Part shown: positions 1 to 64,000 of the stretch, in pieces
Position numbering within the stretch: position 1 is the stretch's first letter
Layout of the letters: each line of letters opens with the position of its first letter
Origin: a virus
Length of the DNA: 64,000 bases
IMG/VR virus record: IMGVR_UViG_3300025892_000010
Reading direction: 5' to 3' (one strand)
Position numbers and translations under genes: made by a program
Notes under the pieces: generated by a model
Databases searched by the model: none
What the model saw: only the letters and a program-made list of their open reading frames with translations
Told to the model about the DNA's origin: nothing

Positions 1-617
1 CCATCATACATTGAGGCACCTTTTGTATTACCATATAAACTTGTAGTCTCAAACATTACCAAGTTCATATCATACTTCTTATTTAATTTTTCTCTAACTT
101 CGTGAGAACAACATAAACCAGCTAACAATTTGCCACCTAGATAATTATAACCAAATGGTTGACAAGGTACAATTACAAAACCCATAATAGCTGTTTTGTT
201 AAATACTTTTAAATCGGGTACATTCCCCAATAAGTCATTTCGTGGTTTACAATTAATAACAGGACTACCAAAACGCATAAAGCCAACAAACTTATTTGTA
301 TTTTTTTCTTTAACTGCAAGTTTCAATGCCTTTCCAGGTATACTTACCATATTACTATGACTTGAAATCATATTGATACAATTATCCCAAGTGCTGTTGT
401 CTAGTTCAACAACTTCTAAATCCATCACCTCTGGTGACATTGTGAAATCATCAAACATATCTGAATCAAAACCCATACCAGGAAGTGGTTGTGCTATTGA
501 GTCTATTTGTGCCATCTTTTGGTCACGCATATACTGGTCAATACGACTAAATTGACCAAAGTAATCATTAAATATACCAGCACAATGTAGTGCTTCTTCT
601 CTAGTTAGGTTTTTCAT
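1..617 (-). CDS. DUF4338 (DruA-like) family protein, truncated at window edge; not in ORF track
   Basis: Hand translation from ATG 617: MKNLTREEALHCAG...IVPCQPFGYNYLGGKLLAGLCCS...FETTSLYGNTKGASMYDG; same PxQPxGYNxxGGKLLA and TTSLYG motifs as ORF 16340..17638. Confidence 0.75.
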   Translation of the reverse strand, partial: MKNLTREEALHCAGIFNDYFGQFSRIDQYMRDQKMAQIDSIAQPLPGMGFDSDMFDDFTMSPEVMDLEVVELDNSTWDNCINMISSHSNMVSIPGKALKLAVKEKNTNKFVGFMRFGSPVINCKPRNDLLGNVPDLKVFNKTAIMGFVIVPCQPFGYNYLGGKLLAGLCCSHEVREKLNKKYDMNLVMFETTSLYGNTKGASMYD

Positions 618-693
618 TATTCCACATTTTTAATAAGATTAGTGGTACACTATAACAGATAATTAGATATATGGCAACCAGTAAATATTCCAT
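601..693 (-). CDS. 30-aa hydrophobic peptide MEYLLVAIYLIICYSVPLILLKMWNNEKPN; not in ORF track
   Basis: ATG overlaps the thyX stop (TAATG); one TM-like stretch; fills the gap to the DUF4338 gene. Confidence 0.5.
   Translation of the reverse strand: MEYLLVAIYLIICYSVPLILLKMWNNEKPN
649..677 (-). promoter_or_regulatory. sigma70-type promoter for the DUF4338 gene
   Basis: TTGCCA-N17-TATAGT. Confidence 0.5.
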
Positions 694-1304
694 TATTTTA
701 ATAGGTGTTTTGCGCTTATTGGAAAGTGGTCTTTCAAATGCTTTTCAATATGCGTTGCAACAACTCTAGTCTCCGCTTGTGTATCTTCTTTGATTCTTAA
801 ATTAACAACTCTTGCAAAGGCCATTAAACTACCTGACCAATACCATTCTGTCATCATATTTTGAGGCAATACCATTCTTGCCATTTCTGGTGCTATGTCA
901 GCCTCTAACATTTCACTATAAAATTCTTTAGCTGTTTTAATTAAATCTGTAATATCGTATTCAACTTCCTCATCACTAGAGCCTTGTTTTTTATCCTCTG
1001 CTCTTTTACGCCATAGAAAAGGTATATAAAATTCTGGTTTATCATCTACGTATCTTCTACTTACTTCATTCCACACTAAACCAACTTGATGTTTTACTAA
1101 TTGACGTGCAACAAATATAGGTGCTTTGATTAAGAATTGTAAACTAGTATGACCAAAAGGCGACCAATGGTCGTGTTCAGCCAAATACTTAATTAGTTTT
1201 TCATCTTTCTCATCTATTTGTTCTTTTCTTTTAGCAAATGAAACACGAGCAGCGTTAACTACCGATAAATCACTACCCATTTTATCTATTAATTGTACGT
1301 TCAT
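693..1304 (-). CDS. thyX: Flavin-dependent thymidylate synthase
   Basis: VNAARVSF, HWSPF, ARQLVKH...NEVSRRY ThyX signature. Confidence 0.95.
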   Translation of the reverse strand: MNVQLIDKMGSDLSVVNAARVSFAKRKEQIDEKDEKLIKYLAEHDHWSPFGHTSLQFLIKAPIFVARQLVKHQVGLVWNEVSRRYVDDKPEFYIPFLWRKRAEDKKQGSSDEEVEYDITDLIKTAKEFYSEMLEADIAPEMARMVLPQNMMTEWYWSGSLMAFARVVNLRIKEDTQAETRVVATHIEKHLKDHFPISAKHLLK

Positions 1305-1858
1305 ACCTCATTACCCCAATAATCCCAATTTTTATATGGTTTGTTTCTAGCAAATAACTCTATGTAAGGACCACCAACTAACCTTTCAATCTCTTTATGC
1401 ATTAAAGGTTTCTTTGAGTGTTCTTCTCTTTGAGAAACTACTAATTGTTTTACGTCTTTAAAAATTCTTTTTGGTCTGCCTTTAGTTGCAAGTAAACACA
1501 TTTCGGGATTGCCTCTAGTCCAATAACCTAAACCGGTAAACATTCCCATATTTGTTTTATTTGTTTTTGCCCAAGTAAAACCTACGGTCTTGTATTGAAA
1601 ACCCCAAGCCTCTATAACATCAAATGCTAAATCTAACATAGGGTCAATTACCCACATTAATAATACAGAGTTGTCAGCTGATATATCCTTAACAGGTAAA
1701 TCGCATATGTCTTTTAGTTCCATACAATTATAGTGTTGATTAGGATTTCTGCCCTCACCTTTCTTTGACCTTGATTTAAAATACCAAGGTGGGTCGGCAT
1801 ATATCACACCATATTTTTTATTTGGAAAGTTTATATTCAAAGTTTTGTGTCTCATCAT
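1301..1858 (-). CDS. MT-A70 family N6-adenine methyltransferase
   Basis: IYADPPW catalytic motif, GLGYWTRGNPE, HSKKP, YIELFAR. Confidence 0.9.
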   Translation of the reverse strand: MMRHKTLNINFPNKKYGVIYADPPWYFKSRSKKGEGRNPNQHYNCMELKDICDLPVKDISADNSVLLMWVIDPMLDLAFDVIEAWGFQYKTVGFTWAKTNKTNMGMFTGLGYWTRGNPEMCLLATKGRPKRIFKDVKQLVVSQREEHSKKPLMHKEIERLVGGPYIELFARNKPYKNWDYWGNEV

Positions 1859-2309
1859 TTATATGTACTTGTTTTGCACCATTTTTAATATGAAAATGTG
1901 TTGCCATTGGTGTTAATGGTGATAAAGTAACCAATCTTTTAAAATTATTTTCAATAGCCCACTCTCTTAATTTTATAATTATCTCTTTACCTGCACCTCT
2001 TTTTCTTGACCAAACGGTGTATGCAATAACAATTTCGCCTCTTTGACCATCTTGATTGGCCGCTTGAGACATATAATCCATTTCTCTTACCGTATATGGT
2101 ACTTCAGGACATAATGCAACACAAACAATCGCCTCAATTTCTTCATTATATTTTAGACCAAATATTTTTCTGCCGTTTGTAATTCTAAAACCTAAAGTTA
2201 ATTCTGGTCTAACAGGATCCTCTGACACATCTATGTCATCTAGTTCAACCAGTTCGGTGCCTTTTACCCATTTAAAAAAATCATCTATGTTATCTTTAAA
2301 TTTTTTCAT
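1818..2309 (-). CDS. GNAT-fold-like protein (start probably MKKFKD at 2309)
   Basis: YTVWSRKRGAGKEII resembles GNAT motif A; ATGA overlap with the gp43 stop. Confidence 0.5.
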   Translation of the reverse strand: MKKFKDNIDDFFKWVKGTELVELDDIDVSEDPVRPELTLGFRITNGRKIFGLKYNEEIEAIVCVALCPEVPYTVREMDYMSQAANQDGQRGEIVIAYTVWSRKRGAGKEIIIKLREWAIENNFKRLVTLSPLTPMATHFHIKNGAKQVHINDETQNFEYKLSK

Positions 2310-4795
2310 CCAAAAAATGCCTCTAAATTTGCCTTTGGTTCGTGTTCCCAACCGATTGCTTGTAATATAAATCGCATAGGATCCAAAAAGGTCTTTTCAA
2401 ATTGTGTATCTCTATCTATATATTGGTCTAGTTTAAACTCTTTTGGCAAACTAGTAATATAACTTATTACATCAAACTTAAATGGATTGGCTGGTATTAG
2501 TTTAATAAACTTAATCTTATCTCCTTCTTGTATAAAAGGAAACTTGTTTTGTAAACCAAACTCTTTTATTTGATGATTATATATCAACGCACCTTTAACG
2601 TGAATAGGTGTACCTTTGATAAAGATGTTTGCATTATCACGATACTTCTTCAAGTTATTACAACTTCTAGGAAAGGCAATTGACTCTGCTGGTAACGTCA
2701 TAAATTCTTTTCTAAAATCAGAAACTAACTTATGTAAATCTGTTTCTTCTTTTGACATAATAGTTTTAATTGCTTCTTTAATTTTAACTCTACAAACCTG
2801 TGGTGTTGATGATTTAACTGCCTCAATACCCATAAGTTTAAGTTTAGGGTCAGACAATCTAATGCCTTCTTCATCAATAACGTTTAACATATATCTTTTC
2901 TTCGCAACCCATATACCTTTGTTGGCAATAACTTCTCGTTTCATTACCATTGCATTTTTAAAAGCGTTTGAATAATCAGATAGTTCAGCAAACCATTTTT
3001 CAATTTCAGGCTCTAATCTACTATCACATACTCTACCTATAAAGTCTGTAATCTGGTCGTTTGTTTTACCTTGACAAGTTTTTTCTACAAGTTTATCCAA
3101 GGTTACGTAAATTGAATCTGTATCAGACGCAACAACATAATCTATTTTATCTTTTGTCTGTAATACTCTATTTAAATAATCATTCATTTTACCTTCAATG
3201 AAACGAATAATAAACTGACCTGCCGTGGTAATACCACTTGCCTGTCTTACATCATAGTATCTAAAATATTGGTTACCTACTGCACCATAAGCCGAGTTCA
3301 AGGCAATCTTTCTTGCCCATTGAATATTGTGACAACGAGATATTTCTTTTACCAGTTTAGGGTCTTTTGTTTTTTCATATTCTTTCTTTGCCTTTAACAT
3401 ACGTTTCTTATAAATGACACGTTCATTGTACATTGTTTCCATCATTTCAGGTAAGAAACCTTGACTATCATTTTTAAATTTTGCACCGTTTGGTGTAATA
3501 CAAGCACCCTCTGTTTTAAGATAATTAAGTGGTACTTTCATATCAATCATTTTATTAACATTGACGCCGTGACCACTTTCACCAAGTATTTTTTCTGGCG
3601 AAATATTGTATTGAATAATAATATGTGGATATAGTGAGTTAATATCAAACGATACCACCCATTTGTGCTGACCAACTTTAGGTTCTTTTACGTAAGCACC
3701 CTCATACTTTGTTAACTTAACATTGTCTTCTCTTGGTGGTACACATATCTTCTTCTTCATTAAATGGTTTGCAATCAATGTGTCCCATACTCTTACTTGC
3801 GAAAATATATCATCATAGTTTACTTTTGATTCATATGCAACGGTCAATGATAAGTCAATTAGACCTAGTTTATCTTCTAATGCGTCAACAATTTCTACGT
3901 CTTGAATATTGTAATCAATAAATGATTGAAAGTCTTTAGTATACCATTCTTTAAATGTATCGTATGGCATTTCATCTTTACCACGGCCAAGTTCTAGTTC
4001 ACCAATAAAATCTAGTCTATAACTTTCTTGTCGTGTAGGAATAAACCATTTATATAAGTCAAGGTAATCTAACATAGTAATACCAAACAACTTATAAACC
4101 GTTTGTGGTCTACCTCTTACAACAATCTCCTCACGATTAACTAAATTCCAAGGCGACATTCTATTTGCAACTTTATCGCCTGCAATCAGTTTAATTCTAT
4201 TCATCAAATAAGGTAAGTCAAAAAACTTGGTGTTCCAACCTGTGACAATATCTGGATGATTTTTAATCCAGAATTTCATAAACTCAAACATCAATTGTTT
4301 TTCATTTTTACAATAAACATAGGTAACATCTGGTCTATCTGTCTTGTATTGACCAACACCCCAAGTTATGATTTGTTTATTAGATTGATTTTTTACCGTG
4401 ATAGCCAACAACTCTTCAATAGGATTTTCTACATCTGGAAAACCATTTTCACAACTAGTTTCAATATCAAGTGTGAATATTTTAATATGTTCTTTTGAAA
4501 ATTCTATTGCTTCAGGATAATTTTGACCAATGTACTGATAATGGTATCTTTCAAGGCCATATAGTGGCGATTGTGCGCCATAGTCTTTTTTAAATTGACG
4601 TGCATTTCTAATATCATTAAACTTTATAGGTTTAAGATATTGTCCTTGTAAGGTTTTAAATTCTGTTTTTTCTGTTTGCGATAAGGCGTAGAGGGTTGGA
4701 CCAAAATCAATTTTTTCTTTGTAATCTTTCCCATTCATCACACCACGAATAAGAAGTTTACCTTTGTGTTCTATTACATTTTTATAAAAGTTCAT
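2306..4795 (-). CDS. gp43: Family B DNA polymerase
   Basis: DIET exonuclease motif, SFDINSLYP, KIALNSAYG, SDTDS, C-terminal clamp-binding LEAFFG. Confidence 0.97.
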   Translation of the reverse strand: MNFYKNVIEHKGKLLIRGVMNGKDYKEKIDFGPTLYALSQTEKTEFKTLQGQYLKPIKFNDIRNARQFKKDYGAQSPLYGLERYHYQYIGQNYPEAIEFSKEHIKIFTLDIETSCENGFPDVENPIEELLAITVKNQSNKQIITWGVGQYKTDRPDVTYVYCKNEKQLMFEFMKFWIKNHPDIVTGWNTKFFDLPYLMNRIKLIAGDKVANRMSPWNLVNREEIVVRGRPQTVYKLFGITMLDYLDLYKWFIPTRQESYRLDFIGELELGRGKDEMPYDTFKEWYTKDFQSFIDYNIQDVEIVDALEDKLGLIDLSLTVAYESKVNYDDIFSQVRVWDTLIANHLMKKKICVPPREDNVKLTKYEGAYVKEPKVGQHKWVVSFDINSLYPHIIIQYNISPEKILGESGHGVNVNKMIDMKVPLNYLKTEGACITPNGAKFKNDSQGFLPEMMETMYNERVIYKKRMLKAKKEYEKTKDPKLVKEISRCHNIQWARKIALNSAYGAVGNQYFRYYDVRQASGITTAGQFIIRFIEGKMNDYLNRVLQTKDKIDYVVASDTDSIYVTLDKLVEKTCQGKTNDQITDFIGRVCDSRLEPEIEKWFAELSDYSNAFKNAMVMKREVIANKGIWVAKKRYMLNVIDEEGIRLSDPKLKLMGIEAVKSSTPQVCRVKIKEAIKTIMSKEETDLHKLVSDFRKEFMTLPAESIAFPRSCNNLKKYRDNANIFIKGTPIHVKGALIYNHQIKEFGLQNKFPFIQEGDKIKFIKLIPANPFKFDVISYITSLPKEFKLDQYIDRDTQFEKTFLDPMRFILQAIGWEHEPKANLEAFFG

Positions 4796-5108
4796 TATCT
4801 CTCAATCTCACTTCAAGTCCATTATGTTTTTCTTTCAATTCTATCTGACAAGATAATCTACTTGTCATTCTATCATAGTCTTTTTCATACTCTAATAGTT
4901 CAGTTTCAAGACTATTATACTCTGCTGGTTCAACTTTGTCAATGCTCTTTACGTGTATGTGACAAGTACCACAAGCCTGATTACCACCACAGGTAGCAGG
5001 TACTTCAGGTATGTTTGCCATCACGGCAGCGTCCATCAAAGTAAAGCCCGGTTCTACATCAACTTTAATCCGTTCTTTACCATTTCTGATAAAGTAAACG
5101 GTTATCAT
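4782..5108 (-). CDS. 2Fe-2S ferredoxin (adrenodoxin/ISC type)
   Basis: CGGNQACGTCH and SRLSCQ. Confidence 0.9.
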   Translation of the reverse strand: MITVYFIRNGKERIKVDVEPGFTLMDAAVMANIPEVPATCGGNQACGTCHIHVKSIDKVEPAEYNSLETELLEYEKDYDRMTSRLSCQIELKEKHNGLEVRLRDNELL

Positions 5109-5422
5109 TATAGTTTAGGCAGATTAGTTTCTGTTATTAGACCAGGTTTTGAAGTAATAATCTCACTAATATTATGTTCGTAAGATTTTAAAATATCTGG
5201 TTTAGGCGTTGCAATTGTAATTACTTTGCTACAATCTATTGTCAGAGTTCTATCATCTGTATATGGCATCCACGGAGTTAAAATCAATTGTACTGGTTTT
5301 CCTGGCTGTGATTGCATTGGTATGATAGTAAAAGGTTTCTTAATAGAAACAACTTCTCCTTCTTCAACTTCACCTATAATATCTTCACCTGTTTGTAGTC
5401 TCATTATTTTTATATTTTTCAT
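5108..5422 (-). CDS. Conserved T4-like hypothetical protein, possibly Sm-like fold
   Basis: IKIMRLQTGEDIIG N-terminus, similar to ORF 22346..22792. Confidence 0.6.
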   Translation of the reverse strand: MKNIKIMRLQTGEDIIGEVEEGEVVSIKKPFTIIPMQSQPGKPVQLILTPWMPYTDDRTLTIDCSKVITIATPKPDILKSYEHNISEIITSKPGLITETNLPKL

Positions 5423-5428
5423 TCTGTA

Positions 5429-5457
5429 ATCCTATCACAAAGACTTAAATTAGTCAA
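5429..5457 (-). promoter_or_regulatory. sigma70-type promoter, probably giving a leaderless mRNA
   Basis: TTGACT-N17-TAGGAT, 6 nt before ATG 5422. Confidence 0.6.
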
Positions 5458-6838
5458 TGCTGTATTTGGTTGTTATCACGTATTTTCTTTGGGGATTGAC
5501 CATAACGTTTAATCTCTTCATAAATGCACGGTCTAATAAGATAGGAGTTCTATCTTCTCTATCGTCAATGGTAAATTCTACATCTTTATAGAAACCACCG
5601 GCAAATTCTACATCTAGTTTTACGACATATCGGTCTTCATCATAATCTCTTAAGCCACCAACTTTAATCTCTTCTTTACGGACAATATCACTTGTAATAG
5701 TTTTACCTAATAAAGACCAAGTTATTTTATTACCATTGATTTTGTATTTGTCAGAGTGAATTACTGGCATTCCAGAATTACCCGTATCAAATTTTGAAAT
5801 TAATTCACCAAACGGTTTTATGGTCAAAATCTCCTTAAAACCACATTCCGTTGGCACAGAATATCTATTCTCCTCATTTGCAAAATGTTTAATTACTTCT
5901 TTTGCAATATTCATTTTAGTTGCTTCTTCTATACCCTCTGTACCAGGTGAAGAGTTTACTTCAAGAAAATATGGTGGTTTGTTTACTCTGTCTTTACTTG
6001 GTATAAAGTCAACAGCAGTCCAATATCCACCAACTGCCTTTGAGGCTAATAAGCATTGTTCTATTTCTAATTCTGTTAGTTTAATATTTTCTGGTTTAGA
6101 ACCTTGCGATACATTTGACCTAAAATCTCCTTCAATTACAGGTCGTTTCATAGCCGCTAAAAATTTACCACCTAGTATATGTACTCTGACATCATATTCT
6201 GTTTTAATATATTCTTGTATTAATAAATCTGTGTCTTCATCTTGTTTGTGTATAAGTTGTACAATAGAATCTAAACCTTTTGGACTATCTACAAATAAAA
6301 CACCAACACCTTTTGACCCTCTTAAAGTTTTCATAATTAAAGGAAACTTAATACCTGATTCATCAACTATCTCATTTGATTTTTCGGGGTCATTAATTAG
6401 TTTTGTTTGAGGTTGTGTTAGACCATAATCTGCAAGTCTTAATGAAGTTCTATATTTGTCAGCACACATATTAATTGTAGTTCTAGGATTTACCAACGTT
6501 GCATTGGCTCTTTCTAATATAGATACAAAGTCTAACCAACTATCTTTACGTGTAATAGAACCACGAACAATAGCAACGGTCATAGCACCAACTTCAAAAC
6601 CTTTTTTATCATCTTGATTATGAAATTTACGGATGCCGTCTTCGTAAGTGGTATAGCCACCTGTAAGTTTAAAAAGATAATATGGATAATTTAACTTATC
6701 ACATTCCTCTTTCAACCTATCGGCAGTATGAAATTCTTTTGCATTATCTGGCTCATCTGTAATAATGAGCAAACGCAAAAAGTCCTTTTTAGCCTCTGTT
6801 ATGTAATCTTTAAACTTGCTTACCTGCATTGCCTTCAT
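5450..6838 (-). CDS. RimK-like ATP-grasp ligase fused to a C-terminal retropepsin-like protease domain
   Basis: DKYRT, GSKGVGV, LIQEYI, DFRSNVSQG, LEVNSSPG; C-terminal KFDTG and ILLDR. Confidence 0.8.
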   Translation of the reverse strand: MKAMQVSKFKDYITEAKKDFLRLLIITDEPDNAKEFHTADRLKEECDKLNYPYYLFKLTGGYTTYEDGIRKFHNQDDKKGFEVGAMTVAIVRGSITRKDSWLDFVSILERANATLVNPRTTINMCADKYRTSLRLADYGLTQPQTKLINDPEKSNEIVDESGIKFPLIMKTLRGSKGVGVLFVDSPKGLDSIVQLIHKQDEDTDLLIQEYIKTEYDVRVHILGGKFLAAMKRPVIEGDFRSNVSQGSKPENIKLTELEIEQCLLASKAVGGYWTAVDFIPSKDRVNKPPYFLEVNSSPGTEGIEEATKMNIAKEVIKHFANEENRYSVPTECGFKEILTIKPFGELISKFDTGNSGMPVIHSDKYKINGNKITWSLLGKTITSDIVRKEEIKVGGLRDYDEDRYVVKLDVEFAGGFYKDVEFTIDDREDRTPILLDRAFMKRLNVMVNPQRKYVITTKYSID

Positions 6839-7259
6839 CTGTACTCGCTTCGTTAGGTTTCTTACCTATATTATATTTAGCGTTCAAAGTCCATTCGTTC
6901 TTTTCTTTATATGGCAAGACTTTGATTTGAGATAAAGGTGCTTTGTCTTCTACTTTAGATTTGTCAACAATATCTATTAAGTTCCAGTCTTGTAATAATA
7001 AAGCTATAGTATTTCTTCTTTGAATATCGTTGTTAACAAGTGTTGATGATTTACCGTCTAAAGCAAATAATTCTTTAAAATGTGTTATAAAGTATTTACC
7101 TTGTTTATGTAAAATATGGCAAGATTGAAATAATGTTTTATCTTTTCTACTTGCGACACCGATTCTTGTTAGGGTTTCTCTGACTTTTAAGAAGTCATCT
7201 GGTTGTTTGATGGTGACCTCAAGCATTTGCTCTGGCGACCAGTTAATATTTTCACTCAT
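6810..7259 (-). CDS. regA: Translational repressor RegA
   Basis: DDFLKVRETLTRIGVA, QSCHILHKQGKYFITHFKELF. Confidence 0.95.
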   Translation of the reverse strand: MSENINWSPEQMLEVTIKQPDDFLKVRETLTRIGVASRKDKTLFQSCHILHKQGKYFITHFKELFALDGKSSTLVNNDIQRRNTIALLLQDWNLIDIVDKSKVEDKAPLSQIKVLPYKEKNEWTLNAKYNIGKKPNEASTDEGNAGKQV

Positions 7260-7651
7260 TTGTTCTTTCTCCCACCTTTAGTAAGGCTCATTTTTAATTC
7301 TTCAATCTGGCCATCTGAAAGTAGGTTAAGAATTTCTTTTGCTTTGTTATTACTATATCCATAATACTCTTTAACAACGTCTAAATTCTTTAGTTTGGAT
7401 TGTGATAACCACTTCCCACCAAATCGCTTCTTTTTTCTAATACTATTTATCAAATAGTGAAATTGCATACGCTTTGGTAGAAAATGCAAGCCGTTCATTT
7501 CGTTGCTATGCATTATTGTATCGTAAAACATAGACAGGCAACGATTGATTACAAACGGTGGAAATTTCTTTTCCCACGTTTTATCGTCACTATCTAGGAG
7601 TGGTTCTTTTGTTTCGTTAATCGCTTTTAGATAATCTTTTAGTTCGTACAT
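7256..7651 (-). CDS. gp62: Clamp loader small subunit (start probably MYELKD at 7651)
   Basis: PPFVINRCLS, YLINSIRKKKRF, VKEYYGYS; synteny. Confidence 0.9.
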   Translation of the reverse strand: MYELKDYLKAINETKEPLLDSDDKTWEKKFPPFVINRCLSMFYDTIMHSNEMNGLHFLPKRMQFHYLINSIRKKKRFGGKWLSQSKLKNLDVVKEYYGYSNNKAKEILNLLSDGQIEELKMSLTKGGRKNK

Positions 7652-7769
7652 TCGCTCTGCCCATATAATAATCACCTGGCTCATAGTTCCACCTTTTACC
7701 GTGGTGACCTCTTACATCTGCATAAGCCATTCTTATCTTTACAATTAATTTTCTTAATGTTAATACCAT
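7617..7769 (-). CDS. 50-aa basic protein MVLTLRKLIVKIRMAYADVRGHHGKRWNYEPGDYYMGRANVRTKRLSKSD; not in ORF track
   Basis: ATG immediately follows the gp44 stop; frame fills the gp44-gp62 gap. Confidence 0.6.
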   Translation of the reverse strand: MVLTLRKLIVKIRMAYADVRGHHGKRWNYEPGDYYMGRANVRTKRLSKSD

Positions 7770-8714
7770 TTACTTAAACTTACAATTTGCCATTATTTCT
7801 GTCAAACAAGCGACCATATTAATCTCTTGGTCAGCAACAAAGGCTGATTTATATTGATACCCAGCAATAACTAATACTGCTTGAGGTACAGAATTACCCT
7901 CTAAATTCGTGTACAATAAATTATATATTGTTGAAAATAAAGAAGATGGTTCTTTATCAAGATTATTTATTACCCATTTTCGCATATCGTTAAATCTTTT
8001 TTCTTTTAATATCTTAACCAACTCTTTTGTGTTGGCTTCAGATAGACTAAACAATATACCACTATCAATCTTACCATTTACTGAATATCTTTGAAGCTCA
8101 TTGATAGTACGTCTAAAGTCTGGATAATGCTTTTGAATTAACTCAGCAAGAACCTTTTGGTCGTACTGAACCTCTTCCTGGTCAAGTATTTTACCTAGTC
8201 GTTTAAGAAACGCCTGTGCTGTCTTTACTTTCTGACCATTCTTGATTGCAAAATCAATAACGGTACAACGACTATGTAATGCTGGTAAAATTTTACTCTT
8301 ATAGTTGCAAGTAAATATGAATCTACAATTACTATGAAAGGTCTCAATGAAGTTTCTTAAAGCAGGTTGAACACTATCAGCGTTCATATAATCTGCCTCA
8401 TCTACAATCACGACTTTATGACCAGCTGATTCTGTCAATGAAACGGTAGACGCAAAGTTTTTAATCTTGTTTCTTAACGTATCAATTTGACGGCCTTCAT
8501 CTGAACCATTGATAATAATGTAGTCAACACCTAACTCTTCACATAAAGCACGTGCTACGGTAGTTTTACCAGTACCAGCTGTGCCAGATAATAGTAAGTT
8601 AGGTATTTCTTTTTGTTTTAAAAACTCTGAAAATGTCTTTTTAGTATCTTCAGGTAAAATACAATCACGTATTTTTTTAGGACGGTATTTTTCAACCCAC
8701 AAAAAATCACTCAT
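7770..8714 (-). CDS. gp44: Clamp loader large subunit
   Basis: WVEKYRP, GTAGTGKT, DEAD, SRC motif. Confidence 0.96.
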   Translation of the reverse strand: MSDFLWVEKYRPKKIRDCILPEDTKKTFSEFLKQKEIPNLLLSGTAGTGKTTVARALCEELGVDYIIINGSDEGRQIDTLRNKIKNFASTVSLTESAGHKVVIVDEADYMNADSVQPALRNFIETFHSNCRFIFTCNYKSKILPALHSRCTVIDFAIKNGQKVKTAQAFLKRLGKILDQEEVQYDQKVLAELIQKHYPDFRRTINELQRYSVNGKIDSGILFSLSEANTKELVKILKEKRFNDMRKWVINNLDKEPSSLFSTIYNLLYTNLEGNSVPQAVLVIAGYQYKSAFVADQEINMVACLTEIMANCKFK

Positions 8715-8725
8715 ATGCCCTACCT

Positions 8726-9388
8726 CTAAAATTCAGAGTCAGGTTCAATAGCAATCCAATACTGAATTGGTTTGCCTTTAGCTATAAAGTGAGATATTTT
8801 CTGTTGTGAAATTGCAACATCATAATCATCTGGTAACATCTTCATATTTTCTGTCTTAAAATAAGCAGTAAATGTTTTATCTGTATCACCTAATGATATT
8901 GAATAGTCGTTTGATGGTGTCTTTTTATCAACAGCAACAATACTCATAGTCTTACCATCACCTTTTACTGCAATGTCTGGTAGATTTAAAGTATTTACAC
9001 CTCTCATAAGTTTAGCAAGGTTATCTTTAGTCAATGTAAAGGTAACATACTTATCAGGCATATTGATTGTTTTTGTTGGTGCAACAACAACCGACTTATC
9101 TGCAAAGAAATATTTGATTGATTGTCTTCCGTTTGCGTCTTTGATTGTCATATTCTGACTACCATTAAATTTAAGTTCAGACTTATCAAATAAGTCATAT
9201 GCTCTTAAAAATTCTGGTAAATCATAGATAGCAAACTCACTTTCAAACTTCTCTTTAATTTCAGCCTCTGCTAAAATGTTTTTTAACGTAGAGATAGTTT
9301 GAATCTTACTGCCAGGTTTAACAAGAATATTCTGATTGATGTCAGAAAAATTTTTGAGAATGGCAATGGTATCACTTGTTAGGTTCAT
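8726..9388 (-). CDS. gp45: Sliding clamp
   Basis: LKNFSDINQ, FAIYDLPEFL, YWIAIE; synteny. Confidence 0.93.
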   Translation of the reverse strand: MNLTSDTIAILKNFSDINQNILVKPGSKIQTISTLKNILAEAEIKEKFESEFAIYDLPEFLRAYDLFDKSELKFNGSQNMTIKDANGRQSIKYFFADKSVVVAPTKTINMPDKYVTFTLTKDNLAKLMRGVNTLNLPDIAVKGDGKTMSIVAVDKKTPSNDYSISLGDTDKTFTAYFKTENMKMLPDDYDVAISQQKISHFIAKGKPIQYWIAIEPDSEF

Positions 9389-9413
9389 TATATAGTTCTC
9401 CTCATAATTTAAT

Positions 9414-9487
9414 TGGAGCGGCTAGTAGGTAACGCTCCTACGTCTGCGAGTTGGTAACCCGCCGTAATACTTTTATACGATAGCCGC
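9414..9487 (-). tRNA. tRNA-Gly with ACC anticodon and encoded CCA
   Basis: Acceptor GCGGCTA/TAGCCGC, discriminator T then CCA, anticodon arm GCGGG-TTACCAA-CTCGC, T arm GTAGG-AGCGTTA-CCTAC. Confidence 0.85.
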
Positions 9488-9494
9488 ATTATTT

Positions 9495-9523
9495 AATATA
9501 TCAAATTTCATTGAAATTGGCAA
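9495..9523 (-). promoter_or_regulatory. sigma70-type promoter for tRNA and gp45 operon
   Basis: TTGCCA-N17-TATATT, 7 nt before the tRNA 5' end. Confidence 0.55.
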
Positions 9524-9534
9524 TGCTCCTTTGA

Positions 9535-10755
9535 TTATATAAGGACAAGTTCATTTTGTTTATGTACCTTGCCTATAACTGGTAAGGTTCCGTATATTTC
9601 CACATTTGTGTTAATAATAGGTAGTACAACCTCGCCGTTAATTTGTCTTTTAAAGTAAGAGTTACCAATATTAATTACTTCTTGAGCGTAATTTGTATTG
9701 TGATTTTTAACTCTTTCATCATATTGTTCTTCTAATTTTTGAATTGTATTCATAGTATCTAAAGTAGATGTATGTAATACAAGTCTAATAGTTTTACCTG
9801 CAAAGTTAGTATTGTTTGCAATAGCAGCTACTCTGGATAAATTTTTAGTCCAGTATGAAGCCGCACCTATAACATACAAATATTCATTTAGATGTTTTTC
9901 ACCTAGTTTAGTTTGTACATAACAAGATTCTTTAGCAGACAAACCACTATTAGGATATTGGTCTTTTGCTTTCTTATAACCTTGTTCTATCATCCAATCG
10001 TGTACTCTTTCAGGAGTCCAAGAATTAATATAAGGTCTTGAAGCATTATTATTTAAAAGTGATTGAGCTATAATGTTTTTAGTATTGTCTGTAAAATGAC
10101 TACCCTCGGTAACTTCATTTACCCAAGCATTAATCTCATCTAAATTTTTACCTAAATCTAAATCATTAATTAGTTCTTGACCTACTAAAATTACATCACC
10201 AGTTGAAGCAACACCTGTTGGGTCATCAATTAAATTAAACTTTAAATTATTTGTTGCTAAAGTTTTGTTATCTTTTACTGAATAAACGGCTACAATAGCA
10301 TTTTTAAAATCGCAAGTTTTCTTTAAAATTTCTACCCTAGTTCTACCTGTTAAAAATCTAATTGAACCATCTGGATATTCAACGATTGCTATAGGGTTGT
10401 ATTTTAATTTAAAACCGTTTTCTAAAATAGAGTTTCTAATACCAATGTGTTTTTTATTAGTTGTAGCTCTACCTTTTTGTTTACCATATTTGTTTTTTAG
10501 ATTGTCAAATAATACATCTATATCTCTTAATTCAAATCTCTGAAAGAATAATCCTTTATCTTCTCTATCATATAATTCAGGATAGGCTTCTTTAACAATA
10601 AGTCTATCGTGTGTTTTTAAATTCTCATCTGTAAATCTATCCGTATTATTAACGTTTACAATAATTGAATTGTCGTTATTAATAATTTTTGGTTGTGATT
10701 GAATATCAAAAGCTGTGTCTAGCCTTTGATTAGTTTGTGGAATATTTAATGTCAT
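9535..10755 (-). CDS. Hypothetical protein with ParB/Srx-like segment (start probably ATG 10755)
   Basis: SILENGF...PIAI...FLTGRTRVEIL resembles the ParB N-terminal GxxR motif. Confidence 0.45.
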   Translation of the reverse strand: MTLNIPQTNQRLDTAFDIQSQPKIINNDNSIIVNVNNTDRFTDENLKTHDRLIVKEAYPELYDREDKGLFFQRFELRDIDVLFDNLKNKYGKQKGRATTNKKHIGIRNSILENGFKLKYNPIAIVEYPDGSIRFLTGRTRVEILKKTCDFKNAIVAVYSVKDNKTLATNNLKFNLIDDPTGVASTGDVILVGQELINDLDLGKNLDEINAWVNEVTEGSHFTDNTKNIIAQSLLNNNASRPYINSWTPERVHDWMIEQGYKKAKDQYPNSGLSAKESCYVQTKLGEKHLNEYLYVIGAASYWTKNLSRVAAIANNTNFAGKTIRLVLHTSTLDTMNTIQKLEEQYDERVKNHNTNYAQEVINIGNSYFKRQINGEVVLPIINTNVEIYGTLPVIGKVHKQNELVLI

Positions 10756-10834
10756 AATTACTTTCTGCGACCTTTGTCGCTTTTCAATTTGTTTATACAA
10801 ACAACAAAATTTTTTGTTTTAGTTTATATAATCC

Positions 10835-10880
10835 TATTTATACACTAAAGGCGTCCCATTGTCAATGCTGGAACGCCTCT
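10835..10880 (-). promoter_or_regulatory. Hairpin after hsp20 overlapping a combined sigma70/late promoter
   Basis: Stem AGGCGTTCCA/TGGGACGCCT with TTGACA in the loop; TTGACA-N17-TATAAATA. Confidence 0.55.
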
Positions 10881-10891
10881 AGTTTTAATCA

Positions 10892-11344
10892 TTATTTAAT
10901 ATTGATTGTTCTAGCCTTTTTATGGTCTGGAATAATCTTCTCTAAAGATACTCTTAAAAGTCCATCTTTTAATTCAGCACCTTTAACTTCAACGTCATCA
11001 GCGATTGTAAATGATTTAGTGAAGTTTCTTTTAGCAATGCCTTTGTGTAATACACCGTCATTGTCTTCTACTTCTTTTTCATCTTTATCTTTTACAGATT
11101 TAATTACAAGAACATTGTCCTCATAGTTTACTGATATATCTTTTTTACCATAACCTGCTAATGCCACCTCAATATTATATGTTAAAGAACCTGTCTTTAC
11201 AATATTGTATGGTGGATAGTTGTTAGCCGTCATATGTGGTAGATGATTTGATATTGTATCAAAATGGTCAAACATTTCGTCAAACCCCACGGTAAACGGT
11301 TTTAGTCCAGTAAAAATTGAATGAATTGCTTTGTGATTGGTCAT
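10892..11344 (-). CDS. hsp20: Small heat shock protein
   Basis: NYPPYNI, IEVALAGY, LHKGIAKRNF, GAELKDGLL. Confidence 0.95.
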   Translation of the reverse strand: MTNHKAIHSIFTGLKPFTVGFDEMFDHFDTISNHLPHMTANNYPPYNIVKTGSLTYNIEVALAGYGKKDISVNYEDNVLVIKSVKDKDEKEVEDNDGVLHKGIAKRNFTKSFTIADDVEVKGAELKDGLLRVSLEKIIPDHKKARTINIK

Positions 11345-11404
11345 TAGAACCTCCTTATTTTAAGCAAAGTTAATATTTGATACCTCTTATGAGCGTATCA
11401 TTAT

Positions 11405-11437
11405 TATTTATATAGTCATTATATTTCATATTTCAAG
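11405..11437 (-). promoter_or_regulatory. RpoH-like promoter overlapping a late promoter, upstream of hsp20
   Basis: CTTGAA-N16-CTATAT overlapping TATAAATA. Confidence 0.5.
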
Positions 11438-11780
11438 TGGTAGTTTTTCTTTTTTGAGTTTAAAACTACCAAAACATTAACTCGCAGCTTTAGTTTGTTT
11501 TTTTACAGGTGGTGCGAAACTAAGCGCAAATGCTAAAACAATCCACCATTGAGTTTCACTCTCGCTCTACTCAACAACTTTCAGGCAGAGGTAGGTCTCA
11601 CCCTCTTTATACTAACTTATCTTACTAAGCCTATCACCGTAGTGCTACGAAGACCAATGAGCCCAAAACTCATAATTCTTGGTGGTTTTTATAGAGACCA
11701 CCAACTCTACCGGTTCGTTAATAGATTAACAGGTCGGCAACCTCTCCACGCCAGCAGGACTTACGAGTTGCCCGCTCATC
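11438..11780 (-). ncRNA. Structured ncRNA region with tandem H-type pseudoknots
   Basis: GC-richer non-coding gap with many complementary stems; late-promoter-like GATAAATA at 11783-11790. Confidence 0.6.
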
Positions 11781-11814
11781 TATATTTATCATCATCTAGG
11801 CACAGGCGGGGAAA

Positions 11815-12024
11815 TTAGTAACCTCTTGTTTGTTCAAGTTTCTTCATCTTTTTCTTGAAGTTCTTGATACCCTCTTTTTTCTTCTCACGCTTGATTTCAC
11901 TAGGCTTTTGATAGTATTGTTTAGCTCTTAACTCTTTTACAATACCCTCTTTTTGTACTTTTTTCTTAAGCACTCTCATAGCTTTTTCAAGGTTTCCTTT
12001 TCTTACTTCTACAACTATTGACAA
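11815..12024 (-). CDS. rpsU: Ribosomal protein bS21
   Basis: VEVRKGNLEKAMRVLKKK...YYQKPSE. Confidence 0.9.
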   Translation of the reverse strand: MSIVVEVRKGNLEKAMRVLKKKVQKEGIVKELRAKQYYQKPSEIKREKKKEGIKNFKKKMKKLEQTRGY

Positions 12025-12029
12025 ATTAA

Positions 12030-12149
12030 TTACCTTCCTTCCTTGTCGTTGTTATTAGAATCAATACAATTAAGTATTAAATATAAAACACCAATACTAA
12101 TTGGTATGGTTATAAACAAAAATAATATAGCACTCTCAATATCAAACAT
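12030..12149 (-). CDS. 39-aa membrane peptide MFDIESAILFLFITIPISIGVLYLILNCIDSNNNDKEGR; not in ORF track
   Basis: ATG to TAA with upstream GGAAAG; one TM-like helix. Confidence 0.5.
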   Translation of the reverse strand: MFDIESAILFLFITIPISIGVLYLILNCIDSNNNDKEGR

Positions 12150-12164
12150 AAATTCTTTCCGTGT

Positions 12165-12198
12165 AAAAACGGTGACGAGGCCACTACACCTCGCCACC
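12165..12198 (-). terminator. Rho-independent terminator after cobS
   Basis: GGTGGCGAGG-loop-CCTCGTCACC followed by GTTTTT. Confidence 0.7.
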
Positions 12199-12219
12199 AA
12201 GGACTTACACTATGATAAT

Positions 12220-13440
12220 TTAGATAACGTCAGCGTCATCCGAGGATTCATCTTCCTCATCCGTTTGAGAGTCAACTTCAGCTTTTCTCTGGTCTTCAGC
12301 GATTTGCTCGGCAGAAGCACCAGCGTCCACTTTAGTGTATAACTCCATAAACGAATTCTTTGTATCATCATCAAATCTATTCGTACAAACTTCAATAGCT
12401 TTTATTTTTTGATTAAAGATTGTATAGGCTTGAATAATGTGGACTAATCTTCTCGTTGAGATAATCTCATCAACACCACCGTCAAAGTAGGTTTTTCTGA
12501 TTACATCAGCCCAAGTTACCAACTTCTTACAAAAGTCGGCGTCTTTTTTACCAGACTTGGCAAGAGTACCAACTAGGATTTTTTCTTCAATCTTAGCAGT
12601 AGGATACTTTTGCTCAAAGGTAATTGGAAATCTTTCCAAGAACGCTTCGTTAAGTACGTTAGTACCTATAAATTTACCGTCATCACTACCTTGACCTTTT
12701 GTATTGGCAGTAGCAACAACATTGAAGCCATTAGCAGGTTTTACAAACTTGTTAATCTTCTTAACATAAACACCTGAGCCTTCAAGTATCGGTTGTAAAC
12801 ACATAATCTTGTTAGAGGCAAGGTCAATCTCATCAAGAAGCAACAATGCACCTCTCTCCATCGCCTCAATAACAGGACCATTTTGCCAAACGGTCTGACC
12901 ATCTTTAAGTCTGTAACCACCTAAAAGGTCATCTTCATCTGTTTCAATTGTAATGTTAACCCTAATCAGTTCTTTTCTTGCTTCGGCACAAGCTTGGGTC
13001 ACACCCATAGTTTTACCGTTACCAGATAAACCTGTAATGAATACAGGATAAAACATATTAGATTTTACAATTGATTTTAAATCGGGATAATTACCGAATG
13101 ATACGAACACAGGATCCTTTTTAGGAACAATGTCGCCAACTAATGAAGATACCACATAGGCAGCTTCAGAGTTAGTTGTAGTTTCAATAGGTAAAACTTT
13201 TTCAGTTTCGCCTTTAGTTTTAACTACTTCGTTTTCAGTAGGTAATTTAAAGAGTGATTTGCCAACTTTGAAATCACTATTTTTTATCAACCATTGTGGC
13301 GCATACTTGCAACCAAAATGTTTGTTGGCGCTCTTTAATTGAGTCACCGTCAATTCGTTTGTACCAAACTTTTTAACAGCATAGTCAACGAATTCTTGTT
13401 GTTTAGCATTTAACATAGTGTATTGTCCTTTCGCTTTCAT
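12220..13440 (-). CDS. cobS: CobS/MoxR-like AAA+ ATPase (true start may be 13416)
   Basis: GLSGNGKT, LLLDEID, TANTKGQG, NEAFLERF, ISTRRL. Confidence 0.88.
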   Translation of the reverse strand: MKAKGQYTMLNAKQQEFVDYAVKKFGTNELTVTQLKSANKHFGCKYAPQWLIKNSDFKVGKSLFKLPTENEVVKTKGETEKVLPIETTTNSEAAYVVSSLVGDIVPKKDPVFVSFGNYPDLKSIVKSNMFYPVFITGLSGNGKTMGVTQACAEARKELIRVNITIETDEDDLLGGYRLKDGQTVWQNGPVIEAMERGALLLLDEIDLASNKIMCLQPILEGSGVYVKKINKFVKPANGFNVVATANTKGQGSDDGKFIGTNVLNEAFLERFPITFEQKYPTAKIEEKILVGTLAKSGKKDADFCKKLVTWADVIRKTYFDGGVDEIISTRRLVHIIQAYTIFNQKIKAIEVCTNRFDDDTKNSFMELYTKVDAGASAEQIAEDQRKAEVDSQTDEEDESSDDADVI

Positions 13441-13456
13441 TATTAATTATACGTAT

Positions 13457-13485
13457 ATCCTATCATACTGATTCGCTTTTGGCAA
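13457..13485 (-). promoter_or_regulatory. sigma70-type promoter
   Basis: TTGCCA-N17-TAGGAT. Confidence 0.6.
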
Positions 13486-13526
13486 CCCATAAAATTTATG
13501 AGACCAGGTAAGGGTTGTGGAACCCA

Positions 13527-15803
13527 TTAAGCAACCTCCTGTATGAATTTGTTTAAAACTACTCTTGAAGTGATTCGGTTCTTCATAGAACCAGCAAACA
13601 ATCTTTTTAATTCACTAGTAGTTCCTTTCTTAACGGTAGCATCCTGCATATTAAAGTTCTCAACATTCATAGCTTTACCATTGATTAAGAAATATTTGTT
13701 ATATCCAAACTTATCAACAACAACTGCTTTTTCTTTAGTCATTTGTTTTCTCATAGCTAGATATTTTTTGTCTCTATCAAAATAGTCTTTAGCGTCAACA
13801 TATCTTTCTAGGTCCCATCTTCTAATTCTTTTTAGAATATAAAAACCAATAGTGTTTACATCATAAGTATGTTTAATATGTTCTAATATCATACCAGTAA
13901 GGTTTTCATCTGAATCTTTTTTGACTAATTTTTTCTTACCAATCATATATACTTTTTCAGTAGACCAATCATAATCTTTATTGTCACCAAAAACTTTACC
14001 TCTCATACCATTGGCACCACCATCTGTTAGAGTAATAAAAGTCATCTTCTCAATACCATATTTTTTCTTAAACATTGGTACCAATTCATTACAATAAACT
14101 AAAGCTTCGTTTAATGGTGTATTACCTAAACTGAATTCGCTTGGTATACCATAAGCAGAGGGCTTATTATGGTCATAGTCTCTATAACCTCTACCATAAT
14201 TAGACTTGTAATAATCTCCCATATGGTACATATACATCATAGATAAATCTAATTGTCTTTTAGTCATTTTGTGGCTGGCAACATTAACTAAATTAAAGTT
14301 TTCAAAATACCAATCACCATCTTTATATGTAAATGACTTATCATAACCAGTAGAATCAGACATATATTTTCTTTCACTAGTAAAGAAGTAAACCTCAAAA
14401 GGTATATTAACTCTTCTAACAAACTCTACCAAGTTAATTAATTGTTGTATGGTTTCACTCAATACATCTGACATAGAACCTGACCAATCAAGCAACATCA
14501 TCATACCGTGGTTTTTACCATCAGGAACAATAGTCAATCTTTTGAATATGTCATCACTATGTTTGTATTTTGGCAATTTTAATGGGTCAATAATACCAGT
14601 TTTATCTGTACTTGCTCTCTTATAAGCAGTAGCGGCTTTTTTCATTTCAAATTCTTTTACAAGATATGATACCGTTTTTTTATTATCTTTGATAAACTTT
14701 TTGTAATCATTTAATAACCACTTATCATATGAAGCTGTATTAGTATAACTTCTCGCTTTGACTTTTTCTTTTTCAAAAGCTTTTAAGAAATCTTGGTAAG
14801 AAGTCAAACCGTCTTTAAAGTTTGCTTTTGGAATATTACCATAAGTATAACCTTTAATGTCTCTGTTTAATAATTCTGTATGTTTATTATCAAAAGCTTC
14901 CTGTGTAACCGCTTTAAGTAATTTACCATTATCAAAATCACCACCAGCACCAGGTCCATAATGAGAAGACTCTTCTTTATTTTTATCTTTCTCATCTGAT
15001 TTTTTACCCTCTTCAAGGTCGCCATCTTGGTTAGCAGACTTTTCACTATCTGCTTTTTCATCACCAAAGTTATTGAAATCATTTTTTTCATCAGCGTCAT
15101 CACTTGACTCATCTGATTCTTGATAAGCATTTGATTCTTCTTCATCATCAAAATCATCTTCATCATTACCAAGGTCATAATTTTTAGCAATAACGTGATT
15201 GTCAAAATCTGGTAACTTCTTCATTTGCTCAACTTGTTTTTTCTGCCAATCAATTAACTCTTTGGCCAAAGCAACGGTATCAGCAAACGTTTTGATAGCG
15301 TCAACTTTAGCCAACCATTTTTTATCATCAGGAGCAAATATGAATGGTAATCTGTTTAATGATTTACTTCTCATATTAATTTTGTCAATTAACATAAGGT
15401 CTTTATTAATATCTTTACCTAGTAAACCAAAGAAATTCTTTTTATCTAATAAATCAAAACCGTTTTGATAGTTTCTAACAACACCAGGATATTTGTTTTG
15501 AATTAACTTGTCAATTCTAGTATCTTCAAGGACATTAACATATGCTCTTAATTCTTGGTCATCACATATTGAAGACCATTCTTCATATGGTGTCCATAAA
15601 GCGTGAGCACATTCGTGAGCAATTAACATATCATACACATCACCTTTTTGTTCTTTAAAAATAGGTAATGTTAGTACACGATTCTTTACATCAAAAGAAG
15701 CTGTCTTAACTTTGTTGTGTTGGATTATTATATTCTCTGTAGCAATTAGTTTTGCTAGAGTGCCTTTTACATCAAGATTTATCATAGTGTTGTCCTTTTT
15801 CAT
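13527..15803 (-). CDS. CobT-like protein: HExxH domain, acidic linker, vWA domain (true start may be 15785)
   Basis: HECAH, NVLEDTRI, LLDWSGSM MIDAS, TPL, LTDG; adjacent to the MoxR ATPase. Confidence 0.82.
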   Translation of the reverse strand: MKKDNTMINLDVKGTLAKLIATENIIIQHNKVKTASFDVKNRVLTLPIFKEQKGDVYDMLIAHECAHALWTPYEEWSSICDDQELRAYVNVLEDTRIDKLIQNKYPGVVRNYQNGFDLLDKKNFFGLLGKDINKDLMLIDKINMRSKSLNRLPFIFAPDDKKWLAKVDAIKTFADTVALAKELIDWQKKQVEQMKKLPDFDNHVIAKNYDLGNDEDDFDDEEESNAYQESDESSDDADEKNDFNNFGDEKADSEKSANQDGDLEEGKKSDEKDKNKEESSHYGPGAGGDFDNGKLLKAVTQEAFDNKHTELLNRDIKGYTYGNIPKANFKDGLTSYQDFLKAFEKEKVKARSYTNTASYDKWLLNDYKKFIKDNKKTVSYLVKEFEMKKAATAYKRASTDKTGIIDPLKLPKYKHSDDIFKRLTIVPDGKNHGMMMLLDWSGSMSDVLSETIQQLINLVEFVRRVNIPFEVYFFTSERKYMSDSTGYDKSFTYKDGDWYFENFNLVNVASHKMTKRQLDLSMMYMYHMGDYYKSNYGRGYRDYDHNKPSAYGIPSEFSLGNTPLNEALVYCNELVPMFKKKYGIEKMTFITLTDGGANGMRGKVFGDNKDYDWSTEKVYMIGKKKLVKKDSDENLTGMILEHIKHTYDVNTIGFYILKRIRRWDLERYVDAKDYFDRDKKYLAMRKQMTKEKAVVVDKFGYNKYFLINGKAMNVENFNMQDATVKKGTTSELKRLFAGSMKNRITSRVVLNKFIQEVA

Positions 15804-15812
15804 TATGTATAT

Positions 15813-15841
15813 ATCCTACAGGAGAAAATCGCAAATGTCAA
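15813..15841 (-). promoter_or_regulatory. sigma70-type promoter
   Basis: TTGACA-N17-TAGGAT. Confidence 0.7.
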
Positions 15842-15918
15842 GCGTTTTATTTCCTACGGTCCATAACGGTTACCGACTATACTATGTTCTGGTATTGTTC
15901 TATTTTGTGTGATTCTTG

Positions 15919-16335
15919 CTACCGATTGTCGCCGGAACCTGATAGTTTCCCACGATTCGCTCTGTCTAGTAGTTTATCTAAATTAGTGTTAGCAATGTCG
16001 GAAAGCTTAAAACCAATATCATCAGCCAATATACTGATATACCAAAGGCAATCGCCAAGTTCTTTGGCGAGCTCTCCTCTATAATCTTTATTATTTTCAT
16101 ATCCGTCTCTTAATAGTTTTTTGACCTTGTTAGCTACTTCTCCTGCTTCACCGGTCAATCCTAATGTCGGATATACTATGGCCTGTTCTCTCGGATATAT
16201 TGCCGTTGTCTTTGCAACCCTTTGGTACATATCTAGGTCGCTTACTCTTTTGTATTTATGATTCTCATTTGTTCTAGTACCAAATTCTTTTTCCAATTGT
16301 CCTTCTCCTTGTTCTTCAAGATATAAATTTGTCAT
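15919..16335 (-). CDS. mazG: MazG-like nucleotide pyrophosphohydrolase
   Basis: GLTGEAGEVANKVKK, KELGDCLWY, GSGDNR. Confidence 0.85.
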   Translation of the reverse strand: MTNLYLEEQGEGQLEKEFGTRTNENHKYKRVSDLDMYQRVAKTTAIYPREQAIVYPTLGLTGEAGEVANKVKKLLRDGYENNKDYRGELAKELGDCLWYISILADDIGFKLSDIANTNLDKLLDRANRGKLSGSGDNR

Positions 16336-16339
16336 TTAG

Positions 16340-17638
16340 TTATCTTCCTACCTGTGTTAAATATTTTGATTTACATTCTTCCCAAGACATATAGATAATA
16401 TCATCATAGAAATGTGTCTCTTTAGATACTCTGTCTTGTTTCTTTAAACTAGCCAATCTCTTCTTGGCGTACTTGTTCTTCCATAAATCAGTTAATGCTT
16501 CTACTGAATTGTCAAATTTTCTTATTAATTTGTCTTCTTTTATTTCTTCTCTTAAAAATTCTCTAGTATTTTCGTATAATTCACCAAAGTATATGCCTCT
16601 AGCGTGTTCAGACTTTATAAGTTTCTTATCTATACCTAGTTTATTATATGTAAATGTATGACTTCTATTTCTATGGTCTCTTTTATGTGGTTGACCTGTG
16701 TCTTTCTTTGCAACATACCATTCAAAGTATTTGTAAGTGTGTTGTTTCTTTAACCAGTTTTGTATCATCATTCTAGTTGGTTTTAATGGTTCATATGAAA
16801 CTGAACCAGCAGTCCAACCCATTTTCTTCCAGTTTTTAAGTCTATCATATTGTGATAATGGTATTGTTTTTGTTTTACCATATAGACTTGTTGTGGTTAC
16901 ACCTACTAGTTTATCTTTATATTGATATTCCCAGGTCTTTTCTACCGTATCTGATAGACATAGTAAAGCTAGTAGTTTCCCACCAACCAGGTTGTATCCA
17001 AGCGGCTGTATTGGTACAATTGTACTTCCGATACACGTATGATTAATCATTCTTTGCGTCTTGGCCTCACGTTCCCAGCCAATGTAATTGTCTCTAGGTG
17101 TAAGGTCTAGGAAATCACTAGACATACAGGTAACACCAAGTAATTTCTTTGTTTTCTTATCTCTAATTAAAAAGTTTAAATTTCTACCAATATTACTATT
17201 GTTTTTCATAGTAGATAAAAACGTTCTCATACCATTCCAGATTGCTGGCATATTGGCACCAGTAATAGATTTTACATCATCACCATCTGTCCATAATAAT
17301 TCAGGTTCTAAATTTAAGTATTCTTCGGGGTCTTCAGGCAACCAGAAATTGTTTTTAATCTCTTGTAGTAAAGCGCCTTGTTGTGGATTTTTAAGTGCTG
17401 GTTTATCATCAAAGAAACTATTTGTTTCTGCTGTAGGATATTTGTCGTGTACCTCACACCATTTTTGATATAAAGTATATTCTTTTACATCCATTTGAGA
17501 TACATAAGATAAATCTTTAATGATTGTTTCTTTTAATGTATCTGTATCTATATCTGGTATTTTGTCTAATGGATTGTGTTCTTGCCAACTTTCCCATTGG
17601 TCGTCAATAGACATACCTTTTTTCCACGAATAAGCCAT
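16340..17638 (-). CDS. DUF4338 (DruA-like) family protein
   Basis: GRNLNFLIRD, PRDNYIGW, IVPIQPLGYNLVGGKLLALL, TTTSLYG, SQYDRL. Confidence 0.7.
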   Translation of the reverse strand: MAYSWKKGMSIDDQWESWQEHNPLDKIPDIDTDTLKETIIKDLSYVSQMDVKEYTLYQKWCEVHDKYPTAETNSFFDDKPALKNPQQGALLQEIKNNFWLPEDPEEYLNLEPELLWTDGDDVKSITGANMPAIWNGMRTFLSTMKNNSNIGRNLNFLIRDKKTKKLLGVTCMSSDFLDLTPRDNYIGWEREAKTQRMINHTCIGSTIVPIQPLGYNLVGGKLLALLCLSDTVEKTWEYQYKDKLVGVTTTSLYGKTKTIPLSQYDRLKNWKKMGWTAGSVSYEPLKPTRMMIQNWLKKQHTYKYFEWYVAKKDTGQPHKRDHRNRSHTFTYNKLGIDKKLIKSEHARGIYFGELYENTREFLREEIKEDKLIRKFDNSVEALTDLWKNKYAKKRLASLKKQDRVSKETHFYDDIIYMSWEECKSKYLTQVGR

Positions 17639-17647
17639 AATATATAC

Positions 17648-17676
17648 ATCCTATACTAAAAAATTATAATTGTCAA
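17648..17676 (-). promoter_or_regulatory. sigma70-type promoter
   Basis: TTGACA-N17-TAGGAT, 9 nt before ATG, no SD. Confidence 0.7.
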
Positions 17677-18260
17677 GCGTTAGAGGACTTTTGTGTTTTT
17701 TCTAATTCTGCAAGTTGTAAGTCTCTTTTATACATCTTTTCTGCCTTTTTCTTGGCCATATCAAATTTTAATTTAGATACTTTTTCAACAAAGGTTACAC
17801 CCATACAATGGTCAAATTCGTGTTGATAGATTCGTGAGAATAGATTATTAAATTCTTTCTTAATTACTTTACCATCATCATCTTCAAACTCTACCTCTAC
17901 TGACCAAGGTCTTTCTATTTTTAGAAATAGATAAGGAAAAGTTAAACAGCCCTCTTGCATTAAGACCGTTCTATCAGACGAGTTTATTATTTTAGGATTC
18001 CAAACAGCATACTTTTCACCATTTTTTAATGATAAATGATTACCCATTACAAACATTCTAAAAGGAAGACCTGCTTGATTACAGGTTAGACCTATACCAC
18101 CATATTTTTTCATACACATAAACATTGCTTTTGAAACCTCTGCTCTATTTTCAAAGCCGTGTTCTTTTAACATTGCGTCATTAAACGGTGCAATGGCCGT
18201 GTTAACTCTTATATCGTTAGCTGGTATTAGTCCTAGTTGTTTTATTTCTTTTTCTGCCAT
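17673..18260 (-). CDS. def: Peptide deformylase
   Basis: GIGLTCNQ, EGCLT, QHEFDH. Confidence 0.92.
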   Translation of the reverse strand: MAEKEIKQLGLIPANDIRVNTAIAPFNDAMLKEHGFENRAEVSKAMFMCMKKYGGIGLTCNQAGLPFRMFVMGNHLSLKNGEKYAVWNPKIINSSDRTVLMQEGCLTFPYLFLKIERPWSVEVEFEDDDGKVIKKEFNNLFSRIYQHEFDHCMGVTFVEKVSKLKFDMAKKKAEKMYKRDLQLAELEKTQKSSNA

Positions 18261-19975
18261 TATATTGTACCTAGTTGTGTAAAGTTTTGATGTTTTTCAA
18301 ACTTTATTATGTTAGTAAATTTATCAAATAGTATATCACCTTTATGAGATATGATAAAGATATTTTCTTTTTCTAAAGTCTTAATAATTTTAAAGAAGTC
18401 ATCTGTACCTTGGCCGTCTAGTGATGAATCAAATATCTCATCTAGTATTAGTAGATTTGTATTTGTACTATTCTTCATTCTTGCAATATCTCGCCAAGTA
18501 AATAGTAAAGCAAGGTCTATTCTCATTTTCTCACCCTCACTAAAGTTATTGTAGTTAAAGGTATCTCTAAATCTTGACTTAACGGTTTCGTTAAACTCTT
18601 CATCTAGGTTAAACGAGATATAAAAGTCCATTGCCTGTAAATATTTATTAATAAGACTATTCATAATAGGCACATACTTTCTAATGATAGTTGCTTTAGC
18701 GCCTTTGTCGTTTAGTATTTCTCTTAACACATCTACATAACCTTTTTCTTCTTGTACATCTGTAAGGTTAGCGTCTGCAACACCAAGGTCTGCTGACATC
18801 TTTTCCAGTTCAAGTTCAATAGATTCTATATCTGTATCTCTTTCACCTAATCTATTAATATCATCTTGTATTTGGTCACTATGGTTTTTCAAACTCTCTA
18901 ATGATGAGGTGATTTTTGCTATCTCCACATTCATATCTGATATTTTGTTTGAGACCTTGGAGAAAGTAGATACTTTTTGTTCGTGTTTTGAGATTTCTTC
19001 TACGAGCTGGACTAGACCACTTTCTAGTTTTGTGATTGTACCTTTTTCGTGTTCGCATTTCTCTTCCTTAAACTGGTCATCTATCTTTTGTGTACACACA
19101 GGACAATTATCATTTTCTTCAAAAAATGTTAAAGACTTCTTATGTGTGTCTAGGTTTTGTTCTATCTTTGTTTCTAGTTTTTCTAACTCTTTTAATTTCT
19201 TTTCGGTTTCTTTTTGACCACTTAACTCATTTTGACTTACGGCTATAGCTTCGTTCAAGCTCTGTAGCTTTTGAGTATATTTTAACCTATTATCTTCGTT
19301 TTCCTGTAATTTATTTTGTTGTACCTTTTGGTTGTCGCTACCTTTGGTCTCCAGCGTCTTTAAGTATTTTGCTTCAGTTTCATACTTGGTCTTTATTAAC
19401 TCACATTGGTGCCTCACCTCCGTCAACTTTTTTTGAAGGTCGCTCTGTTGTGAACGTAAAATTAAGTCCATTAGGCCAAAAACTCTAATATCAAGTATCT
19501 CTTCAACAACTTCTCTTCTATATCTTGGTTTCATCTTCATAAACGGCTCGTATGATGATGACCCTAATAATACTACTTGAATAAATGACCTGTAATTTAG
19601 TTTCATTATATTTTGTTCTAGGTATTTTTGATAATCAATATTGTTAGCGTCTTGATTTAACTTTTTACCATCACAAAATATCTCAAATATATTTGGTTTG
19701 ATACCTCTACGTACTTTAAACTTTTTGGTACCAACTTCAAAGTCTACCTCAACCACACAATCACCATTGTTAATAGTATTAACCATTTGTTCTTTTTTAA
19801 TAATTCTAAATGGTCTATTAAACAAGGCAAAACATAAGGCGTCAAGCAAAGTAGATTTGCCTGAGCCGTTTGTTCCTACAATTAATGTAGTTTGAGACAT
19901 ATCAAGATTGACAACGATAGGTACGTTACCAGTTGATAAAAAGTTTTTATAAGTTAGTCTTTTAAATAATATCAT
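18260..19975 (-). CDS. gp46: Recombination endonuclease ATPase subunit (Rad50-like)
   Basis: GTNGSGKS, CPVC hook, FSEGE, LDEIFD. Confidence 0.95.
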   Translation of the reverse strand: MILFKRLTYKNFLSTGNVPIVVNLDMSQTTLIVGTNGSGKSTLLDALCFALFNRPFRIIKKEQMVNTINNGDCVVEVDFEVGTKKFKVRRGIKPNIFEIFCDGKKLNQDANNIDYQKYLEQNIMKLNYRSFIQVVLLGSSSYEPFMKMKPRYRREVVEEILDIRVFGLMDLILRSQQSDLQKKLTEVRHQCELIKTKYETEAKYLKTLETKGSDNQKVQQNKLQENEDNRLKYTQKLQSLNEAIAVSQNELSGQKETEKKLKELEKLETKIEQNLDTHKKSLTFFEENDNCPVCTQKIDDQFKEEKCEHEKGTITKLESGLVQLVEEISKHEQKVSTFSKVSNKISDMNVEIAKITSSLESLKNHSDQIQDDINRLGERDTDIESIELELEKMSADLGVADANLTDVQEEKGYVDVLREILNDKGAKATIIRKYVPIMNSLINKYLQAMDFYISFNLDEEFNETVKSRFRDTFNYNNFSEGEKMRIDLALLFTWRDIARMKNSTNTNLLILDEIFDSSLDGQGTDDFFKIIKTLEKENIFIISHKGDILFDKFTNIIKFEKHQNFTQLGTI

Positions 19976-20667
19976 TATTTAAGATGTTCTGGTCTTGGAT
20001 GTTTTGCGTCTTCGTCAATTGCTGTTTCTATAATACCAGAATTTGCTTTAGGGTCTATATGATATAGATTGCCTGATACACTTATTCTAGTACCATCTGA
20101 TTTAAAAGGAACAACTTCGTGTCTTAATAGACAAGGAAAAATCCACATATCACCTTTTTGAGGAACAAAACCAAACGTATGTATTGCCCATTCAGGTATT
20201 TGTGGGTCGCCATAATGAAAACATATACCACCTGGTCCTACACTTCTACCTTTGTATTCAGCTCTTTCTTTTTCTAAATCAGGTGTTTCTAAATAAATTA
20301 CCCAAGTTAATTGGCCACTATGATGATGATTAGGATTGTATTCGTTTTTTTTCATATAGTTAATCCATAATGACATCAAGTTAAACTTATCTGTCCAACC
20401 ACCTTTTTCCCAATCGCCACCTCGCCATTCACAATTACGTCTTGAATAGTCTGATATATAAGGTTGAAACTCTTGTACAAACCATTTTTTATCATCACTA
20501 CTATAACCACGCTGGTCATTTAATACACCAGCCAATTCTTCATTAGCTGCGCCTTCTACTTTTGGTGCGCCTCTTTCTAGTAAACCTTTTATTAATCCGT
20601 CGTGTGCTTTATAGTGGTGTACAAAAGGTCCAAAATTTATACTACCTACACTATTTACTTTCATCAT
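19975..20667 (-). CDS. Putative 2OG-Fe(II) oxygenase
   Basis: WINY...YNPNHHH, IFPCLLRHEV, RISVSGN. Confidence 0.75.
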   Translation of the reverse strand: MMKVNSVGSINFGPFVHHYKAHDGLIKGLLERGAPKVEGAANEELAGVLNDQRGYSSDDKKWFVQEFQPYISDYSRRNCEWRGGDWEKGGWTDKFNLMSLWINYMKKNEYNPNHHHSGQLTWVIYLETPDLEKERAEYKGRSVGPGGICFHYGDPQIPEWAIHTFGFVPQKGDMWIFPCLLRHEVVPFKSDGTRISVSGNLYHIDPKANSGIIETAIDEDAKHPRPEHLK

Positions 20668-21710
20668 TCACTTGCCTCACTATATAGTTCTTTTGCAAAA
20701 GCTTTTAATTTTTGTTTATCTAGGTCTGTATTAGTTTGTTCAATATAGTTACCTAAAAAAGTTAATGTGTCTTCGCCTTGCTCAAGTATATCTTGTTTAA
20801 CAGATACATTAACATCTGACATATCTTCTATAACATCAACAGAGTGTACATTTATTTGATTGTACAATCTATCCATTAAATTATTAAACATATCGGCGTC
20901 TGTTCTTTGAGACACAAATAGTTTAATAAAACATTCATCATATTCGTTTATATCAAATTCGTTATAATTTGTTGACTTATCATCATATATTATTTTCTTA
21001 AACATCTTAACAGGATTTTCTACTCTTGTCAAGTCTCTGGTGTCAGTATCAAATATATGAAATCCTTTTGGACAATTGTAATCTGACCAAGTCATTTCGT
21101 ATTGAGTACCTAGATAATATATCTGGCCGTCATCTGATTTCTTATGAAAATGGCCTGATAATACCTTTTCAAATCTCTTAAACATAGCCTTGTCTTGACC
21201 GTGGTCATTAAAATGGCCGTTGTGCATTTCAAAACCTTTAACTTCTAAATGACCCATTGCAATAGCTGATGTACTATTTTTAATCTTTTCAACCGAATCA
21301 GTTTCGTTATCATCACAAATCCAAGGTATGAATAAGATAGGCAAGTTATCAAACTCAACCTCGGTTGTTTGTGTATAGACTTTAGCACCTTTGTTTATTT
21401 CTAAATTTTGTAAGGCATTTACTTCGTTTGTATTCTTATAATAGGTATCGTGGTTACCAATGATAATATGAGTATCAATGTTTAGTTCTTCTAATCTATT
21501 CCAAAACTTCTTTTTAAAGTTATGTGCTGTATTGTGGTTAATAAACTTTCTTCTATCAACTACATCACCTAGGTGTATAAGTGTAGTAATATTGTTTTCT
21601 TTTAAATATGGAAAAAACAATTCATCATAGAATCTATTTTGATATTTTAAGAAAGCTGGACTATCATTTCTCACACCAAAGTGAGTATCATTTAACAACG
21701 CTATTTTCAT
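20664..21710 (-). CDS. gp47: Recombination endonuclease nuclease subunit (Mre11-like)
   Basis: DTHFG, LGDVVD, GNHD, SGHFH. Confidence 0.95.
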   Translation of the reverse strand: MKIALLNDTHFGVRNDSPAFLKYQNRFYDELFFPYLKENNITTLIHLGDVVDRRKFINHNTAHNFKKKFWNRLEELNIDTHIIIGNHDTYYKNTNEVNALQNLEINKGAKVYTQTTEVEFDNLPILFIPWICDDNETDSVEKIKNSTSAIAMGHLEVKGFEMHNGHFNDHGQDKAMFKRFEKVLSGHFHKKSDDGQIYYLGTQYEMTWSDYNCPKGFHIFDTDTRDLTRVENPVKMFKKIIYDDKSTNYNEFDINEYDECFIKLFVSQRTDADMFNNLMDRLYNQINVHSVDVIEDMSDVNVSVKQDILEQGEDTLTFLGNYIEQTNTDLDKQKLKAFAKELYSEASE

Positions 21711-22234
21711 TATTTCTTTTTCTTAACTGCTTTTTTAGGTTTCTTGTCTTCTTCGGATGTTTCTTCTCTAGGTAAATTAGCTCTTAAATATTCGCTAAAC
21801 TGATTTTTAAATTCTCTATCTTCACCTGGATGTAAAGTCATATCATCATAATTACCATCTGCAATCATCTTTTGTTTGATTGTAGTTTGCTTCTTTTCTT
21901 TTTGAATACGTCTAATAAAAGCGTAATATATTATTTGTGTAAAGTAAGCAAATGGATTATTTGATTTATCTGGATTAAAGTTGTCTAGGTATTGTAAACA
22001 ATTTTCTATACCATCACTAATCATATCGTCTCTATATGTGTAATTAATAAAGTTAGGTCTGTATGATAAATGATTCGCTATCTTTAAGAAACAACTACCA
22101 ATATAATCGGTAACTGGTGGTTTTGCTTCTTTTTTTCTTTCAGCTCTTTTAACAGACTTACGATACTCAACCATAGCGGCTAAGAAATCTTTGTTGTTTA
22201 CGTAATGTTCGGGTTTTGATTTTTGTCTTGCCAT
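21710..22234 (-). CDS. gp55: Late sigma factor
   Basis: HYVNNKDF, DMISDGIENC, NPFAYFTQI. Confidence 0.95.
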   Translation of the reverse strand: MARQKSKPEHYVNNKDFLAAMVEYRKSVKRAERKKEAKPPVTDYIGSCFLKIANHLSYRPNFINYTYRDDMISDGIENCLQYLDNFNPDKSNNPFAYFTQIIYYAFIRRIQKEKKQTTIKQKMIADGNYDDMTLHPGEDREFKNQFSEYLRANLPREETSEEDKKPKKAVKKKK

Positions 22235-22243
22235 AATATCCTC

Positions 22244-22272
22244 ATACTATCTTATTTAATAATAAATGTCAA
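22244..22272 (-). promoter_or_regulatory. sigma70-type promoter for gp55
   Basis: TTGACA-N17-TAGTAT. Confidence 0.65.
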
Positions 22273-22286
22273 TGTTCATTTCACAC

Positions 22287-22314
22287 TTGACAATTGAAAA
22301 TTCCTATGTATAAT
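22287..22314 (+). promoter_or_regulatory. Consensus sigma70 promoter pointing antisense into the uvsW/late region
   Basis: TTGACA-N16-TATAAT. Confidence 0.55.
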
Positions 22315-22345
22315 GAGCGGTGTAGCGTTTTCAAGAACAGCTATA

Positions 22346-22792
22346 TTAATGGATAGTTTTATCTTCCTCATCATCATCAAATTCTTCAAATATTTCTCTT
22401 AATTTTTTAGAGTCCAAATCACCTAATTGTTCAGACTTATAATTCTTATCTTCTTTCGGAGGCCGAAGAGTGTGATAATCTTTAGAGATAATCGCATACT
22501 GACCTGCCATTTCTTTAGTAGCACCGGCGATAGTCATAATTTTATCTTTAGGTATAGTAATTATGTTATCAGGTGAAAAGTTTACCCAACGAATCAAAGC
22601 AATATAATCCTTAAATCCACCAGGTGTGAATTGAGGTATATACTTAACCTGTAAAGGCTTTTCTAATCTTAATAGTGGTGAGTTATCCGGAAGTTGAGTA
22701 TCTTTCTCCGGTAAATGACAAACTATGTCATCACCATTTATTAATTTAATTAACTTTATATTAGTTTTATTATCTTTAATCTCTTGGTGCAT
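22346..22792 (-). CDS. Conserved T4-like hypothetical protein
   Basis: IKLIKLINGDDIV; typical position between uvsW and gp55. Confidence 0.6.
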   Translation of the reverse strand: MHQEIKDNKTNIKLIKLINGDDIVCHLPEKDTQLPDNSPLLRLEKPLQVKYIPQFTPGGFKDYIALIRWVNFSPDNIITIPKDKIMTIAGATKEMAGQYAIISKDYHTLRPPKEDKNYKSEQLGDLDSKKLREIFEEFDDDEEDKTIH

Positions 22793-24266
22793 TGTCTATC
22801 TCTACGTTGTGAATTTCATAATCAAAGTCTTCGCCGTTGTATATATTTATCCGTTCTCTAAAGTGTGCCAAAGTATAGTTTTCCTTTTCATTATAAGTTA
22901 AATCGTCTGCGACATCATACAAAGTTGCGTGTGAATTATTATCTTTTAATCGGAGACCTCTACCTATTGATTGTAAGTTTCTTATCCTGGATTTACTAGG
23001 ACTAGCAAAAATAATGTTATGCAAATTCCTAATATTAATGCCGGTACTGAAAGTCCCATAACTCGCAACGATAATAGAGTTGTCAGACTTTTCTGTAAGT
23101 TCTCTAATACGTTCTCTTTCTTCGGTATCAACACCACCATAAACATAAAAAACCTGTTTATCAGTAGCCTTATCTTTAATTGCTTCATACAAATCCTTTC
23201 CGTGTTTTTCTACATATTGAAACAAACATAGTGTATTGCCTTGTAGGCCAGAGGCCAAATTTCTTATGTACTTATTTCTTTTTTCGTGAGAGACTAAAAA
23301 GTCCATTTCTTCTTGATATGTTTTACCTTTAATAAATTCTCTTTCTTGTTTACCGTGTTGTAAGACCAAACAATATATTTTGAGGTCAGCTAGTTTTCCC
23401 TTTTCCTGAAGTTCAGTTGTGGATACTACCTTATTTACAGCACCAAACAAACCCTCTAATACTAATTTGTGTGTTTTACTACCATCTAAAGTACCTGTCA
23501 TTCCTACTCTATATGGACATTTTACTAACTTGGTCATTATCTTTGTTAATGATATTGCTTTAAATAAGTGTGCTTCATCACCAATAATCATACCAAATTG
23601 TTGAAACCATTTTTTAGGTTGATTGTATATAGATTGCCAAGTAGATATTATAATAGACTTGTTTGTTTCTTTTTCGTGACCTTGATATATTCTATGTACA
23701 TTTTTTTCAGGCGACCAACCATAATCTTTAAAATCTTTAAACAATTGTTCTACTAATGATGTTGTTGGTACAATAATTAATATTTTTTTATTGTTCTCTT
23801 TTAATCTTAATATATTAAATCTTACCAATAGATAAGTTATCAGAGATTTACCAGAGGCAGTTGGCGACAATAACAAGCACCTATTTGTTCTTGTTGCATA
23901 TACAAATGCCTCTTTTTGGTAATCTCTAACTTTGAAAGGTATCTTTAAGGCTTCAATAAACTTATTAACTTTTTTATCATCAACCTTTGTTTCAGTAATT
24001 TTTGTTCCGTCAACTACTTCTATTTGATTGTCTTTACACCATTGTAATATGTAAAGATAAAGACCAGCATATATCTGTCCTGTTTGATAAGAGAATAATC
24101 TAATTTTACCGTCCCATTGTCTTGCCCTATATTGAGGCATAAACTTAAAACCTGGCACTTCAAACGTAAAGAATTCTCCTAACTCTCTACGAATAGAATC
24201 ATCAGCTTCAATTTTTAGGTAAACATCATCCTTCTTATCAATGATAAGGTATCTTACATTGGTCAT
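22776..24266 (-). CDS. uvsW: SF2 helicase UvsW
   Basis: SPTASGKS, DEAH, GMTGT, QSIGRGLR. Confidence 0.95.
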   Translation of the reverse strand: MTNVRYLIIDKKDDVYLKIEADDSIRRELGEFFTFEVPGFKFMPQYRARQWDGKIRLFSYQTGQIYAGLYLYILQWCKDNQIEVVDGTKITETKVDDKKVNKFIEALKIPFKVRDYQKEAFVYATRTNRCLLLSPTASGKSLITYLLVRFNILRLKENNKKILIIVPTTSLVEQLFKDFKDYGWSPEKNVHRIYQGHEKETNKSIIISTWQSIYNQPKKWFQQFGMIIGDEAHLFKAISLTKIMTKLVKCPYRVGMTGTLDGSKTHKLVLEGLFGAVNKVVSTTELQEKGKLADLKIYCLVLQHGKQEREFIKGKTYQEEMDFLVSHEKRNKYIRNLASGLQGNTLCLFQYVEKHGKDLYEAIKDKATDKQVFYVYGGVDTEERERIRELTEKSDNSIIVASYGTFSTGINIRNLHNIIFASPSKSRIRNLQSIGRGLRLKDNNSHATLYDVADDLTYNEKENYTLAHFRERINIYNGEDFDYEIHNVEIDNAPRD

Positions 24267-24694
24267 TAAATAGCGCCGCTAGTAAACTTACGCCACTCAA
24301 TCGCATTTTTTATTGTAAAGGTTCTATTTGAAATTTGTCTAATAGTTTTGTCTAAAAAATCTGTGGTGGTTTGTAAGTAATCTACTTTTTGTTTTGCACG
24401 TTGTATCTCTTCATCTGAATCAAGATACTTGTCAACGTCTTGTCTTAATAATTTAAAGTTAAAAGGTTTCTTTGCATATACTGAAGCGTCTGATTTGCCT
24501 GTATAATATTCCCACTTATCTCTTTTAATAGTGTGAAGTTCAGACTCAGCTCTACTTAACATAAGTTTATACTTTGTCAAGTGTTTCATATATGTGTTGT
24601 GTAATTGAGGTGTTTTTAAAGATTCTAAATCTAATTCAGTATCGTTTAATTTTAAATCTTTATCAACTTGTTCTTGTAGTTTTTCTAAATCCAT
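24266..24694 (-). CDS. uvsY: Recombination mediator UvsY
   Basis: KWEYYTGK, IKNAIEWRKF; synteny. Confidence 0.9.
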   Translation of the reverse strand: MDLEKLQEQVDKDLKLNDTELDLESLKTPQLHNTYMKHLTKYKLMLSRAESELHTIKRDKWEYYTGKSDASVYAKKPFNFKLLRQDVDKYLDSDEEIQRAKQKVDYLQTTTDFLDKTIRQISNRTFTIKNAIEWRKFTSGAI

Positions 24695-24739
24695 AATGTA
24701 TCCAATCTATCATAATTTACTCAAAAAGTAAAGTCTGGT

Positions 24740-25363
24740 TTAACTTATTGTATCTAAAGTTTTTCCACCTTTTACAGCGAATTCGTATATCTTATATTTA
24801 AATGTAACCGTTGCCGATAGATATGCTACATCATCAGCTTGTTGATTAAAGTTTAGTCCTGACAAACTAATAGGAAAAACATCACTAAAACGTACTTCAA
24901 TATTGTGTCTATTTTTACTAGATAATACGTTTAAAGTTGCGTCTGAAAAAGCAGGACCCATTGGCGTAGCACCACCTGTTACCTTACCGGGGTCTGTAAT
25001 TTTTTGACTAGAACCTTGCAAAGGAAATCTATCAGCACCTGATTTGATTAAATCTGCGAATTGTGTTCTTGACTTTGGAAATCCTAACCCCATCATCCAA
25101 CCGTGTATTTCTCGGTAGTTTTCTAAATTCTCATCTACCATAAACGTACACTCTAGGTCACCAAAAGTAATCTTTTCTCCTGGTACAGGTATATCTGCAA
25201 GAGGAGTAGGTTGTTTAATATCATTTAAATTAATAGAGGGTATATTAGCAGCCGTACAAAAGTATTCTACTTTAGGTAATTTGATAATAGAAAATTTAAA
25301 CTGCGTTGGAGCAGCTAAATCTAATTTAGTTGGTTGTCTTGATAATGCGTTAGTTGTTGTCAT
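24740..25363 (-). CDS. gp3: Tail completion / tube-terminator protein
   Basis: FMVDENLENYREIHGW, FPISLSGLNF; follows gp23 as in marine T4-likes. Confidence 0.75.
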   Translation of the reverse strand: MTTTNALSRQPTKLDLAAPTQFKFSIIKLPKVEYFCTAANIPSINLNDIKQPTPLADIPVPGEKITFGDLECTFMVDENLENYREIHGWMMGLGFPKSRTQFADLIKSGADRFPLQGSSQKITDPGKVTGGATPMGPAFSDATLNVLSSKNRHNIEVRFSDVFPISLSGLNFNQQADDVAYLSATVTFKYKIYEFAVKGGKTLDTIS

Positions 25364-25393
25364 ATGGATATTTATCCATCCTGGAGGAAGGCC

Positions 25394-25423
25394 AAAAAAA
25401 AGGGCGGATAAACCGCCCTTTTT
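25394..25423 (-). terminator. Rho-independent terminator after gp23
   Basis: A8-GGGCGG-ATAAA-CCGCCC-T5. Confidence 0.85.
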
Positions 25424-25450
25424 CTGAAGTTTGTACTTCGCAAAGTAAAA

Positions 25451-26788
25451 TTACATTAAGTTTGCAACTTGTACTTTTTGGTAGTATCTGTTAGAGTTTG
25501 CTGAACCAGCGTCATTTACTGCTGAAGCAGCACCTGAAATTGCACCAGTTTCGGCAAATGGGTTCGCTACTAGACCGTATCTAGTTTTGAAACCAATTTT
25601 AGGTTGGAAAGTATCTTGACCAACTGCTCTAACCATTTGTAGAGGTACATATGGACAATAGAACATACCAGCGTCATAAGGTGAAGTACCTTTATAACCA
25701 ACTACGTAGTATTGTTTCGCCGAAGAGTTTGCACTATACGGGTCAATGTACACTTTGTATCTACCGTTAAGAACACCAGCAAAAGTATTACCAGTATCGT
25801 CAACGTTTAGGTTGTTGTTAAGAGCAGGAGTATAGTCTAATACACCAGCCATTTGAAGAGCAGAAGCGACATCTGAAGAACAGATAATCATATTTCCTTT
25901 TCCTCTTCTTGTTCTCTGAGCGATTCTGTTTGCGTCTCTTTCCAATTGGAACATAAGACCTTTGAATCTCTCAACAGACCATCTACCATTTGAGTCTGTG
26001 TCTAAATCAAAGATACCAGCAGTTGTTGTATTTACAGCAGCGCCTTTTTCAGCGTTAATGTAGATAGTTCTAACTACTTCTCTATTGATTTCAGCCAAGA
26101 TTTCAGCAGATAAGATGTTTGCTAACTCTGTTTCAGCGTCTAAACCGTGGATTGCTTTTAAGTCTTGAGCAAGTTCCATAGTGTATTCAGCTTTAAGAGC
26201 TCTTGATTTAGCAGTTACCGTAGATTTCTCAATTGAGAAAGCCATTTCAGCAAATGCGTTACCACTAGCGTCACCCAATGCTTCAGCAGCTGCTGTAGTC
26301 ATTGCTGTACCTTTTGTGTAAGTACCTGGTGAACCGTCATTTAAGACAGCTGGGTTAGTACCGGCGTTAGCAGTAGTTGAATAACCATCTACAGCTGAAC
26401 CAGCAGCGTTTCTACCAGAGAAATCAGTATCAGCTTCGTCAAACATAGCTTCTTGACCAGTTTGTGAAGTGTATCTGCTTCTCATAGCAAATATAAGACC
26501 AGTTGGACCGGTCATAGGTTGAACACCTGCAATATCGTAAGCGATAAGGTTAGGCATTGCTCTTCTTACTAAACTAATTAGGATTGGATCCCAGTTAGAT
26601 ACAGCTGAACCAGTTGAGTTTGTTGGTGCAGCTTCAGATAAGAACGCATTGTCTTCCTTAGCAGCTCTTTCTTGGTTTTCCAAGATAACAGAGGTGACGG
26701 CACGTCTATAAGAATCCGTGATTTTTGGTAAATCAGGATGCTCAAGGACTGGCTGCCATTTTTTTTCGTGAGTTTCGGATAAGTACAT
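25451..26788 (-). CDS. gp23: Major capsid protein
   Basis: GVQPMTGPTGLIFAMR, KSRALKAEYTMELAQDLKAIHGLDAE, FQPKIGFKTRYG. Confidence 0.98.
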   Translation of the reverse strand: MYLSETHEKKWQPVLEHPDLPKITDSYRRAVTSVILENQERAAKEDNAFLSEAAPTNSTGSAVSNWDPILISLVRRAMPNLIAYDIAGVQPMTGPTGLIFAMRSRYTSQTGQEAMFDEADTDFSGRNAAGSAVDGYSTTANAGTNPAVLNDGSPGTYTKGTAMTTAAAEALGDASGNAFAEMAFSIEKSTVTAKSRALKAEYTMELAQDLKAIHGLDAETELANILSAEILAEINREVVRTIYINAEKGAAVNTTTAGIFDLDTDSNGRWSVERFKGLMFQLERDANRIAQRTRRGKGNMIICSSDVASALQMAGVLDYTPALNNNLNVDDTGNTFAGVLNGRYKVYIDPYSANSSAKQYYVVGYKGTSPYDAGMFYCPYVPLQMVRAVGQDTFQPKIGFKTRYGLVANPFAETGAISGAASAVNDAGSANSNRYYQKVQVANLM

Positions 26789-26812
26789 TGTTTATTTCTC
26801 CCTTTTCCTTGA

Positions 26813-27997
26813 TTAAGATATTTTAATATCTTTTGTTTTGCTAATAGCGGCAGTGTAAGCAGCCATCGCTTTTGATAAATCCTCATTACTTAATGAAGTT
26901 TCACCAGCAGCCGCCACATCATCTAAAGCCTCATCTGCTTTTGCTTTTTGTCCAAAGTATGATTCTTTGATAGTCTCACACTTTTTCTTAAAATCTTCAG
27001 CAGTTGAGTATTCAATCTCTTCAGCAAGTTTAGCAAATTTTTCTTTTTGAGTGTCTGCTAAATCATTAGCAACTTCAGCCATAATCTCTTTTTGAGATTT
27101 TACTGAATTGTCTTTGTTTAGTTCAACATTCTTTTCAATTTGCTCGTTTAACTTTGACTCTAATGTCTCAATTTTAGTTGCTTGCGCTTCTAAAACATCA
27201 TACTTCTCATCTGGAACATCAATATAATGTTCGCTGAAAAGTTTTTTAAGACCAGAGATAAAGTCTTCAGCAATCTCGCCTTTAATACCTCGTTCAAGAG
27301 CGATTTCGTTTTCTTTCATCCACTCTTCAACAACGTAAGACAAGTAAGAGTCAACTTTTTCAGTTAATTCTTCTTTTGCTTTTGCACTTTCTTGCTCTAA
27401 TTTGTTGTTATAATCTGCTTCCATTGATTCAGCAATTTCACCAACTTTTGATTTAATTGCAGCTTCAAAAACGGTAGCAGCTTTTGTTTTAAATTCTTCT
27501 GATAAATCATTTTCGCCATTTACAAGAGCGTCAACGTGCTCTGAAACATCAATGTCTTCTTTTGCATAAGAAGCCATTTTCATTTTCATTGCAGGTTTTT
27601 TCTCTTTGTCTTCAGCGTCAGCTTCTTCAGACTTTTCTTTTTTATCTTGCGATTTTTTAAGAGCGTCTAAAGCTGCTTTAGGCATTTCGCCTTCTTTGAT
27701 TTCAGAACCTTCTTCAGTTTCTTCGCTCTCTTTTAACTTCGGCATAGGGTCAGCTGCGCCTTGGCTTTTTTGTTGAGCGTCACCAGAAACTTGTTTAGTT
27801 TTTTTCGTAGCGTCTGGATTGCTGTCTGTTGGTTTAACAACAGCTGCACCTAAATCCTCTGCATTATTCATACTTGCAATGTGAGAAGGTTCAGCCGCAA
27901 CAGCATTTTTCTTCGGAGCATCCGCTTGTGGGTTAGCACTTGCTTCAGCAACCGCTGATTTTTCCAAAGCCTCTACTTTATTGTCTGTCTCGGCCAT
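26813..27997 (-). CDS. gp22: Prohead core scaffold protein
   Basis: LSEEFKTKAATVFEAA, VDSYLSYVVEEW; synteny. Confidence 0.9.
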   Translation of the reverse strand: MAETDNKVEALEKSAVAEASANPQADAPKKNAVAAEPSHIASMNNAEDLGAAVVKPTDSNPDATKKTKQVSGDAQQKSQGAADPMPKLKESEETEEGSEIKEGEMPKAALDALKKSQDKKEKSEEADAEDKEKKPAMKMKMASYAKEDIDVSEHVDALVNGENDLSEEFKTKAATVFEAAIKSKVGEIAESMEADYNNKLEQESAKAKEELTEKVDSYLSYVVEEWMKENEIALERGIKGEIAEDFISGLKKLFSEHYIDVPDEKYDVLEAQATKIETLESKLNEQIEKNVELNKDNSVKSQKEIMAEVANDLADTQKEKFAKLAEEIEYSTAEDFKKKCETIKESYFGQKAKADEALDDVAAAGETSLSNEDLSKAMAAYTAAISKTKDIKIS

Positions 27998-28053
27998 TTT
28001 AGAAATCTCCTTATTCTTTATTAAAATAAACGTTTATTTTATTCTCTGTAAGA

Positions 28054-28061
28054 TATTTATA
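28054..28061 (-). promoter_or_regulatory. gp55 late promoter; further exact copies at 28731, 32687, 35256, 40055, 44833, 55894, 58887, 59466, 62304
   Basis: TATAAATA on the minus strand just upstream of structural genes. Confidence 0.8.
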
Positions 28062-28064
28062 ATA

Positions 28065-28709
28065 TTAGAGCTTTTTAAGAAAGGTTTTAAACACTTCCGC
28101 CTTAGCTTCTGCTAATTGGATTGATTTTGCCTTCTCAATATATCTCTTATATTCTTCAATATCCTGTACCTTAATCTGACCATTGTCCCATATCCACTCT
28201 CTATTCTCCATAATACCCTCTACGAAAGCGTCTGGAGCGCTTGGGTCTGCAACAATGTCAGCCGCCGTTGCTAAATAGAAGTCTTTACCTACATAATTAG
28301 CACCGTTCTTTGTAACCAAGGAACCCATACCTCTTGATGATACACCCAATTGAGCGCCTTCATCAATAAGACCTTTTACAATCTTACCGTAAGGTGTGTT
28401 CATAATCTTGGCTTCACCCATAAAATTTTTACCGTCTGGTGCTAGAGCAGTAACCATATGTGATACTCTCTCTAAATTTACGGTTGGACCATCTGGATGG
28501 CCTAACTCACCGAACGCTCTATTTTTTTGGATAAATTCTCTGTTATATCTGTTTACTTCTTTCGCTAGAATATCATTCTCGTATATTCTTCCATTTCTAT
28601 TCTTGATGTCAGATTGTAGAAAGACACCACGGATTTTGTAATCTTTTTTACCGTTTTTTTCTTCTACAATATACTCTGCCGAAGCAACTTCTTCCGATAT
28701 TAATTTCAT
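28065..28709 (-). CDS. gp21: Prohead protease
   Basis: NRNGRIY, GELGHP, GVSSRGMGS, DIVADPSAPDA. Confidence 0.95.
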   Translation of the reverse strand: MKLISEEVASAEYIVEEKNGKKDYKIRGVFLQSDIKNRNGRIYENDILAKEVNRYNREFIQKNRAFGELGHPDGPTVNLERVSHMVTALAPDGKNFMGEAKIMNTPYGKIVKGLIDEGAQLGVSSRGMGSLVTKNGANYVGKDFYLATAADIVADPSAPDAFVEGIMENREWIWDNGQIKVQDIEEYKRYIEKAKSIQLAEAKAEVFKTFLKKL

Positions 28710-28745
28710 TTAGTCTCTCTCTTTGTTATATATTTATAAAGGATT

Positions 28746-29138
28746 TTATCTAAACTCTACAATTATTGTGTAGTTATCGCCTAAAGCAAAGTTTTTAGTA
28801 GATAATAACACATCACCAGTAGGTGTTGTTGCATTATTTGTAATTTCATTGCCGGCTGTTCTTAAATCCCAATAACCATTACCACTTAAAATAGCTGCTG
28901 TAGAATTAGTTTCTCCGTCCCATACCAATTCAACTGCCGATTTAGTATCAGATACATTTATTGAATACCATATCTTTGCAATTTTTCTAGTTGCGTCTTC
29001 GGTCATAAATGTAACCTCTGAAGCGTCAATCTTTTTAACTAAACTCTCGCCTGTGCCATCTGAAAAGTTTGTTAACTTCGCAACGAATTTTACACCTTGC
29101 GTATCAGCTATAGTTTGTGTTGTTACCGTGTCTGCCAT
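28746..29138 (-). CDS. Hypothetical virion protein, paralog of 29141..29530
   Basis: Shared KIxxxxYxI and SGxGxY/W pattern; in head operon. Confidence 0.55.
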   Translation of the reverse strand: MADTVTTQTIADTQGVKFVAKLTNFSDGTGESLVKKIDASEVTFMTEDATRKIAKIWYSINVSDTKSAVELVWDGETNSTAAILSGNGYWDLRTAGNEITNNATTPTGDVLLSTKNFALGDNYTIIVEFR

Positions 29139-29140
29139 TT

Positions 29141-29530
29141 TTATTCCTCAAATCCTGATTCTTTGTGGCACTCTAAACTAATATTAAATTTAGGTACCGT
29201 AGAATCTGCTTGTAATACTACGTTTTGTTCTGCTTCATCAACCAACTTATTTTCTGTTGGTTTAATCCCATAATTTCCTCTACCACTAACAGATAACTCT
29301 TTACTGCCTAGTGTTAGTTTAACATTACCTGTTCCAAATATTTCATAATAAACATTTGCAATACTAATTTTAGGTTGACTAGTTGCGTTATTTAATTTTG
29401 CAACATCAACAACCGTACCACCATCAGATTGTATACCTTTAATGTTTGTTATAACTTTAAAGTTATCATCTGTCTTATGTACAATAGACTTATTCTCTTT
29501 ATCTAAATTATCAAACCAAAGAATAGTCAT
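29141..29530 (-). CDS. Hypothetical virion protein
   Basis: In head operon; similar to 28746..29138. Confidence 0.55.
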   Translation of the reverse strand: MTILWFDNLDKENKSIVHKTDDNFKVITNIKGIQSDGGTVVDVAKLNNATSQPKISIANVYYEIFGTGNVKLTLGSKELSVSGRGNYGIKPTENKLVDEAEQNVVLQADSTVPKFNISLECHKESGFEE

Positions 29531-29538
29531 TATAAAAA

Positions 29539-29802
29539 TTAACTCCTTGGTGCTACAGCCGTAGCACTTACAGCACCACTTGATGATAAAGTATCTGTTG
29601 GTGCTTTCTCAATTGTAATCACATCACCAGCTGCGTGTAGATAAACCGTACCTAATGTTGTACTATCACTATTTTTTACGGTAATAGTATTAGTTCCAGC
29701 TGTTGCTGTAATTCTGACAAAATGAGAATTACCTACATTGTTGTCTGATAAAGTTCCTGTGACTGCACTACCTTTAATAATAAATGTTCCTGAATATGCC
29801 AT
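29539..29802 (-). CDS. Small beta-rich putative capsid decoration protein
   Basis: Thr/Ser-rich; matches the N-terminus of 29817..30614. Confidence 0.5.
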   Translation of the reverse strand: MAYSGTFIIKGSAVTGTLSDNNVGNSHFVRITATAGTNTITVKNSDSTTLGTVYLHAAGDVITIEKAPTDTLSSSGAVSATAVAPRS

Positions 29803-29816
29803 TGTTTCTCCTCTTA

Positions 29817-30614
29817 TTAATGTCCGTTTGTATCTGAATTATAAAATAAACGACCACTAAAATCTGTTGTTTTACTAATACTAGGTCCTGAAAAACTGAA
29901 AACAGCCGTACCAGGTCCTGTATGATTACCAAATACTGCAAATAATTTATAGTAATTATCTTGTTCTAAATAAAAATTACCACTTCTTTCAGTAGCTCCG
30001 TGTTTACCACCATTATCAACTACAGCATTTGATAAATTAATACCAACTGGTGGATTATCTGCTGAACCACCTAAAAATAAATAACTAGCGTCATCACTAT
30101 TAATAAAAAAAGTAAATGTACCAGTTGCTGGTGCTTTAAAATAACCTATCATAGTATAAGAGGTATTTTCAGGCACCGTTGCACTTCTACTAATACTAGT
30201 CACCGTTGTTGTGGCACTAGGTGATTCTGAACCAGTAAAGTAAGCGTCATATGAAGTTTGGTCATCATAAGGGGTTGTAGTATCAAAAACATATGCACTA
30301 TAAGTTCTTTCAACTGCACCTGCAGCTAAAGTTAAACTATCAGTATCTTCACTACCAACTACTGGCGAACCAGAATAGATTGCTTTATCTGTTGATAATG
30401 AATGAGCAGGTTGTTTTTCAATAACAACTTCCTCACCAACATTTACCAATAAAACAGAACCAATATTAGCATCCGTTTCATCCGTTAATGTTACCGTTGT
30501 ATTAGCATTTACATTAACAAGTTTAGCAAAATGTCTTTTGTTCATATCATTATTAACTAATTGACCTGAAGCGGCTACATCTTTTGCTATAAACCTGTTG
30601 TCTGTATAACTCAT
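29817..30614 (-). CDS. PA14-domain virion protein
   Basis: GYFKAPATGTFTFFINSDDASYL...VVDNGGKHG PA14 signature. Confidence 0.75.
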   Translation of the reverse strand: MSYTDNRFIAKDVAASGQLVNNDMNKRHFAKLVNVNANTTVTLTDETDANIGSVLLVNVGEEVVIEKQPAHSLSTDKAIYSGSPVVGSEDTDSLTLAAGAVERTYSAYVFDTTTPYDDQTSYDAYFTGSESPSATTTVTSISRSATVPENTSYTMIGYFKAPATGTFTFFINSDDASYLFLGGSADNPPVGINLSNAVVDNGGKHGATERSGNFYLEQDNYYKLFAVFGNHTGPGTAVFSFSGPSISKTTDFSGRLFYNSDTNGH

Positions 30615-30877
30615 AAACCTAATTCCTTATCAATGTAATCATAAATTACATCTGTATTTACTTCGTGCTTAACAGCAACGTTATCAATTGTTGTTTCAAC
30701 TTCCTTGACAACATCATCTGTATCATAATCAACTTGGTTATAAAAATCACTCACCACATCTTTTTGACGTGGCGACAATTTATTAAATGTCTCCGTGTCT
30801 ACCGGTGACTTACTGATTAACTGGCTGACTCTCTGCACTTGGAACCTCGGCTTCAGGTGTAGGTTGTTCGTTACCAT
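30611..30877 (-). CDS. Hypothetical head-operon protein (start may be GTG 30838)
   Basis: Open frame coupled to both neighbours. Confidence 0.55.
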   Translation of the reverse strand: MVTNNLHLKPRFQVQRVSQLISKSPVDTETFNKLSPRQKDVVSDFYNQVDYDTDDVVKEVETTIDNVAVKHEVNTDVIYDYIDKELGL

Positions 30878-31133
30878 TATCAGTAAACTCTATTTCTTGA
30901 CCTGTTGTATCCATAATTTGGTCTGTCTTATCGCTTGGGTCAGTTACCGCCGGTTTAGGGTCGCTATGAGCTTCTGGCTCTACACCACTAAAAATTCTAC
31001 CAGCAATATCTTGTCTTTGTGCGTCAAGTGAAGTTGCTACTTTATCTCTTAATGCGTCTTTAAATGCTTCACCAGCACCTGCATTATCTCCTGTATTCAA
31101 CTTGTTAATAAAGTCTGTTATTTTTTCTGACAT
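30810..31133 (-). CDS. Small acidic prohead core protein (gp67-like)
   Basis: Directly after portal; acidic tail. Confidence 0.55.
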   Translation of the reverse strand: MSEKITDFINKLNTGDNAGAGEAFKDALRDKVATSLDAQRQDIAGRIFSGVEPEAHSDPKPAVTDPSDKTDQIMDTTGQEIEFTDNGNEQPTPEAEVPSAESQPVNQ

Positions 31134-31143
31134 AATTTATCTC

Positions 31144-32658
31144 CTATTTGATTTCTCTAGTATATTCGCCTGTGTCTGGCATTGAAATTATACCGTCATC
31201 AATTTCTTTCCTAATTTGTTTATCTATATCTGCTATTTCTCTATCTGTTTGTCTTAATACATTCTTTCTAACAAACTCCACAGAGAAGTATTTACCAACA
31301 TAATCTCTCATTGAATCGGCCAATCTCAATCTTTCCATTAACATTTCTGACTCTTTCAATTCTGCAAAATGTCCATCTTGTAAAAAATTATATTGTATAT
31401 TGTCTCTTAATGTAGCCCATTCTGGTTCTGCAATTACACCTTTTAATACTAATTGAGTTTTTAAAATGTCATTAAAGAGTTCAGTAAATTTCTTTCTTAA
31501 TCTTTGTACAAATTTTGTAAACTTCAATTCGTCTCTTGTAATTTCAGTTGAACGGCCTAAATTAAATCCTGAAGAAGACTCTAATCTACTTACAGGTACA
31601 TTTAAAGAACGATAAAGTTTACTTCTAAAGTATTCTATATCGTTAATTTCTCCTAGATTTTGACCACCTGGTAAAGTATCTATTTGTGTACCTCTACCGC
31701 CTTCTCTACTTGGTAACCAGAAATCTTCCAACATAGACATATAGTTTCTGTCGTCTCTGATTTCACCTGTGTTTGCGTCATAGACAAGTTTGTTTCTGTA
31801 TCTTGCCATAACATCACGTAGATATTGTTCAGCTTTTGCTTTAGGTAAATTACCAACATCAATCTTAAATATTCTTCTTTCAGGCGCTCTTGCAATTCTG
31901 TAAATAACAGAAGCGTCTTCAATCATTCTTAATTGATTAACTGGTTTAATTGCCTTATGCAAATAAGATAATACTAGATTTTTGTTTTGGTCAATTATAC
32001 CTGACGGACAAAATGATATTGTGTCAGTTGCAATTTTAATACCACCTGAAGTAGTATTAGAAACACCTTTTTCGTTATAGATGTAGTATTCTTCAAACTC
32101 ATCTACAACCGTCAATCCGTATGGTGTGGGACCGTCTGGACGTTTCTTCCTAATCTCTCTTATCTTTTTGATTTTACGTGGGTCAATGTATCTTAACTCT
32201 GTAATACCTTTGATTGGCGATTCTCTGTCAATCACTTTATGGTAATACATTCTTCCGTCAACATACCATCTTCTAAAGATGTCGTGACCTCTAGTATTAA
32301 AGTTCATTAACCTTAATACTTCTTTAAATTCTGCGTCAATTTTTTTCTTGATTTCTACACCGTATTCAACACCGGTCAAATCCAGCTTTACTGCGTCTTT
32401 CAACTCATTAGCAACGATAGCTTCGTTGATAATATCTTCAACTGCCATATCACACTCGGGGTGTAATGCAATCTCTCTATATCTTCTAATTAAGTCCTGC
32501 TCATTTTTAGCAGTACCTTCCATATCAAGGTACTGACCAAAATAACCACCAGCGGCGACGGTTTGTGTTCCGTCATCCGCTTGTGGTGTTGTAAAGCTTT
32601 GTTTTGGATCCTGCGGCTTTTTAGTCCGAGTGATAGAAAATCCAAATAAGTCTGCCAT
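31144..32658 (-). CDS. gp20: Portal protein
   Basis: FRRWYVDGR, YRIARAPERRIF, EDFWLPSREGGRGT. Confidence 0.97.
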   Translation of the reverse strand: MADLFGFSITRTKKPQDPKQSFTTPQADDGTQTVAAGGYFGQYLDMEGTAKNEQDLIRRYREIALHPECDMAVEDIINEAIVANELKDAVKLDLTGVEYGVEIKKKIDAEFKEVLRLMNFNTRGHDIFRRWYVDGRMYYHKVIDRESPIKGITELRYIDPRKIKKIREIRKKRPDGPTPYGLTVVDEFEEYYIYNEKGVSNTTSGGIKIATDTISFCPSGIIDQNKNLVLSYLHKAIKPVNQLRMIEDASVIYRIARAPERRIFKIDVGNLPKAKAEQYLRDVMARYRNKLVYDANTGEIRDDRNYMSMLEDFWLPSREGGRGTQIDTLPGGQNLGEINDIEYFRSKLYRSLNVPVSRLESSSGFNLGRSTEITRDELKFTKFVQRLRKKFTELFNDILKTQLVLKGVIAEPEWATLRDNIQYNFLQDGHFAELKESEMLMERLRLADSMRDYVGKYFSVEFVRKNVLRQTDREIADIDKQIRKEIDDGIISMPDTGEYTREIK

Positions 32659-32696
32659 AATAATAATCCTTTGTATTTACTACTTATATTTATATG

Positions 32697-33224
32697 TTAA
32701 GTAGTAGTATTACTTTCAAAGTATTGGTAACCAAAAGTGACAACAAATTCTTCAATTGTGTCATTGTTACCATAGTCCAAATCAATTGCAGCTATAGTTG
32801 TCGGATACGCACCTCTTAATGTGTATGACTTTATAGTTGCACCGTTTCTATCCAATTGGTCAACAAAAGCGTCAACTTGATAATCCGCTGGATTAGTTAA
32901 GCCTTCACCGTCTGTTGCGTTATTGATACCGTTTGACCATCTTTCAAATGCGTTTCTTAATTTGAAATTTGTATCATTGATAACGGTAACTGACCAATCT
33001 TCATAGGTCCTGTCACCAGCGATTTTTACTTGTCTGCCTCTGAAAGGCACGGTAATGTTACCAACCGTCATTGCCGGTAATGTTGTAACCTTACATAAAA
33101 ATGCTAGTTCTTCTATCTCTCCACCAACTTGTGCGTAACCAGGAAAAGGCATTGTTACCTTAAACTGATTGGGTCTAGCCCCACCGCCTGCAAGTTTAGC
33201 TTTGAAGTCGTTAATGTTTGCCAT
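32697..33224 (-). CDS. gp19: Tail tube protein
   Basis: GGARPNQF, FRGRQVKIAGDRTY, IEEFVVTF. Confidence 0.95.
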   Translation of the reverse strand: MANINDFKAKLAGGGARPNQFKVTMPFPGYAQVGGEIEELAFLCKVTTLPAMTVGNITVPFRGRQVKIAGDRTYEDWSVTVINDTNFKLRNAFERWSNGINNATDGEGLTNPADYQVDAFVDQLDRNGATIKSYTLRGAYPTTIAAIDLDYGNNDTIEEFVVTFGYQYFESNTTT

Positions 33225-33238
33225 TTTCTATTCTCCCC

Positions 33239-35158
33239 TTAACCTGCAACTTCGTCAAAGCTGACGCCAGTTCGTGTTGCGATAAATTGTAAAGTAATAA
33301 AGTTAATGCTTCTAGCAGGTTTCACAAAGATTTCTGCTATGAATTCATTTCTGTCAATTACTTCACCTGTGTTATTAGTTTCATCACAGACTACTAAAAA
33401 GTCTGTAATACCTCTTCTACCTTGTACTTCTCTTAAAAAAGGTTCTACAATGTTTCTAAAGTTAGCTCTTGTAAATTCATCATTGAATTCAAAAAGTTGG
33501 AATTTAGAAGCAGTTGCTATTGCCTTCTCTAAAGTGATAAACAATCTTCTTACGTTGATTCTATCAAAAGCACTTGGAGCAGATAATCCAGTTTTGTCTC
33601 CGAAAAGAACCGTACCTTGTCCAGGGAACGTTGCAACAGGATTAACTCTTGCTCTGTATAGTTCGTCTCTTTGAGCTTTAGTTGGATTAAACGCAAGTTT
33701 AACAGCGCCTCTAACTATACCTCTATTGAAGCCGGCTGGTGAGAACCAAGCGTCTGCAATAAGGTCAGTTCTTGCTGAAAGACCTGCAATGTCTCCGTTT
33801 AATGGTACAAAACGATATACGTCATTGTATCTGTCGTATGTGTATTTGTAACCACTATCAAACACAATGTAAGATGATGAATTGATTTGATTAAAGAAAT
33901 CAATTACATTACTCTTTTGTGTGTTAGCGTTAGCAACACCCACAACATCACTTCTTTCAGGACTTGCAAATACAACAGAGTCTTTTCTGTTTTCTGCAAT
34001 CGTGATTAGATTGTCAATGTGTGTTTTGTCGCCAGCACCTGCTATGATAAGACCAACATCAACCGTTTCGCCATCAGCAAATTTTTCATATGCTGATTTC
34101 TTTTGGCCAGTAGTTGCTGTAGTTCCGTCAGAACCAGATTGTAATGATACATTAGAAACAGCAGTCACGTCTGTGAAAGTTGTTCCTGAAGCCGCATTAC
34201 CCCAGTTTGAACCTGAAGGATTGTGATCCATCCAGTAGATGTAGTTAGATGATTTATATATTACGTCAATATAGTAGTTTACAGAACCTTGAGAAGTTTT
34301 AGCGTCTGAAGCTTTTGAAACTGCTTCAAATTTTTCTAATACTTCGCCTTTAGTTCCTGATATTGCACCATCTTCGTCTATTACGATTATATGTATTTCG
34401 TCACCTGAACCACCTCTTGCTTGTGCAAATGGTGATGTTCCTGGTGCCTTGTCAAATAATTCGTAATGTCTCCATCTTCTTCTTACTTGAGCGCCGTTAG
34501 TTGGTGCTTCGTGTAATCCTGAAGAGTTAGTTGTTGCATAAAAAGCAGGCTCTTCTTTTCTAACAATTGATAAATCGTTAGTTGCTTTGCCCACTACTCT
34601 ATATTCATACTCACCACCAAAATTTACTATGTCGCCGATTTCTATTCCTGCCGCTGAAGCAACGGTAACAACCGTATCACCGACAGCCATAGCGGCGTCA
34701 GCAACGGTAGTTTTGTTTACTTCTTCGTAAGCTGTAGCAGAGGCACATTGAGAAATCTGTAAAGAGTTTCCGAAAGCGCCTGGTGTTCTAGCAGCCCACA
34801 TTCCAACAGAAGCAGAACCGTCAGCATAGTTATTTGTATAGTCAGTAGTATTCTTTATTATAAACGCTGAACCACTTTCGGTTGCGTTTGATACAGATGA
34901 ATTCTGTACACGGACTACTCTCAAAGCATTAGAATATTGTAAAAAGTTAGCAGCACTAAAAAAGTCTTCAAAGTTAGAATTATTAGGCTTACCGAACGTA
35001 GATACAAGTTCTTGCTCACTAGAAATACTTACTACTTCATCTAAAGGACCTTGCGTGAAAGTTCCAGCAAAGGCTCCTATTGATGTAGATACAGCAGGTA
35101 TAATTCTTGTTAAGTCTTTTTCCTGTACGAGAACACCTGGTGATACTTGAAATGCCAT
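33239..35158 (-). CDS. gp18: Tail sheath protein
   Basis: SPGVLVQEKD, WFSPAGFNRG, FDRINVRRLF, KPARSINFI. Confidence 0.97.
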   Translation of the reverse strand: MAFQVSPGVLVQEKDLTRIIPAVSTSIGAFAGTFTQGPLDEVVSISSEQELVSTFGKPNNSNFEDFFSAANFLQYSNALRVVRVQNSSVSNATESGSAFIIKNTTDYTNNYADGSASVGMWAARTPGAFGNSLQISQCASATAYEEVNKTTVADAAMAVGDTVVTVASAAGIEIGDIVNFGGEYEYRVVGKATNDLSIVRKEEPAFYATTNSSGLHEAPTNGAQVRRRWRHYELFDKAPGTSPFAQARGGSGDEIHIIVIDEDGAISGTKGEVLEKFEAVSKASDAKTSQGSVNYYIDVIYKSSNYIYWMDHNPSGSNWGNAASGTTFTDVTAVSNVSLQSGSDGTTATTGQKKSAYEKFADGETVDVGLIIAGAGDKTHIDNLITIAENRKDSVVFASPERSDVVGVANANTQKSNVIDFFNQINSSSYIVFDSGYKYTYDRYNDVYRFVPLNGDIAGLSARTDLIADAWFSPAGFNRGIVRGAVKLAFNPTKAQRDELYRARVNPVATFPGQGTVLFGDKTGLSAPSAFDRINVRRLFITLEKAIATASKFQLFEFNDEFTRANFRNIVEPFLREVQGRRGITDFLVVCDETNNTGEVIDRNEFIAEIFVKPARSINFITLQFIATRTGVSFDEVAG

Positions 35159-35274
35159 TAGGGTTTCTCCTTCTTAATTTGCAAATTATTTTTATTCATT
35201 TACTTCAACACTCGTATTATTCATACGCCCATAGTCAAAAGTCATACTCTACTGATATTTATAATACCCAGCAA

Positions 35275-36903
35275 CTAGAGACCCTTACGTACAACTGGAT
35301 GCCATACCGTACCATATTCATCAACTTCTACCTTTTCGTGCTCTGGAGTACCATCATCTACAAACCCGAATGGTGCCATATCTTGCTCAATTAGGTTTTG
35401 TTGTTCTTCATATAACATTTGTCTTGCGTTAGTATCAGTCATCTCCTTGAAGAAAGGTTGATTAGATAACCAACCAAAGATAACTAAACACATCATCAAA
35501 TCGTCATTATTACCCTCTTCAGCCTGCCAAGATTGACCTTTTCTGATAAAGGTTGACATTTCTTCAATAATGTTAAAATCATTAATTAGTATTTTATCAC
35601 TCTCAACTAACGTCTTAATATTAGAACAACCAATCTTTTTAATTTGTTTAGTCATCTTAACACCAAAACCAGAACCTCTACCACTAAATCCGGCACCTAG
35701 TATTTGACCAGCACGACCTCTTTGTGTTGTCATCAATAGATTATCATACTCTAATTCAAATTGTAATGCCTCTGCAATTTGTTGACCTAAATCATTTGTC
35801 TCTACCATTATATGTGCGTGATTATAAGCCTTTGCAACTCTATCAATTGTATGAGGAAATAGTAAAGGTTTAATATCATTGTTTCTATATTTGGCCACAA
35901 TTTTATATGGCATTTTACTAACGTCTAACATCACAAAAGCCGAGTAATCTTTTTGTACACCTCTTGCTACGTCAACGGTACAAACATATGTATTACCTTT
36001 TATAGGTTGTTCATATACATCTAAACCACCACTTGATTGAAGAGGAGTTTGAAAGGCCATTTGTTTAATTTTTGCTGGACTAATTAATGTATTTACAGAA
36101 CCTAAAAACTCACACTCAAACTCTTGTTGAAACTGCTCAGGTGAGGTGTTTCTAATTGTTCTTTCTTTCCAGTCTTCGTCACGACCAGGCACTTCCGACC
36201 AATGTACTTCAATAGGCACATAATCATTTCTACCATTCTCTGCGTCTGTCCATAATTTGTAAAATTGATTCATACCATAGGGTGTTGATACAATAATCAT
36301 TTTTGTTTTTTGACCAGAGGAGATTGTAGGATAAACAGAGCTAAAAAACATTTCGGCAATATTAGCAGGTACGAAAGCGTACTCATCTAGGAAAATAATA
36401 TTATAAGAACCACCTCGGATTGCACTTGAAGAAGTTGCAGCCGCCACAATAGTTGACTTGTTTTCTAATTCAATATTACCTTTGTTCCAGTTTATAACTC
36501 CTTGTTGCATCCACTTTGGTAAGTTTTCATATGCAAGTTGTAATCTACTTAAAATATCTCTAGCAGTTGAAGATTTATTGGCAAGTAAAGCAATGTTTGA
36601 ATTAGGATTAAACAATGCATAATGAAGTAAATAAGAAATAACGGTTGTTGATTTACCTGATTGTCTTGGTAATTTACAAATTGTAAATCTATTGTTATGC
36701 ATAGTGTTAACAATTTTTTCTTGAAAACCATACATTTTAAAAGGCACTAAACCATCATCAAGAGATACAATTTGAATATAATTTTGCATAAAGTAAATAG
36801 GGTCATTAGCACACTTTTGATATTCTACAATTTGTTCTTTTGTAAATTCAACAGGTGTATTTACTTTTTTTAGATTCGGATTACCTAGATATGCGTCAGA
36901 CAT
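35275..36903 (-). CDS. gp17: Terminase large subunit
   Basis: PRQSGKST, FLDEYAF, VSTPYG, DDLMMC. Confidence 0.97.
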   Translation of the reverse strand: MSDAYLGNPNLKKVNTPVEFTKEQIVEYQKCANDPIYFMQNYIQIVSLDDGLVPFKMYGFQEKIVNTMHNNRFTICKLPRQSGKSTTVISYLLHYALFNPNSNIALLANKSSTARDILSRLQLAYENLPKWMQQGVINWNKGNIELENKSTIVAAATSSSAIRGGSYNIIFLDEYAFVPANIAEMFFSSVYPTISSGQKTKMIIVSTPYGMNQFYKLWTDAENGRNDYVPIEVHWSEVPGRDEDWKERTIRNTSPEQFQQEFECEFLGSVNTLISPAKIKQMAFQTPLQSSGGLDVYEQPIKGNTYVCTVDVARGVQKDYSAFVMLDVSKMPYKIVAKYRNNDIKPLLFPHTIDRVAKAYNHAHIMVETNDLGQQIAEALQFELEYDNLLMTTQRGRAGQILGAGFSGRGSGFGVKMTKQIKKIGCSNIKTLVESDKILINDFNIIEEMSTFIRKGQSWQAEEGNNDDLMMCLVIFGWLSNQPFFKEMTDTNARQMLYEEQQNLIEQDMAPFGFVDDGTPEHEKVEVDEYGTVWHPVVRKGL

Positions 36904-37183
36904 TTATAACTATTCCCTCTATATGTGTATAACCTAATTGTCTGGCAGCCTGTACCCTTTGCGAGCCACGCCACACAGAATATTCTTTTTCGGTATATTC
37001 TACACCGTTAACACCTTTTCTTGATGTTAAACTAACTTCGTGTTTTAATACTTCTATTGGATTTATTAATTCTTCACCATCTAACAATTGTTTTAGTGGT
37101 GTCATAGACTTGATAAATTGCAACTTACTTAAATCAAGTATTATCTTTTTCGGGTTTGTCAATTTTGCCTTCAATAATTTCAT
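36896..37183 (-). CDS. Small ParB/Srx-like protein
   Basis: NPIEV...VWRGSQRVQAARQLGYTHI. Confidence 0.55.
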   Translation of the reverse strand: MKLLKAKLTNPKKIILDLSKLQFIKSMTPLKQLLDGEELINPIEVLKHEVSLTSRKGVNGVEYTEKEYSVWRGSQRVQAARQLGYTHIEGIVINV

Positions 37184-37601
37184 CTTCGTTTTTCCGATTT
37201 AGCATTTGTTGTAATTCTTTTGTAGAACCTACGAACAATGCATTTTTAATATTAGCACTTGTTTTATTAGGTACTTCTTTTAAATCTTTTAGTTTCTTTT
37301 GTAAGTCTTGTAGTTTATCTACCGTCTGAGCTACTTGACTTATTAATTGACCTGCAACTTCATATGCTCTAGGGTGTTGGCCTTCTTTTGCAATATCTAA
37401 TATACCTTCAATTGCCTCATTACCTTTATCTATTAAATTGTAATAGTTATCTCTACTATGAACATAATCATTATCAACATCATCTTTTGTTTCATCAATT
37501 TTTCTAGGAACAGGAGCTGGTTGTTCAAAGTCTTTTACTACAACCTCACTTTTCTTTTCTATACCTAAAATTTCATTTACACTATCTTCAAGTTTACTCA
37601 T
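37134..37601 (-). CDS. gp16: Terminase small subunit (start probably MSKLED at 37601)
   Basis: HPRAYEVAGQLI, NALFVGSTKELQ. Confidence 0.88.
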   Translation of the reverse strand: MSKLEDSVNEILGIEKKSEVVVKDFEQPAPVPRKIDETKDDVDNDYVHSRDNYYNLIDKGNEAIEGILDIAKEGQHPRAYEVAGQLISQVAQTVDKLQDLQKKLKDLKEVPNKTSANIKNALFVGSTKELQQMLNRKNEDEIIEGKIDKPEKDNT

Positions 37602-38400
37602 CTGTATCATTAGAAGGATTATAATTTTTACCATCACTAAAATTTAAAATTTGTGTAGTAAATCCAAAGTCATCATCTGCGTCAGCATTTGCTGGATTTG
37701 GAGTTATAATAATCCTCTCCTCTCTTGTTGCTGGTGGTTTTTCTGTATCAGTATATAAATCGTCTTGTACTTCTTTAATAACTTTACTATTGGCCATAGG
37801 ACCAAATAGATAAGTTTTTGCTGTAAATGATAATGTATAAATCACAGCTCTTCTATTAGTAAAACTGCCATCATAACTATCTTGATAATCAACACTATTT
37901 AAAATAATTGGTACGTCTCTTTTTATATTTAAATCAGGAACCATATTAACGGTTACCGTGTAATCAGGTTGGAAGAATGGTAAAATCTGTTCTACAATTA
38001 TTAGTCCGTTTTCAGCAGTTGCCGTAAATATATTAAGGGTATAATTGACATTGTACGGAACAGGAGTATAATTATAATCCATAACTTTACCATCTTCACC
38101 GGTCTTAACTTGTTTGAATTTTTGCATTTTGTTTAACTTCCTACTAGAGTCATAAGATAGTCCTGTCATTTCAAAACCCATTCTAGGTAAGGTAACTGCA
38201 AACTCTCTATTATCTAAATTAGCTTGTTCATCTAATCTAACTAAAAACTTTTCTTTAGGTGCATATGCTAAAGGCACTCTATATCTTTTGGTTACTGCAC
38301 CAGTAGAAGATTTATTTTGAACAATAACATTGTTAAACAATTGACCAAAACCAATTGTTAATCTTCTAATACCTTCGTTGTAAAAATGTGAACCAAACAT
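37594..38400 (-). CDS. gp15: Tail sheath stabiliser
   Basis: VPLAYAPKEKF, LPRMGFE, EQILPFFQP. Confidence 0.93.
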   Translation of the reverse strand: MFGSHFYNEGIRRLTIGFGQLFNNVIVQNKSSTGAVTKRYRVPLAYAPKEKFLVRLDEQANLDNREFAVTLPRMGFEMTGLSYDSSRKLNKMQKFKQVKTGEDGKVMDYNYTPVPYNVNYTLNIFTATAENGLIIVEQILPFFQPDYTVTVNMVPDLNIKRDVPIILNSVDYQDSYDGSFTNRRAVIYTLSFTAKTYLFGPMANSKVIKEVQDDLYTDTEKPPATREERIIITPNPANADADDDFGFTTQILNFSDGKNYNPSNDTDE

Positions 38401-39221
38401 TATTCGTCAACCTCTCCGAAAGGATTTCTTTCTGTAAAATCTAATATATCATCTGCTGTTGATACCGTATCATAACCAGCAGAGGCGTTCATATCTAAAT
38501 TACTTGCATAATTAGATTGTACGGCTATTGTATCTGTACCGTCAAAAGTTTCTAACATTAATAATGCTTTTTGACCTGTTGAATAATCAAAGTAATCTTC
38601 TAATTCAATTGAACCATCACCTGTCAATGCAACTTGACCAGATTCTAAACCAACTTTATGATTTAATGTATTTAATGAATACTTATCTTCAGCTTGGTCA
38701 AGTATTTCTTGACCTGTATTAATCTCTTCATTTGCATATTCAAATCTAGTCACTCTTAATTTATAAACAGGTAAATTTCCTAATTGAAAGAATGGCTCTT
38801 GGTCTTCAACAAACTGAATTTCAAAAAATGAATTCATTAAAGGTAGATAAATTATATCTCCCTCGTTTGGTCTGCCTACTGCAATTAAATTAGCTTTACT
38901 TGCTACGTGTTCCTCAAATCTACGTTTAGAAACAACAAGTGTTGTATCTTCTCTAATCTCTAAACCAAATTTGTTAATTAATTCTTGTTCGCCAGCAAAG
39001 CCTTCTTGCGTTTCAAAATACATTTCAATCATATACGAGTCGTCAAAACGACTTGTAGTATCTTCGCCTAATACTAAATCTCTGTTAACTAATGTTCGTG
39101 GTAGGTAATAAACGTCTTGTCCGTAGATTTTTAATCCTTCAATGATTAGGTCTTCGTGCAATCTCTGTTCGGCGTTATTACCAATGCCTCGTCCACCTTG
39201 AAAGTAGTGATTGATTGCCAT
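38400..39221 (-). CDS. gp14: Neck protein
   Basis: YGQDVYYLPR, RPNEGDIIY, PFFQLG, NPFG. Confidence 0.92.
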   Translation of the reverse strand: MAINHYFQGGRGIGNNAEQRLHEDLIIEGLKIYGQDVYYLPRTLVNRDLVLGEDTTSRFDDSYMIEMYFETQEGFAGEQELINKFGLEIREDTTLVVSKRRFEEHVASKANLIAVGRPNEGDIIYLPLMNSFFEIQFVEDQEPFFQLGNLPVYKLRVTRFEYANEEINTGQEILDQAEDKYSLNTLNHKVGLESGQVALTGDGSIELEDYFDYSTGQKALLMLETFDGTDTIAVQSNYASNLDMNASAGYDTVSTADDILDFTERNPFGEVDE

Positions 39222-39226
39222 ACATT

Positions 39227-40033
39227 TTACCCTATCATCATTGCTGGATTTAATTCGTAAGACGTTCTAATTTCTTGTTCTAATTTTTCAATGTCTCCCA
39301 ATGCTTGAGAAAATATTTCTTGACCGTTTAAGGTAACTCCACCAATCATTTGAACACCACCAAATTTAGATAGATTAGCACCCCATTGTCTTTTAAACAA
39401 AGCAGTCACATATCTTTTTAAAAAGAGGTCATTGTAAACGTCTGAATTTGTAGCTGGGTCTAGTTTTCTATAACATTCAATTACCAAATATTCATCAACT
39501 GCTAAATCATTTTTCCAGTCCATATCTATATAAAGTTTATTTTCGTGTTGATTAAATCTCATAGGTTTTTCACCAACTAATATGTGGTCTAAAAAATCTA
39601 AATGTCTTAATACTACATCATAGTTAACAACACTTGTAGATGAGAAGTCGTAAAGGTCATTTAATCTCAATTGGTATCTTACATCAAATAAGTTTAGACT
39701 ACCTTTAGAAGAAAAGGGAAATATATTAATTACAGAAAGAATAGAAGATGGTATAGCTAACCAATTCTGTCCTTCTTTCCAAGTAGTTGTATCAGAACCA
39801 ATAGTTGCCGTTTCTGAAGCGTCTGCTGTCATTCTAGCTTTATCAGCTGCTGTGTATTGGTATTTTAAATATGTTCTTTTAACACCATCATAATGGTATT
39901 GAGCAAAGTATTGTATAGCCTCATCAATTCTATCTTCAAGTTGGTCGTCATCAACGTTGATTTCAATTACAGGCTTACCTAATGCTCTTAAAGCATATTG
40001 TTTTAAATTTTCTCTAGTTGCTGGTTCTGCCAT
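39227..40033 (-). CDS. gp13: Neck protein
   Basis: LGKPVIEINV, KRQWGANLSKF, GGVTLNG. Confidence 0.93.
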   Translation of the reverse strand: MAEPATRENLKQYALRALGKPVIEINVDDDQLEDRIDEAIQYFAQYHYDGVKRTYLKYQYTAADKARMTADASETATIGSDTTTWKEGQNWLAIPSSILSVINIFPFSSKGSLNLFDVRYQLRLNDLYDFSSTSVVNYDVVLRHLDFLDHILVGEKPMRFNQHENKLYIDMDWKNDLAVDEYLVIECYRKLDPATNSDVYNDLFLKRYVTALFKRQWGANLSKFGGVQMIGGVTLNGQEIFSQALGDIEKLEQEIRTSYELNPAMMIG

Positions 40034-40069
40034 TTGTTATACCCTATTCTGGTATATTTATAATAGTTA

Positions 40070-40774
40070 TTACAAGTAGGGTTGGTTTTCTGAAACAAAC
40101 GGAAACAAGTTGTCCGAACAGAATAATTTGATATCCTCTTCAGGTAAACCAAGTGATTGCATAACTCTAGGTGTATGTGGATTCTTTTGTTGATGTTCAG
40201 AGTAGTAATTTTGTGCTTTAATTACATCTTTCATATCAGCTTCGCCTTCGTGATTTCTAATTTTGTCAATATAATTATTTAAATTAGAAACGGCCATTGT
40301 ACAAATTTTATTTAATTCTTCTTCTTCTCTTATATTACCAGCGGCTATCATACCTCCCGAGAAGATAGCCTTTGCCCAATCTGGTAACTCTCTCTCTTTG
40401 CTCGGTTTAAATGATTTGTTTTCTTCTATAAACCATTTTGTTAATGGGTGGTCTTTTTGTAGTAAAGGACTAAAATCGTGAAAAGCACCTGTTACCTTTT
40501 TTTCACCTGCAATAACATCAAAACCATAAATTGGTCCACCATTTGTTAACATAGGAAATAAACATAGATGAGCCATCCAGAGACCTTTTGATTCTCTAAC
40601 ATCAACTACATCTAAATGAGCACGTCTAATATATCTATTATTCCAGGTTCTATTTACCCAGCCTAATTTTTCGTTATTGAATCTTTCCATACCTGGTTCT
40701 TTATATTCAACCAGATTTTTATTTAAGACTTCAATAGTCTCATTACTCCACTTTATTAGTCTGTCCCAAATCAT
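40070..40774 (-). CDS. pcyX: Ferredoxin-dependent bilin reductase, PcyX/PcyA-like (start probably MIWDRL at 40774)
   Basis: RRAHL, PIYGFDVIAG, GAFHDFSP, RELPDWAKAIFS, QNYYSEHQQKNPHT. Confidence 0.85.
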   Translation of the reverse strand: MIWDRLIKWSNETIEVLNKNLVEYKEPGMERFNNEKLGWVNRTWNNRYIRRAHLDVVDVRESKGLWMAHLCLFPMLTNGGPIYGFDVIAGEKKVTGAFHDFSPLLQKDHPLTKWFIEENKSFKPSKERELPDWAKAIFSGGMIAAGNIREEEELNKICTMAVSNLNNYIDKIRNHEGEADMKDVIKAQNYYSEHQQKNPHTPRVMQSLGLPEEDIKLFCSDNLFPFVSENQPYL

Positions 40775-41342
40775 ACATTTCCTTAAATAGTTTTGTTGCA
40801 CTTTCAAAACAAAATATTGCTTCTGGCAACACATTTACCTCATATAAATTTAAATAACTTTCAACTCGTTCTTTTACAATTCTCTTATATTCTTTTGCCT
40901 CGCCGTGTTTAAATATATAGTATCTATTAGGTCCAGGCGTTTTTTTCATTATCATTTGACCACCTGATAAATCACCTAAATGTCTTACATAAACGTGAGC
41001 ATATAATTTTTCATTCTCACCTCTAATAGTTTCTAAATGTTCAACGTAAGCTTTTGTACTTTCAGTTTGAACAGGAGGACTACCTATATCTCCCCATAAT
41101 GCTCTGTAATCATAAAAAATATGAGGCGCTCTTGGTAGATTTAATGTGTCGTGAAATAAAGAACTTTCTAAACAATACTCTTCTAGTTTTCCATAACAAA
41201 TTAATTGATTATATAAGTAGGTTGCATATAATTTTTCATCAATAGTACCTGATAATAAAAGTTTAACAAAGTCTTGTCTCTCTGCGTTTTTATGATATTC
41301 CCAAGTTAAATCTTTTATTCTATACTTCTTCTCGTTGTCCAT
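40743..41342 (-). CDS. hemO: Heme oxygenase
   Basis: Proximal His in EYHKNAE; AHVYVRHLGDLSGGQ. Confidence 0.92.
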   Translation of the reverse strand: MDNEKKYRIKDLTWEYHKNAERQDFVKLLLSGTIDEKLYATYLYNQLICYGKLEEYCLESSLFHDTLNLPRAPHIFYDYRALWGDIGSPPVQTESTKAYVEHLETIRGENEKLYAHVYVRHLGDLSGGQMIMKKTPGPNRYYIFKHGEAKEYKRIVKERVESYLNLYEVNVLPEAIFCFESATKLFKEMYDLGQTNKVE

Positions 41343-42084
41343 AATCTCTATCACTTTCTTCTAAAAAGGGCTTTTCTCTTACAAATTGGTTATCTTCAAC
41401 ACCTTTTCTATGGTCAATAATTTTATTTTTATCTAAAGGATAATCTTCAGGTGTTTTATGGTCAATAAAGCCTTGTTTTACTTCTTCAATTTGTCTCTTG
41501 GCATCCATTTCTCTCCAATCACCAAACATTTTAGTTTCTTCCCATACTTCCTTTGTATTCATAAAAAAGTCAGACATACCAACAATTGCTTTGATAGTAT
41601 CTTGTCTTGCTCTTGTAAATCTTTTTTTATCATAATCTTTTAATGGTAATAAAAAGGCGTTTACTTGTTCTTGTTCAACTTTTAATACATCTTTAAATAA
41701 ATCTACTAATACACCATAAACAACTTGAACAGAAAATCTATTAATTGGTATTTTATAATCAGAGGACCAAGTGCCGACTAGACTATATTTTTCACAAAGA
41801 TAATCTGTGCCTTCAACTAAAGCTGGTACTTTTTGATAAGCAGGTGCTCCACCGATTGTATTGTTTAAGGGAAACGGCCATAACTCTAGCCATTTATGAG
41901 TAAAATCTTTTGCGACTTCGTGAGTATCAAAGTCCCAATCTTTCATTAATAATTCTATACTATTAATGAGAAACCAAATTTGATACCAGTAAGTAGCTTG
42001 TTGCTCTTTAGGATATTGTTTAAACTTATCTGAAAAGATTTCGTGTGTTTTGAATCTTAAATAGTTTTGTTTCGTTTTATACAT
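41320..42084 (-). CDS. Hypothetical protein, possible divergent globin fold
   Basis: EVAKDFTHKWLELWP and INRFSVQVVYGVLVDLFKDVL resemble globin B/C and G helices; overlaps hemO start. Confidence 0.4.
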   Translation of the reverse strand: MYKTKQNYLRFKTHEIFSDKFKQYPKEQQATYWYQIWFLINSIELLMKDWDFDTHEVAKDFTHKWLELWPFPLNNTIGGAPAYQKVPALVEGTDYLCEKYSLVGTWSSDYKIPINRFSVQVVYGVLVDLFKDVLKVEQEQVNAFLLPLKDYDKKRFTRARQDTIKAIVGMSDFFMNTKEVWEETKMFGDWREMDAKRQIEEVKQGFIDHKTPEDYPLDKNKIIDHRKGVEDNQFVREKPFLEESDRDYGQREEV

Positions 42085-42126
42085 TATATTCCTTCATAAT
42101 AAAAATAGTTAGTCAAAAACTATTTA

Positions 42127-44367
42127 TTAATCACCTGGAGATGAAGCCCAATGGGTTCGGTAGTTATTACTACCCCAAGATGAAATCGTTTGAGTATAGT
42201 ATCTGTAAGGCATAATGTCATATAGATACGTATTGTTATTACCTGCGTAACCACAAGTTAACAATTTACCGTGTGAATCTCTAGCTGCAAAGTTTTGAGC
42301 AGTTGGATAACCGTAGCAATGTAAGTCAACAAGTTTCATATTGTTAGGAACGGTACCTCTTCTTTTTCTATGTCTGTTTTCAGAGTTACCTTCAAACGCT
42401 TGCTCTGGCATATGTTCCCAACCATCTGAATCATTACTCGGATCCGAGTTAGTACCTGAAGGATAGAAACCTTGAGAATAACCACCGTACCATACTTCAC
42501 CTGATTCATCAAGTATTAGAGGGAAATCATATTGATAAGAACCATCACCTCTGTTTTCGTTCATACCTGCAACGTATCTTACGTATTTTGGTCCTCTTAA
42601 ATGAGACATCATTCCGTGAATACCACCAGAGTTGTACCAGTAACCTTGTTGTGAACGTGTACCTCTACCGCCGTATGTTCCGTAATTACCATCATTTACC
42701 CATAACATACCAGTTGATTTTTGTCTCATATACATCCATTTGTGTTCGTCACCACCACACCAAAATTCATCAATGTCGCCGTTTAAATGGAAGTCTGTTC
42801 TTTGAAATTGTGAAATATATCTAGTTGAGTTATCACCTAAGCCGTACATACCAGGAACTTGACCATTCGTTAAGTAACCTGTGTACCACATATATCCTTC
42901 ACCATCAAGTACCCAAGTACCTGCTTGTGATTGATTTGAATATGACCAATGTTGTAATAGTCTCATACCACCGTATAAATTCCAGTTTACTTCTACTCTT
43001 CTTGGAACATAGTAATATTTTGTTCCTTGAGAAGTGTGTGAGCCTTCACCTGTTCCACCACAACCGTGTAAATTTTGTCCCCAGAACCATAAGTATCCGT
43101 CTTCATCAAGAGCGTGGAAAAACATTTCTTGGTTACCGTTTACCCACAAATCAACAATTCTTTTACCATTAAAAAATTCTTGAGGAATTTTAACAGGTCT
43201 TTTAATATGTGTTCCATAAAAAGGAAAAGTATAAGGCGAACCACCAGTAAAGTTAGTTGAGTTATTAATACCAGGATTACCTAAACCACCTTGTCCTTCA
43301 TTATTGTAACCCCACGTCCATACTGAACCGTCTTCGCCTAATGCAAACTGCATACAACCATTACTATTTTGACCTTGACCTGAAGAACCAATTTTAACCA
43401 TTTTAGTTTCGTTAAATGAACGTATTGTTTCACCTAACCAATCAACGGTATCAGTTGCTGATACTCTGTTTGTGTAATTTCTGGTTGAAGTATTTGTGTT
43501 ACCACCTTCATTATAACCTAATTGATATTGACCGTTATAACCAGCAGAATAAACTTCTCCGTTATTAAACAACCACCAAGATGTGTCGTTTGCTGATATG
43601 TGTTGAATACATTTAGGTGCTTCACCATCTGGTGTCACCATATTTCCTGTGTATTCGTGACCTTTTACTAGGTCTTTATTATCAGTTGAAGTCATCCAAT
43701 CAACAAAAGTAAAACCTACGTTTTTAGGAGAACCACGTCTTGCGTTACCTGATTGTCCATCACCCATACCAAATTGACCAGTCTGGTTATTACCACCGTG
43801 ACCAAAAAAATCACCGTCTGAATGAATACAACCAAGTGTATAGTTGTGTTGTTGTTCTCTTGAATTTCTACCCATATTGTACTTCCACCCTAAAGGAGCT
43901 CTATTAGTGAAAGATACAATTTTATTTCTATCTGGATGTTTGTAAGGTGATTCGTAAATTTTCACCCAATATTCACTTGTTGTTCCATCGTGTTCAACAA
44001 CCCAAGTGTTATAACGTCTTGTTCTTTTTATACATTGGTAAATTTTTCTACCAACTGAACACATTTCTCCTGGCTCATATTGTCTGTAAAATTCCCATTC
44101 ACCAACGTCATCTGTTGAACGTAAGAATAATTGCCAGTATTTTGCGTTGTCTGGTCTAAAAGACTTTTGAACTAATCTTTGAGGATCCATTGAATAGTTG
44201 GATGTGTTAACCATCCAATCACCTGATAATGTATATGCAATAGGGCAATCTCTTATACATCTATAAGATTTACCTTTCCAAGCAACAATATCATTTTTGG
44301 AATATGCTGTTCTATCTCTCCAAGGACCTTGCCAAGTTAGTTTAAATTGTTCTAATTCAAAAGCCAT
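42127..44367 (-). CDS. RCC1-repeat beta-propeller tail/adhesin protein
   Basis: GEVYSAGYNGQYQLG, GSVWTWGYNNEGQGG repeats; N-terminal WxxxxxYxxxD module. Confidence 0.75.
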   Translation of the reverse strand: MAFELEQFKLTWQGPWRDRTAYSKNDIVAWKGKSYRCIRDCPIAYTLSGDWMVNTSNYSMDPQRLVQKSFRPDNAKYWQLFLRSTDDVGEWEFYRQYEPGEMCSVGRKIYQCIKRTRRYNTWVVEHDGTTSEYWVKIYESPYKHPDRNKIVSFTNRAPLGWKYNMGRNSREQQHNYTLGCIHSDGDFFGHGGNNQTGQFGMGDGQSGNARRGSPKNVGFTFVDWMTSTDNKDLVKGHEYTGNMVTPDGEAPKCIQHISANDTSWWLFNNGEVYSAGYNGQYQLGYNEGGNTNTSTRNYTNRVSATDTVDWLGETIRSFNETKMVKIGSSGQGQNSNGCMQFALGEDGSVWTWGYNNEGQGGLGNPGINNSTNFTGGSPYTFPFYGTHIKRPVKIPQEFFNGKRIVDLWVNGNQEMFFHALDEDGYLWFWGQNLHGCGGTGEGSHTSQGTKYYYVPRRVEVNWNLYGGMRLLQHWSYSNQSQAGTWVLDGEGYMWYTGYLTNGQVPGMYGLGDNSTRYISQFQRTDFHLNGDIDEFWCGGDEHKWMYMRQKSTGMLWVNDGNYGTYGGRGTRSQQGYWYNSGGIHGMMSHLRGPKYVRYVAGMNENRGDGSYQYDFPLILDESGEVWYGGYSQGFYPSGTNSDPSNDSDGWEHMPEQAFEGNSENRHRKRRGTVPNNMKLVDLHCYGYPTAQNFAARDSHGKLLTCGYAGNNNTYLYDIMPYRYYTQTISSWGSNNYRTHWASSPGD

Positions 44368-44388
44368 TTTTTTACCTTTTTAATTTTA

Positions 44389-44808
44389 TTATATAAGTGC
44401 TGGTAAACCTTTGTCGGTATATACAGCATTTATATCACTCTTTAATTGATTATGAGCAGTTTTTACAGCGGTTACATCATTAATTAATGCGTCATACACT
44501 TCAACTTTTGAATATGTATCATCAAAAGTTTGTTGTAATGTACTTCTTTCTAACATTAATGATGGTGTCATTCTTAAATCTTTAAGAACCACTAAATCAC
44601 CTGCGTCTGTAGCATCCATAACTTTTACACCATACTTGGTATCATTTGCACCAGTTGTTGTAATTGTTACCTCGCCGTCATCATAGTAAGAATAACCATA
44701 TCCGTCTATCGTCATCAACGCTACGGGGCCTTCTCCACTTGATACAGCAGGATGTACGTAATCATCTTCAAGAGCTATTTCTTTTACTCTGAATACTTGT
44801 TTTGCCAT
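44389..44808 (-). CDS. Hypothetical late protein, possibly a fibre chaperone
   Basis: Own late promoter and SD; lies between adhesin genes. Confidence 0.5.
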   Translation of the reverse strand: MAKQVFRVKEIALEDDYVHPAVSSGEGPVALMTIDGYGYSYYDDGEVTITTTGANDTKYGVKVMDATDAGDLVVLKDLRMTPSLMLERSTLQQTFDDTYSKVEVYDALINDVTAVKTAHNQLKSDINAVYTDKGLPALI

Positions 44809-44849
44809 TTTAGTTTTCTCCTTTAGTATTATTATTTATAATATAATTA

Positions 44850-47800
44850 TTATCTTCCGTGGCCTTGATTATAAGCCTGACCATTTGTTGAAGTCCAACC
44901 GTGTGTCCACCAATTGTGTCCTGTCATCCAGTTGTTTCTTCCCCAATGATAAATTTTTCCGTGTTCATCTGTGTATCTGTAACCACCAGCATATTCAGAA
45001 CCACCTTGGTCATCTGTTGTGATGTGCATAGTTATTACTCTAGCGCCAGCAGGTGTCACCCAATGGAAAGGATAGTAATTACCGTCTTCACCTTGCCAGT
45101 TTGTACCCGCCTGTGGTTGCAACATAGAATTTCTTGAGTCATAACCATAACAATAATTTTCACCACTATCAGTTATCCAAAATGCTCTACCTTGGTCTGA
45201 ATGGTTACAAGAAACATAAGCTTCTTTAATATTGGTTACTTTCTGCATAGTTTGAGGTGTACTATATGAACCATTAGTACCAGTACCACCTATGTAATAA
45301 GATTGTGAAGAACCTACGTGATAACAAGTACCATCTTTTGTTCTCATATACATTGTTTTGTAACCGTTCCAGTACATAACCCAAATATCAACAATATCAC
45401 CACCTGGTGCAACTTCAGTTTTTGTTAACTGCGTGTTGTTATTTGTTGTACCATCACCAAAGTTACCGTAGTTATTTTCACCACAATTCCATATGTAGCC
45501 ATTACCATCTAGTAAGGTTACCCAACCATCATCACCATTACCTTGAATTTGCCATACTGCGATACCGTTGTTAGCAACAGGATCCCAACCTTGCATTTTT
45601 GTAGGTCTGTATTTGTCAGTTGTAGTTGTATCACCTAATTGGCCGATACCGTTATTACCGAAAGCGTAAATGTGGTCGCTTGCTGTTCTAACATATGAAC
45701 TTCTATTTGTTGTAGCAATATCAATAATTTTTTCGTTATCAAAATACTTATTAGGTATTCTGTAAGGTGCATTTTTATTTTGTGTTCTACCGTCACCTAA
45801 TTGACCTTGGTCATTATAACCCCAAGACCATACCGTACCTTTATCGTCAAGTGCTAGAGTATGATTTGTATTATCGCCCCAATGGTCATTGGTTACTTTA
45901 ACAACTTTTACGTCTTCTAAACCGTGAACTCTAAAAGTACCGTTTCTATCGCCTTGTTCAGTACCGATACCCATTTCACCGTTTGAAGATTCACCCATTA
46001 CATATAATTCTCCGTTATCCATTAACCAATAACATCTTTCACGACCTTCTTGAATTTGAATACATCTAGGAGTGTGTAATGGTTTTCTTACCGTACTTCT
46101 ATTTCTACCTCTATTTTCATTGTAGCCTGTGTAGTTTAAGTCTTCACTTCTCCACCAGTCTCTCCATCTAAAATTAATTTCGTGATAGTATGAAGAATAA
46201 TAAGAACCGTATGTTTGGAAACCTGTTCTAGGATAGTTAATACCCCAGGCAACACCATTTTTATCAATATGTCTATATTGTGAATCTTGGTGTGAAACCG
46301 TCATTGTGTGGTGTTTGTATGGCCAAGCAATTGGACCTTTGTTAGGATACCAAGCGTGTTGTTCATTATTAGTATTTGTTTGTTGTCCAAAATCTTCCCA
46401 ATCGTTCCAGTATGAACGTATGTGAGCAGGATATTCTTGATATGTTTCTTTAATTAGTTTACCACTTGTTGTTGTAGATTTTGTCATCAATGGAGAAGTA
46501 GTCATTTCTTGAGGACCATAATGAGGAGGTCTACCTTTTGAATCTCTTATACATCTATACATACCAGTTGGCGACATAGGTTGAAATTCAGCCTTTGTAC
46601 CGTCTGGTCTTCTTTTTCTTTTTCTATAAATTACAACATCATTGTATTTGTAATGAGTATGAGGGTCGTACTCACCTCTAAATCTGATACCTGTTTGCAT
46701 CCTGTCCCAATGTTTGTAACCTCTCCAAGTTTCTTCAACGTTCCAACCTAAATCTTGGTACATATCATTTTTTGAAGCTGCTAAACAGAAAGGATAAATC
46801 TGTTGACTTCTCATTTTAAAGAAGCCGATTGGTATATAAATTTCTACGTGTCTGTCTTGATTTTTCTTCCAAGAGTATTGTTGACCACCTCTTGTTAAAC
46901 CATTTTCAGTTGTGTATGCTGGCATATCACCTGTGTAAGATGAACCATCATTTGATATACTATCTGTAAAAGTTGTTTTGTATTGAGCTTCTGTAACCTG
47001 TTTATTGTTTAAGAAGTATCTTACAATACCATTTTTGTTAGCACCTCTGTACATAGGAATGTTTGAAGGAGCGTATGCTCTTGCTCTTGAATTAGGAGTT
47101 ATTGTGTCTGCTGACCAACCCATTCCAGAGTGTTGTGTGCAATAGTAGTAAAGTTTATCAATACCTTTTCTAATTTTAATTTCTGTGTATGCACCTTTTT
47201 TACCAGGTGTACCTACAACGGTTACGCCAGTTGTATATTCTGAACCTGAAGCGTGTGTTCCGTTAGCAGTTGTAGAAAATCTTAATGGGTGTCCTGTATT
47301 TGAGGCGTCTGATTGGTCAAATCTGTAAGTTTTACCTTCACTTAAATTTAATGCAACATCACCTGTAGCAGTTGAACCATTAATTGAATATTTGTTTGTT
47401 GAACCTGTGTTATAGTAAGGATGATTAGTAGGGTTACCTGAAACTACAGCAACCTCTAAAATTCTTTCATCAACAGCAGTTGGGTCAATCATATCAGGTA
47501 AATAAAAGTTTGTAGAACTTTCATTACTTACCGTTTCATTATTAGGACCTCTTTGTATTTCAGAAAAATTAATTGTAGCACTTGAACCTGCGCCACCCAT
47601 TCTAGTATCTTCAGCATTTGCACCTGCAGCTGATAGATATAAAGGATAGAAAACACCTGAATCACCTGTTGTAGTTTCACCAATTACAAAATATGGTCCG
47701 TCTTCATCAGCGGCTAATGATGTACCTGGTGTTGCGTTATGAATACCATCAGCAGTTGTTGAAAAGCCTAATGGAAAAGTTTTATTTGATTCGTCTCTTT

Positions 47801-48479
47801 GGTCAAATCTGTATTTGTATCCTTCTTTGAAGTGTGTAAAGTGTCTGAAACCACCACCATTACCACCAAAGTTTTCTCTACCTAAATCTATACTAGGTAA
47901 TCTGTTATCAAATTTAAATCTGTTTGAAGGAGATGTTTGAACATCTACTCTAAATTGGTTTTCTACTGGTATATAATTTTGAAAAATTGAAATTTTGTTT
48001 GTATTTAACTCACCATAACCGAAGAAATTACCTCTGTCTCCCATAACGTAATCTTCCTGGTCATTTAGTAAATGAGCTTGATAGTCTAGTAAGTAACCAC
48101 CGTTAGCAGAGTTATTTGAAAACCAGTTTGCTTGGCCAAATCTTTGACCATTTCTAGTTGACTCTTGCGTGTTTTCGTCACTACCATATCTTGAAGTATT
48201 GATAATAGGATTACCTGTTTCATTACTTCTTTGGAAGTCATCATCTAATACGTGATAACCTCTTCTAAAATCGGGGTCGTTTGAGTATGTTCTTGTCCAA
48301 AAATAACCTGTGTTTTTATCACCAGGAGCATAGTTGTCATAACCATTTGATAAGTAAGGATTAGTACAAATCCACAAAGAGTTGTCAAACCAACAAACGT
48401 CATCTTTACGATAGTTAGTATCGTTATTCCAATCTCCTTGGAAACTAAATTTTACTCGTCCTAAATTTATTTTTGCCAT
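44850..48479 (-). CDS. RCC1-repeat tail/adhesin protein with internal cupredoxin-like domain
   Basis: VWSWGYNDQGQLGDG repeats; GHPLRF...YYYCTQHSGMG. Confidence 0.75.
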   Translation of the reverse strand: MAKINLGRVKFSFQGDWNNDTNYRKDDVCWFDNSLWICTNPYLSNGYDNYAPGDKNTGYFWTRTYSNDPDFRRGYHVLDDDFQRSNETGNPIINTSRYGSDENTQESTRNGQRFGQANWFSNNSANGGYLLDYQAHLLNDQEDYVMGDRGNFFGYGELNTNKISIFQNYIPVENQFRVDVQTSPSNRFKFDNRLPSIDLGRENFGGNGGGFRHFTHFKEGYKYRFDQRDESNKTFPLGFSTTADGIHNATPGTSLAADEDGPYFVIGETTTGDSGVFYPLYLSAAGANAEDTRMGGAGSSATINFSEIQRGPNNETVSNESSTNFYLPDMIDPTAVDERILEVAVVSGNPTNHPYYNTGSTNKYSINGSTATGDVALNLSEGKTYRFDQSDASNTGHPLRFSTTANGTHASGSEYTTGVTVVGTPGKKGAYTEIKIRKGIDKLYYYCTQHSGMGWSADTITPNSRARAYAPSNIPMYRGANKNGIVRYFLNNKQVTEAQYKTTFTDSISNDGSSYTGDMPAYTTENGLTRGGQQYSWKKNQDRHVEIYIPIGFFKMRSQQIYPFCLAASKNDMYQDLGWNVEETWRGYKHWDRMQTGIRFRGEYDPHTHYKYNDVVIYRKRKRRPDGTKAEFQPMSPTGMYRCIRDSKGRPPHYGPQEMTTSPLMTKSTTTSGKLIKETYQEYPAHIRSYWNDWEDFGQQTNTNNEQHAWYPNKGPIAWPYKHHTMTVSHQDSQYRHIDKNGVAWGINYPRTGFQTYGSYYSSYYHEINFRWRDWWRSEDLNYTGYNENRGRNRSTVRKPLHTPRCIQIQEGRERCYWLMDNGELYVMGESSNGEMGIGTEQGDRNGTFRVHGLEDVKVVKVTNDHWGDNTNHTLALDDKGTVWSWGYNDQGQLGDGRTQNKNAPYRIPNKYFDNEKIIDIATTNRSSYVRTASDHIYAFGNNGIGQLGDTTTTDKYRPTKMQGWDPVANNGIAVWQIQGNGDDGWVTLLDGNGYIWNCGENNYGNFGDGTTNNNTQLTKTEVAPGGDIVDIWVMYWNGYKTMYMRTKDGTCYHVGSSQSYYIGGTGTNGSYSTPQTMQKVTNIKEAYVSCNHSDQGRAFWITDSGENYCYGYDSRNSMLQPQAGTNWQGEDGNYYPFHWVTPAGARVITMHITTDDQGGSEYAGGYRYTDEHGKIYHWGRNNWMTGHNWWTHGWTSTNGQAYNQGHGR

Positions 48480-48501
48480 AGTTTTTAATCTCTCTTATTA
48501 T

Positions 48502-51500
48502 TTATCCTAAAATTGGTACGTGAGCTGTGCAATAATATTGACCATCAGGATTACCTTGCATATAACTTCCGCCATATCCGTTTAGATAATATCTATTATC
48601 AAATGATTTATATTCCCAAAAAGCGTAAATCGTGTCAGAGTTATCGCCGTAACCACAACCTCTCATATCTTCAACATTACCTGTTAAAGAAGTAGGAAAT
48701 CTTACTTGGTTAAAGTAGTAACCTTGGAAGTGTTCTTTGTTGTTCTCTGCATTTCTATCGTTTGTTGATGTAGTTGATGACCAACCATTTGAAGATTGAC
48801 CATTTCTATTATCACCAGTATGGAAAACGTGTCCGTCCCAAGTTAAAATTTTTGTTGATAAGTCATTTCCGTGAGGGAAGAATGAAACCATTTTTATTCT
48901 GTGGAAATCTCTTGTTGTGTTTGAGCCAACGTAAACTTTAGGTGTGACAAAACTATTTTGTGTCGTAGCGTTACCATTTCCTAATGAACCGTGGTTATTA
49001 TAACCAGCACATTGAATATTACCTAATGAGTCTTCTATCCACATTTGTGCGTGAGCACCATTACCACCCATCCAGAAATTATTACAATCCGCATTTGAAG
49101 CATTACCACAACCATTTGAACAAATTGTCCAAGTGTTTAATGCTGTTGTGTTACCATTACCCATATGACCTTGGTTATTATAACCTGTTGTATAAATTGT
49201 TCCTCTTTCAGTCAAGATTGCAACCGTATTGTCATCTGAATGGTTTAGACCTTGGAATTTTTTAATTTCACCAACGCCTGTACCATCAAAAGTTACCGTT
49301 GTAACCTCTTGAGGAGTATTTTGGTCTGAAGTATTACCGATACCTAATTGGCCATCTGCATTTCTTCCCCAAACATATAATTTTTTCTCTTTAGTATATG
49401 CATATGCTGAAACATAAGAGTCACCAATTGTCCAAAATGCCTCAATCTCACTATTGTTAAAGTAAGTTGATTTTGAAATTAATTGTGGTGTGTTATAGTT
49501 AGATGTATTGTTTGTACCTAATTGACCATAACCGTTATAACCCCAAGACCATAATTGACCATCTTCGTCAATTGCATAACAAGAGTGAGTATTAGTGTTG
49601 TAACCTTGCCAGTTTGAAATAAAAATTCTTTTAATTCTTGTATCTCTCCAAACGTGTGTTGATGTGTTTGTAGCTAGGAATACGTTTTGATTTGAACCAC
49701 CAACTCTTACGGGGTGGTCTCTGTTTGAAGTTGAAGCGTCACCATTTTGTCCGTGACCACCATAACCCCAATGATAAACTTCACCTGAATTCATCAAGCA
49801 CATACCTGATTGGTAACCACCTTCAATTTGAATTATTTTAGGAACTTCTCCGTCTGGAGTTGTGTGAACACCTGTGCCACCGTTATCTGTACTTCTCCAC
49901 CAATCATAGTGGTTAAATGACATTTGAGTAGCAGTCATAAAATCGTGGTTAAATCCGTTTTGGCCATTTGAGTTTGAACCCCAAGTCCATATATTACCTG
50001 TACCACCGTGGAATACTGGCCAGTTTACACAATGTCTTGATGTTCTTTGACCTGATAGTCTGTAATATTTGTTATCATCACCTAATGGTCCGTTATTAAT
50101 TAACGATACACAATCGTGAGGATTACCTGTATAAATGTTTGAAGCACCTCTAGTTTGTTTAATAGTTGTAGCAACTTGACAAGTTAAGTCTGCACCACCA
50201 CCAAAAATATCTCCATCAAAAGTTAGTGTGTCGCCAACAACATTGTTTTCACCACCTGATAACATACCTGTATCATTAAACCATCTTTGATGTCTTTTAG
50301 AATCAAAAGTTTCAACTCTTTCAACTTCTATTGTAGCTGTACCTGCAACACCAGCGCCATTTACTTGCATTGTAAAGTCAGCAGCACCACCGCCACCTAA
50401 TGAACCATCTGCAATTGTAATTGTTTCGTCATCTACATAACCTGTAGCGCCTATTTTTTTATTTCTTACTGCAACTTGTTCAACGTTGGTTACAGCACCT
50501 GTGCTGTCTACCGTGATATTAAAACTTGCACCTGTTCCTACACCTGTTGTTGCTGATTGAGCAACACCTGTATATGAGCCTGCTGTTCTTGAAGCGTCAG
50601 CAGCTGAAAAATTATCTACTGCTAAAATATCTCCGTTACCTTGAACGGTAATTTTAAAAGCACCTGGATGTGCTACAGCTGATGAGTTTGATGTAGATTT
50701 AGGTGTCACACTTCTAAATACACCTCTTAATCTTGAAGCGTCAGCAGCTGAAATATTATTTACGGTTTGAATTACACCATTGTCTTCATATCTTTCATCA
50801 TCTGATTCATATTCTGCACCAGATTTAATCCAATACATATTTGCATTAGTGTCAATATTTCTGTTGTAAGGTAAAAATCTTTCTGTACCATCTGTTGTAT
50901 GAGCTCTTAAACAAATATAAGCAGATAGTGTTTCTTTCTTTGATTGTGGTTCTTGGTCAGTACCCATATCATTACTGATACCGTGTCTAACGTGAACAAC
51001 ATCATTTTCGTAATATTGTGTTCCGTTTGTATTTACGTGTAAACCTTTCCAACTAAATGAGTTTCTTAAAGGTCTCCAAGTGTCCCAATCTGCAACTACA
51101 ATTTTACCACCATAGTTTGCGCCACCTGTACCTGCTGAAAAGTACCAAATTTCTGAAGGCGTATCTTTATCAAATTCTACTACAACTTTTCTACTTGTTT
51201 TAGTATTAAATTTAGAAGTGGTTACGTAATCTACTTGCGTTACCGTTTCCTCGTTATGATAATAGGTTACACCTGTTGTTAAATAGTTTGAAGTTTGACT
51301 TGTAGCTGATGTAGCAAGAGCCAAAGGTTGGTCATCATTATTATTATTATTTTGGTGAAATATAATTTTATCACCTCTTCTAACATACAAAGTTTGTGCC
51401 CATTCAATAGTTGAAGTCTCATCTGCGTCAATCTGGAATTTAGTAGTTGAGTCGCTTGGGTCAGTTGTTGTTTGTATGTTGTAATAATATTGTGTATTTT

Positions 51501-51657
51501 GTTCTGGTTGTTTACCACTAACACTAGACTCTCTAATATTTAAATAGTCAGTATTGTTCCAGATAACAATATCGTCTTTTTTATATGTAGCTGAACTATC
51601 GTATTCGCCACGATAATTAAACCATAAATTTCCAATTTTTGTTCTAGTGATTGCCAT
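48502..51657 (-). CDS. RCC1-repeat tail/adhesin protein
   Basis: LWSWGYNGYGQLG, LYVWGRNADGQLG repeats. Confidence 0.75.
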   Translation of the reverse strand: MAITRTKIGNLWFNYRGEYDSSATYKKDDIVIWNNTDYLNIRESSVSGKQPEQNTQYYYNIQTTTDPSDSTTKFQIDADETSTIEWAQTLYVRRGDKIIFHQNNNNNDDQPLALATSATSQTSNYLTTGVTYYHNEETVTQVDYVTTSKFNTKTSRKVVVEFDKDTPSEIWYFSAGTGGANYGGKIVVADWDTWRPLRNSFSWKGLHVNTNGTQYYENDVVHVRHGISNDMGTDQEPQSKKETLSAYICLRAHTTDGTERFLPYNRNIDTNANMYWIKSGAEYESDDERYEDNGVIQTVNNISAADASRLRGVFRSVTPKSTSNSSAVAHPGAFKITVQGNGDILAVDNFSAADASRTAGSYTGVAQSATTGVGTGASFNITVDSTGAVTNVEQVAVRNKKIGATGYVDDETITIADGSLGGGGAADFTMQVNGAGVAGTATIEVERVETFDSKRHQRWFNDTGMLSGGENNVVGDTLTFDGDIFGGGADLTCQVATTIKQTRGASNIYTGNPHDCVSLINNGPLGDDNKYYRLSGQRTSRHCVNWPVFHGGTGNIWTWGSNSNGQNGFNHDFMTATQMSFNHYDWWRSTDNGGTGVHTTPDGEVPKIIQIEGGYQSGMCLMNSGEVYHWGYGGHGQNGDASTSNRDHPVRVGGSNQNVFLATNTSTHVWRDTRIKRIFISNWQGYNTNTHSCYAIDEDGQLWSWGYNGYGQLGTNNTSNYNTPQLISKSTYFNNSEIEAFWTIGDSYVSAYAYTKEKKLYVWGRNADGQLGIGNTSDQNTPQEVTTVTFDGTGVGEIKKFQGLNHSDDNTVAILTERGTIYTTGYNNQGHMGNGNTTALNTWTICSNGCGNASNADCNNFWMGGNGAHAQMWIEDSLGNIQCAGYNNHGSLGNGNATTQNSFVTPKVYVGSNTTRDFHRIKMVSFFPHGNDLSTKILTWDGHVFHTGDNRNGQSSNGWSSTTSTNDRNAENNKEHFQGYYFNQVRFPTSLTGNVEDMRGCGYGDNSDTIYAFWEYKSFDNRYYLNGYGGSYMQGNPDGQYYCTAHVPILG
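50587..50753. repeat. 23-nt direct repeat, 2 copies 144 nt apart, in frame
   Basis: TCTTGAAGCGTCAGCAGCTGAAA at 50587-50609 and 50731-50753 (encodes SAADASR). Confidence 0.8.
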
Positions 51658-51680
51658 TGTTTAATCCTATTTATGCCTCA

Positions 51681-54600
51681 TTATTGGTTACTTGGAGTTT
51701 CAGAGGCATCCTCTGTATCTCCTGTTGTTCTATAAACTAAATTACCTGCTTTGTCAATTTCAATTCTCATACTACCATTTATAACTTCAAAACCAACGTT
51801 TTGTTCAGCGCCATTAAATAAAGTATCTTCGTATTGAGTTATTGTATTAAAGTTAGTAATTACTTTTCTGTTTAACTGACCTGTATCTCTATCAAAAGAT
51901 AAAGTCTGTAAATTAGGTGTCACATTTTCATCAACATAACCTTTGTTAACAATATGTGTACTCGCTGTCGGCGATATACTAGTTGTTGGTATAGTTGTAA
52001 AGTTAACCGTGTTTCCAGTTGAAGCTGAAATGTTTGAACCTGCGATTGTTATTTCACCGATTACAGCAGAGTTAACCGTTAAGTTGTTATTACCACCACC
52101 TAATTGATTTTCTACAAATGTTCTAATTGCTTTCTCGGTAACGAGAGCATTATCAGAATTATCACCCATAGTACCGTCAGTTGAAAACTCATTAATTGTT
52201 GCACCAAAATTTCCTAATGCAACTGAACCTAGAGATAATTGTCTCAAACCAGAAAGGTCAAAGGCTTCTGCGTTCAAAGTTGCCTTACCTGTTGATTGTT
52301 CTACTCTAAACAATTCACCAACTCTAAAGTTACCATCTTGGTCGGTTGAAGTATAGAATACTCTACCTCTATCTAAATCATCAACTTCATCACTTTGGTC
52401 CGGTTGTTGTGTATAACCATTTAAATCAGGATAGTTTGTTGTTGCAATACCACCTGTACCAATATCTAGGAAGTCGTGACCTGTTAATCTTATGTTAGAA
52501 TATTTTTCTCTAACCGTAGCAGTTGTTCCGTGTGATGGAGCATTTGCTTTTGAAATATTTGGCGATACTTCTAAACTTGTTATACCACCGTTTGCGTGTG
52601 ATAATATGGTTACAATAATATAACTTACACTTGAAGCATTTGAAAATACTATACTTGAACCTGCTTTTGGTTGACTTGATAAACCTGAAGTTTTTACCGT
52701 TGCACCAACTGGTAATATTTCAGCATAACCATCACCACTTACGGTTGCTGTTGTGTTTTCTTGTTTGTAACCTGAACCGGCAGCTGCATAAGTCCATCTT
52801 GAAATTACGCCATCTCCAATTGTAGCAGTACCTGTTCCTAAAGTTGTTGCGTTAGGGTCAGTTACCGTAATTGAAGGCGCTGATGAATAACCTGCACCAC
52901 CATCAAGTATTAAGAATTTTTTAATAATTTGGTTTTCAATTATAACTCTTGCTAATGCGTTTCTTGTAGGAGAACCACCACCTGAAATGGAAACTCTTGG
53001 CTCAATTTCATAACTTGCTGTTGCGTTAGGAGCAACTGCAACACTTGTTGGACCAAATACGTCAAAACCTGGATTACCGTCTTCTTTAAACATTGTAGCA
53101 GTTTTAGTTGCTGCTGTGTATGTTCCAACGTAACCAGTTTGACCTGAACCTGTACCATCTGTAATTGTAAGTCTCATACCATTATAGAAGTTGTTTGCTT
53201 GAGTATCAGAGGCAGCTAATCTAATTGTTGTTGTTGTTCCGCCTTGAGCAACACCAACGGTAGTAAAGTGACCTGCACCGTTAGTTGCTACATCAATATA
53301 TTTTACTGCACCGTCAGCAAAGTCGGCAGTAAAGTTAGCATTTGCGCCTGAACCATTAATTGTTTCTGTAGCAGATGTATAAGTTTCACCTGCGTATTCT
53401 TGTTCTAATCTGTAAACACCAGCATTTGATACTAATGCTCTACCAATGATTGCTTCATTGTCTCTATTAGTTACCGTTGCTGTTAAAGGAGTTTCGTTTG
53501 CGTCAACACCTGAAGCAACTGAACCTTTTTCACCATACGAGTTGTTAGAGTTTAGTGAACGAATGACAGCACCACTATCACATAGATAACCTACGTGGCA
53601 GTAATAAGTAAATACTGATACTAATTCTGATTTTGCACCACCTTTTGCCCAACAACCGATACCACCATCAAGAACTTGCGTAAAGTCATTTGCAAGAATT
53701 GATTTGAAACCTGCGTTGTGTAAAGTACCATCAATTTTAATACCTGTTGCTCTTGAACCTATTGATGAGCAGTTTTGTACGAAAGGTGACCTAGCAACAA
53801 TGTGTACAGACGTATCTGTTGGACCTGTTCCTGGGTCTAAAGAAACAACTGAACCAGAAGCGTTAGAGCCTGTTCCCTCTGTTAATCTTGTTAGACCATC
53901 TGAACTAGCTGAACTTGCTAATTGACCTGTCATACCACTAAATGTCATACCTGATAAAGTACAAGAGTCATTTAGATAAAACATTGATTGTCTATTATTA
54001 GGTGTAGAGTTATCACTTGAAATACCTGCACCAGCACCATTGTTTGTTGTAGTGTCTGGAGAAACGGTAACACTTCGTAAGTTATCACCGATAAGAGCAG
54101 TTTTTCTCGGAACTTTAATAGGCAATTGCTCTGTATATGTTCCTGTTTCTATTTTAACCGTTTTAAAATTTGTTGTGTCTGAAGCTAATTGAGTACAAGC
54201 ATATTTGATTGTTCTCCAAGGTAATTCTGGAGTAGTACCTCTGCCTGTGTCTGTATTATCTGTACCTAGTGTTGATACATAATAAACTTTGTTACCGACA
54301 CTTGGATAAGACCAAGTTAAATCAGTACCATCTGATTTTAAGAAACTACCTGCTGAACCAATTGGCAATCTAACTCGTTGAGTTGCGTCTCTTGTAAGAA
54401 TATCACCTCTTGTAGTTAGTGTTGCGTTTGAATCACCTTCAGCTAATAGGTTCCAATCTGTTTGACCTGATACATCTGGTCTGTTTGACGCTGACGCTGT
54501 ATGATTTGTAATTGCTCTATAAGAAGAAGAGCCGTGAGATACTGCGTCACCAATTTTGTATGCTGTGCCACTTGTCCAATTGCTTCTCCAGAAAATACCT

Positions 54601-55397
54601 TCAACAACTAAATCCCAATATGAGTTAGTTGTACCTGATGGTTCATTTCCTGTTCCGTCAATCTTAGCCACATAATAATGACCACCGTGGTTAACGGTAT
54701 CACCAGTTTTGTATGCTGTAGAATTTGACCAAGTACCTGTGTTATTAAATCCTGTTGATAATAATTTCCAATCTGAAGAGTTGTTATAAGGTAAAACGTT
54801 GTTGTTTGCTCTTTCAGCAACATATTGATAACCACCGTAGGTTACAATATCACCTAATTGATAAAGTGTTGAACTTGCCCAACTATCCTCAAATTCTAAA
54901 CCTGATACGAATAAATTAAATTTAGTTTCGTCTAGTGTTGCACCTGAAGAAGTATGTTGTGTAGTACAAACATATAAACTTGCACCGTATTTTACAACGT
55001 CATCATTTCTGTATGCTGTAGATGTTGTCCAAACACCTCTCCAACCGAAACCTCCGGCAAATACTTGCCATTTTGAAGTATCGTCATATAAATCTGCTTG
55101 TGATGTATGTCCAGTAATACATCTGTATGTTGAACCACCAAAGGTTACAATGTCATCAACTTTGTAAAGTGTTGTAGCCGCCCAATTACCTTTGTAATCA
55201 AGACCTCCAACCATTTGTTCCCATTTGGCTGTTGCGTGGTTTAAATCTGTATAGAAATCTGTATCTGCTGTGTGGTTTACTAGACAAACGAATGAATTTC
55301 CTCCGTAAGTAATCACATCATCTTTGATGTAAGCTGTTGAAGTAGTCCAAGCACCTTTGAAGTGAAACTTTAATCTACCTAGTATAAAATCTGCCAT
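51681..55397 (-). CDS. Large tail fibre with tandem WxxxTxYxxxDxV modules and a beta-helix-like domain
   Basis: About six W(T/A/S)xxTxYxxxDxVxxGG repeats; YYVSTLGTD...PWRTIKYA entry to the beta-helix. Confidence 0.75.
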   Translation of the reverse strand: MADFILGRLKFHFKGAWTTSTAYIKDDVITYGGNSFVCLVNHTADTDFYTDLNHATAKWEQMVGGLDYKGNWAATTLYKVDDIVTFGGSTYRCITGHTSQADLYDDTSKWQVFAGGFGWRGVWTTSTAYRNDDVVKYGASLYVCTTQHTSSGATLDETKFNLFVSGLEFEDSWASSTLYQLGDIVTYGGYQYVAERANNNVLPYNNSSDWKLLSTGFNNTGTWSNSTAYKTGDTVNHGGHYYVAKIDGTGNEPSGTTNSYWDLVVEGIFWRSNWTSGTAYKIGDAVSHGSSSYRAITNHTASASNRPDVSGQTDWNLLAEGDSNATLTTRGDILTRDATQRVRLPIGSAGSFLKSDGTDLTWSYPSVGNKVYYVSTLGTDNTDTGRGTTPELPWRTIKYACTQLASDTTNFKTVKIETGTYTEQLPIKVPRKTALIGDNLRSVTVSPDTTTNNGAGAGISSDNSTPNNRQSMFYLNDSCTLSGMTFSGMTGQLASSASSDGLTRLTEGTGSNASGSVVSLDPGTGPTDTSVHIVARSPFVQNCSSIGSRATGIKIDGTLHNAGFKSILANDFTQVLDGGIGCWAKGGAKSELVSVFTYYCHVGYLCDSGAVIRSLNSNNSYGEKGSVASGVDANETPLTATVTNRDNEAIIGRALVSNAGVYRLEQEYAGETYTSATETINGSGANANFTADFADGAVKYIDVATNGAGHFTTVGVAQGGTTTTIRLAASDTQANNFYNGMRLTITDGTGSGQTGYVGTYTAATKTATMFKEDGNPGFDVFGPTSVAVAPNATASYEIEPRVSISGGGSPTRNALARVIIENQIIKKFLILDGGAGYSSAPSITVTDPNATTLGTGTATIGDGVISRWTYAAAGSGYKQENTTATVSGDGYAEILPVGATVKTSGLSSQPKAGSSIVFSNASSVSYIIVTILSHANGGITSLEVSPNISKANAPSHGTTATVREKYSNIRLTGHDFLDIGTGGIATTNYPDLNGYTQQPDQSDEVDDLDRGRVFYTSTDQDGNFRVGELFRVEQSTGKATLNAEAFDLSGLRQLSLGSVALGNFGATINEFSTDGTMGDNSDNALVTEKAIRTFVENQLGGGNNNLTVNSAVIGEITIAGSNISASTGNTVNFTTIPTTSISPTASTHIVNKGYVDENVTPNLQTLSFDRDTGQLNRKVITNFNTITQYEDTLFNGAEQNVGFEVINGSMRIEIDKAGNLVYRTTGDTEDASETPSNQ

Positions 55398-55415
55398 TTT
55401 ACTTCCCTATATTTT

Positions 55416-55862
55416 TTACTGCCAGTTTCTTGTTTCGCCATCTTGCGAAGCACCATACTGGTACGAGTCATTAATTCTTAACACAATGTTCCCATTTGCG
55501 TCCATAAAGTATGTAGCATTATTTTCATCAAAAACGTGCTGTTCATACTTTCTAAATTTCGTGTTTGGTTCTCTCGGGTCAGTAGAAGAACTATATGCTT
55601 TAGGTATCTCATTAATATTTGTACCTACTGCATAACTACCACTCGCTTTTTTCAATTCATTTACTTGAAAGTCTGCAACTGAACTATATGCTAAACCCTC
55701 TCCATTATCCATTTGAATAGTATTACTTTCAAACCAATTCACTTTAGAGTACGTTAGAAGTCCTGTCTCGTCTCTGTTTAGAGCGTGAAAACTATAATCA
55801 GCCGTAATAGTTTTGCCGTTTGCGTCTTTGGCAACATATTGTTTATTTACGACTAAAGACAT
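55416..55862 (-). CDS. Hypothetical virion protein
   Basis: Late promoter and SD; LNRDETGLL similar to the C-terminus of the adjacent fibre (FDRDTGQL). Confidence 0.55.
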   Translation of the reverse strand: MSLVVNKQYVAKDANGKTITADYSFHALNRDETGLLTYSKVNWFESNTIQMDNGEGLAYSSVADFQVNELKKASGSYAVGTNINEIPKAYSSSTDPREPNTKFRKYEQHVFDENNATYFMDANGNIVLRINDSYQYGASQDGETRNWQ

Positions 55863-55909
55863 TCTAATGTTCTCCTAACTTAAATCCTATGTATATTTAT
55901 AAAAGTTTA

Positions 55910-56239
55910 TTATGTTAATTCTAAAATTGACAAAAAACATTCCAAAGTATTGTTTGAGCCATATATTCTAATTTTGTCACCAGGTTCAAGGTTTATTGGC
56001 TTGTCAATTTGAAGCGAATCAGCAGGCGGAACTTCGCCATTTGTGATTACACTTCTAAAAGTTGTACCACCGTCAATTGTTACCTTTATGGTTACTTTTT
56101 CAGCAGACGTAGCCGCTGTATTTGATACCATAATTGCGTGAAGAACGGCTCTAGTAGAAGCTGGAGCTGTGTATATATCAGCAGTTGCGTCATCTACTAA
56201 TACACATTGAGCACCTGCGTTTTTAAATACTGAAGCCAT
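55910..56239 (-). CDS. Small virion structural protein
   Basis: IYTAPAST...INLEPGDKIRI...SILE pattern. Confidence 0.6.
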   Translation of the reverse strand: MASVFKNAGAQCVLVDDATADIYTAPASTRAVLHAIMVSNTAATSAEKVTIKVTIDGGTTFRSVITNGEVPPADSLQIDKPINLEPGDKIRIYGSNNTLECFLSILELT

Positions 56240-56240
56240 A

Positions 56241-56672
56241 TTATCCTCCTAAAGCAATTGCAAAAGCAATAGCGTCACCCTCACCTGTCAATGGGTCACC
56301 TGTTGTAGTACCGTCTTTTGTCAAGTTTCCGGTAGTAATAACATCACCATTTACGTTAGGTAATCTAATAACTCTATCACCAGTTGGTTCAACAACTTTT
56401 AAAGTTGTTTCAAAAGCGTTTTCTAAAAGTCCTTCAAATATTAGATTTGAACCGTTAAGAATAATATCATTTGTAGAAATATTACCGTTAGTGGTAACGT
56501 CTTGTAAAATTACTGAACCTGCACCACCTAATTCTTTAACCGTACCGTTTTGTAATTTAGTATAAAACTTACCGTCAGAGGCGTTCATAGCCAATTCGCC
56601 GACTTCCATTACAGCGGAAGCTGGTATGGCTAATGGGGTAAATGAACGTTTTGGTTTAATTACGGTTGACAT
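56241..56672 (-). CDS. Tail-fibre-associated protein
   Basis: IKPKRS...GELAMN...DGKFY head; AIAFAIALG end. Confidence 0.6.
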   Translation of the reverse strand: MSTVIKPKRSFTPLAIPASAVMEVGELAMNASDGKFYTKLQNGTVKELGGAGSVILQDVTTNGNISTNDIILNGSNLIFEGLLENAFETTLKVVEPTGDRVIRLPNVNGDVITTGNLTKDGTTTGDPLTGEGDAIAFAIALGG

Positions 56673-56890
56673 TATCTTTTATTCTTTACTTTAAATTTAA
56701 TTTTGTTAATTAGTTTTTGTTTTGTAAGTCTTCTATCTAATTCTATACCGATTTTTCTACCGATATTTTCTAATTCTTTTTTAGTTTTATATTGTAAATC
56801 ACCTATTCTTATTACTGCACTTTTCTTCTTTGGTTTAGAGTCATAAGATTTTACAACACCATCAAACCATTTTTTAATAATTGAAAACAC
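56672..56890 (-). CDS. Small basic protein with Rho-N/HeH-like motif
   Basis: KTKKELENIGRKIGIELDRRLTKQKLI. Confidence 0.45.
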   Translation of the reverse strand: MFSIIKKWFDGVVKSYDSKPKKKSAVIRIGDLQYKTKKELENIGRKIGIELDRRLTKQKLINKIKFKVKNKR

Positions 56891-58608
56891 TAGAAAGACC
56901 CTCCGTCAATAGTGCTAATTTCAACATCACCTGAAGTCACGTCAAAATTATTTACGTTAAATTTTGCAACACCGATATTTGAATTACTTGCTAATTCACC
57001 AGCGATTGTTAATGTGCCACCTGAAGCAATTGTGTTTATTCCTTCACCAGCTAAAAACTCTAAAGTACCTTCTAATGCTACTTGACCTTGCGTTGAAGAT
57101 TCGTCTGTAAAGAATACCGTAGGATTATTTAATTTACTTGTTGAGATACTACCTGCTAACATAGCGTCTGTAATACCTAAAGCTTTAACTCTTAATTGGT
57201 CAACATTAACCTCTATTGAAGAGTCATCTACTTCTACATCAAGTCTATTACCTGTTTTACTTAAAGCTGCACCGGCGTCAATTTGACCTGCGCCAGAAAA
57301 TTGTGCTACATCTAAACTTGTTGTACCAAAAGTTGGAGCACCTGTGTGTGTAAATACATAACCGTTATCTGCGTTAGCAGTACCTTCTTCTACGAATACG
57401 AAAGCACCACCTGATAATTCACTAGGTTGGTCTTCAGGAGTTGCTCTTGTTAATACAAAAGCAGTTGAACCATCACCTTGCGTTGTTACCGAGTAAATAC
57501 CATTTTCAGAAGCAGTTGATTGATTTTTAACTAATATTCTATCACCAACAACTGGAGAAACACCATCAAGTGTTATTGCACCGTTAGAGCCTGCTGTTAA
57601 TGTTGCACCTACACCTGAACTTCCGTTATTGTAAGTTGCTGATAAGTCAGCAGTTGTAGCTGCTCTACAAGATGGTTTAGTATCTAAACCTTGAGCAACT
57701 TGGTCAACGTATGCTTTGTTTGCTAATGATTGACTATCAAAACCACTTCTATCTTCGTAACCACTAGGAACTTTTACCGTACCTGTACCGTGTGGATTGA
57801 TATTAATATCTTTGTTTGCTGTACCTGTTGATAATGTTTGACCGTTAATTGTAATATCATCTACAACTAATGAAGTTAAACCACCAATGTCAGTTGTTGT
57901 TGAACCTAATGTTAATGTAGAATTACCTAAAATAGTTTCACCATTTGTAGATAATTTAGCATTGGTAACTGCGTCATCAGCTATTTGAATTGTGTCAACA
58001 CCAGAATTTGATATATTAAAAGTAACCTGATTGTTTGTAATTGCTGAATCAATACCAGTACCACCTGTAAATGTCAAAGTCTCATTTGTATTGTATATGT
58101 CTGTACCTGTATCACCAGCTAAATCTATGTTTGAAAAGATTGTTTCAAATGCTAGGTTACCAGCACCATCAGTTTTCATAAACTGACCTGCTGTACCGTC
58201 TCCGTTAGGTAATGTAAATGTTGTTGAAGCTGTTGTACTATTCGGTGCTTTCAAGGCAACAAAGTTTGTACCGTTATTAGTACCCTCTGCTAATTTAATT
58301 TGACCACCAATAGTTGCTGAATTACCTACAATCAATTCGTCTATTGCTTTGTTTGCGTCAACAATGATTGTTGAGTTGGCAGTTAATGTGCCGTGAGCGT
58401 GGTCATTTAAATCTGAAAAATATTTACCACCGATAACGTCAATACTTGTTGCGTTACCATTTGAATCTACTGAACCTGTTCCTATGAAAAGTCTATCACC
58501 TAAATTTGCTTGAGTACCTGCACCATATGTGAGACCCATTTCACCTTGTTTAAGTGTTGATGGTGATGAAGAACCTGAACTACGTTTTATCTGAATTATA
58601 GTTGCCAT
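56890..58608 (-). CDS. Tail fibre protein
   Basis: IQIKRSS head, ANKAYVD, GDRILVKNQ...ENGIY, IDGGSF end. Confidence 0.8.
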   Translation of the reverse strand: MATIIQIKRSSGSSSPSTLKQGEMGLTYGAGTQANLGDRLFIGTGSVDSNGNATSIDVIGGKYFSDLNDHAHGTLTANSTIIVDANKAIDELIVGNSATIGGQIKLAEGTNNGTNFVALKAPNSTTASTTFTLPNGDGTAGQFMKTDGAGNLAFETIFSNIDLAGDTGTDIYNTNETLTFTGGTGIDSAITNNQVTFNISNSGVDTIQIADDAVTNAKLSTNGETILGNSTLTLGSTTTDIGGLTSLVVDDITINGQTLSTGTANKDININPHGTGTVKVPSGYEDRSGFDSQSLANKAYVDQVAQGLDTKPSCRAATTADLSATYNNGSSGVGATLTAGSNGAITLDGVSPVVGDRILVKNQSTASENGIYSVTTQGDGSTAFVLTRATPEDQPSELSGGAFVFVEEGTANADNGYVFTHTGAPTFGTTSLDVAQFSGAGQIDAGAALSKTGNRLDVEVDDSSIEVNVDQLRVKALGITDAMLAGSISTSKLNNPTVFFTDESSTQGQVALEGTLEFLAGEGINTIASGGTLTIAGELASNSNIGVAKFNVNNFDVTSGDVEISTIDGGSF

Positions 58609-58617
58609 ATTTTATCC

Positions 58618-58866
58618 CTAAAAGTTACCACAATTGAATAAGAGCGTTCCGGTTGTGGTTACTATCTCCGTTCTGGTTACAAATTTACCATCTGAAGCTC
58701 TGTATTGTAATAATGCGCCATCATCTAATTCAGTTGTATCAACGTCACCTAATAATTTTAATTGTAAAGTGCTGTTCCCGGCTGCCTGAGCTGAGGGTAA
58801 GGTTACTGCTACTTTTTGTGGACCGGCACTTGTATTTACATTAATTTTAGCTGTTATATCAGGCAT
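58618..58866 (-). CDS. Small tail-associated protein
   Basis: LGDVD...LDDGALLQY repeat typical of fibres. Confidence 0.55.
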   Translation of the reverse strand: MPDITAKINVNTSAGPQKVAVTLPSAQAAGNSTLQLKLLGDVDTTELDDGALLQYRASDGKFVTRTEIVTTTGTLLFNCGNF

Positions 58867-58911
58867 TAATCTCCCTCTCTTTACTATATTTATAACAAAA
58901 ACTAGCTAGAA

Positions 58912-59247
58912 TTATAGAGAGACCTGTGGTCTAACTGATATAACGCCTTCAATTACTCTGGTAACGACATCACCGGTTTGAATTTCTAGGTCATAAACAT
59001 ACCTAGTATCTTCAAGGGCTGAGGTTTGTGTGGCAGATAGAGTTAAGGTCACTACTCCTGAAGCTGCGTCTGAAGCAATAGTAGTAGTAAAATCTGTTCT
59101 CGTTCTTGTTGAGGCATAACCTTTAGCTAATTTTGCTCTCGCTGTATAACCAGCAAGATTAAAAGGGTTACCATTTGCGTCTTTTACCGTCACATCCGAA
59201 GTAAAAGAAGCGCCTTGGTCTATTTGTAAATTAGCTATAGCCGCCAT
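58912..59247 (-). CDS. Conserved baseplate/fibre adaptor-like protein
   Basis: NLQIDQGASF, RYVYDLEI, RVIEG. Confidence 0.65.
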   Translation of the reverse strand: MAAIANLQIDQGASFTSDVTVKDANGNPFNLAGYTARAKLAKGYASTRTRTDFTTTIASDAASGVVTLTLSATQTSALEDTRYVYDLEIQTGDVVTRVIEGVISVRPQVSL

Positions 59248-59442
59248 CTATTTTTTCTCTGTCTCGTTTTTAAGTAATTCTACGATTTTTTTATTGTAAT
59301 AGTCAGTTAGTACATCAATCTTTTCAATTTCTAGTGTGTGTCTAGTCTTGTTAACTTGAATTTCTTGTCTTACTACCAAACAATTCTGTAAATCGGGACT
59401 AAATTTAGTCTCGTCATATTCTTTACCATCAATTGTAATCAT
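59248..59442 (-). CDS. Small coiled-coil hypothetical protein (true start MITIDGKEY)
   Basis: SD AAGGAG and late promoter upstream of ATG 59442. Confidence 0.6.
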   Translation of the reverse strand: MITIDGKEYDETKFSPDLQNCLVVRQEIQVNKTRHTLEIEKIDVLTDYYNKKIVELLKNETEKK

Positions 59443-59506
59443 TTCAATTCTCCTTCTTATACTATTATTTATATGATAAATACTAGTAGATACTGGAGAA
59501 AATATA

Positions 59507-60316
59507 ATGAAAATGCGATATTTAAATAATTGGGCTATTGAACTATCAGATATTGATATATCAAAAGCAACAACACAAATAGCACACCTTATTACCAATC
59601 TTACTTTAGAACATATGGTTGTTGTTATACGTAATCAAAATCTAACACCACAACAACAAGTAGATTTTTGTAGTAAAATCGGTAAGTTTCAAGATACCGA
59701 TACAGATAGAGGTAAAGACTTATCTGTTTACAATGGAATATTAAGAGTCACCGGTAAGAAAAATGAAAGAGGTGAAGAAGGACTTTTTGGTCACACATCA
59801 GCATTGGATTGGCACGCCAACCAGGCCAGTAATTATGAACGTAAACCTTTAATATGGTTATATGGTGTTGAGGGTACTAAAGGCAGTAGAACTAGTTGGA
59901 TTAATAATATAAAATCTTACAATGCTTTAAGTGACGATATAAAAGAAAAAATTAAAGATATAAAAATTACTTTAGGTTATAAAAAAGGCTCTTATAGTAA
60001 TAGTAAGTTTTTTAAAGAACATCATCATAAAGATAGACCATTTAATTTAGTACACACTAATGACGCTGGTAAAAAAGGATTATACTTTCCTTATTTACAA
60101 GTTTTTGGTGGTTTAGATGATGAGTTATTTGATACTTTAAAAAATCATATACTAAAAGATGAGTTTAGATATGACCACGATTGGCAAGATGGTGATATAG
60201 TGTTAAGTGAACAATGGTTAAGTATTCACAAAAGATGGTCTTTTGAAGAAATGGAAAAAAGAATACTACATAGAATAGCTTTTGACTACTCTAATGTCAC
60301 TCTACATAAGCTCTAA
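59507..60316 (+). CDS. TauD/TfdA-family dioxygenase
   Basis: VVVIRNQNLTPQQQ, LDWHAN, HDWQDGDIVL...SIHKR, RILHR. Confidence 0.82.
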   Translation: MKMRYLNNWAIELSDIDISKATTQIAHLITNLTLEHMVVVIRNQNLTPQQQVDFCSKIGKFQDTDTDRGKDLSVYNGILRVTGKKNERGEEGLFGHTSALDWHANQASNYERKPLIWLYGVEGTKGSRTSWINNIKSYNALSDDIKEKIKDIKITLGYKKGSYSNSKFFKEHHHKDRPFNLVHTNDAGKKGLYFPYLQVFGGLDDELFDTLKNHILKDEFRYDHDWQDGDIVLSEQWLSIHKRWSFEEMEKRILHRIAFDYSNVTLHKL

Positions 60317-60920
60317 AAATTATTCTTTCGCCTGTTTCATATTTAAATGGTGTTCGTCTATGTAATAGTGTAAAGTTATTTGCAATTACTAATCTATTTG
60401 TTTTCCATTGAACTTCTTGTATCTCATTTGATAAGACAGCATTTTGTAATTCTTTATATACATTTTCATCAAGATTAGCCATTTCATTCCAACGTGTGAA
60501 ATACCCTTGTTCATCTTTACCAACAATTTCTTTTTCACCTTTGTATATTCTTCTTAAATATAATCTTTGGTCTAGTTTAGAATCAAACTTATAAAATCTA
60601 CCCTCATCAATAGGTTTTTTAAAATTGAAAGTACATTTAAGACTTTCATATTTTTTACCTAATTCATCTGATATTCTGGAAGAAATGTATTGAGTAGTAG
60701 GACATTTATCAGACGCCATCTTACACCACAATGCTTGATAGTTTGGTTGATTTTCAGTTTGTAATCCATCTTGGTGCCATAACTGATTAGGTATATCAGT
60801 AGTTTCTTTAGAAGTTATTTCCGGCAAATCAATCATATCTTTTACTTTGCCATACTTACTCATATATTGTTTAGCGTCATCTAAACTTTCTATGTTATCT
60901 ATGATTTCAATATCTCGCAT
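60297..60920 (-). CDS. Short TauD-like dioxygenase
   Basis: WHQDG, WKTNRLVIANNFTLLHRR. Confidence 0.7.
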   Translation of the reverse strand: MRDIEIIDNIESLDDAKQYMSKYGKVKDMIDLPEITSKETTDIPNQLWHQDGLQTENQPNYQALWCKMASDKCPTTQYISSRISDELGKKYESLKCTFNFKKPIDEGRFYKFDSKLDQRLYLRRIYKGEKEIVGKDEQGYFTRWNEMANLDENVYKELQNAVLSNEIQEVQWKTNRLVIANNFTLLHRRTPFKYETGERIIFRAYVE

Positions 60921-61402
60921 ACTTCTTGTTGAACTCCGTTAACGTCTCTATGTCCTTCTAATTGATTATATTGCCAACCATCAGGTAAAAATTGTGTCGC
61001 ATATTGAATAGTTAAAGCCATAGTTTTTCCTGTTCTTTTATATAATTCTGTTGACCAAAATAATTTCTTATAACCTAATTTATCTGCAATTTCTATTTGA
61101 TAAGGTGCTAAGTATTTCCAAGGATATCTTACTCTTTCACCTCTTACTTTGTATTGTCTATATTCTGGTGTAATATAACATCTACTATTTACTCTAGCAG
61201 TACCATCTTTCCACTTTTGTAATCCACTAAAACCTACTAACTGGCCGTCATCATACAATAAACAAAAGCAAATCATTTGATTTAACTTTAATTGTTTCAA
61301 TGTGTAATTAGCTTTTAATTTATCTTTGCTTTGTGCTATATTATCTAACAACCATTGAGGTGGTGTGCCTTCAATTATTTTAAACATCTTTCTATTATCC
61401 AA
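60899..61402 (-). CDS. GNAT-like acyltransferase
   Basis: DDGQLVGFSGL...RCYITPEYR. Confidence 0.5.
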   Translation of the reverse strand: MDNRKMFKIIEGTPPQWLLDNIAQSKDKLKANYTLKQLKLNQMICFCLLYDDGQLVGFSGLQKWKDGTARVNSRCYITPEYRQYKVRGERVRYPWKYLAPYQIEIADKLGYKKLFWSTELYKRTGKTMALTIQYATQFLPDGWQYNQLEGHRDVNGVQQEVCEILKS

Positions 61403-62004
61403 CCTGATATATCATATTCACTTAATCTAATTTTATTAGGATTTTTATGATGAATATTATGGTGTCCTTCACCAGCAGATAACAAGTTAATAAAATAATT
61501 TGTTACCGGTTTTTCATCTTTATGACCTAATGCATTGAACAAACCATAACTAATAAAGCCTAATACTAAAGGTGATAATACAAATATAAAAAATACTTGA
61601 AAACTAATTAGTGATGTAGCAACTGCCGTGGCAATATGCAATTTTAACCAATGTTTATGAAAAAACATTATTCTAGGATTTCTATATAAATCTTTAACGA
61701 ACCCTCTATCTATTTTTTCAACTTTCCAATTATTTAAAAGAACGTTCCAGAAACCTTTGTGAGTTGGAGAGTGAGGGTCTTTTTCTGTATCTGAAAATTT
61801 ATGATGTATTCTGTGAGCACCAATCCAACCTACTGGCGACCTAGAGAAAGCCAGCATAGATAAAAACAATGAAATGACTTCAAATGTTTTACTTGTTTGA
61901 AATTGATTATGTGCGAAACGTCTGTGAAGACCGATAGATAAACCAAATATAGCAATCAATTGATACCATATAAAGCCTAGTACCAGCATAATTATGATGG
62001 CCAT
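61375..62004 (-). CDS. Membrane fatty-acid desaturase (delta9/DesC-like)
   Basis: His boxes HRRFAH, HRIHH, HHNIHH; DPHSP. Confidence 0.9.
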   Translation of the reverse strand: MAIIIMLVLGFIWYQLIAIFGLSIGLHRRFAHNQFQTSKTFEVISLFLSMLAFSRSPVGWIGAHRIHHKFSDTEKDPHSPTHKGFWNVLLNNWKVEKIDRGFVKDLYRNPRIMFFHKHWLKLHIATAVATSLISFQVFFIFVLSPLVLGFISYGLFNALGHKDEKPVTNYFINLLSAGEGHHNIHHKNPNKIRLSEYDISGWIIERCLK

Positions 62005-62007
62005 TTT

Positions 62008-62298
62008 TTACTCTTCGGTTTCTAATATAATATTGTTAAGACCACAATATGTATTTCTGCCTGCTCTACTATCTATTGATACATCTTCATTTAAAAAGTT
62101 ATCAAGGGCATTAGTATCTTTAAATGTAAATGTCATAGTTTTTTTCAAACCATCAGCTGACTCTTCATTTAAATTATAACTTTCAATTTCTCCAGCCGCT
62201 ACTAATTCATCTAGTCTAGTAATTACTTCAGCACCTGGCGTAAAGAATCCTACTGCTATATTAGGTCTAGTTTGTTTTACTCTGTTTATAATGCTCAT
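62008..62298 (-). CDS. Hypothetical protein
   Basis: Clean ORF 5 nt downstream of TATAAATA. Confidence 0.6.
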   Translation of the reverse strand: MSIINRVKQTRPNIAVGFFTPGAEVITRLDELVAAGEIESYNLNEESADGLKKTMTFTFKDTNALDNFLNEDVSIDSRAGRNTYCGLNNIILETEE

Positions 62299-62306
62299 AT
62301 GTTTAT

Positions 62307-63101
62307 TTATACTCCTTTTACAAATAGTTTTTCCGATACTATCTCATTTACAGGCTTGCCAAATAATTTATTTCTGGTATACTCACAGGTGTTGTGATTC
62401 AAGTCCAACCAAGGAGTAATTCCTATAACCAAATTAATTCTAGGTTGTTCGTTTTCAACTTTCTTGACAATGGTAGCCCGGTGTGGTTTTCTTGTATTCC
62501 AAAGATAAACTTTTCCAATTTCCAATTTATACGTCTTGTCTGACCACTCTATAACATATTCATCACTTGTTTGTAATGGTATGTTAATTCTTAACAATTG
62601 ACAGGTTGGTTCATCTACGTGCCAGCCTCTATTGTTTGGTTCTTCACCATATCCAAAAATATAGGCAACCCGACTTCTCGCCATCGGAAAATTAAATTTT
62701 TCTAAAAAGAAACCAAGATGTTCTTTTATTACTTCATCTATCTTACAAAAACCAAACGTATCGTGATAAGTGTCCTTTAGTTGTTTGTGTTCACCTGCGC
62801 CTTTTTCTAATCCAAAATATTGTGTTGTTAAAGGCGACCCCCATACTTGACCATATCTACTCTGTTCTTTGTCTATAAAGTTAGGATTATATGTTAATCC
62901 AAAACCTTTATATTTTTCGTATGTGAAATCTTTTGTTTTCCAAGGAGATAAACCGACTTTAGATTCTATCTTTTTTACAGCTTCTAATATGTCTTTTGCT
63001 GGTGGTAAGTTTAATTCTTCTAATGTAAACTCTTGCCAACCAAAATTATCCTGTTTATCGTCTGTACCATCAAATAGCTTTTTCACTTCATTTATAACCA
63101 T
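62307..63101 (-). CDS. Asp/Asn beta-hydroxylase-like 2OG-Fe(II) oxygenase (true start MVINEV at 63101)
   Basis: WHVD, RINIPLQT, WNTRKPHRA, RINL. Confidence 0.7.
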   Translation of the reverse strand: MVINEVKKLFDGTDDKQDNFGWQEFTLEELNLPPAKDILEAVKKIESKVGLSPWKTKDFTYEKYKGFGLTYNPNFIDKEQSRYGQVWGSPLTTQYFGLEKGAGEHKQLKDTYHDTFGFCKIDEVIKEHLGFFLEKFNFPMARSRVAYIFGYGEEPNNRGWHVDEPTCQLLRINIPLQTSDEYVIEWSDKTYKLEIGKVYLWNTRKPHRATIVKKVENEQPRINLVIGITPWLDLNHNTCEYTRNKLFGKPVNEIVSEKLFVKGV

Positions 63102-63106
63102 ACGGA

Positions 63107-63120
63107 TATTTATATAAATA
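63107..63120. promoter_or_regulatory. Palindromic bidirectional late promoter
   Basis: TATTTATATAAATA reads TATAAATA on both strands, with an ATG 5 nt away on each side. Confidence 0.7.
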
Positions 63121-63125
63121 GTGGA

Positions 63126-64000
63126 ATGATTAATATAGTATGTACCAGTAAGCCTGGTGATGGATTGCTTTGTTATAGTTATGAGCATTGTTGTTATTTA
63201 AATTCTATTGGCATTAAAAGCCAAGTGGTAATTATCACACATCACAACTTTACAATACAAAATTATATAGACTCAATAAATGAGAAATATAAGACCTATG
63301 AAAATGTGGTCTTTAACTCATATTCTCCAACTATGGAAGAAATTACTTTGATTATGGGTAGAAGTATGTTGACACTATCATATATCAATAGAAAAGATTA
63401 TACAAACGACCAAATGTTAACTCTACATCTACTATTTGGTTGCAAACTTATATCTGTTTATTCTGAAAATCACGTCAAAGAATATCCATTAGCTTTAGAA
63501 CATTACAATCCAAAAGAAGTCTATGACTTATGCGATTGGGACGTTTACCCCAATGGTGTTGGTGCTCAATATGAAAAAATGATTAATTTTGAAGAGTATA
63601 AACCAGTAAAAAATGACGTACAATTTGAGTATCTATTTTTAGGCACAAATAACGTGTATTATAAAGAGGTAGATAGATGGATAAAAGAGTGTCCTAATTG
63701 TTTTAAATCACACGGAATATTGACATATGACGAGGATTATACTATAATGGATTACAATAATATAATTGCGCCTGTTCATAACTTATTAGGTCTTTTTAAC
63801 ACTTATGTTTATACAAAGAACTATTATGACCCAGCGCCAAGACTTATACAAGAATGTAAATGGTTGGGTAAAAATATAGAATATTTGAGAGATAAAAATA
63901 TAAAAGATGGCGGTCCTGTTTATATGAAACGGCCGGTGCCTACAAAAGAAATGTACAAAGAGAACGCAAAAGTATTAGTAGATTTAATTAAGAGTATATA
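63126..64000 (+). CDS. Hypothetical protein, possibly glycosyltransferase-like; runs to window edge; not in ORF track
   Basis: Hand translation MINIVCTSKPGDGLLCYSYEH...YDPAPRLIQECKWLGK...; open to 64000. Confidence 0.65.
   Translation, partial: MINIVCTSKPGDGLLCYSYEHCCYLNSIGIKSQVVIITHHNFTIQNYIDSINEKYKTYENVVFNSYSPTMEEITLIMGRSMLTLSYINRKDYTNDQMLTLHLLFGCKLISVYSENHVKEYPLALEHYNPKEVYDLCDWDVYPNGVGAQYEKMINFEEYKPVKNDVQFEYLFLGTNNVYYKEVDRWIKECPNCFKSHGILTYDEDYTIMDYNNIIAPVHNLLGLFNTYVYTKNYYDPAPRLIQECKWLGKNIEYLRDKNIKDGGPVYMKRPVPTKEMYKENAKVLVDLIKSI

What the first reader, a model, noticed from the sequence alone, without database searches (positions are those of the whole stretch)
1..64000. Avoidance of GATC, GCATC, CATG, ACWGT and TCGA, with surviving sites overlapping GGAT
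By-eye scan, not a count. GATC is scarce: the copies I found (about 2216, 2380, 13113, 26587, 32607, 42441, 44184, 45581) are all GGATCC, plus one TGATCC at about 34225. Every GCATC/GATGC I found (about 5266, 6632, 13639, 26737, 27918, 30469, 35298, 36507, 41501, 44612, 46697, 51706) is GCATCC/GGATGC. I found no CATG, ACAGT/ACTGT or TCGA, while synonymous escapes (ACGGT/ACCGT, CACG, GACGC) are conspicuous for an AT-rich genome. Inference: host restriction pressure purged these sites except where a phage enzyme, perhaps the MT-A70 methylase at 1301..1858, modifies the A in GGAT and protects them.
Basis: partly seen in the sequence, partly recalled or inferred. Interest (0 to 1): 0.7.

Follow-up and report, generated by a model that had tools for sequence, protein, structure and literature searches.

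The report
Restriction-site purge with a GGA exemption

Summary
The window is a T4-like pelagimyophage, about 80% identical to Pelagibacter phage Mosig. Observed versus synonymous-codon-shuffle expectation: CATG 0/112, TCGA 0/83, ACWGT 0/100, GATC 9/134, GCATC 12/81. CATCG, CASTG, CTWAG, CTCAG, TCTAGA and AGTACT are also depleted.

Eight of nine GATC are GGATCC. All twelve GCATC are GGATGC.

The loss is real evolution: 0 of 80 Mosig CATG sites persist, mostly through third-codon-position changes. About 100 metagenomic relatives carry different on/off sets of avoided words.

The exemption is wider than GGAT. In HTVC008M all 83 GATC and all 43 surviving GANTC carry GGA, followed by A, C or T. 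So three unrelated restriction words are spared only when their adenine follows GG.

HTVC008M has no MT-A70 and none of the six DNA-methylase families searched, so MT-A70 is not needed. The phages with a clean exemption share a DruA/DUF4338 protein. Its model is a GNAT fold whose best solved match is phage Mu Mom, the Gly-tRNA-dependent adenine modifier. They also share an odd tRNA-Gly-like gene.

The writer and the chemistry are inferred, not shown. This scan noted a similar DruA-like idea on another marine phage.

The parts
1..64000 (.). Window-wide depletion of CATG, GATC, TCGA, ACWGT, GCATC, CATCG, CASTG, CTWAG, CTCAG, CAGGG, CGCG and several 6-mers
   Evidence: Markov and synonymous-codon-shuffle expectations
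2215..2220 (.). Surviving GATC inside GGATCC. The other seven start at 2379, 13112, 26586, 32606, 42440, 44183 and 45580.
   Evidence: Four of the five sites in aligned genes sit at the same position in Mosig.
34224..34229 (.). The only one-sided survivor, TGATCC (GGATCA on the other strand)
5266..5271 (+). Surviving GCATC as GCATCC. The others start at 13639, 27918, 30469, 36507, 41501, 44612, 46697 and 51706. The same word on the other strand, GGATGC, starts at 6631, 26736 and 35297.
16340..17638 (-). DruA/DUF4338-family protein (432 aa), the leading candidate writer of the GGA-context modification
   Evidence: Pfam DruA E = 6e-22. AlphaFold model has pLDDT 93.6. Residues 106-376 form a GNAT fold whose best solved match is Mu Mom 8bv8_B, Z 9.4. 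'Mom' of a Salmonella phage is the first hit with a functionally relevant name in the viral library. The RGVY motif aligns with Mom's insertion.
3..617 (-). Second DruA-like paralogue, which runs off the window start. It is the orthologue of HTVC008M gp122, which sits right after the DNA polymerase gene.
   Evidence: Pfam DruA E = 8.5e-9 and phrog_19197; tblastn
1301..1858 (-). It looks intact, but it is not required for the exemption.
   Evidence: Pfam E = 1.8e-25. Nearest solved relatives are ciliate MTA1 and METTL3. Absent from HTVC008M.
1818..2351 (-). 177-aa ORF between the polymerase and MT-A70 genes, with a weak GNAT signal. It is a minor candidate and is absent from HTVC008M.
   Evidence: Pfam Acetyltransf_1 E = 0.013, below cut-off; tblastn
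9414..9487 (-). Non-canonical tRNA-Gly-like gene. Its anticodon is ACC, its T-loop is AGCGUUA, its D-loop has no GG, position 73 is U and CCA is encoded. It is a possible glycyl donor for a Mom-like enzyme (speculative).
   Evidence: Rfam tRNA 45.2 bits. ARAGORN finds nothing. Orthologues occur in Mosig, HTVC008M and many contigs, with 8 covarying pairs.

Best explanation
The phage lineage has been selected to lose the target words of many sequence-specific DNA enzymes; restriction nucleases are the likeliest agents. The loss came mostly through synonymous codon changes, and each sub-lineage purged its own set of words.

On top of this, the phage DNA carries a context-specific protective modification at 5'-GGA-3'. 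It most likely sits on N6 of the adenine. Target words whose critical adenine follows GG (GGATC, GGATGC, GGANTC) are therefore not cut and are not purged.

One modified strand is enough for GANTC and GCATC, and for GATC in HTVC008M. In the window/Mosig clade GATC needs both strands, so only GGATCC survives.

The most likely writer is the phage's DruA/DUF4338-family GNAT protein (16340-17638, with a paralogue at 3-617), working like phage Mu Mom. It is not the MT-A70 methylase.

Shown: the depletion, the flank rule, its conservation across relatives, and the fold. Inferred: that a modification exists, which base it is on, its chemistry and its writer.
For: Depletion and flank rule in the window.

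The loss is real evolution. 0 of 80 Mosig CATG sites are kept, against 36-41% for control 4-mers, and the replacements are diverse and mostly at third codon positions.

The same rule holds in relatives:
- Mosig: GATC 19/19 as GGATCC; GCATC 20/33 in GGA context.
- HTVC008M: GATC 83/83 (p = 2e-53), GANTC 43/43 (p = 5e-28), GATGC 14/23.
- 50 non-redundant GATC-avoiding IMG/VR loci: GATC 36 observed against 973 expected, of which 32 are GGATCC.
- 962 kb pooled: GGATCC is at 1.3x expectation, and the other NGATCN at 0.08x or less.
- 9 GANTC-avoiding loci: 38/41 survivors are GGANTC.

T is not required after GGA. As sole protector, GGAA occurs 6 times, GGAC 11 and GGAT 16.

HTVC008M has no match to MT-A70, N6_N4, D12, C5, Dam or N6_Mtase and none to TGT/DpdA.

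The DruA-like protein is present in the window, Mosig, HTVC008M and the G003 clade, all of which show the exemption. It is absent from Melnitz (GATC 13/23 in GGA, weak) and from L065 (2/12).

Its fold is GNAT. Mom is the top solved match at Z 9.4, rmsd 3.9 A, 168 residues. 'Mom' is the first hit with a functionally relevant name in BFVD. RGVY aligns inside Mom's essential insertion. One cyanophage homologue was annotated 'methylcarbamoylase mom' by its depositors.

Mom modifies N6 of dA in a short loose context and blocks many restriction enzymes (PMC13219725).
Against: - No direct evidence that the DNA is modified.
- The link between DruA and the exemption is confounded by shared ancestry.
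- Mom tops ordinary GNATs by under 1 Z unit, and the profile comparison with Mom is not significant overall (probability 1.3%).
- One DruA-positive contig (L234) has 3 surviving GATC outside GGA.
- Melnitz lacks DruA and MT-A70, yet it shows a weak enrichment (13/23 against 31% expected, p = 0.01).
- A cytosine modification of the paired TCC would fit the flank data equally well.
- HTVC008M has two generic SAM methyltransferases of unknown substrate.
- The nucleases that would exert the pressure were not found in SAR11 genomes.
Confidence: 0.5

Rival explanations
1. One reading: the MT-A70 enzyme (1301-1858) methylates the A of GGAT, and this m6A protects the overlapping GATC and GCATC sites.
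For: MT-A70 is intact with a DPPW motif. It is carried by 47 of 50 GATC-avoiding relatives. A 185-aa core with no separate recognition domain fits a very short motif; its nearest solved relative, ciliate MTA1, acts on ApT (own knowledge).
Against: HTVC008M lacks MT-A70 yet has GATC 83/83 and GANTC 43/43 in GGA. T is not required after GGA. 19 of 21 GATC-tolerant relatives also carry MT-A70. L065 has a 55%-identical MT-A70, and only 2 of its 12 surviving GATC are in GGA.
Confidence: 0.12
2. There is no modification. The nucleases that drive the purge do not cut when a G precedes GA (for example an HGATCD-type specificity), so those contexts are simply not under selection.
For: Melnitz has neither DruA nor MT-A70 but shows weak GGATC enrichment. 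Enzymes that exclude one flanking base exist, for example PspXI VCTCGAGB (own knowledge).
Against: Three unrelated words (GATC, GATGC, GANTC), cut by unrelated enzyme families, would each need the same flank exclusion. The one-sided versus two-sided difference between clades is easier to explain by hemi- versus full modification.
Confidence: 0.15
3. The protective mark is on the other strand or comes from another source. Either a cytosine in TCC (m4C or m5C) or a guanine is modified, or a host enzyme rather than a phage enzyme does the modifying.
For: The C paired with the second G of GGA lies inside all three words. m4C is the commonest mark in marine myovirus genomes, and novel GATCC and SATC marks occur in marine microbes (PMC8919816).
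Against: HTVC008M has no N4/N6 or C5 methylase and no TGT/DpdA. The cognate protective methylation of GATC and GANTC is on the very adenine that follows GG (own knowledge). SAR11 methylomes published so far show only GANTC/GAWTC (PMC9516812, PMC8919816).
Confidence: 0.1
4. The selecting nucleases are the phage's own, or those of competing phages, and are used to shred host DNA. The phage genome is purged of their targets rather than of host enzymes' targets.
For: SAR11 is reported to have almost no restriction systems (PMC7029224, PMC9516812). Neither DpnII nor MutH/Sau3AI nucleases were found in the 401 SAR11-family genomes searched. The avoided sets switch on and off between close relatives, as accessory genes do.
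Against: More than ten words are avoided at once. No candidate phage nuclease was tied to any word, because this was not tested. D12 adenine methylases occur in 26 of 401 SAR11 genomes, and one R-M-like cassette was found. A 2026 preprint finds R-M genes enriched in SAR11 islands (10.64898/2026.04.03.716430).
Confidence: 0.08
5. Artefact: systematic base-calling errors at methylated motifs, or an assembly artefact, removed the words.
For: Several over-represented 'escape' words differ from the avoided ones by A to G or T to C.
Against: The replacements are diverse (TATG, CACG, CTTG, AATG, CATA and others), sit at third codon positions and are mostly synonymous. The same pattern occurs in independent contigs from many metagenomes and in three cultured, separately sequenced phages.
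Confidence: 0.01

Closest known systems
Restriction-site (short palindrome) avoidance in lytic phages; GANTC depletion in pelagiphages (Seong et al. 2022, PMC9516812)
   Same: Target words are lost genome-wide, mainly by synonymous changes. The avoided words look like Type II and IIS recognition sites.
   Different: More than ten words are purged at once, four of them to zero. The avoided set switches between relatives that are 80-98% identical. The survivors obey one flank rule (GGA). Only GANTC depletion had been reported for pelagiphages in the papers I found.
Phage Mu Mom (GNAT-fold, Gly-tRNA-dependent N6-carbamoylmethylation of dA; PDB 8bv8; PMC13219725)
   Same: Both show a short, loose adenine context and protection against several unrelated restriction enzymes. 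The candidate writer has a GNAT fold with Mom as its best solved match, and it shares RGVY inside Mom's DNA-binding insertion.
   Different: The context is GGA (about 1.9% of A) rather than SAS (about 20%). The protein is twice as long, with an extra N-terminal helical part, and has no significant sequence-profile match to Mom. Protection is partial and is combined with wholesale site loss. The chemistry is unknown.
DruA (PF14236/DUF4338) of type I Druantia defence
   Same: Pfam match above the cut-off for both paralogues.
   Different: Here the gene is phage-encoded, in two copies, beside replication genes. I did not test whether Druantia partner genes are present. No function for DruA was found in the papers searched.
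Phage orphan adenine methylases (T4 Dam; Hia5/EcoGII-type non-specific enzymes, PMC3299994)
   Same: A phage-encoded adenine modifier that blocks host nucleases. MT-A70 is present in the window.
   Different: The exemption persists in a relative with no such methylase.

Membership tests
Restriction-site avoidance | Word counts far below Markov and codon-aware expectations | tested here: met
Restriction-site avoidance | Sites are removed mainly by synonymous, third-position changes relative to a close relative | tested here: met
   0 of 80 CATG kept against 36-41% for controls
Restriction-site avoidance | The host lineage encodes nucleases for the avoided words | tested here: inconclusive
   Neither DpnII nor MutH was found in the 401 SAR11-family genomes searched. 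D12 methylases occur in 26 of them, and there is one methylase-methylase-542 aa cassette of unknown specificity. The host of this phage is not known.
MT-A70 (PF05063) N6-adenine methyltransferase | Pfam match above the cut-off and a DPPW catalytic motif | tested here: met
   90.3 bits against a cut-off of 23.9; DPPW is in the translation
MT-A70 (PF05063) N6-adenine methyltransferase | Acts on DNA at GGA or GGAT | not testable with these tools
   Comparative evidence argues that it is not needed
Mom-like GNAT DNA adenine modifiers | GNAT fold | tested here: met
   Model pLDDT 93.6. 228 chains score Z >= 5; GNATs fill the 50 rows shown, aligned over residues 106-376
Mom-like GNAT DNA adenine modifiers | Closer to Mom than to other GNATs, including Mom's HTH-like insertion | tested here: inconclusive
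   Mom ranks first at Z 9.4, with the next hit at 8.8. Mom is the first hit with a functionally relevant name in BFVD, E = 0.025. There is a local RGVY match inside the insertion.
Mom-like GNAT DNA adenine modifiers | Sequence-profile homology to Mom | tested here: not met
   hhalign probability 1.3% over 16 columns
Mom-like GNAT DNA adenine modifiers | Modifies dA in a short context and uses Gly-tRNA-Gly | not testable with these tools
   There is only a footprint (the GGA rule) and a conserved odd tRNA-Gly-like gene
DruA (PF14236) | Pfam match above the cut-off | tested here: met
   78.6 and 35.4 bits against a cut-off of 27
DruA (PF14236) | Sits in a Druantia operon with DruB-E | not tested
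   The neighbours are phage replication and mazG genes

The most novel reading that the evidence does not exclude
Pelagimyophages, and some cyanophages and giant viruses, use DruA/DUF4338-family enzymes as Mom-like, aminoacyl-tRNA-dependent writers of an adenine hypermodification at GGA. A dedicated non-decoding tRNA-Gly supplies the glycyl group. This would give the first function for the DruA family, and it would imply that type I Druantia marks self DNA in the same way.
Probability: 0.25. Interest if true: 0.9.

Novelty: new variant of a known kind. Interest (0 to 1): 0.72.

Why it matters

A phage lineage that has erased more than ten restriction-type words, with sets that differ between near-identical relatives, implies strong, diverse and fast-changing nuclease pressure in that system.

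The GGA rule is a purely sequence-based footprint of an undescribed DNA modification in cultured phages (Mosig, HTVC008M), so it can be checked directly.

If the DruA-like protein is the writer, an orphan protein family of a widespread bacterial defence system gains a function, and Mom-type chemistry extends beyond Mu-like phages.

Tried and rejected
- Base-calling or assembly artefact: rejected.
- Coding constraint as the cause of GGATCC survival: rejected. All three reading frames have synonymous exits, and codon shuffling expects only 4.2 copies.
- GGATCC as a functional element: it is not over-represented beyond about 1.3-2x. Its positional conservation (4 of 5 sites) fits flank-locked neutral sites.
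- Specificity of MT-A70 from names or structures: thousands of unnamed marine homologues and only eukaryotic solved relatives.
- Supplementary tables of the marine methylome paper: not held.
- 7-deazaguanine route: no TGT/DpdA found.
- AGCT survivors in HTVC008M as a way to tell A from C modification: no GGA enrichment, so uninformative.
- Synechococcus phage S-B68 (DruA-like positive) as an independent test: it avoids RGCY, not GATC or GANTC, so the GGA rule cannot be read there.
- Odd tRNA-Gly as an obligate partner of DruA: not found in S-B68 or in three more distant DruA-positive contigs, so the link is only suggestive.
- No whole genome is held for this window.

Full report
**Identity of the window**

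The window has 33.8% G+C and nearly all its genes lie on the minus strand. It matches Pelagibacter phage Mosig EXVC030M over 85% of a 20-kb query at 79.5% identity. It matches HTVC008M and the OM43 phage Melnitz more weakly. Gene order and content are those of a T4-like pelagimyophage of the Kyanoviridae. No whole genome is held for the window.

**The observation**

The table compares observed counts with an order-1 Markov expectation and with 100 shuffles of synonymous codons within genes. The shuffles keep every protein and each gene's codon usage.

| Word | Observed | Markov expected | Codon-shuffle expected |
|---|---|---|---|
| CATG | 0 | 222 | 112 |
| GATC | 9 | 152 | 134 |
| TCGA | 0 | 118 | 83 |
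| ACWGT | 0 | 175 | 100 |
| GCATC | 12 | 59 | 81 |

- The z-scores against the shuffles run from -11 to -16.
- GGATCC (8 observed, 4.2 expected) and GGATGC (12 observed, 9.3 expected) are not depleted.
- An unbiased scan adds CATCG 4/51, CASTG 1/46, CTWAG 9/75, CTCAG 10/50, CAGGG, CGCG, TCTAGA 0/22, AGTACT 0/13, CTGCAG 2/16 and GAATGC 1/13.5.
- The 'escape' words are in excess: ACSGT z = 4.6, CACG z = 5.3, GACGC z = 8.7.
- GCATC is followed by C in 12 of 12 cases, against 6% for other CATC.
- Eight of nine GATC are two-sided GGATCC (p = 3e-14).

**It is evolution, not artefact**

In 37 codon-aligned orthologue pairs with Mosig, none of 80 Mosig CATG sites is kept in the window. Control 4-mers are kept at 36-41%. 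The replacements are diverse (TATG, CACG, CTTG, AATG, CATA), mostly at third codon positions and mostly synonymous. The same holds in reverse for ACGT, which Mosig lacks entirely. Independent metagenomic contigs 98% identical to the window show the same zeros (L011, L156).

**A mosaic of avoided sets**

- Mosig avoids ACGT (0/247), GATC, CASTG and CGCG, but not CATG.
- HTVC008M avoids TCGA, GANTC, GATC and CASTG.
- Melnitz avoids GGWCC and GATC.
- About 100 non-redundant IMG/VR contigs have DNA polymerases 80-98% identical to the window's. Among them, CATG, TCGA, ACWGT, ACGT, GANTC and GATC each switch between 'absent' and 'normal' in many combinations.

In the papers I could search, only GANTC depletion had been reported for pelagiphages, and it was called puzzling because SAR11 seems to lack restriction systems (PMC9516812; also PMC7029224).

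**The exemption rule**

- Mosig: 19 of 19 GATC are GGATCC, and 20 of 33 GCATC are GCATCC.
- 50 GATC-avoiding contigs (402 kb): GATC is 36 observed against 973 expected. Of these, 32 are GGATCC, 3 are one-sided and 1 is neither.
- 962 kb pooled: GGATCC is at 1.3x expectation, and the other NGATCN at 0.08x or less.
- 21 relatives that tolerate GATC show no clean rule: most of their GATC sites (155 of 269) lie outside GGATC.

HTVC008M is decisive.

- All 83 GATC have GGATC on at least one strand (28 on both), against 23% expected (p = 2e-53).
- All 43 surviving GANTC are GGANTC on at least one strand (p = 5e-28).
- The base after GGA in sole-protector sites is A (6 times), C (11 times) or T (16 times).
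- Nine GANTC-avoiding contigs of the Mosig type give 38 of 41 survivors as GGANTC.
- Genomes that tolerate GANTC give 7-16%.

The rule is therefore 'the adenine follows GG', not GGAT. It applies to three words cut by unrelated enzymes. In GATC and GANTC, the adenine concerned is the one their cognate methylases protect (established knowledge). GGA makes up about 1.9% of all adenines.

**Who writes the mark?**

*MT-A70.* The gene at 1301-1858 is intact, with Pfam E = 1.8e-25 and a DPPW motif. It is very common in marine metagenomes. Three facts argue against it as the writer.

- HTVC008M has no MT-A70 and no N6_N4, D12, C5, Dam or N6_Mtase match. It has only two generic SAM methyltransferases.
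- GATC-tolerant relatives also carry MT-A70.
- The unrelated contig L065 has a 55%-identical MT-A70, and only 2 of its 12 surviving GATC are in GGA.

So MT-A70 is neither necessary nor, at that distance, sufficient.

*DruA/DUF4338-family proteins.* This is what the phages with a clean exemption share. The window has one at 16340-17638 and one at 3-617. Mosig has one, HTVC008M has two, and the more distant G003 clade has two. Melnitz has none even by profile search, and it shows only a weak bias (13 of 23 against 31% expected, p = 0.01).

An AlphaFold model built on 60 homologues (pLDDT 93.6) gave these results.

- Residues 106-376 form a GNAT fold.
- In a search of 48,161 solved chains, the top match is phage Mu Mom (8bv8_B, Z 9.4, rmsd 3.9 A, 168 residues), followed by ordinary GNATs at Z 8-8.8.
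- Foldseek finds GNATs only weakly.
- In the viral library, the hits with E <= 0.001 are uncharacterised proteins of giant viruses and uncultured phages, and the first functionally relevant name is 'Mom'.
- A profile comparison with Mu Mom is not significant overall. It aligns the family's near-invariant RGVY with QRGVY inside Mom's essential HTH-like insertion (PMC13219725).
- Among 50,697 phage records, only pelagimyophages and four Synechococcus myophages have homologues. One of these was annotated 'methylcarbamoylase mom' by its depositors.

Mom puts a glycine-derived group on N6 of dA in a loose context, using Gly-tRNA-Gly, and it blocks many restriction enzymes (PMC13219725). This matches the kind of footprint seen here. 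I used it as a lead and re-derived the fold evidence here.

*A possibly linked RNA.* At 9414-9487 (minus strand) lies a tRNA-Gly-like gene.

- ARAGORN misses it, but Rfam scores it at 45 bits.
- It has anticodon ACC, glycine identity elements, an encoded CCA, a T-loop AGCGUUA and a D-loop without GG.
- Orthologues exist in Mosig (annotated there as a small CDS), in HTVC008M and in many contigs. Eight of 21 pairs covary, and position 34 varies between A, U and G.
- This would suit a glycyl donor that does not decode.
- However, it is missing from Melnitz, from S-B68 and from three other DruA-positive contigs. The link is therefore only a suggestion.

**Who exerts the pressure?**

In a sample of 401 SAR11-family genomes I found no DpnII-type and no MutH/Sau3AI-type nuclease. 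D12 adenine methylases occur in 26 of them. One genome has a methylase-methylase-542 aa ORF cassette that looks like a Type IIS system. A 2026 preprint reports R-M genes enriched in SAR11 genomic islands (10.64898/2026.04.03.716430). Rare but diverse host systems are therefore plausible. Phage-borne nucleases remain an untested alternative, and the host of this particular phage is unknown.

**Verdict**

It is wrong in two details: the context is GGA rather than GGAT, and MT-A70 is not required.
- That a modification exists, what its chemistry is, and that DruA writes it are all inferences.
- These inferences are directly testable on two cultured phages.

Noticed in passing
window 9414-9487 (-); L001 7779-7852 (-); L005 41140-41213 (+): A conserved non-canonical tRNA-Gly-like gene with anticodon ACC (UCC or GCC in relatives), an aberrant T- and D-loop and an encoded CCA. 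ARAGORN misses it. In Mosig it is annotated as a 31-aa CDS, and in HTVC008M it is not annotated.
   Followed up: partly
IMG/VR loci L010-L235: Close relatives (polymerase 80-98% identical) carry different all-or-none combinations of avoided words (CATG, TCGA, ACWGT, ACGT, GANTC, GATC, CASTG). This implies rapid turnover of the selecting enzymes.
   Followed up: partly
window-wide: CATCG/CGATG is about 12-fold depleted (4/51). It is also rare in Mosig and HTVC008M but not in Melnitz. I know of no enzyme with this site.
   Followed up: no
L245 (Synechococcus phage S-B68, 1-50000): This DruA-like-positive cyanophage strongly avoids RGCY (AGCT 9/160, AGCC 26/316, GGCC 28/156). RGCY is the commonest m4C motif reported in marine myovirus genomes (PMC8919816).
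   Followed up: no
L376 4428-7946 (a SAR11-family genome): Two tandem D12 adenine methylases are followed by an overlapping 542-aa ORF with no Pfam family. This is a likely Type IIS restriction-modification cassette in SAR11.
   Followed up: partly
L001 1-232 and L003 end (Mosig record): The Mosig record starts inside its MT-A70 gene, and the C-terminal 100 residues are nowhere in the record. The deposited 'complete genome' therefore lacks some sequence.
   Followed up: no
model of window 16340-17638: The DruA-like fold has clear structural homologues in giant viruses (Faunusvirus, Yasminevirus, Dasosvirus; Foldseek E from 1e-9 to 3e-20).
   Followed up: no
window GANTC sites: In the window, where GANTC is only mildly depleted (104/173), GGANTC makes up 7% of sites against 23% expected. 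This is the opposite of the bias seen in GANTC-avoiding relatives, and it is unexplained.
   Followed up: no
window 29817-30614 (-): A 265-aa protein with PA14/GLEYA carbohydrate-binding domains sits inside the head gene block. It has no counterpart in Mosig or HTVC008M.
   Followed up: no

What the first reader, a model, noticed from the sequence alone, without database searches (positions are those of the whole stretch)
9414..9487. tRNA-Gly with ACC anticodon and non-canonical T-loop
Seen: intact cloverleaf with Gly identity elements (G1-C72, C2-G71, G3-C70, U73), encoded CCA and its own promoter, but anticodon ACC and T-loop AGCGTTA instead of TTCGAAT. Known: bacteria decode Gly with GCC/TCC/CCC anticodons, and A34 tRNAs other than Arg-ACG are very rare. 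By eye GGT is the dominant Gly codon in the Gly-rich fibre genes. Inference: a tRNA tuned to phage GGT codons and/or resistant to host anticodon nucleases.
Basis: partly seen in the sequence, partly recalled or inferred. Interest (0 to 1): 0.7.

Follow-up and report, generated by a model that had tools for sequence, protein, structure and literature searches.

The report
Overlooked phage glycine tRNA, ACC anticodon
A phage of the ocean's most abundant bacteria carries a real, conserved glycine tRNA with an anticodon (ACC) that cells almost never use and a rebuilt 'elbow' that hides it from gene finders; it most likely helps read the phage's favourite glycine codon, but it also looks like glycine tRNAs that avoid the ribosome.

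Summary
Window 9487..9414 (minus strand) is a 74-nt tRNA gene with full bacterial glycine identity, encoded CCA, anticodon ACC and T-loop AGCGTTA. ARAGORN and default Rfam scans miss it; a local Rfam scan gives 45.2 bits. It belongs to an unannotated viral tRNA family (Gly-ACC/GCC/UCC, Thr, Ala) with strong stem covariation. The family is a T4-type tRNA-Gly with a remodelled elbow (G18→A, U55→G). ACC is fixed in pelagimyophages, including HTVC008M, where it is the only tRNA, and Mosig.

Favouring a decoder: GGT is 73% of phage Gly codons against 41% in a SAR11-type host genome. It is the phage's most over-used codon. The host has single Gly-GCC and Gly-UCC genes. The anticodon loop never varies.

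Against it: the elbow and a calculated weak EF-Tu-binding T-stem (−9.4 versus −11.0 kcal/mol) match staphylococcal non-ribosomal tRNA-Gly. No Mom/Fem-type transferase was found.

Verdict: a real tRNA-Gly(ACC). It probably reads GGU (about 0.5); a non-ribosomal glycine carrier is the main rival (about 0.2). A34 versus I34 is untested.

This scan has noted ACC tRNA-Gly look-alikes in other phages, mostly next to Mom genes; this family lacks Mom.

The parts
9414..9487 (-). tRNA-Gly(ACC) gene, 74 nt including the encoded CCA
   Evidence: RF00005 45.2 bits; family model R1 93.6 bits; covariation; cloverleaf MFE
9453..9455 (-). Anticodon ACC (A34 = 9455) within the invariant loop U32-U33-ACC-A37-A38
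   Evidence: Sequence. The loop is TTACCAA in all 38 ACC copies. Positions 32, 33 and 35-38 show zero changes on the tree.
9430..9436 (-). Non-canonical T-loop AGCGTTA (A54 G55 C56 G57 U58 U59 A60); family consensus NGCRNTA
   Evidence: T4 tRNA-Gly has TTCGATT at the same columns.
9468..9474 (-). D-loop AAAAGTA: G18 replaced by A, G19 kept (T4: AATGGTA)
   Evidence: Ungapped alignment with T4 tRNA-Gly
9495..9523 (-). Sigma-70-type promoter: TTGCCA, 17 nt, TG-extended TATATT. The -10 ends 7 nt before G1, so the start lies at or next to the mature 5' end.
   Evidence: Scanner, 10 of 12 matches, TG present; same architecture in 18 of 23 distinct ACC upstream regions
8726..9388 (-). gp45 sliding-clamp gene. 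Its SD (GAGGAG) and ATG lie 25 nt after the CCA, so it is probably co-transcribed with the tRNA.
   Evidence: Pfam gp45-slide_C 9e-14. The next ATG lies 4-23 nt after the CCA in all ACC copies.
9535..10755 (-). Upstream 406-aa gene: ParB-N domain plus a weakly nuclease-like C-terminal part. It is a neighbour, not shown to be functionally linked.
   Evidence: AF2 pLDDT 89; Foldseek ParB-N, probability about 1; VIA Z 10.0 to 5k5d_B. Adjacent to the tRNA only in the 5 closest relatives and in L013.
11815..12024 (-). Phage ribosomal protein S21 gene. In HTVC008M-type genomes the tRNA sits directly upstream of S21.
   Evidence: Pfam Ribosomal_S21 7e-16; HTVC008M context

Best explanation
This is a genuine, selected phage tRNA gene. 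It descends from the T4-type tRNA-Gly, and its elbow has been remodelled as a pair (D-loop G18->A together with T-loop U55->G; G19 and C56 kept).

Proposed mechanism:
1. It is transcribed from its own conserved sigma-70-type promoter at the head of the clamp/clamp-loader genes. The start lies at or within a base or two of the mature 5' end.
2. It is released from the downstream mRNA by 3' processing at the encoded CCA.
3. It is charged with glycine by the host's alpha2beta2 GlyRS, for which it carries every identity element.
4. It is used on the ribosome to read GGU by an A34:U Watson-Crick pair.

This supplements a host that has only one tRNA-Gly(GCC) gene, which reads GGU by G.U wobble. The phage puts 73% of its glycine codons on GGU, so GGU is about 5% of all its codons and more in its Gly-rich structural proteins.

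Shown: gene, fold, family, conservation, promoter motif, identity elements, codon statistics, host tRNA set. Inferred: expression level, charging, ribosomal use, and that A34 stays unmodified.
For: - Real tRNA.
- T4 tRNA-Gly(UCC) aligns over 74 of 74 nt without gaps. It has the same acceptor stem as Mosig, the same positions 8-9 and the same D-stem.
- ACC is kept in 38 copies (16 distinct sequences, 5 anticodon stems), all fully paired, all with U73 and CCA.
- The acceptor identity changes with the anticodon in the Thr and Ala members, as expected if the synthetases matter.
- The anticodon loop UU-NNN-AA is invariant in all 54 sequences. N34 changes twice, against 5-8 changes at free sites.
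- GGT is 72.6% of Gly codons in the window, while other four-codon boxes split T and A about evenly.
- The SAR11-type genome G318 uses GGT 41% and GGA 39%. It has one Gly-GCC, one Gly-UCC and no CCC, and it encodes GlyQ.
- GGT is the top excess codon of 61 (+28 per 1000), and GGA is among the most depleted.
- The wobble base tracks codon usage across sub-lineages, also at equal GC.
- It is the only tRNA in HTVC008M, G044 and G446.
- In large phage tRNA arrays, the family-type Thr-GGU and Ala-UGC members fill slots not seen among the canonical tRNAs in the fetched parts of those contigs.
- No Mom, FemAB or Acetyltransf_6 in HTVC008M, Mosig or G044, and no Mom-like frame in the window.
- SAR11 genomes carry only about 32 tRNA genes.
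Against: - The elbow lacks G18 and U55, as do staphylococcal non-proteogenic tRNA-Gly.
- With the published additive table, the T-stem G49-C65/U50-A64/A51-U63 calculates to -9.4 kcal/mol. All 16 ACC sequences fall between -9.1 and -9.7. Bacterial, T4 and host tRNA-Gly give -11.0, and the non-proteogenic species -9.5. No family member has G51-C63.
- One phage (L003/L103) carries a canonical and a family-type tRNA-Gly(UCC) in tandem.
- The codon-usage association rests on about two wobble-base changes. One ACC contig (L008) has only 54% GGT.
- The host genome's identity as SAR11 is inferred, not named.
- No RNA evidence of expression, charging or modification: only contigs from RNA libraries were available.
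- The literature holds that A34 in tRNA-Gly is avoided in nearly all organisms.
Confidence: 0.5

Rival explanations
1. Non-ribosomal glycine carrier. The tRNA is charged by GlyRS but is kept away from EF-Tu and the ribosome by its weak T-stem and altered elbow. It hands glycine to a phage enzyme, for example a Mom-like DNA-adenine modifier or another aminoacyl-transferase, as staphylococcal NP tRNA-Gly does for Fem transferases.
For: - It lacks G18 and U55 like the NP tRNAs.
- Its calculated EF-Tu affinity of -9.1 to -9.7 equals that of NP tRNA (-9.5) and is 1.3-1.9 kcal/mol weaker than tRNA-Gly norms, in all 16 ACC sequences despite 8 different T-stem combinations.
- A tandem canonical plus family-type Gly-UCC pair occurs in L103.
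- Mom is known to use Gly-tRNA-Gly.
- A ParB-N-fold gene abuts the tRNA here and in distant L013.
- A weak GNAT-like ORF coupled to an MT-A70 gene lies 7 kb downstream.
- Unchecked scan notes describe ParB-Mom-tRNA-Gly cassettes in other phages.
Against: - No Mom (PF25680), FemAB or Acetyltransf_6 in HTVC008M, Mosig or G044. No Mom-like frame in the window or its 6 closest relatives, and none in L013.
- The GNAT-like ORF is absent from HTVC008M, which has the tRNA. In Mosig it lies about 100 kb from the tRNA. It also carries an acetyl-CoA-type RKRGAG motif.
- The ParB-like gene is adjacent in only 6 of about 100 loci.
- The anticodon loop is a canonical 7-nt U33/A37 loop and never varies, unlike the NP tRNAs.
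- N34 is constrained and matches codon usage.
- Thr and Ala members of the same scaffold sit in ordinary tRNA arrays, with near-normal calculated EF-Tu values for their classes.
- The EF-Tu model has known decoding outliers.
Confidence: 0.2
2. Decoder with inosine. Host TadA deaminates A34 to I34, so the tRNA reads GGU, GGC and (weakly) GGA, covering 98% of phage Gly codons with one tRNA.
For: - The host-type genomes encode a TadA-type deaminase and tRNA-Arg(ACG).
- The phage loop shares U33-A34-C35 with the TadA substrate.
- GGU, GGC and GGA together make up 98.5% of Gly codons.
Against: - The loop differs from tRNA-Arg(ACG) at positions 32, 36 and 37. Bacterial TadA is known (my knowledge) to read G36.
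- HTVC008M and Mosig encode no PF00383-family deaminase of their own.
- RNA-library contigs show no T>C change at 9455, which is weak evidence because they are contigs and DNA may be present.
Confidence: 0.1
3. Cis-acting tRNA-like punctuation. The element mainly serves the downstream mRNA (clamp, S21 and others) as a 5' structure or processing signal that sets the mRNA's 5' end and stability, and any tRNA product is secondary.
For: In the ACC copies (all 38 checked) the next gene's first ATG follows the CCA within 4-23 nt, and 18 of 23 distinct upstream regions have a promoter that would start transcription at about G1. The downstream gene differs between lineages, which suggests a portable promoter-tRNA cassette.
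Against: A processing signal would not need U73, C35-C36, a perfect anticodon loop or an encoded CCA to be conserved in every copy. It would also not need acceptor identity to switch with the anticodon in the Thr and Ala members. HTVC008M-type and GCC copies lack the promoter yet keep the tRNA.
Confidence: 0.07
4. Anti-defence tRNA. The altered elbow and/or A34 make it resistant to, or a decoy for, a host or competitor tRNA-targeting toxin, such as a T-loop or anticodon nuclease or a GNAT toxin that acetylates Gly-tRNA.
For: Only circumstantial.
Against: No tRNA-Gly-specific nuclease is known to me. Nothing in the window or relatives points to such a system, and the changes are ancient and shared by Thr and Ala members in unrelated phages.
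Confidence: 0.05

Closest known systems
Bacteriophage T4 tRNA-Gly (UCC), annotated in X03016 at 3423-3496 and in >330 Tequatrovirus records
   Same: Same length (74 nt) and an ungapped alignment. It shares the acceptor stem GCGGATA/TATCCGC with Mosig, the same positions 8-9, the same D-stem with the U13.U22 mismatch, U73 and an encoded CCA, and it sits in a T4-like phage.
   Different: T4 has anticodon UCC, the canonical D-loop AATGGTA (G18 G19), the T-loop TTCGATT and the tight EF-Tu T-stem G49.U65/U50-A64/G51-C63 (-11.0). It lies in a tRNA cluster processed by RNase P. The window tRNA has ACC, A18, G55 and a T-stem calculated at -9.4, and it stands alone behind its own promoter.
[quoted passage not shown]
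   Same: Full Gly identity set, loss of G18 and U55, and a weak calculated EF-Tu T-stem (about -9.5).
   Different: The NP tRNAs also lack G19, have an altered anticodon stem-loop, keep UCC, and coexist with Fem transferases. Here G19 and C56 are kept, the 7-nt loop is canonical and invariant, N34 tracks codon usage, and no Fem/Mom-type enzyme was found.
Bacterial tRNA-Arg(ACG), the one common A34 tRNA of bacteria, deaminated by TadA to I34
   Same: A34 is encoded in the gene, and U33-A34-C35 is shared. The host-type genome has both this tRNA and TadA.
   Different: Positions 32, 36 and 37 differ. Gly is the four-codon box in which A34 is reported as avoided in nearly all organisms.
Phage tRNAs that match phage-enriched codons (codon-compensation model; my knowledge, Bailly-Bechet et al. 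2007)
   Same: The phage's only tRNA matches its most over-used codon relative to the host.
   Different: Compensation is normally achieved with standard anticodons and canonical tRNA bodies. Here it would use a near-forbidden anticodon and a remodelled elbow.
ParB-Mom-tRNA-Gly cassettes noted elsewhere in this scan (unpublished AI notes), and phage Mu Mom, which uses Gly-tRNA-Gly (PMC13219725)
   Same: An odd phage tRNA-Gly, often with ACC, missed by gene finders, and a ParB-fold gene next door.
   Different: No Mom gene in the window, HTVC008M, Mosig, G044 or L013. The tRNA here is full-sized with an intact anticodon loop.

Membership tests
tRNA (Rfam RF00005) | Covariance-model score at or above the gathering threshold over the full model | tested here: met
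   45.2 bits against 29, model positions 1-71 of 71, when scanned locally. It is missed by default and 64-kb filters and by ARAGORN.
tRNA (Rfam RF00005) | Four-arm cloverleaf supported by compensatory changes | tested here: met
   99.3% of cells paired; 15 of 20 pairs change on both sides; 0 of 500 shuffles reach the observed values
tRNA (Rfam RF00005) | Canonical elbow: G18-G19 in the D-loop with T54-Psi55-C56 in the T-loop | tested here: not met
   A18 G19 in the D-loop and A54 G55 C56 in the T-loop. Only the G19/C56 pair is retained.
tRNA (Rfam RF00005) | 7-nt anticodon loop with U33 and a purine at 37 | tested here: met
   The loop is UUACCAA, and positions 32, 33, 37 and 38 are invariant in all 54 sequences
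Bacterial tRNA-Gly (substrate of alpha2beta2 GlyRS) | Identity set U73, G1-C72, C2-G71, G3-C70, C35, C36 | tested here: met
   All are present in the window and in every ACC, GCC and UCC member. The determinants are listed in PMC7826273. GlyQ is present in the host-type genomes.
Bacterial tRNA-Gly (substrate of alpha2beta2 GlyRS) | Actually aminoacylated with glycine | not testable with these tools
   Needs charging assays or acid-gel Northern blots
Bacterial tRNA-Gly (proteogenic) | Tight EF-Tu T-stem (class mean about -11.0 kcal/mol; G49.U65 and G51-C63 typical) | tested here: not met
   Calculated -9.4 for the window and -9.1 to -9.7 for all ACC members. T4 and host UCC give -11.0. This is a model calculation, not a measurement.
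Non-proteogenic tRNA-Gly (Staphylococcus type) | Loss of G18-G19 and U55 | tested here: inconclusive
   G18 and U55 are lost, but G19 is kept
Non-proteogenic tRNA-Gly (Staphylococcus type) | Altered or shortened anticodon loop | tested here: not met
   The loop is a canonical 7-nt loop and is invariant
Non-proteogenic tRNA-Gly (Staphylococcus type) | A cognate aminoacyl-tRNA transferase (Fem family) in the same genome | tested here: not met
   PF02388 and PF13480 were not found in HTVC008M, Mosig or G044
Mom-linked phage tRNA-Gly | Mom (PF25680) gene adjacent or in the same genome | tested here: not met
   No hit in W01, W02 or G044 at E <= 0.1; none by phmmer in the window and 6 relatives; none in L013. 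A very distant transferase cannot be excluded.
TadA substrate (A34 to I34) | Anticodon loop like that of tRNA-Arg(ACG), in particular U33-A34-C35-G36 | tested here: not met
   The phage has C36. The host tRNA-Arg(ACG) loop is CUACGGA against UUACCAA in the phage. Actual deamination was not tested.

The most novel reading that the evidence does not exclude
The remodelled elbow (A18/G55) plus the uniformly weak EF-Tu T-stem define a class of phage tRNAs built to stay off the ribosome. On this reading, the single tRNA kept by pelagimyophages is a private glycine donor for a still unrecognised, non-Mom and non-Fem enzyme. One candidate is the very abundant small GNAT-like/MT-A70 pair acting with the ParB-fold protein, which would decorate phage DNA or another target in the viruses of the ocean's most abundant bacteria.
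Probability: 0.15. Interest if true: 0.8.

Novelty: new variant of a known kind. Interest (0 to 1): 0.62.

Why it matters
[quoted passage not shown] Here ACC is stably selected across a whole clade of abundant marine phages with cultured members (HTVC008M and Mosig on Pelagibacter HTCC1062). That makes the question testable in a natural system: does A34 stay unmodified, what does it read, and at what cost?

The family also shows a co-varied tRNA elbow (G18.Psi55 replaced by A18/G55) in Gly, Thr and Ala tRNAs. This elbow removes the targets of TruB, and often of TrmA. It may also change how the many proteins that read the elbow recognise the tRNA.

There is a practical point as well. ARAGORN finds 8 of 60 family members. 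The published tRNAscan-SE survey lists HTVC008M with no tRNA, and Mosig's record annotates a protein over the gene. Phage tRNA censuses and tRNA-based host predictions for marine T4-like phages are therefore incomplete.

Tried and rejected
- **Default detection.** ARAGORN on the window and Rfam with gathering or 64-kb evalue filters gave no hit. This is a filter effect, not absence.
- **Near-identity search of the phage collection** with 4 kb: no match.
- **RNA evidence.** Four metatranscriptome runs hold the stretch. Only contigs could be laid. They cover the tRNA with no other letter at 9455. Expression, ends, strand and editing cannot be read from contigs, and DNA carry-over is possible, so this is no evidence either way.
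- **Published infection transcriptomes** use podophages, not HTVC008M.
- **Reaching the host through the phage S21 protein** failed: the nearest genomes were Desulfobacterales and Bdellovibrionales. An order-level search from a 'Rickettsiales' MAG was blind, because no names are shown. The host-type genome was finally inferred from Hsp20 identity, genome size, GC content and tRNA count.
- **A named counterpart for the UCC versions** was not found in the phage collection.
- **Searches for Mom, FemAB, Acetyltransf_6 and a PF00383 deaminase** were negative in HTVC008M and Mosig, and (except the deaminase, not searched there) in G044.
- **Generic GNAT probe:** marginal hits only.
- **The 163-aa GNAT-like ORF** folded at pLDDT 50.6 from a shallow alignment, so no fold search was run on it. 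PDB by sequence gave only E 0.31.
- **Pfam on 51 homologues of the 406-aa protein:** nothing.
- **Complex prediction** was not used, because no protein-protein claim is made.
- **Literature searches** for phage Gly-ACC tRNAs or an A18/G55 elbow found nothing relevant in the open-access library.
Full report
**1. Observation**

The feature lies on the minus strand, 9487 to 9414. It folds by itself into a cloverleaf (-27.3 kcal/mol, z -3.24). It has a 7-bp acceptor stem (G1-C72, C2-G71, G3-C70), U73 and an encoded CCA. The D-stem has three pairs plus a U.U, with the D-loop AAAAGUA. The 5-bp anticodon stem carries the loop UUACCAA. The variable region is 4 nt, and the 5-bp T-stem carries the loop AGCGUUA.

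ARAGORN finds no tRNA in the whole window. Neither does Rfam, with gathering thresholds or in 'evalue' mode over 64 kb. Scanned locally, the Rfam tRNA model scores 45.2 bits against a gathering score of 29 over the full model. The negatives are therefore filter losses.

**2. Relatives and family**

The region matches two cultured Pelagibacter myophages, Mosig and HTVC008M. In Mosig a 'hypothetical protein' CDS is annotated over the element. In HTVC008M nothing is annotated there, although ARAGORN calls that copy tRNA-Gly(acc). The published pelagimyophage survey (tRNAscan-SE) lists HTVC008M with 0 tRNAs (PMC7029224).

I scanned IMG/VR with the D-arm plus UU-NNN-AA, leaving the anticodon open. 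It gave 119 family copies plus two chance matches:
- 53 Gly-UCC copies (29 distinct sequences)
- 38 Gly-ACC copies (16 distinct)
- 13 Gly-GCC copies (1 distinct)
- 13 Thr-GGU copies
- 1 Thr-UGU copy
- 1 Ala-UGC copy

All share a T-loop of the form NGCRNUA, which was not part of the search pattern. The D-arm's invariance, in contrast, follows from the search pattern itself.

On 54 distinct sequences, 99.3% of stem cells pair, and 15 of 20 pairs change on both sides. No shuffle or slid control approaches this. A covariance model (R1) finds one copy in the window (93.6 bits) and one each in HTVC008M and Mosig. ARAGORN detects only 8 of the 60 distinct family sequences tested.

**3. Origin**

The first 24 nt hit the annotated tRNA-Gly of T4, T2 and more than 330 Tequatrovirus records. 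T4 tRNA-Gly(UCC) aligns over all 74 nt without a gap. It has Mosig's acceptor stem, positions 8-9 and D-stem.

The differences are concentrated in three places:
- The elbow: D-loop AAUGGUA becomes AAAAGUA, and T-loop UUCGAUU becomes NGCRNUA. That is G18 to A and U55 to G, with G19 and C56 kept.
- The first three T-stem pairs.
- The wobble base.

ACC and GCC carriers are close pelagimyophage relatives of the window (clamp loader 66-100% and 77-85% identical). UCC carriers are more distant T4-like phages (DNA polymerase 36-50%). The likely history is an ancestral UCC that changed to ACC in pelagimyophages, with one A-to-G switch. On a tree of 43 Gly-type sequences, N34 changes twice.

**4. Context**

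Upstream lies TTGCCA, then 17 nt, then a TG-extended TATATT ending 7 nt before G1. Of 23 distinct ACC upstream regions, 18 have the same layout ending 7-8 nt before G1, against 0 of 6 GCC and 2 of 41 UCC regions. This places the transcription start at or beside the mature 5' end (inference).

The CCA is followed within 4-23 nt by the first ATG of the next gene. That gene is most often the gp45 clamp, as here (8726-9388), or ribosomal protein S21 in HTVC008M-type genomes.

The rest of the window is a T4-like replication and structural block: gp44, gp62, RegA, DNA polymerase, ThyX, Hsp20, S21 and a CobS-like ATPase.

**5. Evidence for decoding**

*Codon usage in the phage.* In 61 ORFs of the window (19,578 codons, 33.8% GC), Gly codons are GGT 72.6%, GGC 11.8%, GGA 14.0% and GGG 1.5%. 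The Ala, Val, Pro, Thr, Ser and Leu four-codon boxes split T and A about evenly.

*Host genome.* Three 1.2-1.3 Mb alphaproteobacterial genomes stood out in a 401-genome class sample, with Hsp20 53-64% identical to the phage's.

One of them, G318, has:
- 34 tRNA matches, including one Gly-GCC, one Gly-UCC, no Gly-CCC, and Arg-ACG
- 31% GC in a 74-kb sample
- Gly codons GGT 41%, GGC 13%, GGA 39%, GGG 8%
- GlyQ and a TadA-type deaminase

Its Gly tRNAs have canonical elbows. SAR11 genomes average 32 tRNA genes.

*Excess demand.* GGT is the codon with the largest excess in the window over this host (53.1 against 24.9 per 1000). GGA is among the most depleted. GGT also ranks first in the pooled other ACC contigs, though barely ahead of GAC.

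*Wobble base and codon usage.* Across sub-lineages, nine of ten ACC groups have GGA at 17% or below. All sixteen UCC groups have GGA at 23% or above, including one group at the same GC content. L008 is the exception.

*Other points.*
- The tRNA is the only tRNA in HTVC008M, G044 and G446.
- Positions 32, 33 and 35-38 never change, while free sites change 5-8 times.
- In large tRNA arrays, the family-type Thr-GGU and Ala-UGC members occupy slots that the canonical tRNAs in the fetched parts of those contigs do not fill.

**6. Evidence against simple decoding**

[quoted passage not shown] Proteogenic tRNA-Gly uses G49.U65, U50-A64 or C50-G64, and G51-C63. The NP species use A49-U65, U50-A64 and A51-U63 (PMC7826273).

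I applied the additive table of Schrader and Uhlenbeck (PMC3239215). The calculated values, in kcal/mol, are:

| tRNA | Calculated value |
|---|---|
| Window tRNA | -9.4 |
| All 16 ACC sequences (8 T-stem combinations) | -9.1 to -9.7 |
| Family GCC | -10.0 |
| Family UCC | -8.1 to -9.5 |
| Family Thr-GGU | -9.4 to -10.0 |
| Family Ala | -9.6 |
| Bacterial tRNA-Gly class means | -10.8 to -11.0 |
| T4 tRNA-Gly and host UCC | -11.0 |
| Staphylococcal NP species | -9.5 |

No family member has G51-C63. In L003/L103, a canonical tRNA-Gly(UCC) lies 8 nt from a family-type tRNA-Gly(UCC).

These are model values. The same paper lists single-copy outliers that must decode, and it reports non-additive G50.U64 stems.

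**7. Testing the carrier rival**

Earlier notes of this scan (unchecked) tie odd phage tRNA-Gly(ACC) look-alikes to ParB-Mom cassettes. Mom does use Gly-tRNA-Gly (PMC13219725).

Results here:
- Mom (PF25680), FemAB and Acetyltransf_6 are absent from HTVC008M, Mosig and the 109-kb relative G044. Mom is present twice in unrelated large phages that carry the Thr version.
- No frame of the window or six relatives resembles Mom.
- The 406-aa gene just upstream has no Pfam or PHROG match. It folds confidently (pLDDT 89) into a ParB-N domain (Foldseek probability about 1; VIA Z 10.0) plus a C-terminal part with only background-level resemblance to PD-(D/E)xK nucleases.
- That gene abuts the tRNA only in the five closest relatives and, as a 26%-identical homologue, in the distant UCC contig L013. 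There it is followed by 2OG-Fe(II) oxygenases and a helicase, not by a transferase.
- A 163-aa ORF (1818-2309) gives a sub-threshold GNAT signal (E 0.011) and overlaps an MT-A70 gene. The pair recurs in G044, and the ORF recurs in Mosig about 100 kb from the tRNA. It is not found in HTVC008M. Its model was too poor to search with.

The specific ParB-Mom-tRNA cassette is therefore not present. A hidden partner cannot be excluded.

**8. A34 or I34**

The host TadA substrate has the loop CUACGGA, and the phage tRNA has UUACCAA. HTVC008M and Mosig encode no deaminase of that family. Contigs from RNA libraries show no change at 9455 but are not decisive. I consider unmodified A34 the more likely state.

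**9. Verdict**

The gene, its fold, its glycine identity, the ACC anticodon, the promoter and the GGT bias are all confirmed. It is a new variant of a known kind: a phage tRNA of T4 tRNA-Gly descent with an almost universally avoided anticodon and a co-varied, non-canonical elbow.

A GGU-decoding helper tRNA is the best-supported function (about 0.5). An EF-Tu-avoiding glycine carrier is a serious rival (about 0.2). An inosine form, a punctuation element and an anti-defence role are minor rivals.

The open-access literature I could search does not describe this tRNA, its family or the elbow variant.

Noticed in passing
window 9535-10755 (-): A 406-aa protein without any Pfam or PHROG match folds (pLDDT 89) as a ParB-N domain (Z 10 to the pNOB8 ParB-N) plus a C-terminal part that weakly resembles PD-(D/E)xK nucleases. 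There are 114 distant homologues in metagenomes, and R96 is invariant within a conserved Q..R..G.N block that is followed by a GRTR motif.
   Followed up: partly
window 1301-2309 (-): A small GNAT-like ORF (163 aa, RKRGAG motif, PF00583 below threshold) overlaps the start of an MT-A70 DNA-methyltransferase-family gene. The GNAT-like protein has more than 8000 clusters of 87-92% identical homologues, so it is among the most abundant marine phage genes. It is present in Mosig and G044 and absent from HTVC008M.
   Followed up: partly
L001 2998-3093 (Mosig MT647606 7774-7869): The CDS annotated as 'hypothetical protein' Mosig_000011 overlies the tRNA-Gly(ACC) gene and is probably a mis-annotation. 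HTVC008M's records leave its copy unannotated.
   Followed up: yes
window 11815-12024 (-): The phage S21 ribosomal protein's closest cellular relatives in the genome collection, by the pattern-based search, were Desulfobacterales and Bdellovibrionales at 45-60% identity, not SAR11.
   Followed up: no
L103 7496-7651 and 8203-8600: A distant T4-like phage carries a canonical tRNA-Gly(UCC) and a family-type tRNA-Gly(UCC) 8 nt apart. ARAGORN also calls a permuted tmRNA-like gene (tag ANDNFAPQGFALAA) about 550 nt away.
   Followed up: partly
L044 1847-1922: ARAGORN calls a tRNA with a four-base anticodon (ctct) inside a large phage tRNA array. The same contigs (G045/G046) carry two Mom (PF25680) genes and a family-type tRNA-Thr(GGU).
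   Followed up: no
L008 6564-6637: An ACC copy with a UCC-like body sits in a 39%-GC contig that uses only 54% GGT and 24% GGA. This is the one case where ACC does not go with an extreme GGT bias, and it branches next to the UCC clade.
   Followed up: partly
window 9463-9507: In three marine metatranscriptome runs the assembly graph branches inside the conserved 5' half of the tRNA, where a second variant with a different promoter joins. Several family variants therefore co-occur in the same samples.
   Followed up: partly
window 5450-6838 (-): A RimK-type ATP-grasp ligase is fused to a putative ATP-dependent zinc-protease domain. It sits between RegA and a DUF6561 gene, close to the phage's S21 and tRNA, so the region has a cluster of translation-related cargo.
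   Followed up: no

Follow-up and report, generated by a model that had tools for sequence, protein, structure and literature searches.

The orphan pseudoknotted motifs manA and wcaG (RF01745 and RF01761) occur in marine phages and metagenomes, and pelagiphages are among the most abundant viruses of the ocean. H-type pseudoknots in series, joined by A-rich linkers over 300-400 nt, are found in tmRNA and in the tandem-pseudoknot 3' UTRs of plant viruses, such as the upstream pseudoknot domain of TMV, while ToxI consists of tandem direct repeats of ~36 nt beside a toxN-like gene. RNA thermometers are common for small heat-shock genes, many phages carry a bS21 gene, and the phage RNAs GOLLD and ROOL reach ~600-800 nt. 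These two are ornate orphan RNAs that lie in RNA-rich islands beside tRNAs (PMC5737381). A precedent for bS21 on a non-ribosomal RNA is given by OLE, an RNA of ~600 nt found in Bacillota, whose P6 region bS21 binds through a helix that imitates an SD/anti-SD duplex (Wencker, Lyon and Breaker 2025, PMC12054373).

The window analysed here, i.e., the whole 64-kb stretch of viral DNA, is a T4-like pelagimyophage genome (a SAR11-type ocean phage) in which the genes for bS21 (S21 below) and hsp20 are separated by a long gap (Table 1). The segment shares 70.6% identity with Pelagibacter phage Mosig EXVC030M; at the hsp20 end it matches HTVC008M. Comparison among related phages shows that the gap encodes a 377-nt structured non-coding RNA on the minus strand, at 11814-11438, beginning with the first base past the S21 stop codon (TAA, 11817-11815). 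Its modules follow one another in the order P0, whose loop holds an AU-rich box and HP1, and then, as independently folding units, PK-B, a junction-pseudoknot, a hairpin, domain C and a terminal pseudoknot, PK-D; with five modules, the window RNA is the large version of its kind. A Pfam search of the neighbouring small ORFs was uninformative.

Table 1. Features of the S21–hsp20 region and of the RNA predicted within it, in order along the minus strand.
Feature	Position	Strand	Remarks
AAA/CobS-like ATPase gene	12220-13440	minus	gene order upstream of bS21
Intrinsic terminator	12199-12170	minus	after AAA/CobS-like ATPase gene
Small ORF		minus	between intrinsic terminator and bS21
Phage bS21 gene, 69 aa	11815-12024	minus	ORF list; Pfam PF01165, E=7e-16
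S21–hsp20 gap, 470 nt		minus	between bS21 (11815-12024) and hsp20 (10892-11344)
P0 5' strand UUUCCCCGCC	11805-11814	minus	begins at +1 after S21 stop; RNAalifold covariation, duplex search
AU-rich box GATAAATA	11783-11790	minus	late-promoter-like, from sequence; inside the loop closed by P0
HP1 AGCGGG/CCUGCU	11753-11776	minus	conserved loop CAACUCGUAAGU; covariation
P0 3' strand GGCGUGGAGA	11743-11752	minus	purine-rich, SD-like; 3' of HP1
PK-B, H-type	11679-11709	minus	UAGAG/CUCUA and UUGGUGGU/ACCACCAA, A-rich linker; both stems covary
Junction-pseudoknot core motif	11580-11668	minus	covariance model R1, 83.8 bits, E=2e-17; sole copy in window
Core P1	11665-11661/11586-11582	minus
Core J1/2		minus	CUCAUUGGUCUU
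Core pseudoknot GGUCU:AGACC	11655-11651 with 11598-11594	minus
Core P2	11644-11642/11637-11635	minus
Core P3	11630-11626/11619-11615	minus	loop GUAAGA
Core P4 AGAGG/CCUCU	11606-11602/11591-11587	minus	loop GUGAGACCUA
Hairpin UUGAGU/ACUCAA	11549-11574	minus	conserved inner GCGAGAGUGAA; 4 covarying pairs
Domain C	11492-11533	minus	hairpin AGC/GCU (11533-11531/11525-11523) and helix AGUUU/AAACU (11521-11517/11496-11492)
PK-D, terminal H-type	11438-11483	minus	GAGUU/AACUC and UGGUAGUUUU/AAAACUACCA, A-rich loop 3
hsp20's own TATAAATA box and short 5'-UTR hairpin	11379-11412	minus	box 11412-11405, hairpin 11399-11379; outside the described RNA
hsp20 gene, 150 aa	10892-11344	minus	downstream neighbour in window; Pfam PF00011, E=2e-15

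When all 4227 families of Rfam 15 were compared with the locus by cmscan, at the gathering score and at E<=10, no match reached the gathering score in the 64-kb window, only noise appeared at E<=10 for 11300-11900 and for two other motif forms, and across 62 related loci and records nothing matched the RNA itself. The families without a match include manA, wcaG, tmRNA, ToxI, SAM-II/V, preQ1, ROSE, FourU and any ribozyme family. ARAGORN detected neither tRNA nor tmRNA in the whole window, and the only repeats that TRF reported in 11300-11900, two trivial ones of 2 copies each, lie outside the fold and form no array. A preliminary description of the locus had proposed kinship with manA/wcaG or with type III antitoxins such as ToxI, and had named SAM-II/V, preQ1 and tmRNA as models to be searched; none of these finds a counterpart here. 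Literature searches, by topic and by invariant sequence strings, turned up no description of an S21-trailer RNA, and on this comparison with known families the RNA is uncatalogued.

The likenesses to described systems are those of setting and style. Like manA and wcaG, the window RNA is an orphan pseudoknotted phage motif, but its architecture is different. With tmRNA and the TMV 3' UTR it shares a series of H-type knots with A-rich linkers in a single RNA; unlike tmRNA, however, it has no tRNA-like end and no tag reading frame, and it derives from a dsDNA phage whereas TMV is an RNA virus. In contrast to ToxI, its neighbours are S21 and hsp20. The SAM-II, SAM-V and preQ1 riboswitches occupy the 5' UTR of a pathway gene, whereas the window knots trail S21 and do not precede a metabolic gene, and ROSE and FourU sequester the SD within an hsp 5' UTR, whereas here the SD of hsp20 lies ~90 nt past the RNA end, beyond hsp20's own TATAAATA box, and the downstream gene varies. 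The resemblance to GOLLD and ROOL consists in an RNA island, since in the myophage lineage HTVC008M has a tRNA as well and some relatives have glutamine riboswitches, but those RNAs are much larger and their models unrelated. As in OLE P6, where bS21 meets an SD-like helix, a P0 helix with a purine-rich, often GGAG-containing strand stands directly behind the bS21 gene; the two RNAs nevertheless have no sequence or structural homology, and GGAG is not present in all P0 variants. The OLE precedent may serve as a lead towards a bS21 partnership rather than as a test of it.

A protein search with S21 yielded 80 viral loci (the S21-seeded loci); in most of these, nhmmer with the window gap recovered homologues behind S21, either partial or full-length. 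The 29 distinct full-length homologues form the alignment (A3) used for the helix covariation tests. No reading frame is conserved across these 29 sequences, the longest stop-free frames differ from one homologue to another, and 387 of the 490 indel runs relative to the window are not multiples of three. The MFE fold of the window sequence taken singly is not better than that of shuffles (z = -1.2), and the evidence for the fold must therefore be comparative. Covariation of this kind is present both in the 29 full-length homologues and, for P0, in 42. The earlier proposal of a ~340-nt non-coding RNA with pseudoknots is thus partly upheld, and the gap is, from its pattern of evolution, a genuine non-coding structured RNA.

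The 5' end, in contrast, has to be redrawn. The preliminary description placed the start of the RNA after GATAAATA, which is wrong, as the fold spans 11814-11438 and opens with P0 at +1 past the S21 stop. Since P0 pairs the 10 nt just past the stop codon, the folded RNA starts there (11814) and contains the AU-rich box. The two P0 strands in the window, 11814-11805 and 11752-11743, pair with one C·U mismatch. The helix was predicted independently by RNAalifold from 42 homologues, with 4-15 double changes at four pairs, and a duplex search retrieved 40 distinct 5' strands, each with a complementary partner, starting 1-10 nt past the stop. Among the variants are CCAUGCC/GGCGUGG, CCUACGC/GCGUAGG, CCUCGC/GCGAGG, UUUUGCG/CGCAAAA, UUUACGC/GCGUAAA, CUAUGCC/GGUAUAG and CCUAUAAG/CUUAUAGG, and only about half carry GGAG in the purine strand. 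Per-sequence duplex energies are modestly better than those of shuffles (mean z = -1.3), so the case for P0 rests on covariation. A long-range GGC/GCU closure also offered by RNAalifold is 92% paired, shows no covariation and competes with P0; P0, which covaries, was preferred.

In about two thirds of the homologues the AU-rich box fits a late promoter of the T4 type, the remaining third or so having only an ATATATA-type sequence at this site rather than TATAAATA. There may consequently also be a shorter late transcript, without the P0 5' strand, but even if possible it would not be the whole story. Enclosed with the box is HP1, proposed earlier as a stem with the same pairing, which is 100% paired in the 29 homologues with double changes in three of its six pairs. 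The exact HP1 motif, GGCNNYTCRTAAGWCC, occurs once per locus in 69 of the 80 S21-seeded loci and its loop is nearly invariant. Taken together with a fold that starts at the S21 stop codon, this shows that the link between the RNA and bS21 is real at the genome level.

All sequence elements quoted in the preliminary description are present in the window, and its pairings fare unevenly in the alignment. In pseudoknot B both stems covary, with three covarying pairs in stem 1 (UAGAG/CUCUA) and others at alignment columns 115-117 in stem 2 (GGUGGU/ACCACC). The same is true of pseudoknot D, where stem 2 is 86% paired with three covarying pairs and stem 1 covaries in a poorly aligned stretch. The alternative pairing GGCAAC/GUUGCC, however, is formed in 39-81% of sequences with no consistent covariation. 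Of the central domain, AGAGG/CCUCU (100% paired in the 29 homologues), the contact GGUCU:AGACC and UUGAGU/ACUCAA were borne out, but AUGAG/CUCAU was not (34% paired). The third pseudoknot, C, likewise survives in part: UGCG/CGCA is not conserved (69% paired, no double change) and conservation of UUAGUUU/AAACUAA is limited to its inner 5 bp, so that domain C is redrawn as a hairpin and a helix that are each 100% paired with one covarying pair. P0 and the core helices P1, P2 and P3 are additions to the helices first listed. The idea of a fold that recurs while its sequence does not describes PK-B and PK-D well, these being similar H-type knots, but not the middle of the RNA, which is a distinct, sequence-invariant junction motif.

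Behind S21, a gap of 160-556 nt precedes the next gene of at least 90 aa in 73 of the 80 S21-seeded loci, i.e., in all those with enough downstream sequence. Twelve divergent gaps were read, and the eleven in which the RNA directly follows S21 have a common frame: P0 with HP1, a short hairpin, and a closing H-type pseudoknot whose loop 3 is A-rich, the knot lying just 5' of the TATAAATA box of the next gene. A knot equivalent to PK-D ends the RNA in 12 of the 12 relatives inspected (among them L018, L034, L043, L044, L058, L064, L030, L052 and HTVC008M). In HTVC008M and in one clade a winged-helix-like gene of 105-111 aa intervenes between S21 and the RNA; in HTVC008M, HP1 and the terminal knot are kept, and no P0 was identified on reading the sequence of the gap. 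Between these constant ends the middle modules are gained and lost cleanly. The L050 gap is missing exactly the junction motif, RNAs of the L052 type retain only the 5' part homologous to the window, and those of the L065 type only the 3' part. In most loci hsp20 follows the RNA; in ~14 others its place is taken by a different gene, of 320-440 aa, and there too the RNA is in place behind S21.

What had been described as a central domain is an autonomous motif of 65-100 nt, a four-helix junction locked by the pseudoknot GGUCU:AGACC. Its layout runs P1, C/U, CAUUGGUCUU..., an optional P2, P3, UUAG...AUAAU, P4 with loop GUGAGACCUA, one nucleotide, and the 3' strand of P1. Loci were gathered with a 14-mer from the loop, then with a two-anchor pattern, and were joined to the S21-seeded loci. 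The 99 distinct copies among the matches listed differ in the length of J3/4 plus P4, which sorts them into three classes, all with one layout; P1, P3 and P4 covary strongly over 90-99 distinct copies, ~25 columns are invariant in 90 core sequences, and the core pseudoknot is U:A in 95 of the 99 copies, C:G in 4 and broken in none. G·U pairs, e.g., at the base of P3, show that the folded strand is the sense strand. Covariance model R1 finds exactly one copy per locus.

The motif was detected by pattern in at least 156 viral loci, once in each. Pelagimyophages are among the carriers, with the motif in 38 of the 80 S21-seeded loci. So are the SAR11 siphophages Kolga and Aegir, whose genes run RNAP, S21, gp47 and then the motif, and contigs whose polymerase, primase and GP88-like protein are closest to those of Pelagibacter phages HTVC027P, HTVC023P and HTVC033P and phage 023Pt_psg01. 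It is absent from the first 50 kb of HTVC027P, the first 20 kb of 023Pt_psg01 and the S21-hsp20 region of HTVC008M, and is therefore an accessory element. An exact two-anchor scan of 185,579 prokaryote species, one genome each, returned a single match, on a 3.9-kb contig of a Rhodobacteraceae MAG (72.7 bits with R1). In the genomes scanned, the distribution of the motif is thus shown to be near-exclusively viral.

An obligatory link of the core to S21 was considered and is ruled out by a 96%-complete HTVC027P-like contig that carries the motif and has no S21 gene; the core accordingly does not need a phage S21. A gp47-like ORF was also considered as a shared partner, and the window holds no homologue of it. 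In ~20 loci the core lies 13-15 nt behind such an ORF, of 68-70 aa, and several of these face a convergent gene. Elsewhere it stands between a Pam3_Gp34-like gene and the primase gene, or precedes a palindromic hairpin of 11 bp, a series of 7-nt CAAGCNN repeats and a promoter of the TTGACA-N17-TATAGGAT type. In these settings the core is a 3'-end or stand-alone element and not a 5' leader. In 8 of the 40 loci scanned, the core has a full Flavobacterium-1 RNA (the orphan sRNA-like motif RF02976, 98-119 bits) as its neighbour at 7-10 nt and usually lies just 3' of it; over all loci outside the window, matches to this model beside the core score 76-119 bits. A further Flavobacterium-1 RNA lies in an unannotated gap of the cultured phage HTVC027P, and these phages thus have small islands of structured RNAs. 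Flavobacterium-1 is also a structured phage RNA, but it differs in fold and sequence, and as its model never matches the core or the window it is a neighbour rather than a relative.

The preferred account of the whole RNA is that of a trailer of the S21 message. P0 needs bases upstream of the promoter-like box, from which we infer that the RNA is transcribed together with S21. The size of the ribosome footprint is established, and a ribosome terminating on S21 would cover P0, which starts at +1, so that the P0/HP1 fold would form only once translation of S21 ceases. At the other end, the terminal knot would bury the 3' end beside an A-rich strand; with such an end, expected to hinder 3'-to-5' exonucleases, the trailer should be long-lived and shield the S21 message. 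The invariant HP1 loop and the ~25 invariant junction bases exceed what a roadblock needs, implying a specific partner, for which bS21 or the 30S platform would be the best candidate, giving a small RNP or an autoregulatory operator. Of what might be looked for in a bS21-binding RNA, genomic linkage and a purine-rich P0 strand were observed. The clustering of S21, gp47 and the core motif in Kolga and Aegir counts in favour of the account as a whole. Counted against it are the 96%-complete core contig without S21, the intervening gene of 105-111 aa in HTVC008M and one clade, the partial occurrence of GGAG, the possible role of the AU box as a late promoter, the modest z of the P0 duplex and the non-significant single-sequence fold. 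As a package (a trailer of the S21 message with a ribosome-gated P0/HP1, a protected 3' end and a specific partner, bS21 or the 30S leading), this account is tentative and falls a little short of probable. A bolder version, in which the trailer serves phage bS21 as a dedicated partner, is unlikely: newly made S21 would bind the junction and the P0/HP1 clamp, an SD/anti-SD-like helix located exactly at the S21 stop codon, the RNP would meter S21 synthesis or dock on the SAR11 30S and bias initiation to phage messages, and the junction would be a portable module for binding a host translation factor, traded among unrelated SAR11 phages. With a conserved fold at the stop codon of a phage S21 and the 2025 precedent of bS21 on a non-ribosomal RNA, the question of why many phages carry bS21 can be tested directly with a single protein and a single RNA.

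Ending the RNA in every relative inspected, the H-type knot with its A-rich loop could instead belong to a generic stabiliser or processing barrier, in which knots block exonucleases at the ends of phage transcription units with no specific partner. In agreement with this, the core has a 3'-UTR position in HTVC027P-like contigs: a small ORF ends 13-15 nt before it, and what follows is a convergent gene, a palindrome resembling a terminator, or the next promoter. Simple hairpins, however, suffice against 3' exonucleases, and the invariance of the junction bases and the HP1 loop across unrelated phage lineages argues for specific recognition, which leaves the generic role somewhat unlikely. That the RNA is instead the 5' control region of hsp20, e.g., a thermometer, is suggested by hsp20 being the next gene in most loci, yet a TATAAATA box and a short hairpin leader belonging to hsp20 itself lie past the RNA, a different gene follows in ~14 loci, the fold is anchored by P0 to the stop codon before it and neither ROSE nor FourU is matched; we regard this as very unlikely.

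Three further readings concern the junction motif. A small, pseudoknot-locked junction with many invariant unpaired bases, intergenic, accessory and single-copy, lying directly past ORF stops and within 7-10 nt of Flavobacterium-1 in some loci, might be a new self-cleaving ribozyme or an RNA-processing signal that trims neighbouring RNAs or messages. Against this, models of self-cleaving ribozymes (hammerhead, twister, twister-sister, pistol, hatchet, HDV-like) match neither the window RNA nor the motif forms, and sequence conservation is above that of most small ribozymes, so that catalysis or processing appears quite unlikely. The same multi-helix junction, pseudoknot and invariant junction bases are typical of aptamers, but a ligand-sensing riboswitch is highly improbable, as no downstream gene or expression platform recurs consistently, the motif often lies in a 3' UTR or ahead of the next promoter, and it is not in Rfam, nor was its exact pattern found in host genomes. 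Just as improbable is a tRNA-shaped decoy or other anti-defence RNA directed at a SAR11 factor: the helices succeed one another as P1-(P2)-P3-P4, P4 adjoins the 3' strand of P1 and J1/2 contacts L4, a topology like that of a cloverleaf, and the motif is accessory, almost entirely viral and carried by cultured SAR11 phages of two unrelated lineages as well as by contigs with pelagipodophage-like genes, but neither ARAGORN nor the Rfam tRNA models recognise it, its loop sizes are unlike those of tRNA, it lacks CCA and it has no known defence target. Whichever applies, the RNA is built of swappable modules, one of which, the core, also occurs alone in unrelated SAR11 phages. The junction motif could well found a new Rfam family, and it deserves structural or biochemical work with a ribozyme, an aptamer or a protein-binding RNA in mind.

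In the deposited genome of Mosig EXVC030M, two genes, Mosig_00014 and Mosig_00015, are annotated over the stretch that matches the RNA; given the absence of a conserved frame and the frame-breaking indels, both are probably false ORF calls.

In the window, the CobS-like gene is followed immediately 3' by a strong intrinsic terminator, and the S21 transcription unit likely starts downstream of it. The terminator falls within a mechanically listed 56-aa ORF (12030-12200), which therefore probably has its true start further downstream or is not real. The conserved non-coding RNA that follows the S21 stop codon fully covers two annotated hypothetical proteins of Mosig EXVC030M, Mosig_00015 and Mosig_00014; these annotations are probably spurious. 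HTVC008M and one clade have an inserted gene between S21 and this RNA; its product of 105-111 aa weakly matches a winged-helix domain (HTH_39, E=0.007).

Further structured RNAs are present around S21 in relatives. Glutamine riboswitch aptamers (RF01739, 57-67 bits) were identified in some pelagimyophage relatives, 0.7-0.9 kb 3' of the S21 stop codon, and none was found in the window. In HTVC008M a tRNA gene ends 18 nt upstream of the S21 start codon, making this neighbourhood an RNA-rich island in that phage.

The central junction-pseudoknot module of the RNA (junction motif), which also occurs alone in other marine phage loci, is found in eight loci 7-10 nt from a full-length Flavobacterium-1 RNA (RF02976), an orphan Rfam motif of different fold, on the same strand. 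One Flavobacterium-1 RNA each is present away from the junction motif in L143 and L203, and another occupies an unannotated gap in the genome of the cultured SAR11 phage HTVC027P.

Coordinates of features described here
Feature	Locus	Position	Strand	Remarks
Intrinsic terminator	window	12170-12199	minus	12-bp GC-rich stem + U run
hsp20 leader hairpin	window	11379-11399	minus	short leader, after hsp20's TATAAATA box
Mosig_00015	L001 (Mosig EXVC030M)	1795-1914
Mosig_00014	L001	1927-2043
105-111 aa protein	L002 (HTVC008M)	2082-2417		also upstream of RNA in L095, L171, L175, L183, others
tRNA gene	L002	1789-1859
Glutamine riboswitch	L058	1398-1448		past hsp20
Glutamine riboswitch	L066	3553-3603
Glutamine riboswitch	L074	3533-3585
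Glutamine riboswitch	L043	1071-1119
Flavobacterium-1 RNA near junction motif	L099	2251-2372
same	L114	3298-3419
same	L090	4627-4747
same	L083	10376-10491
same	L188	4239-4360
same	L213	2443-2562
same	L211	3357-3478
same	L229	1680-1799
Flavobacterium-1 RNA	L267 (HTVC027P)	17753-17873	minus	90 bits

Two kinds of element lie directly on the 3' side of the junction motif. One consists of four to seven tandem copies of a 7-nt repeat (CAAGCNN; L113, L130, L219, L223, L259, L099, L142 and others), which immediately precede a TTGACA-N17-TATAGGAT-type promoter and resemble iterons or UP-like elements; mechanical ORF calling translates these runs into 'QASS' repeat peptides. The other is a conserved 11-bp hairpin, UUUAGAAUGAU...AUCAUUCUAAA, which pairs perfectly in L090 and L179 and has one mismatch in L142, L161, L252 and L264; it lacks a U run and could be either a variant terminator or a site for protein binding.

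The hsp20 leader hairpin occupies the same place in L018, L044 and L058, and its stem covaries among relatives (GAUAC/GUAUC, GACAA/UUGUC, GAGU/ACUC). Its loop in the window, GCUCAUAAGAG, is similar to that of HP1 (CUCGUAAG), the conserved-loop hairpin near the 5' end of the RNA.
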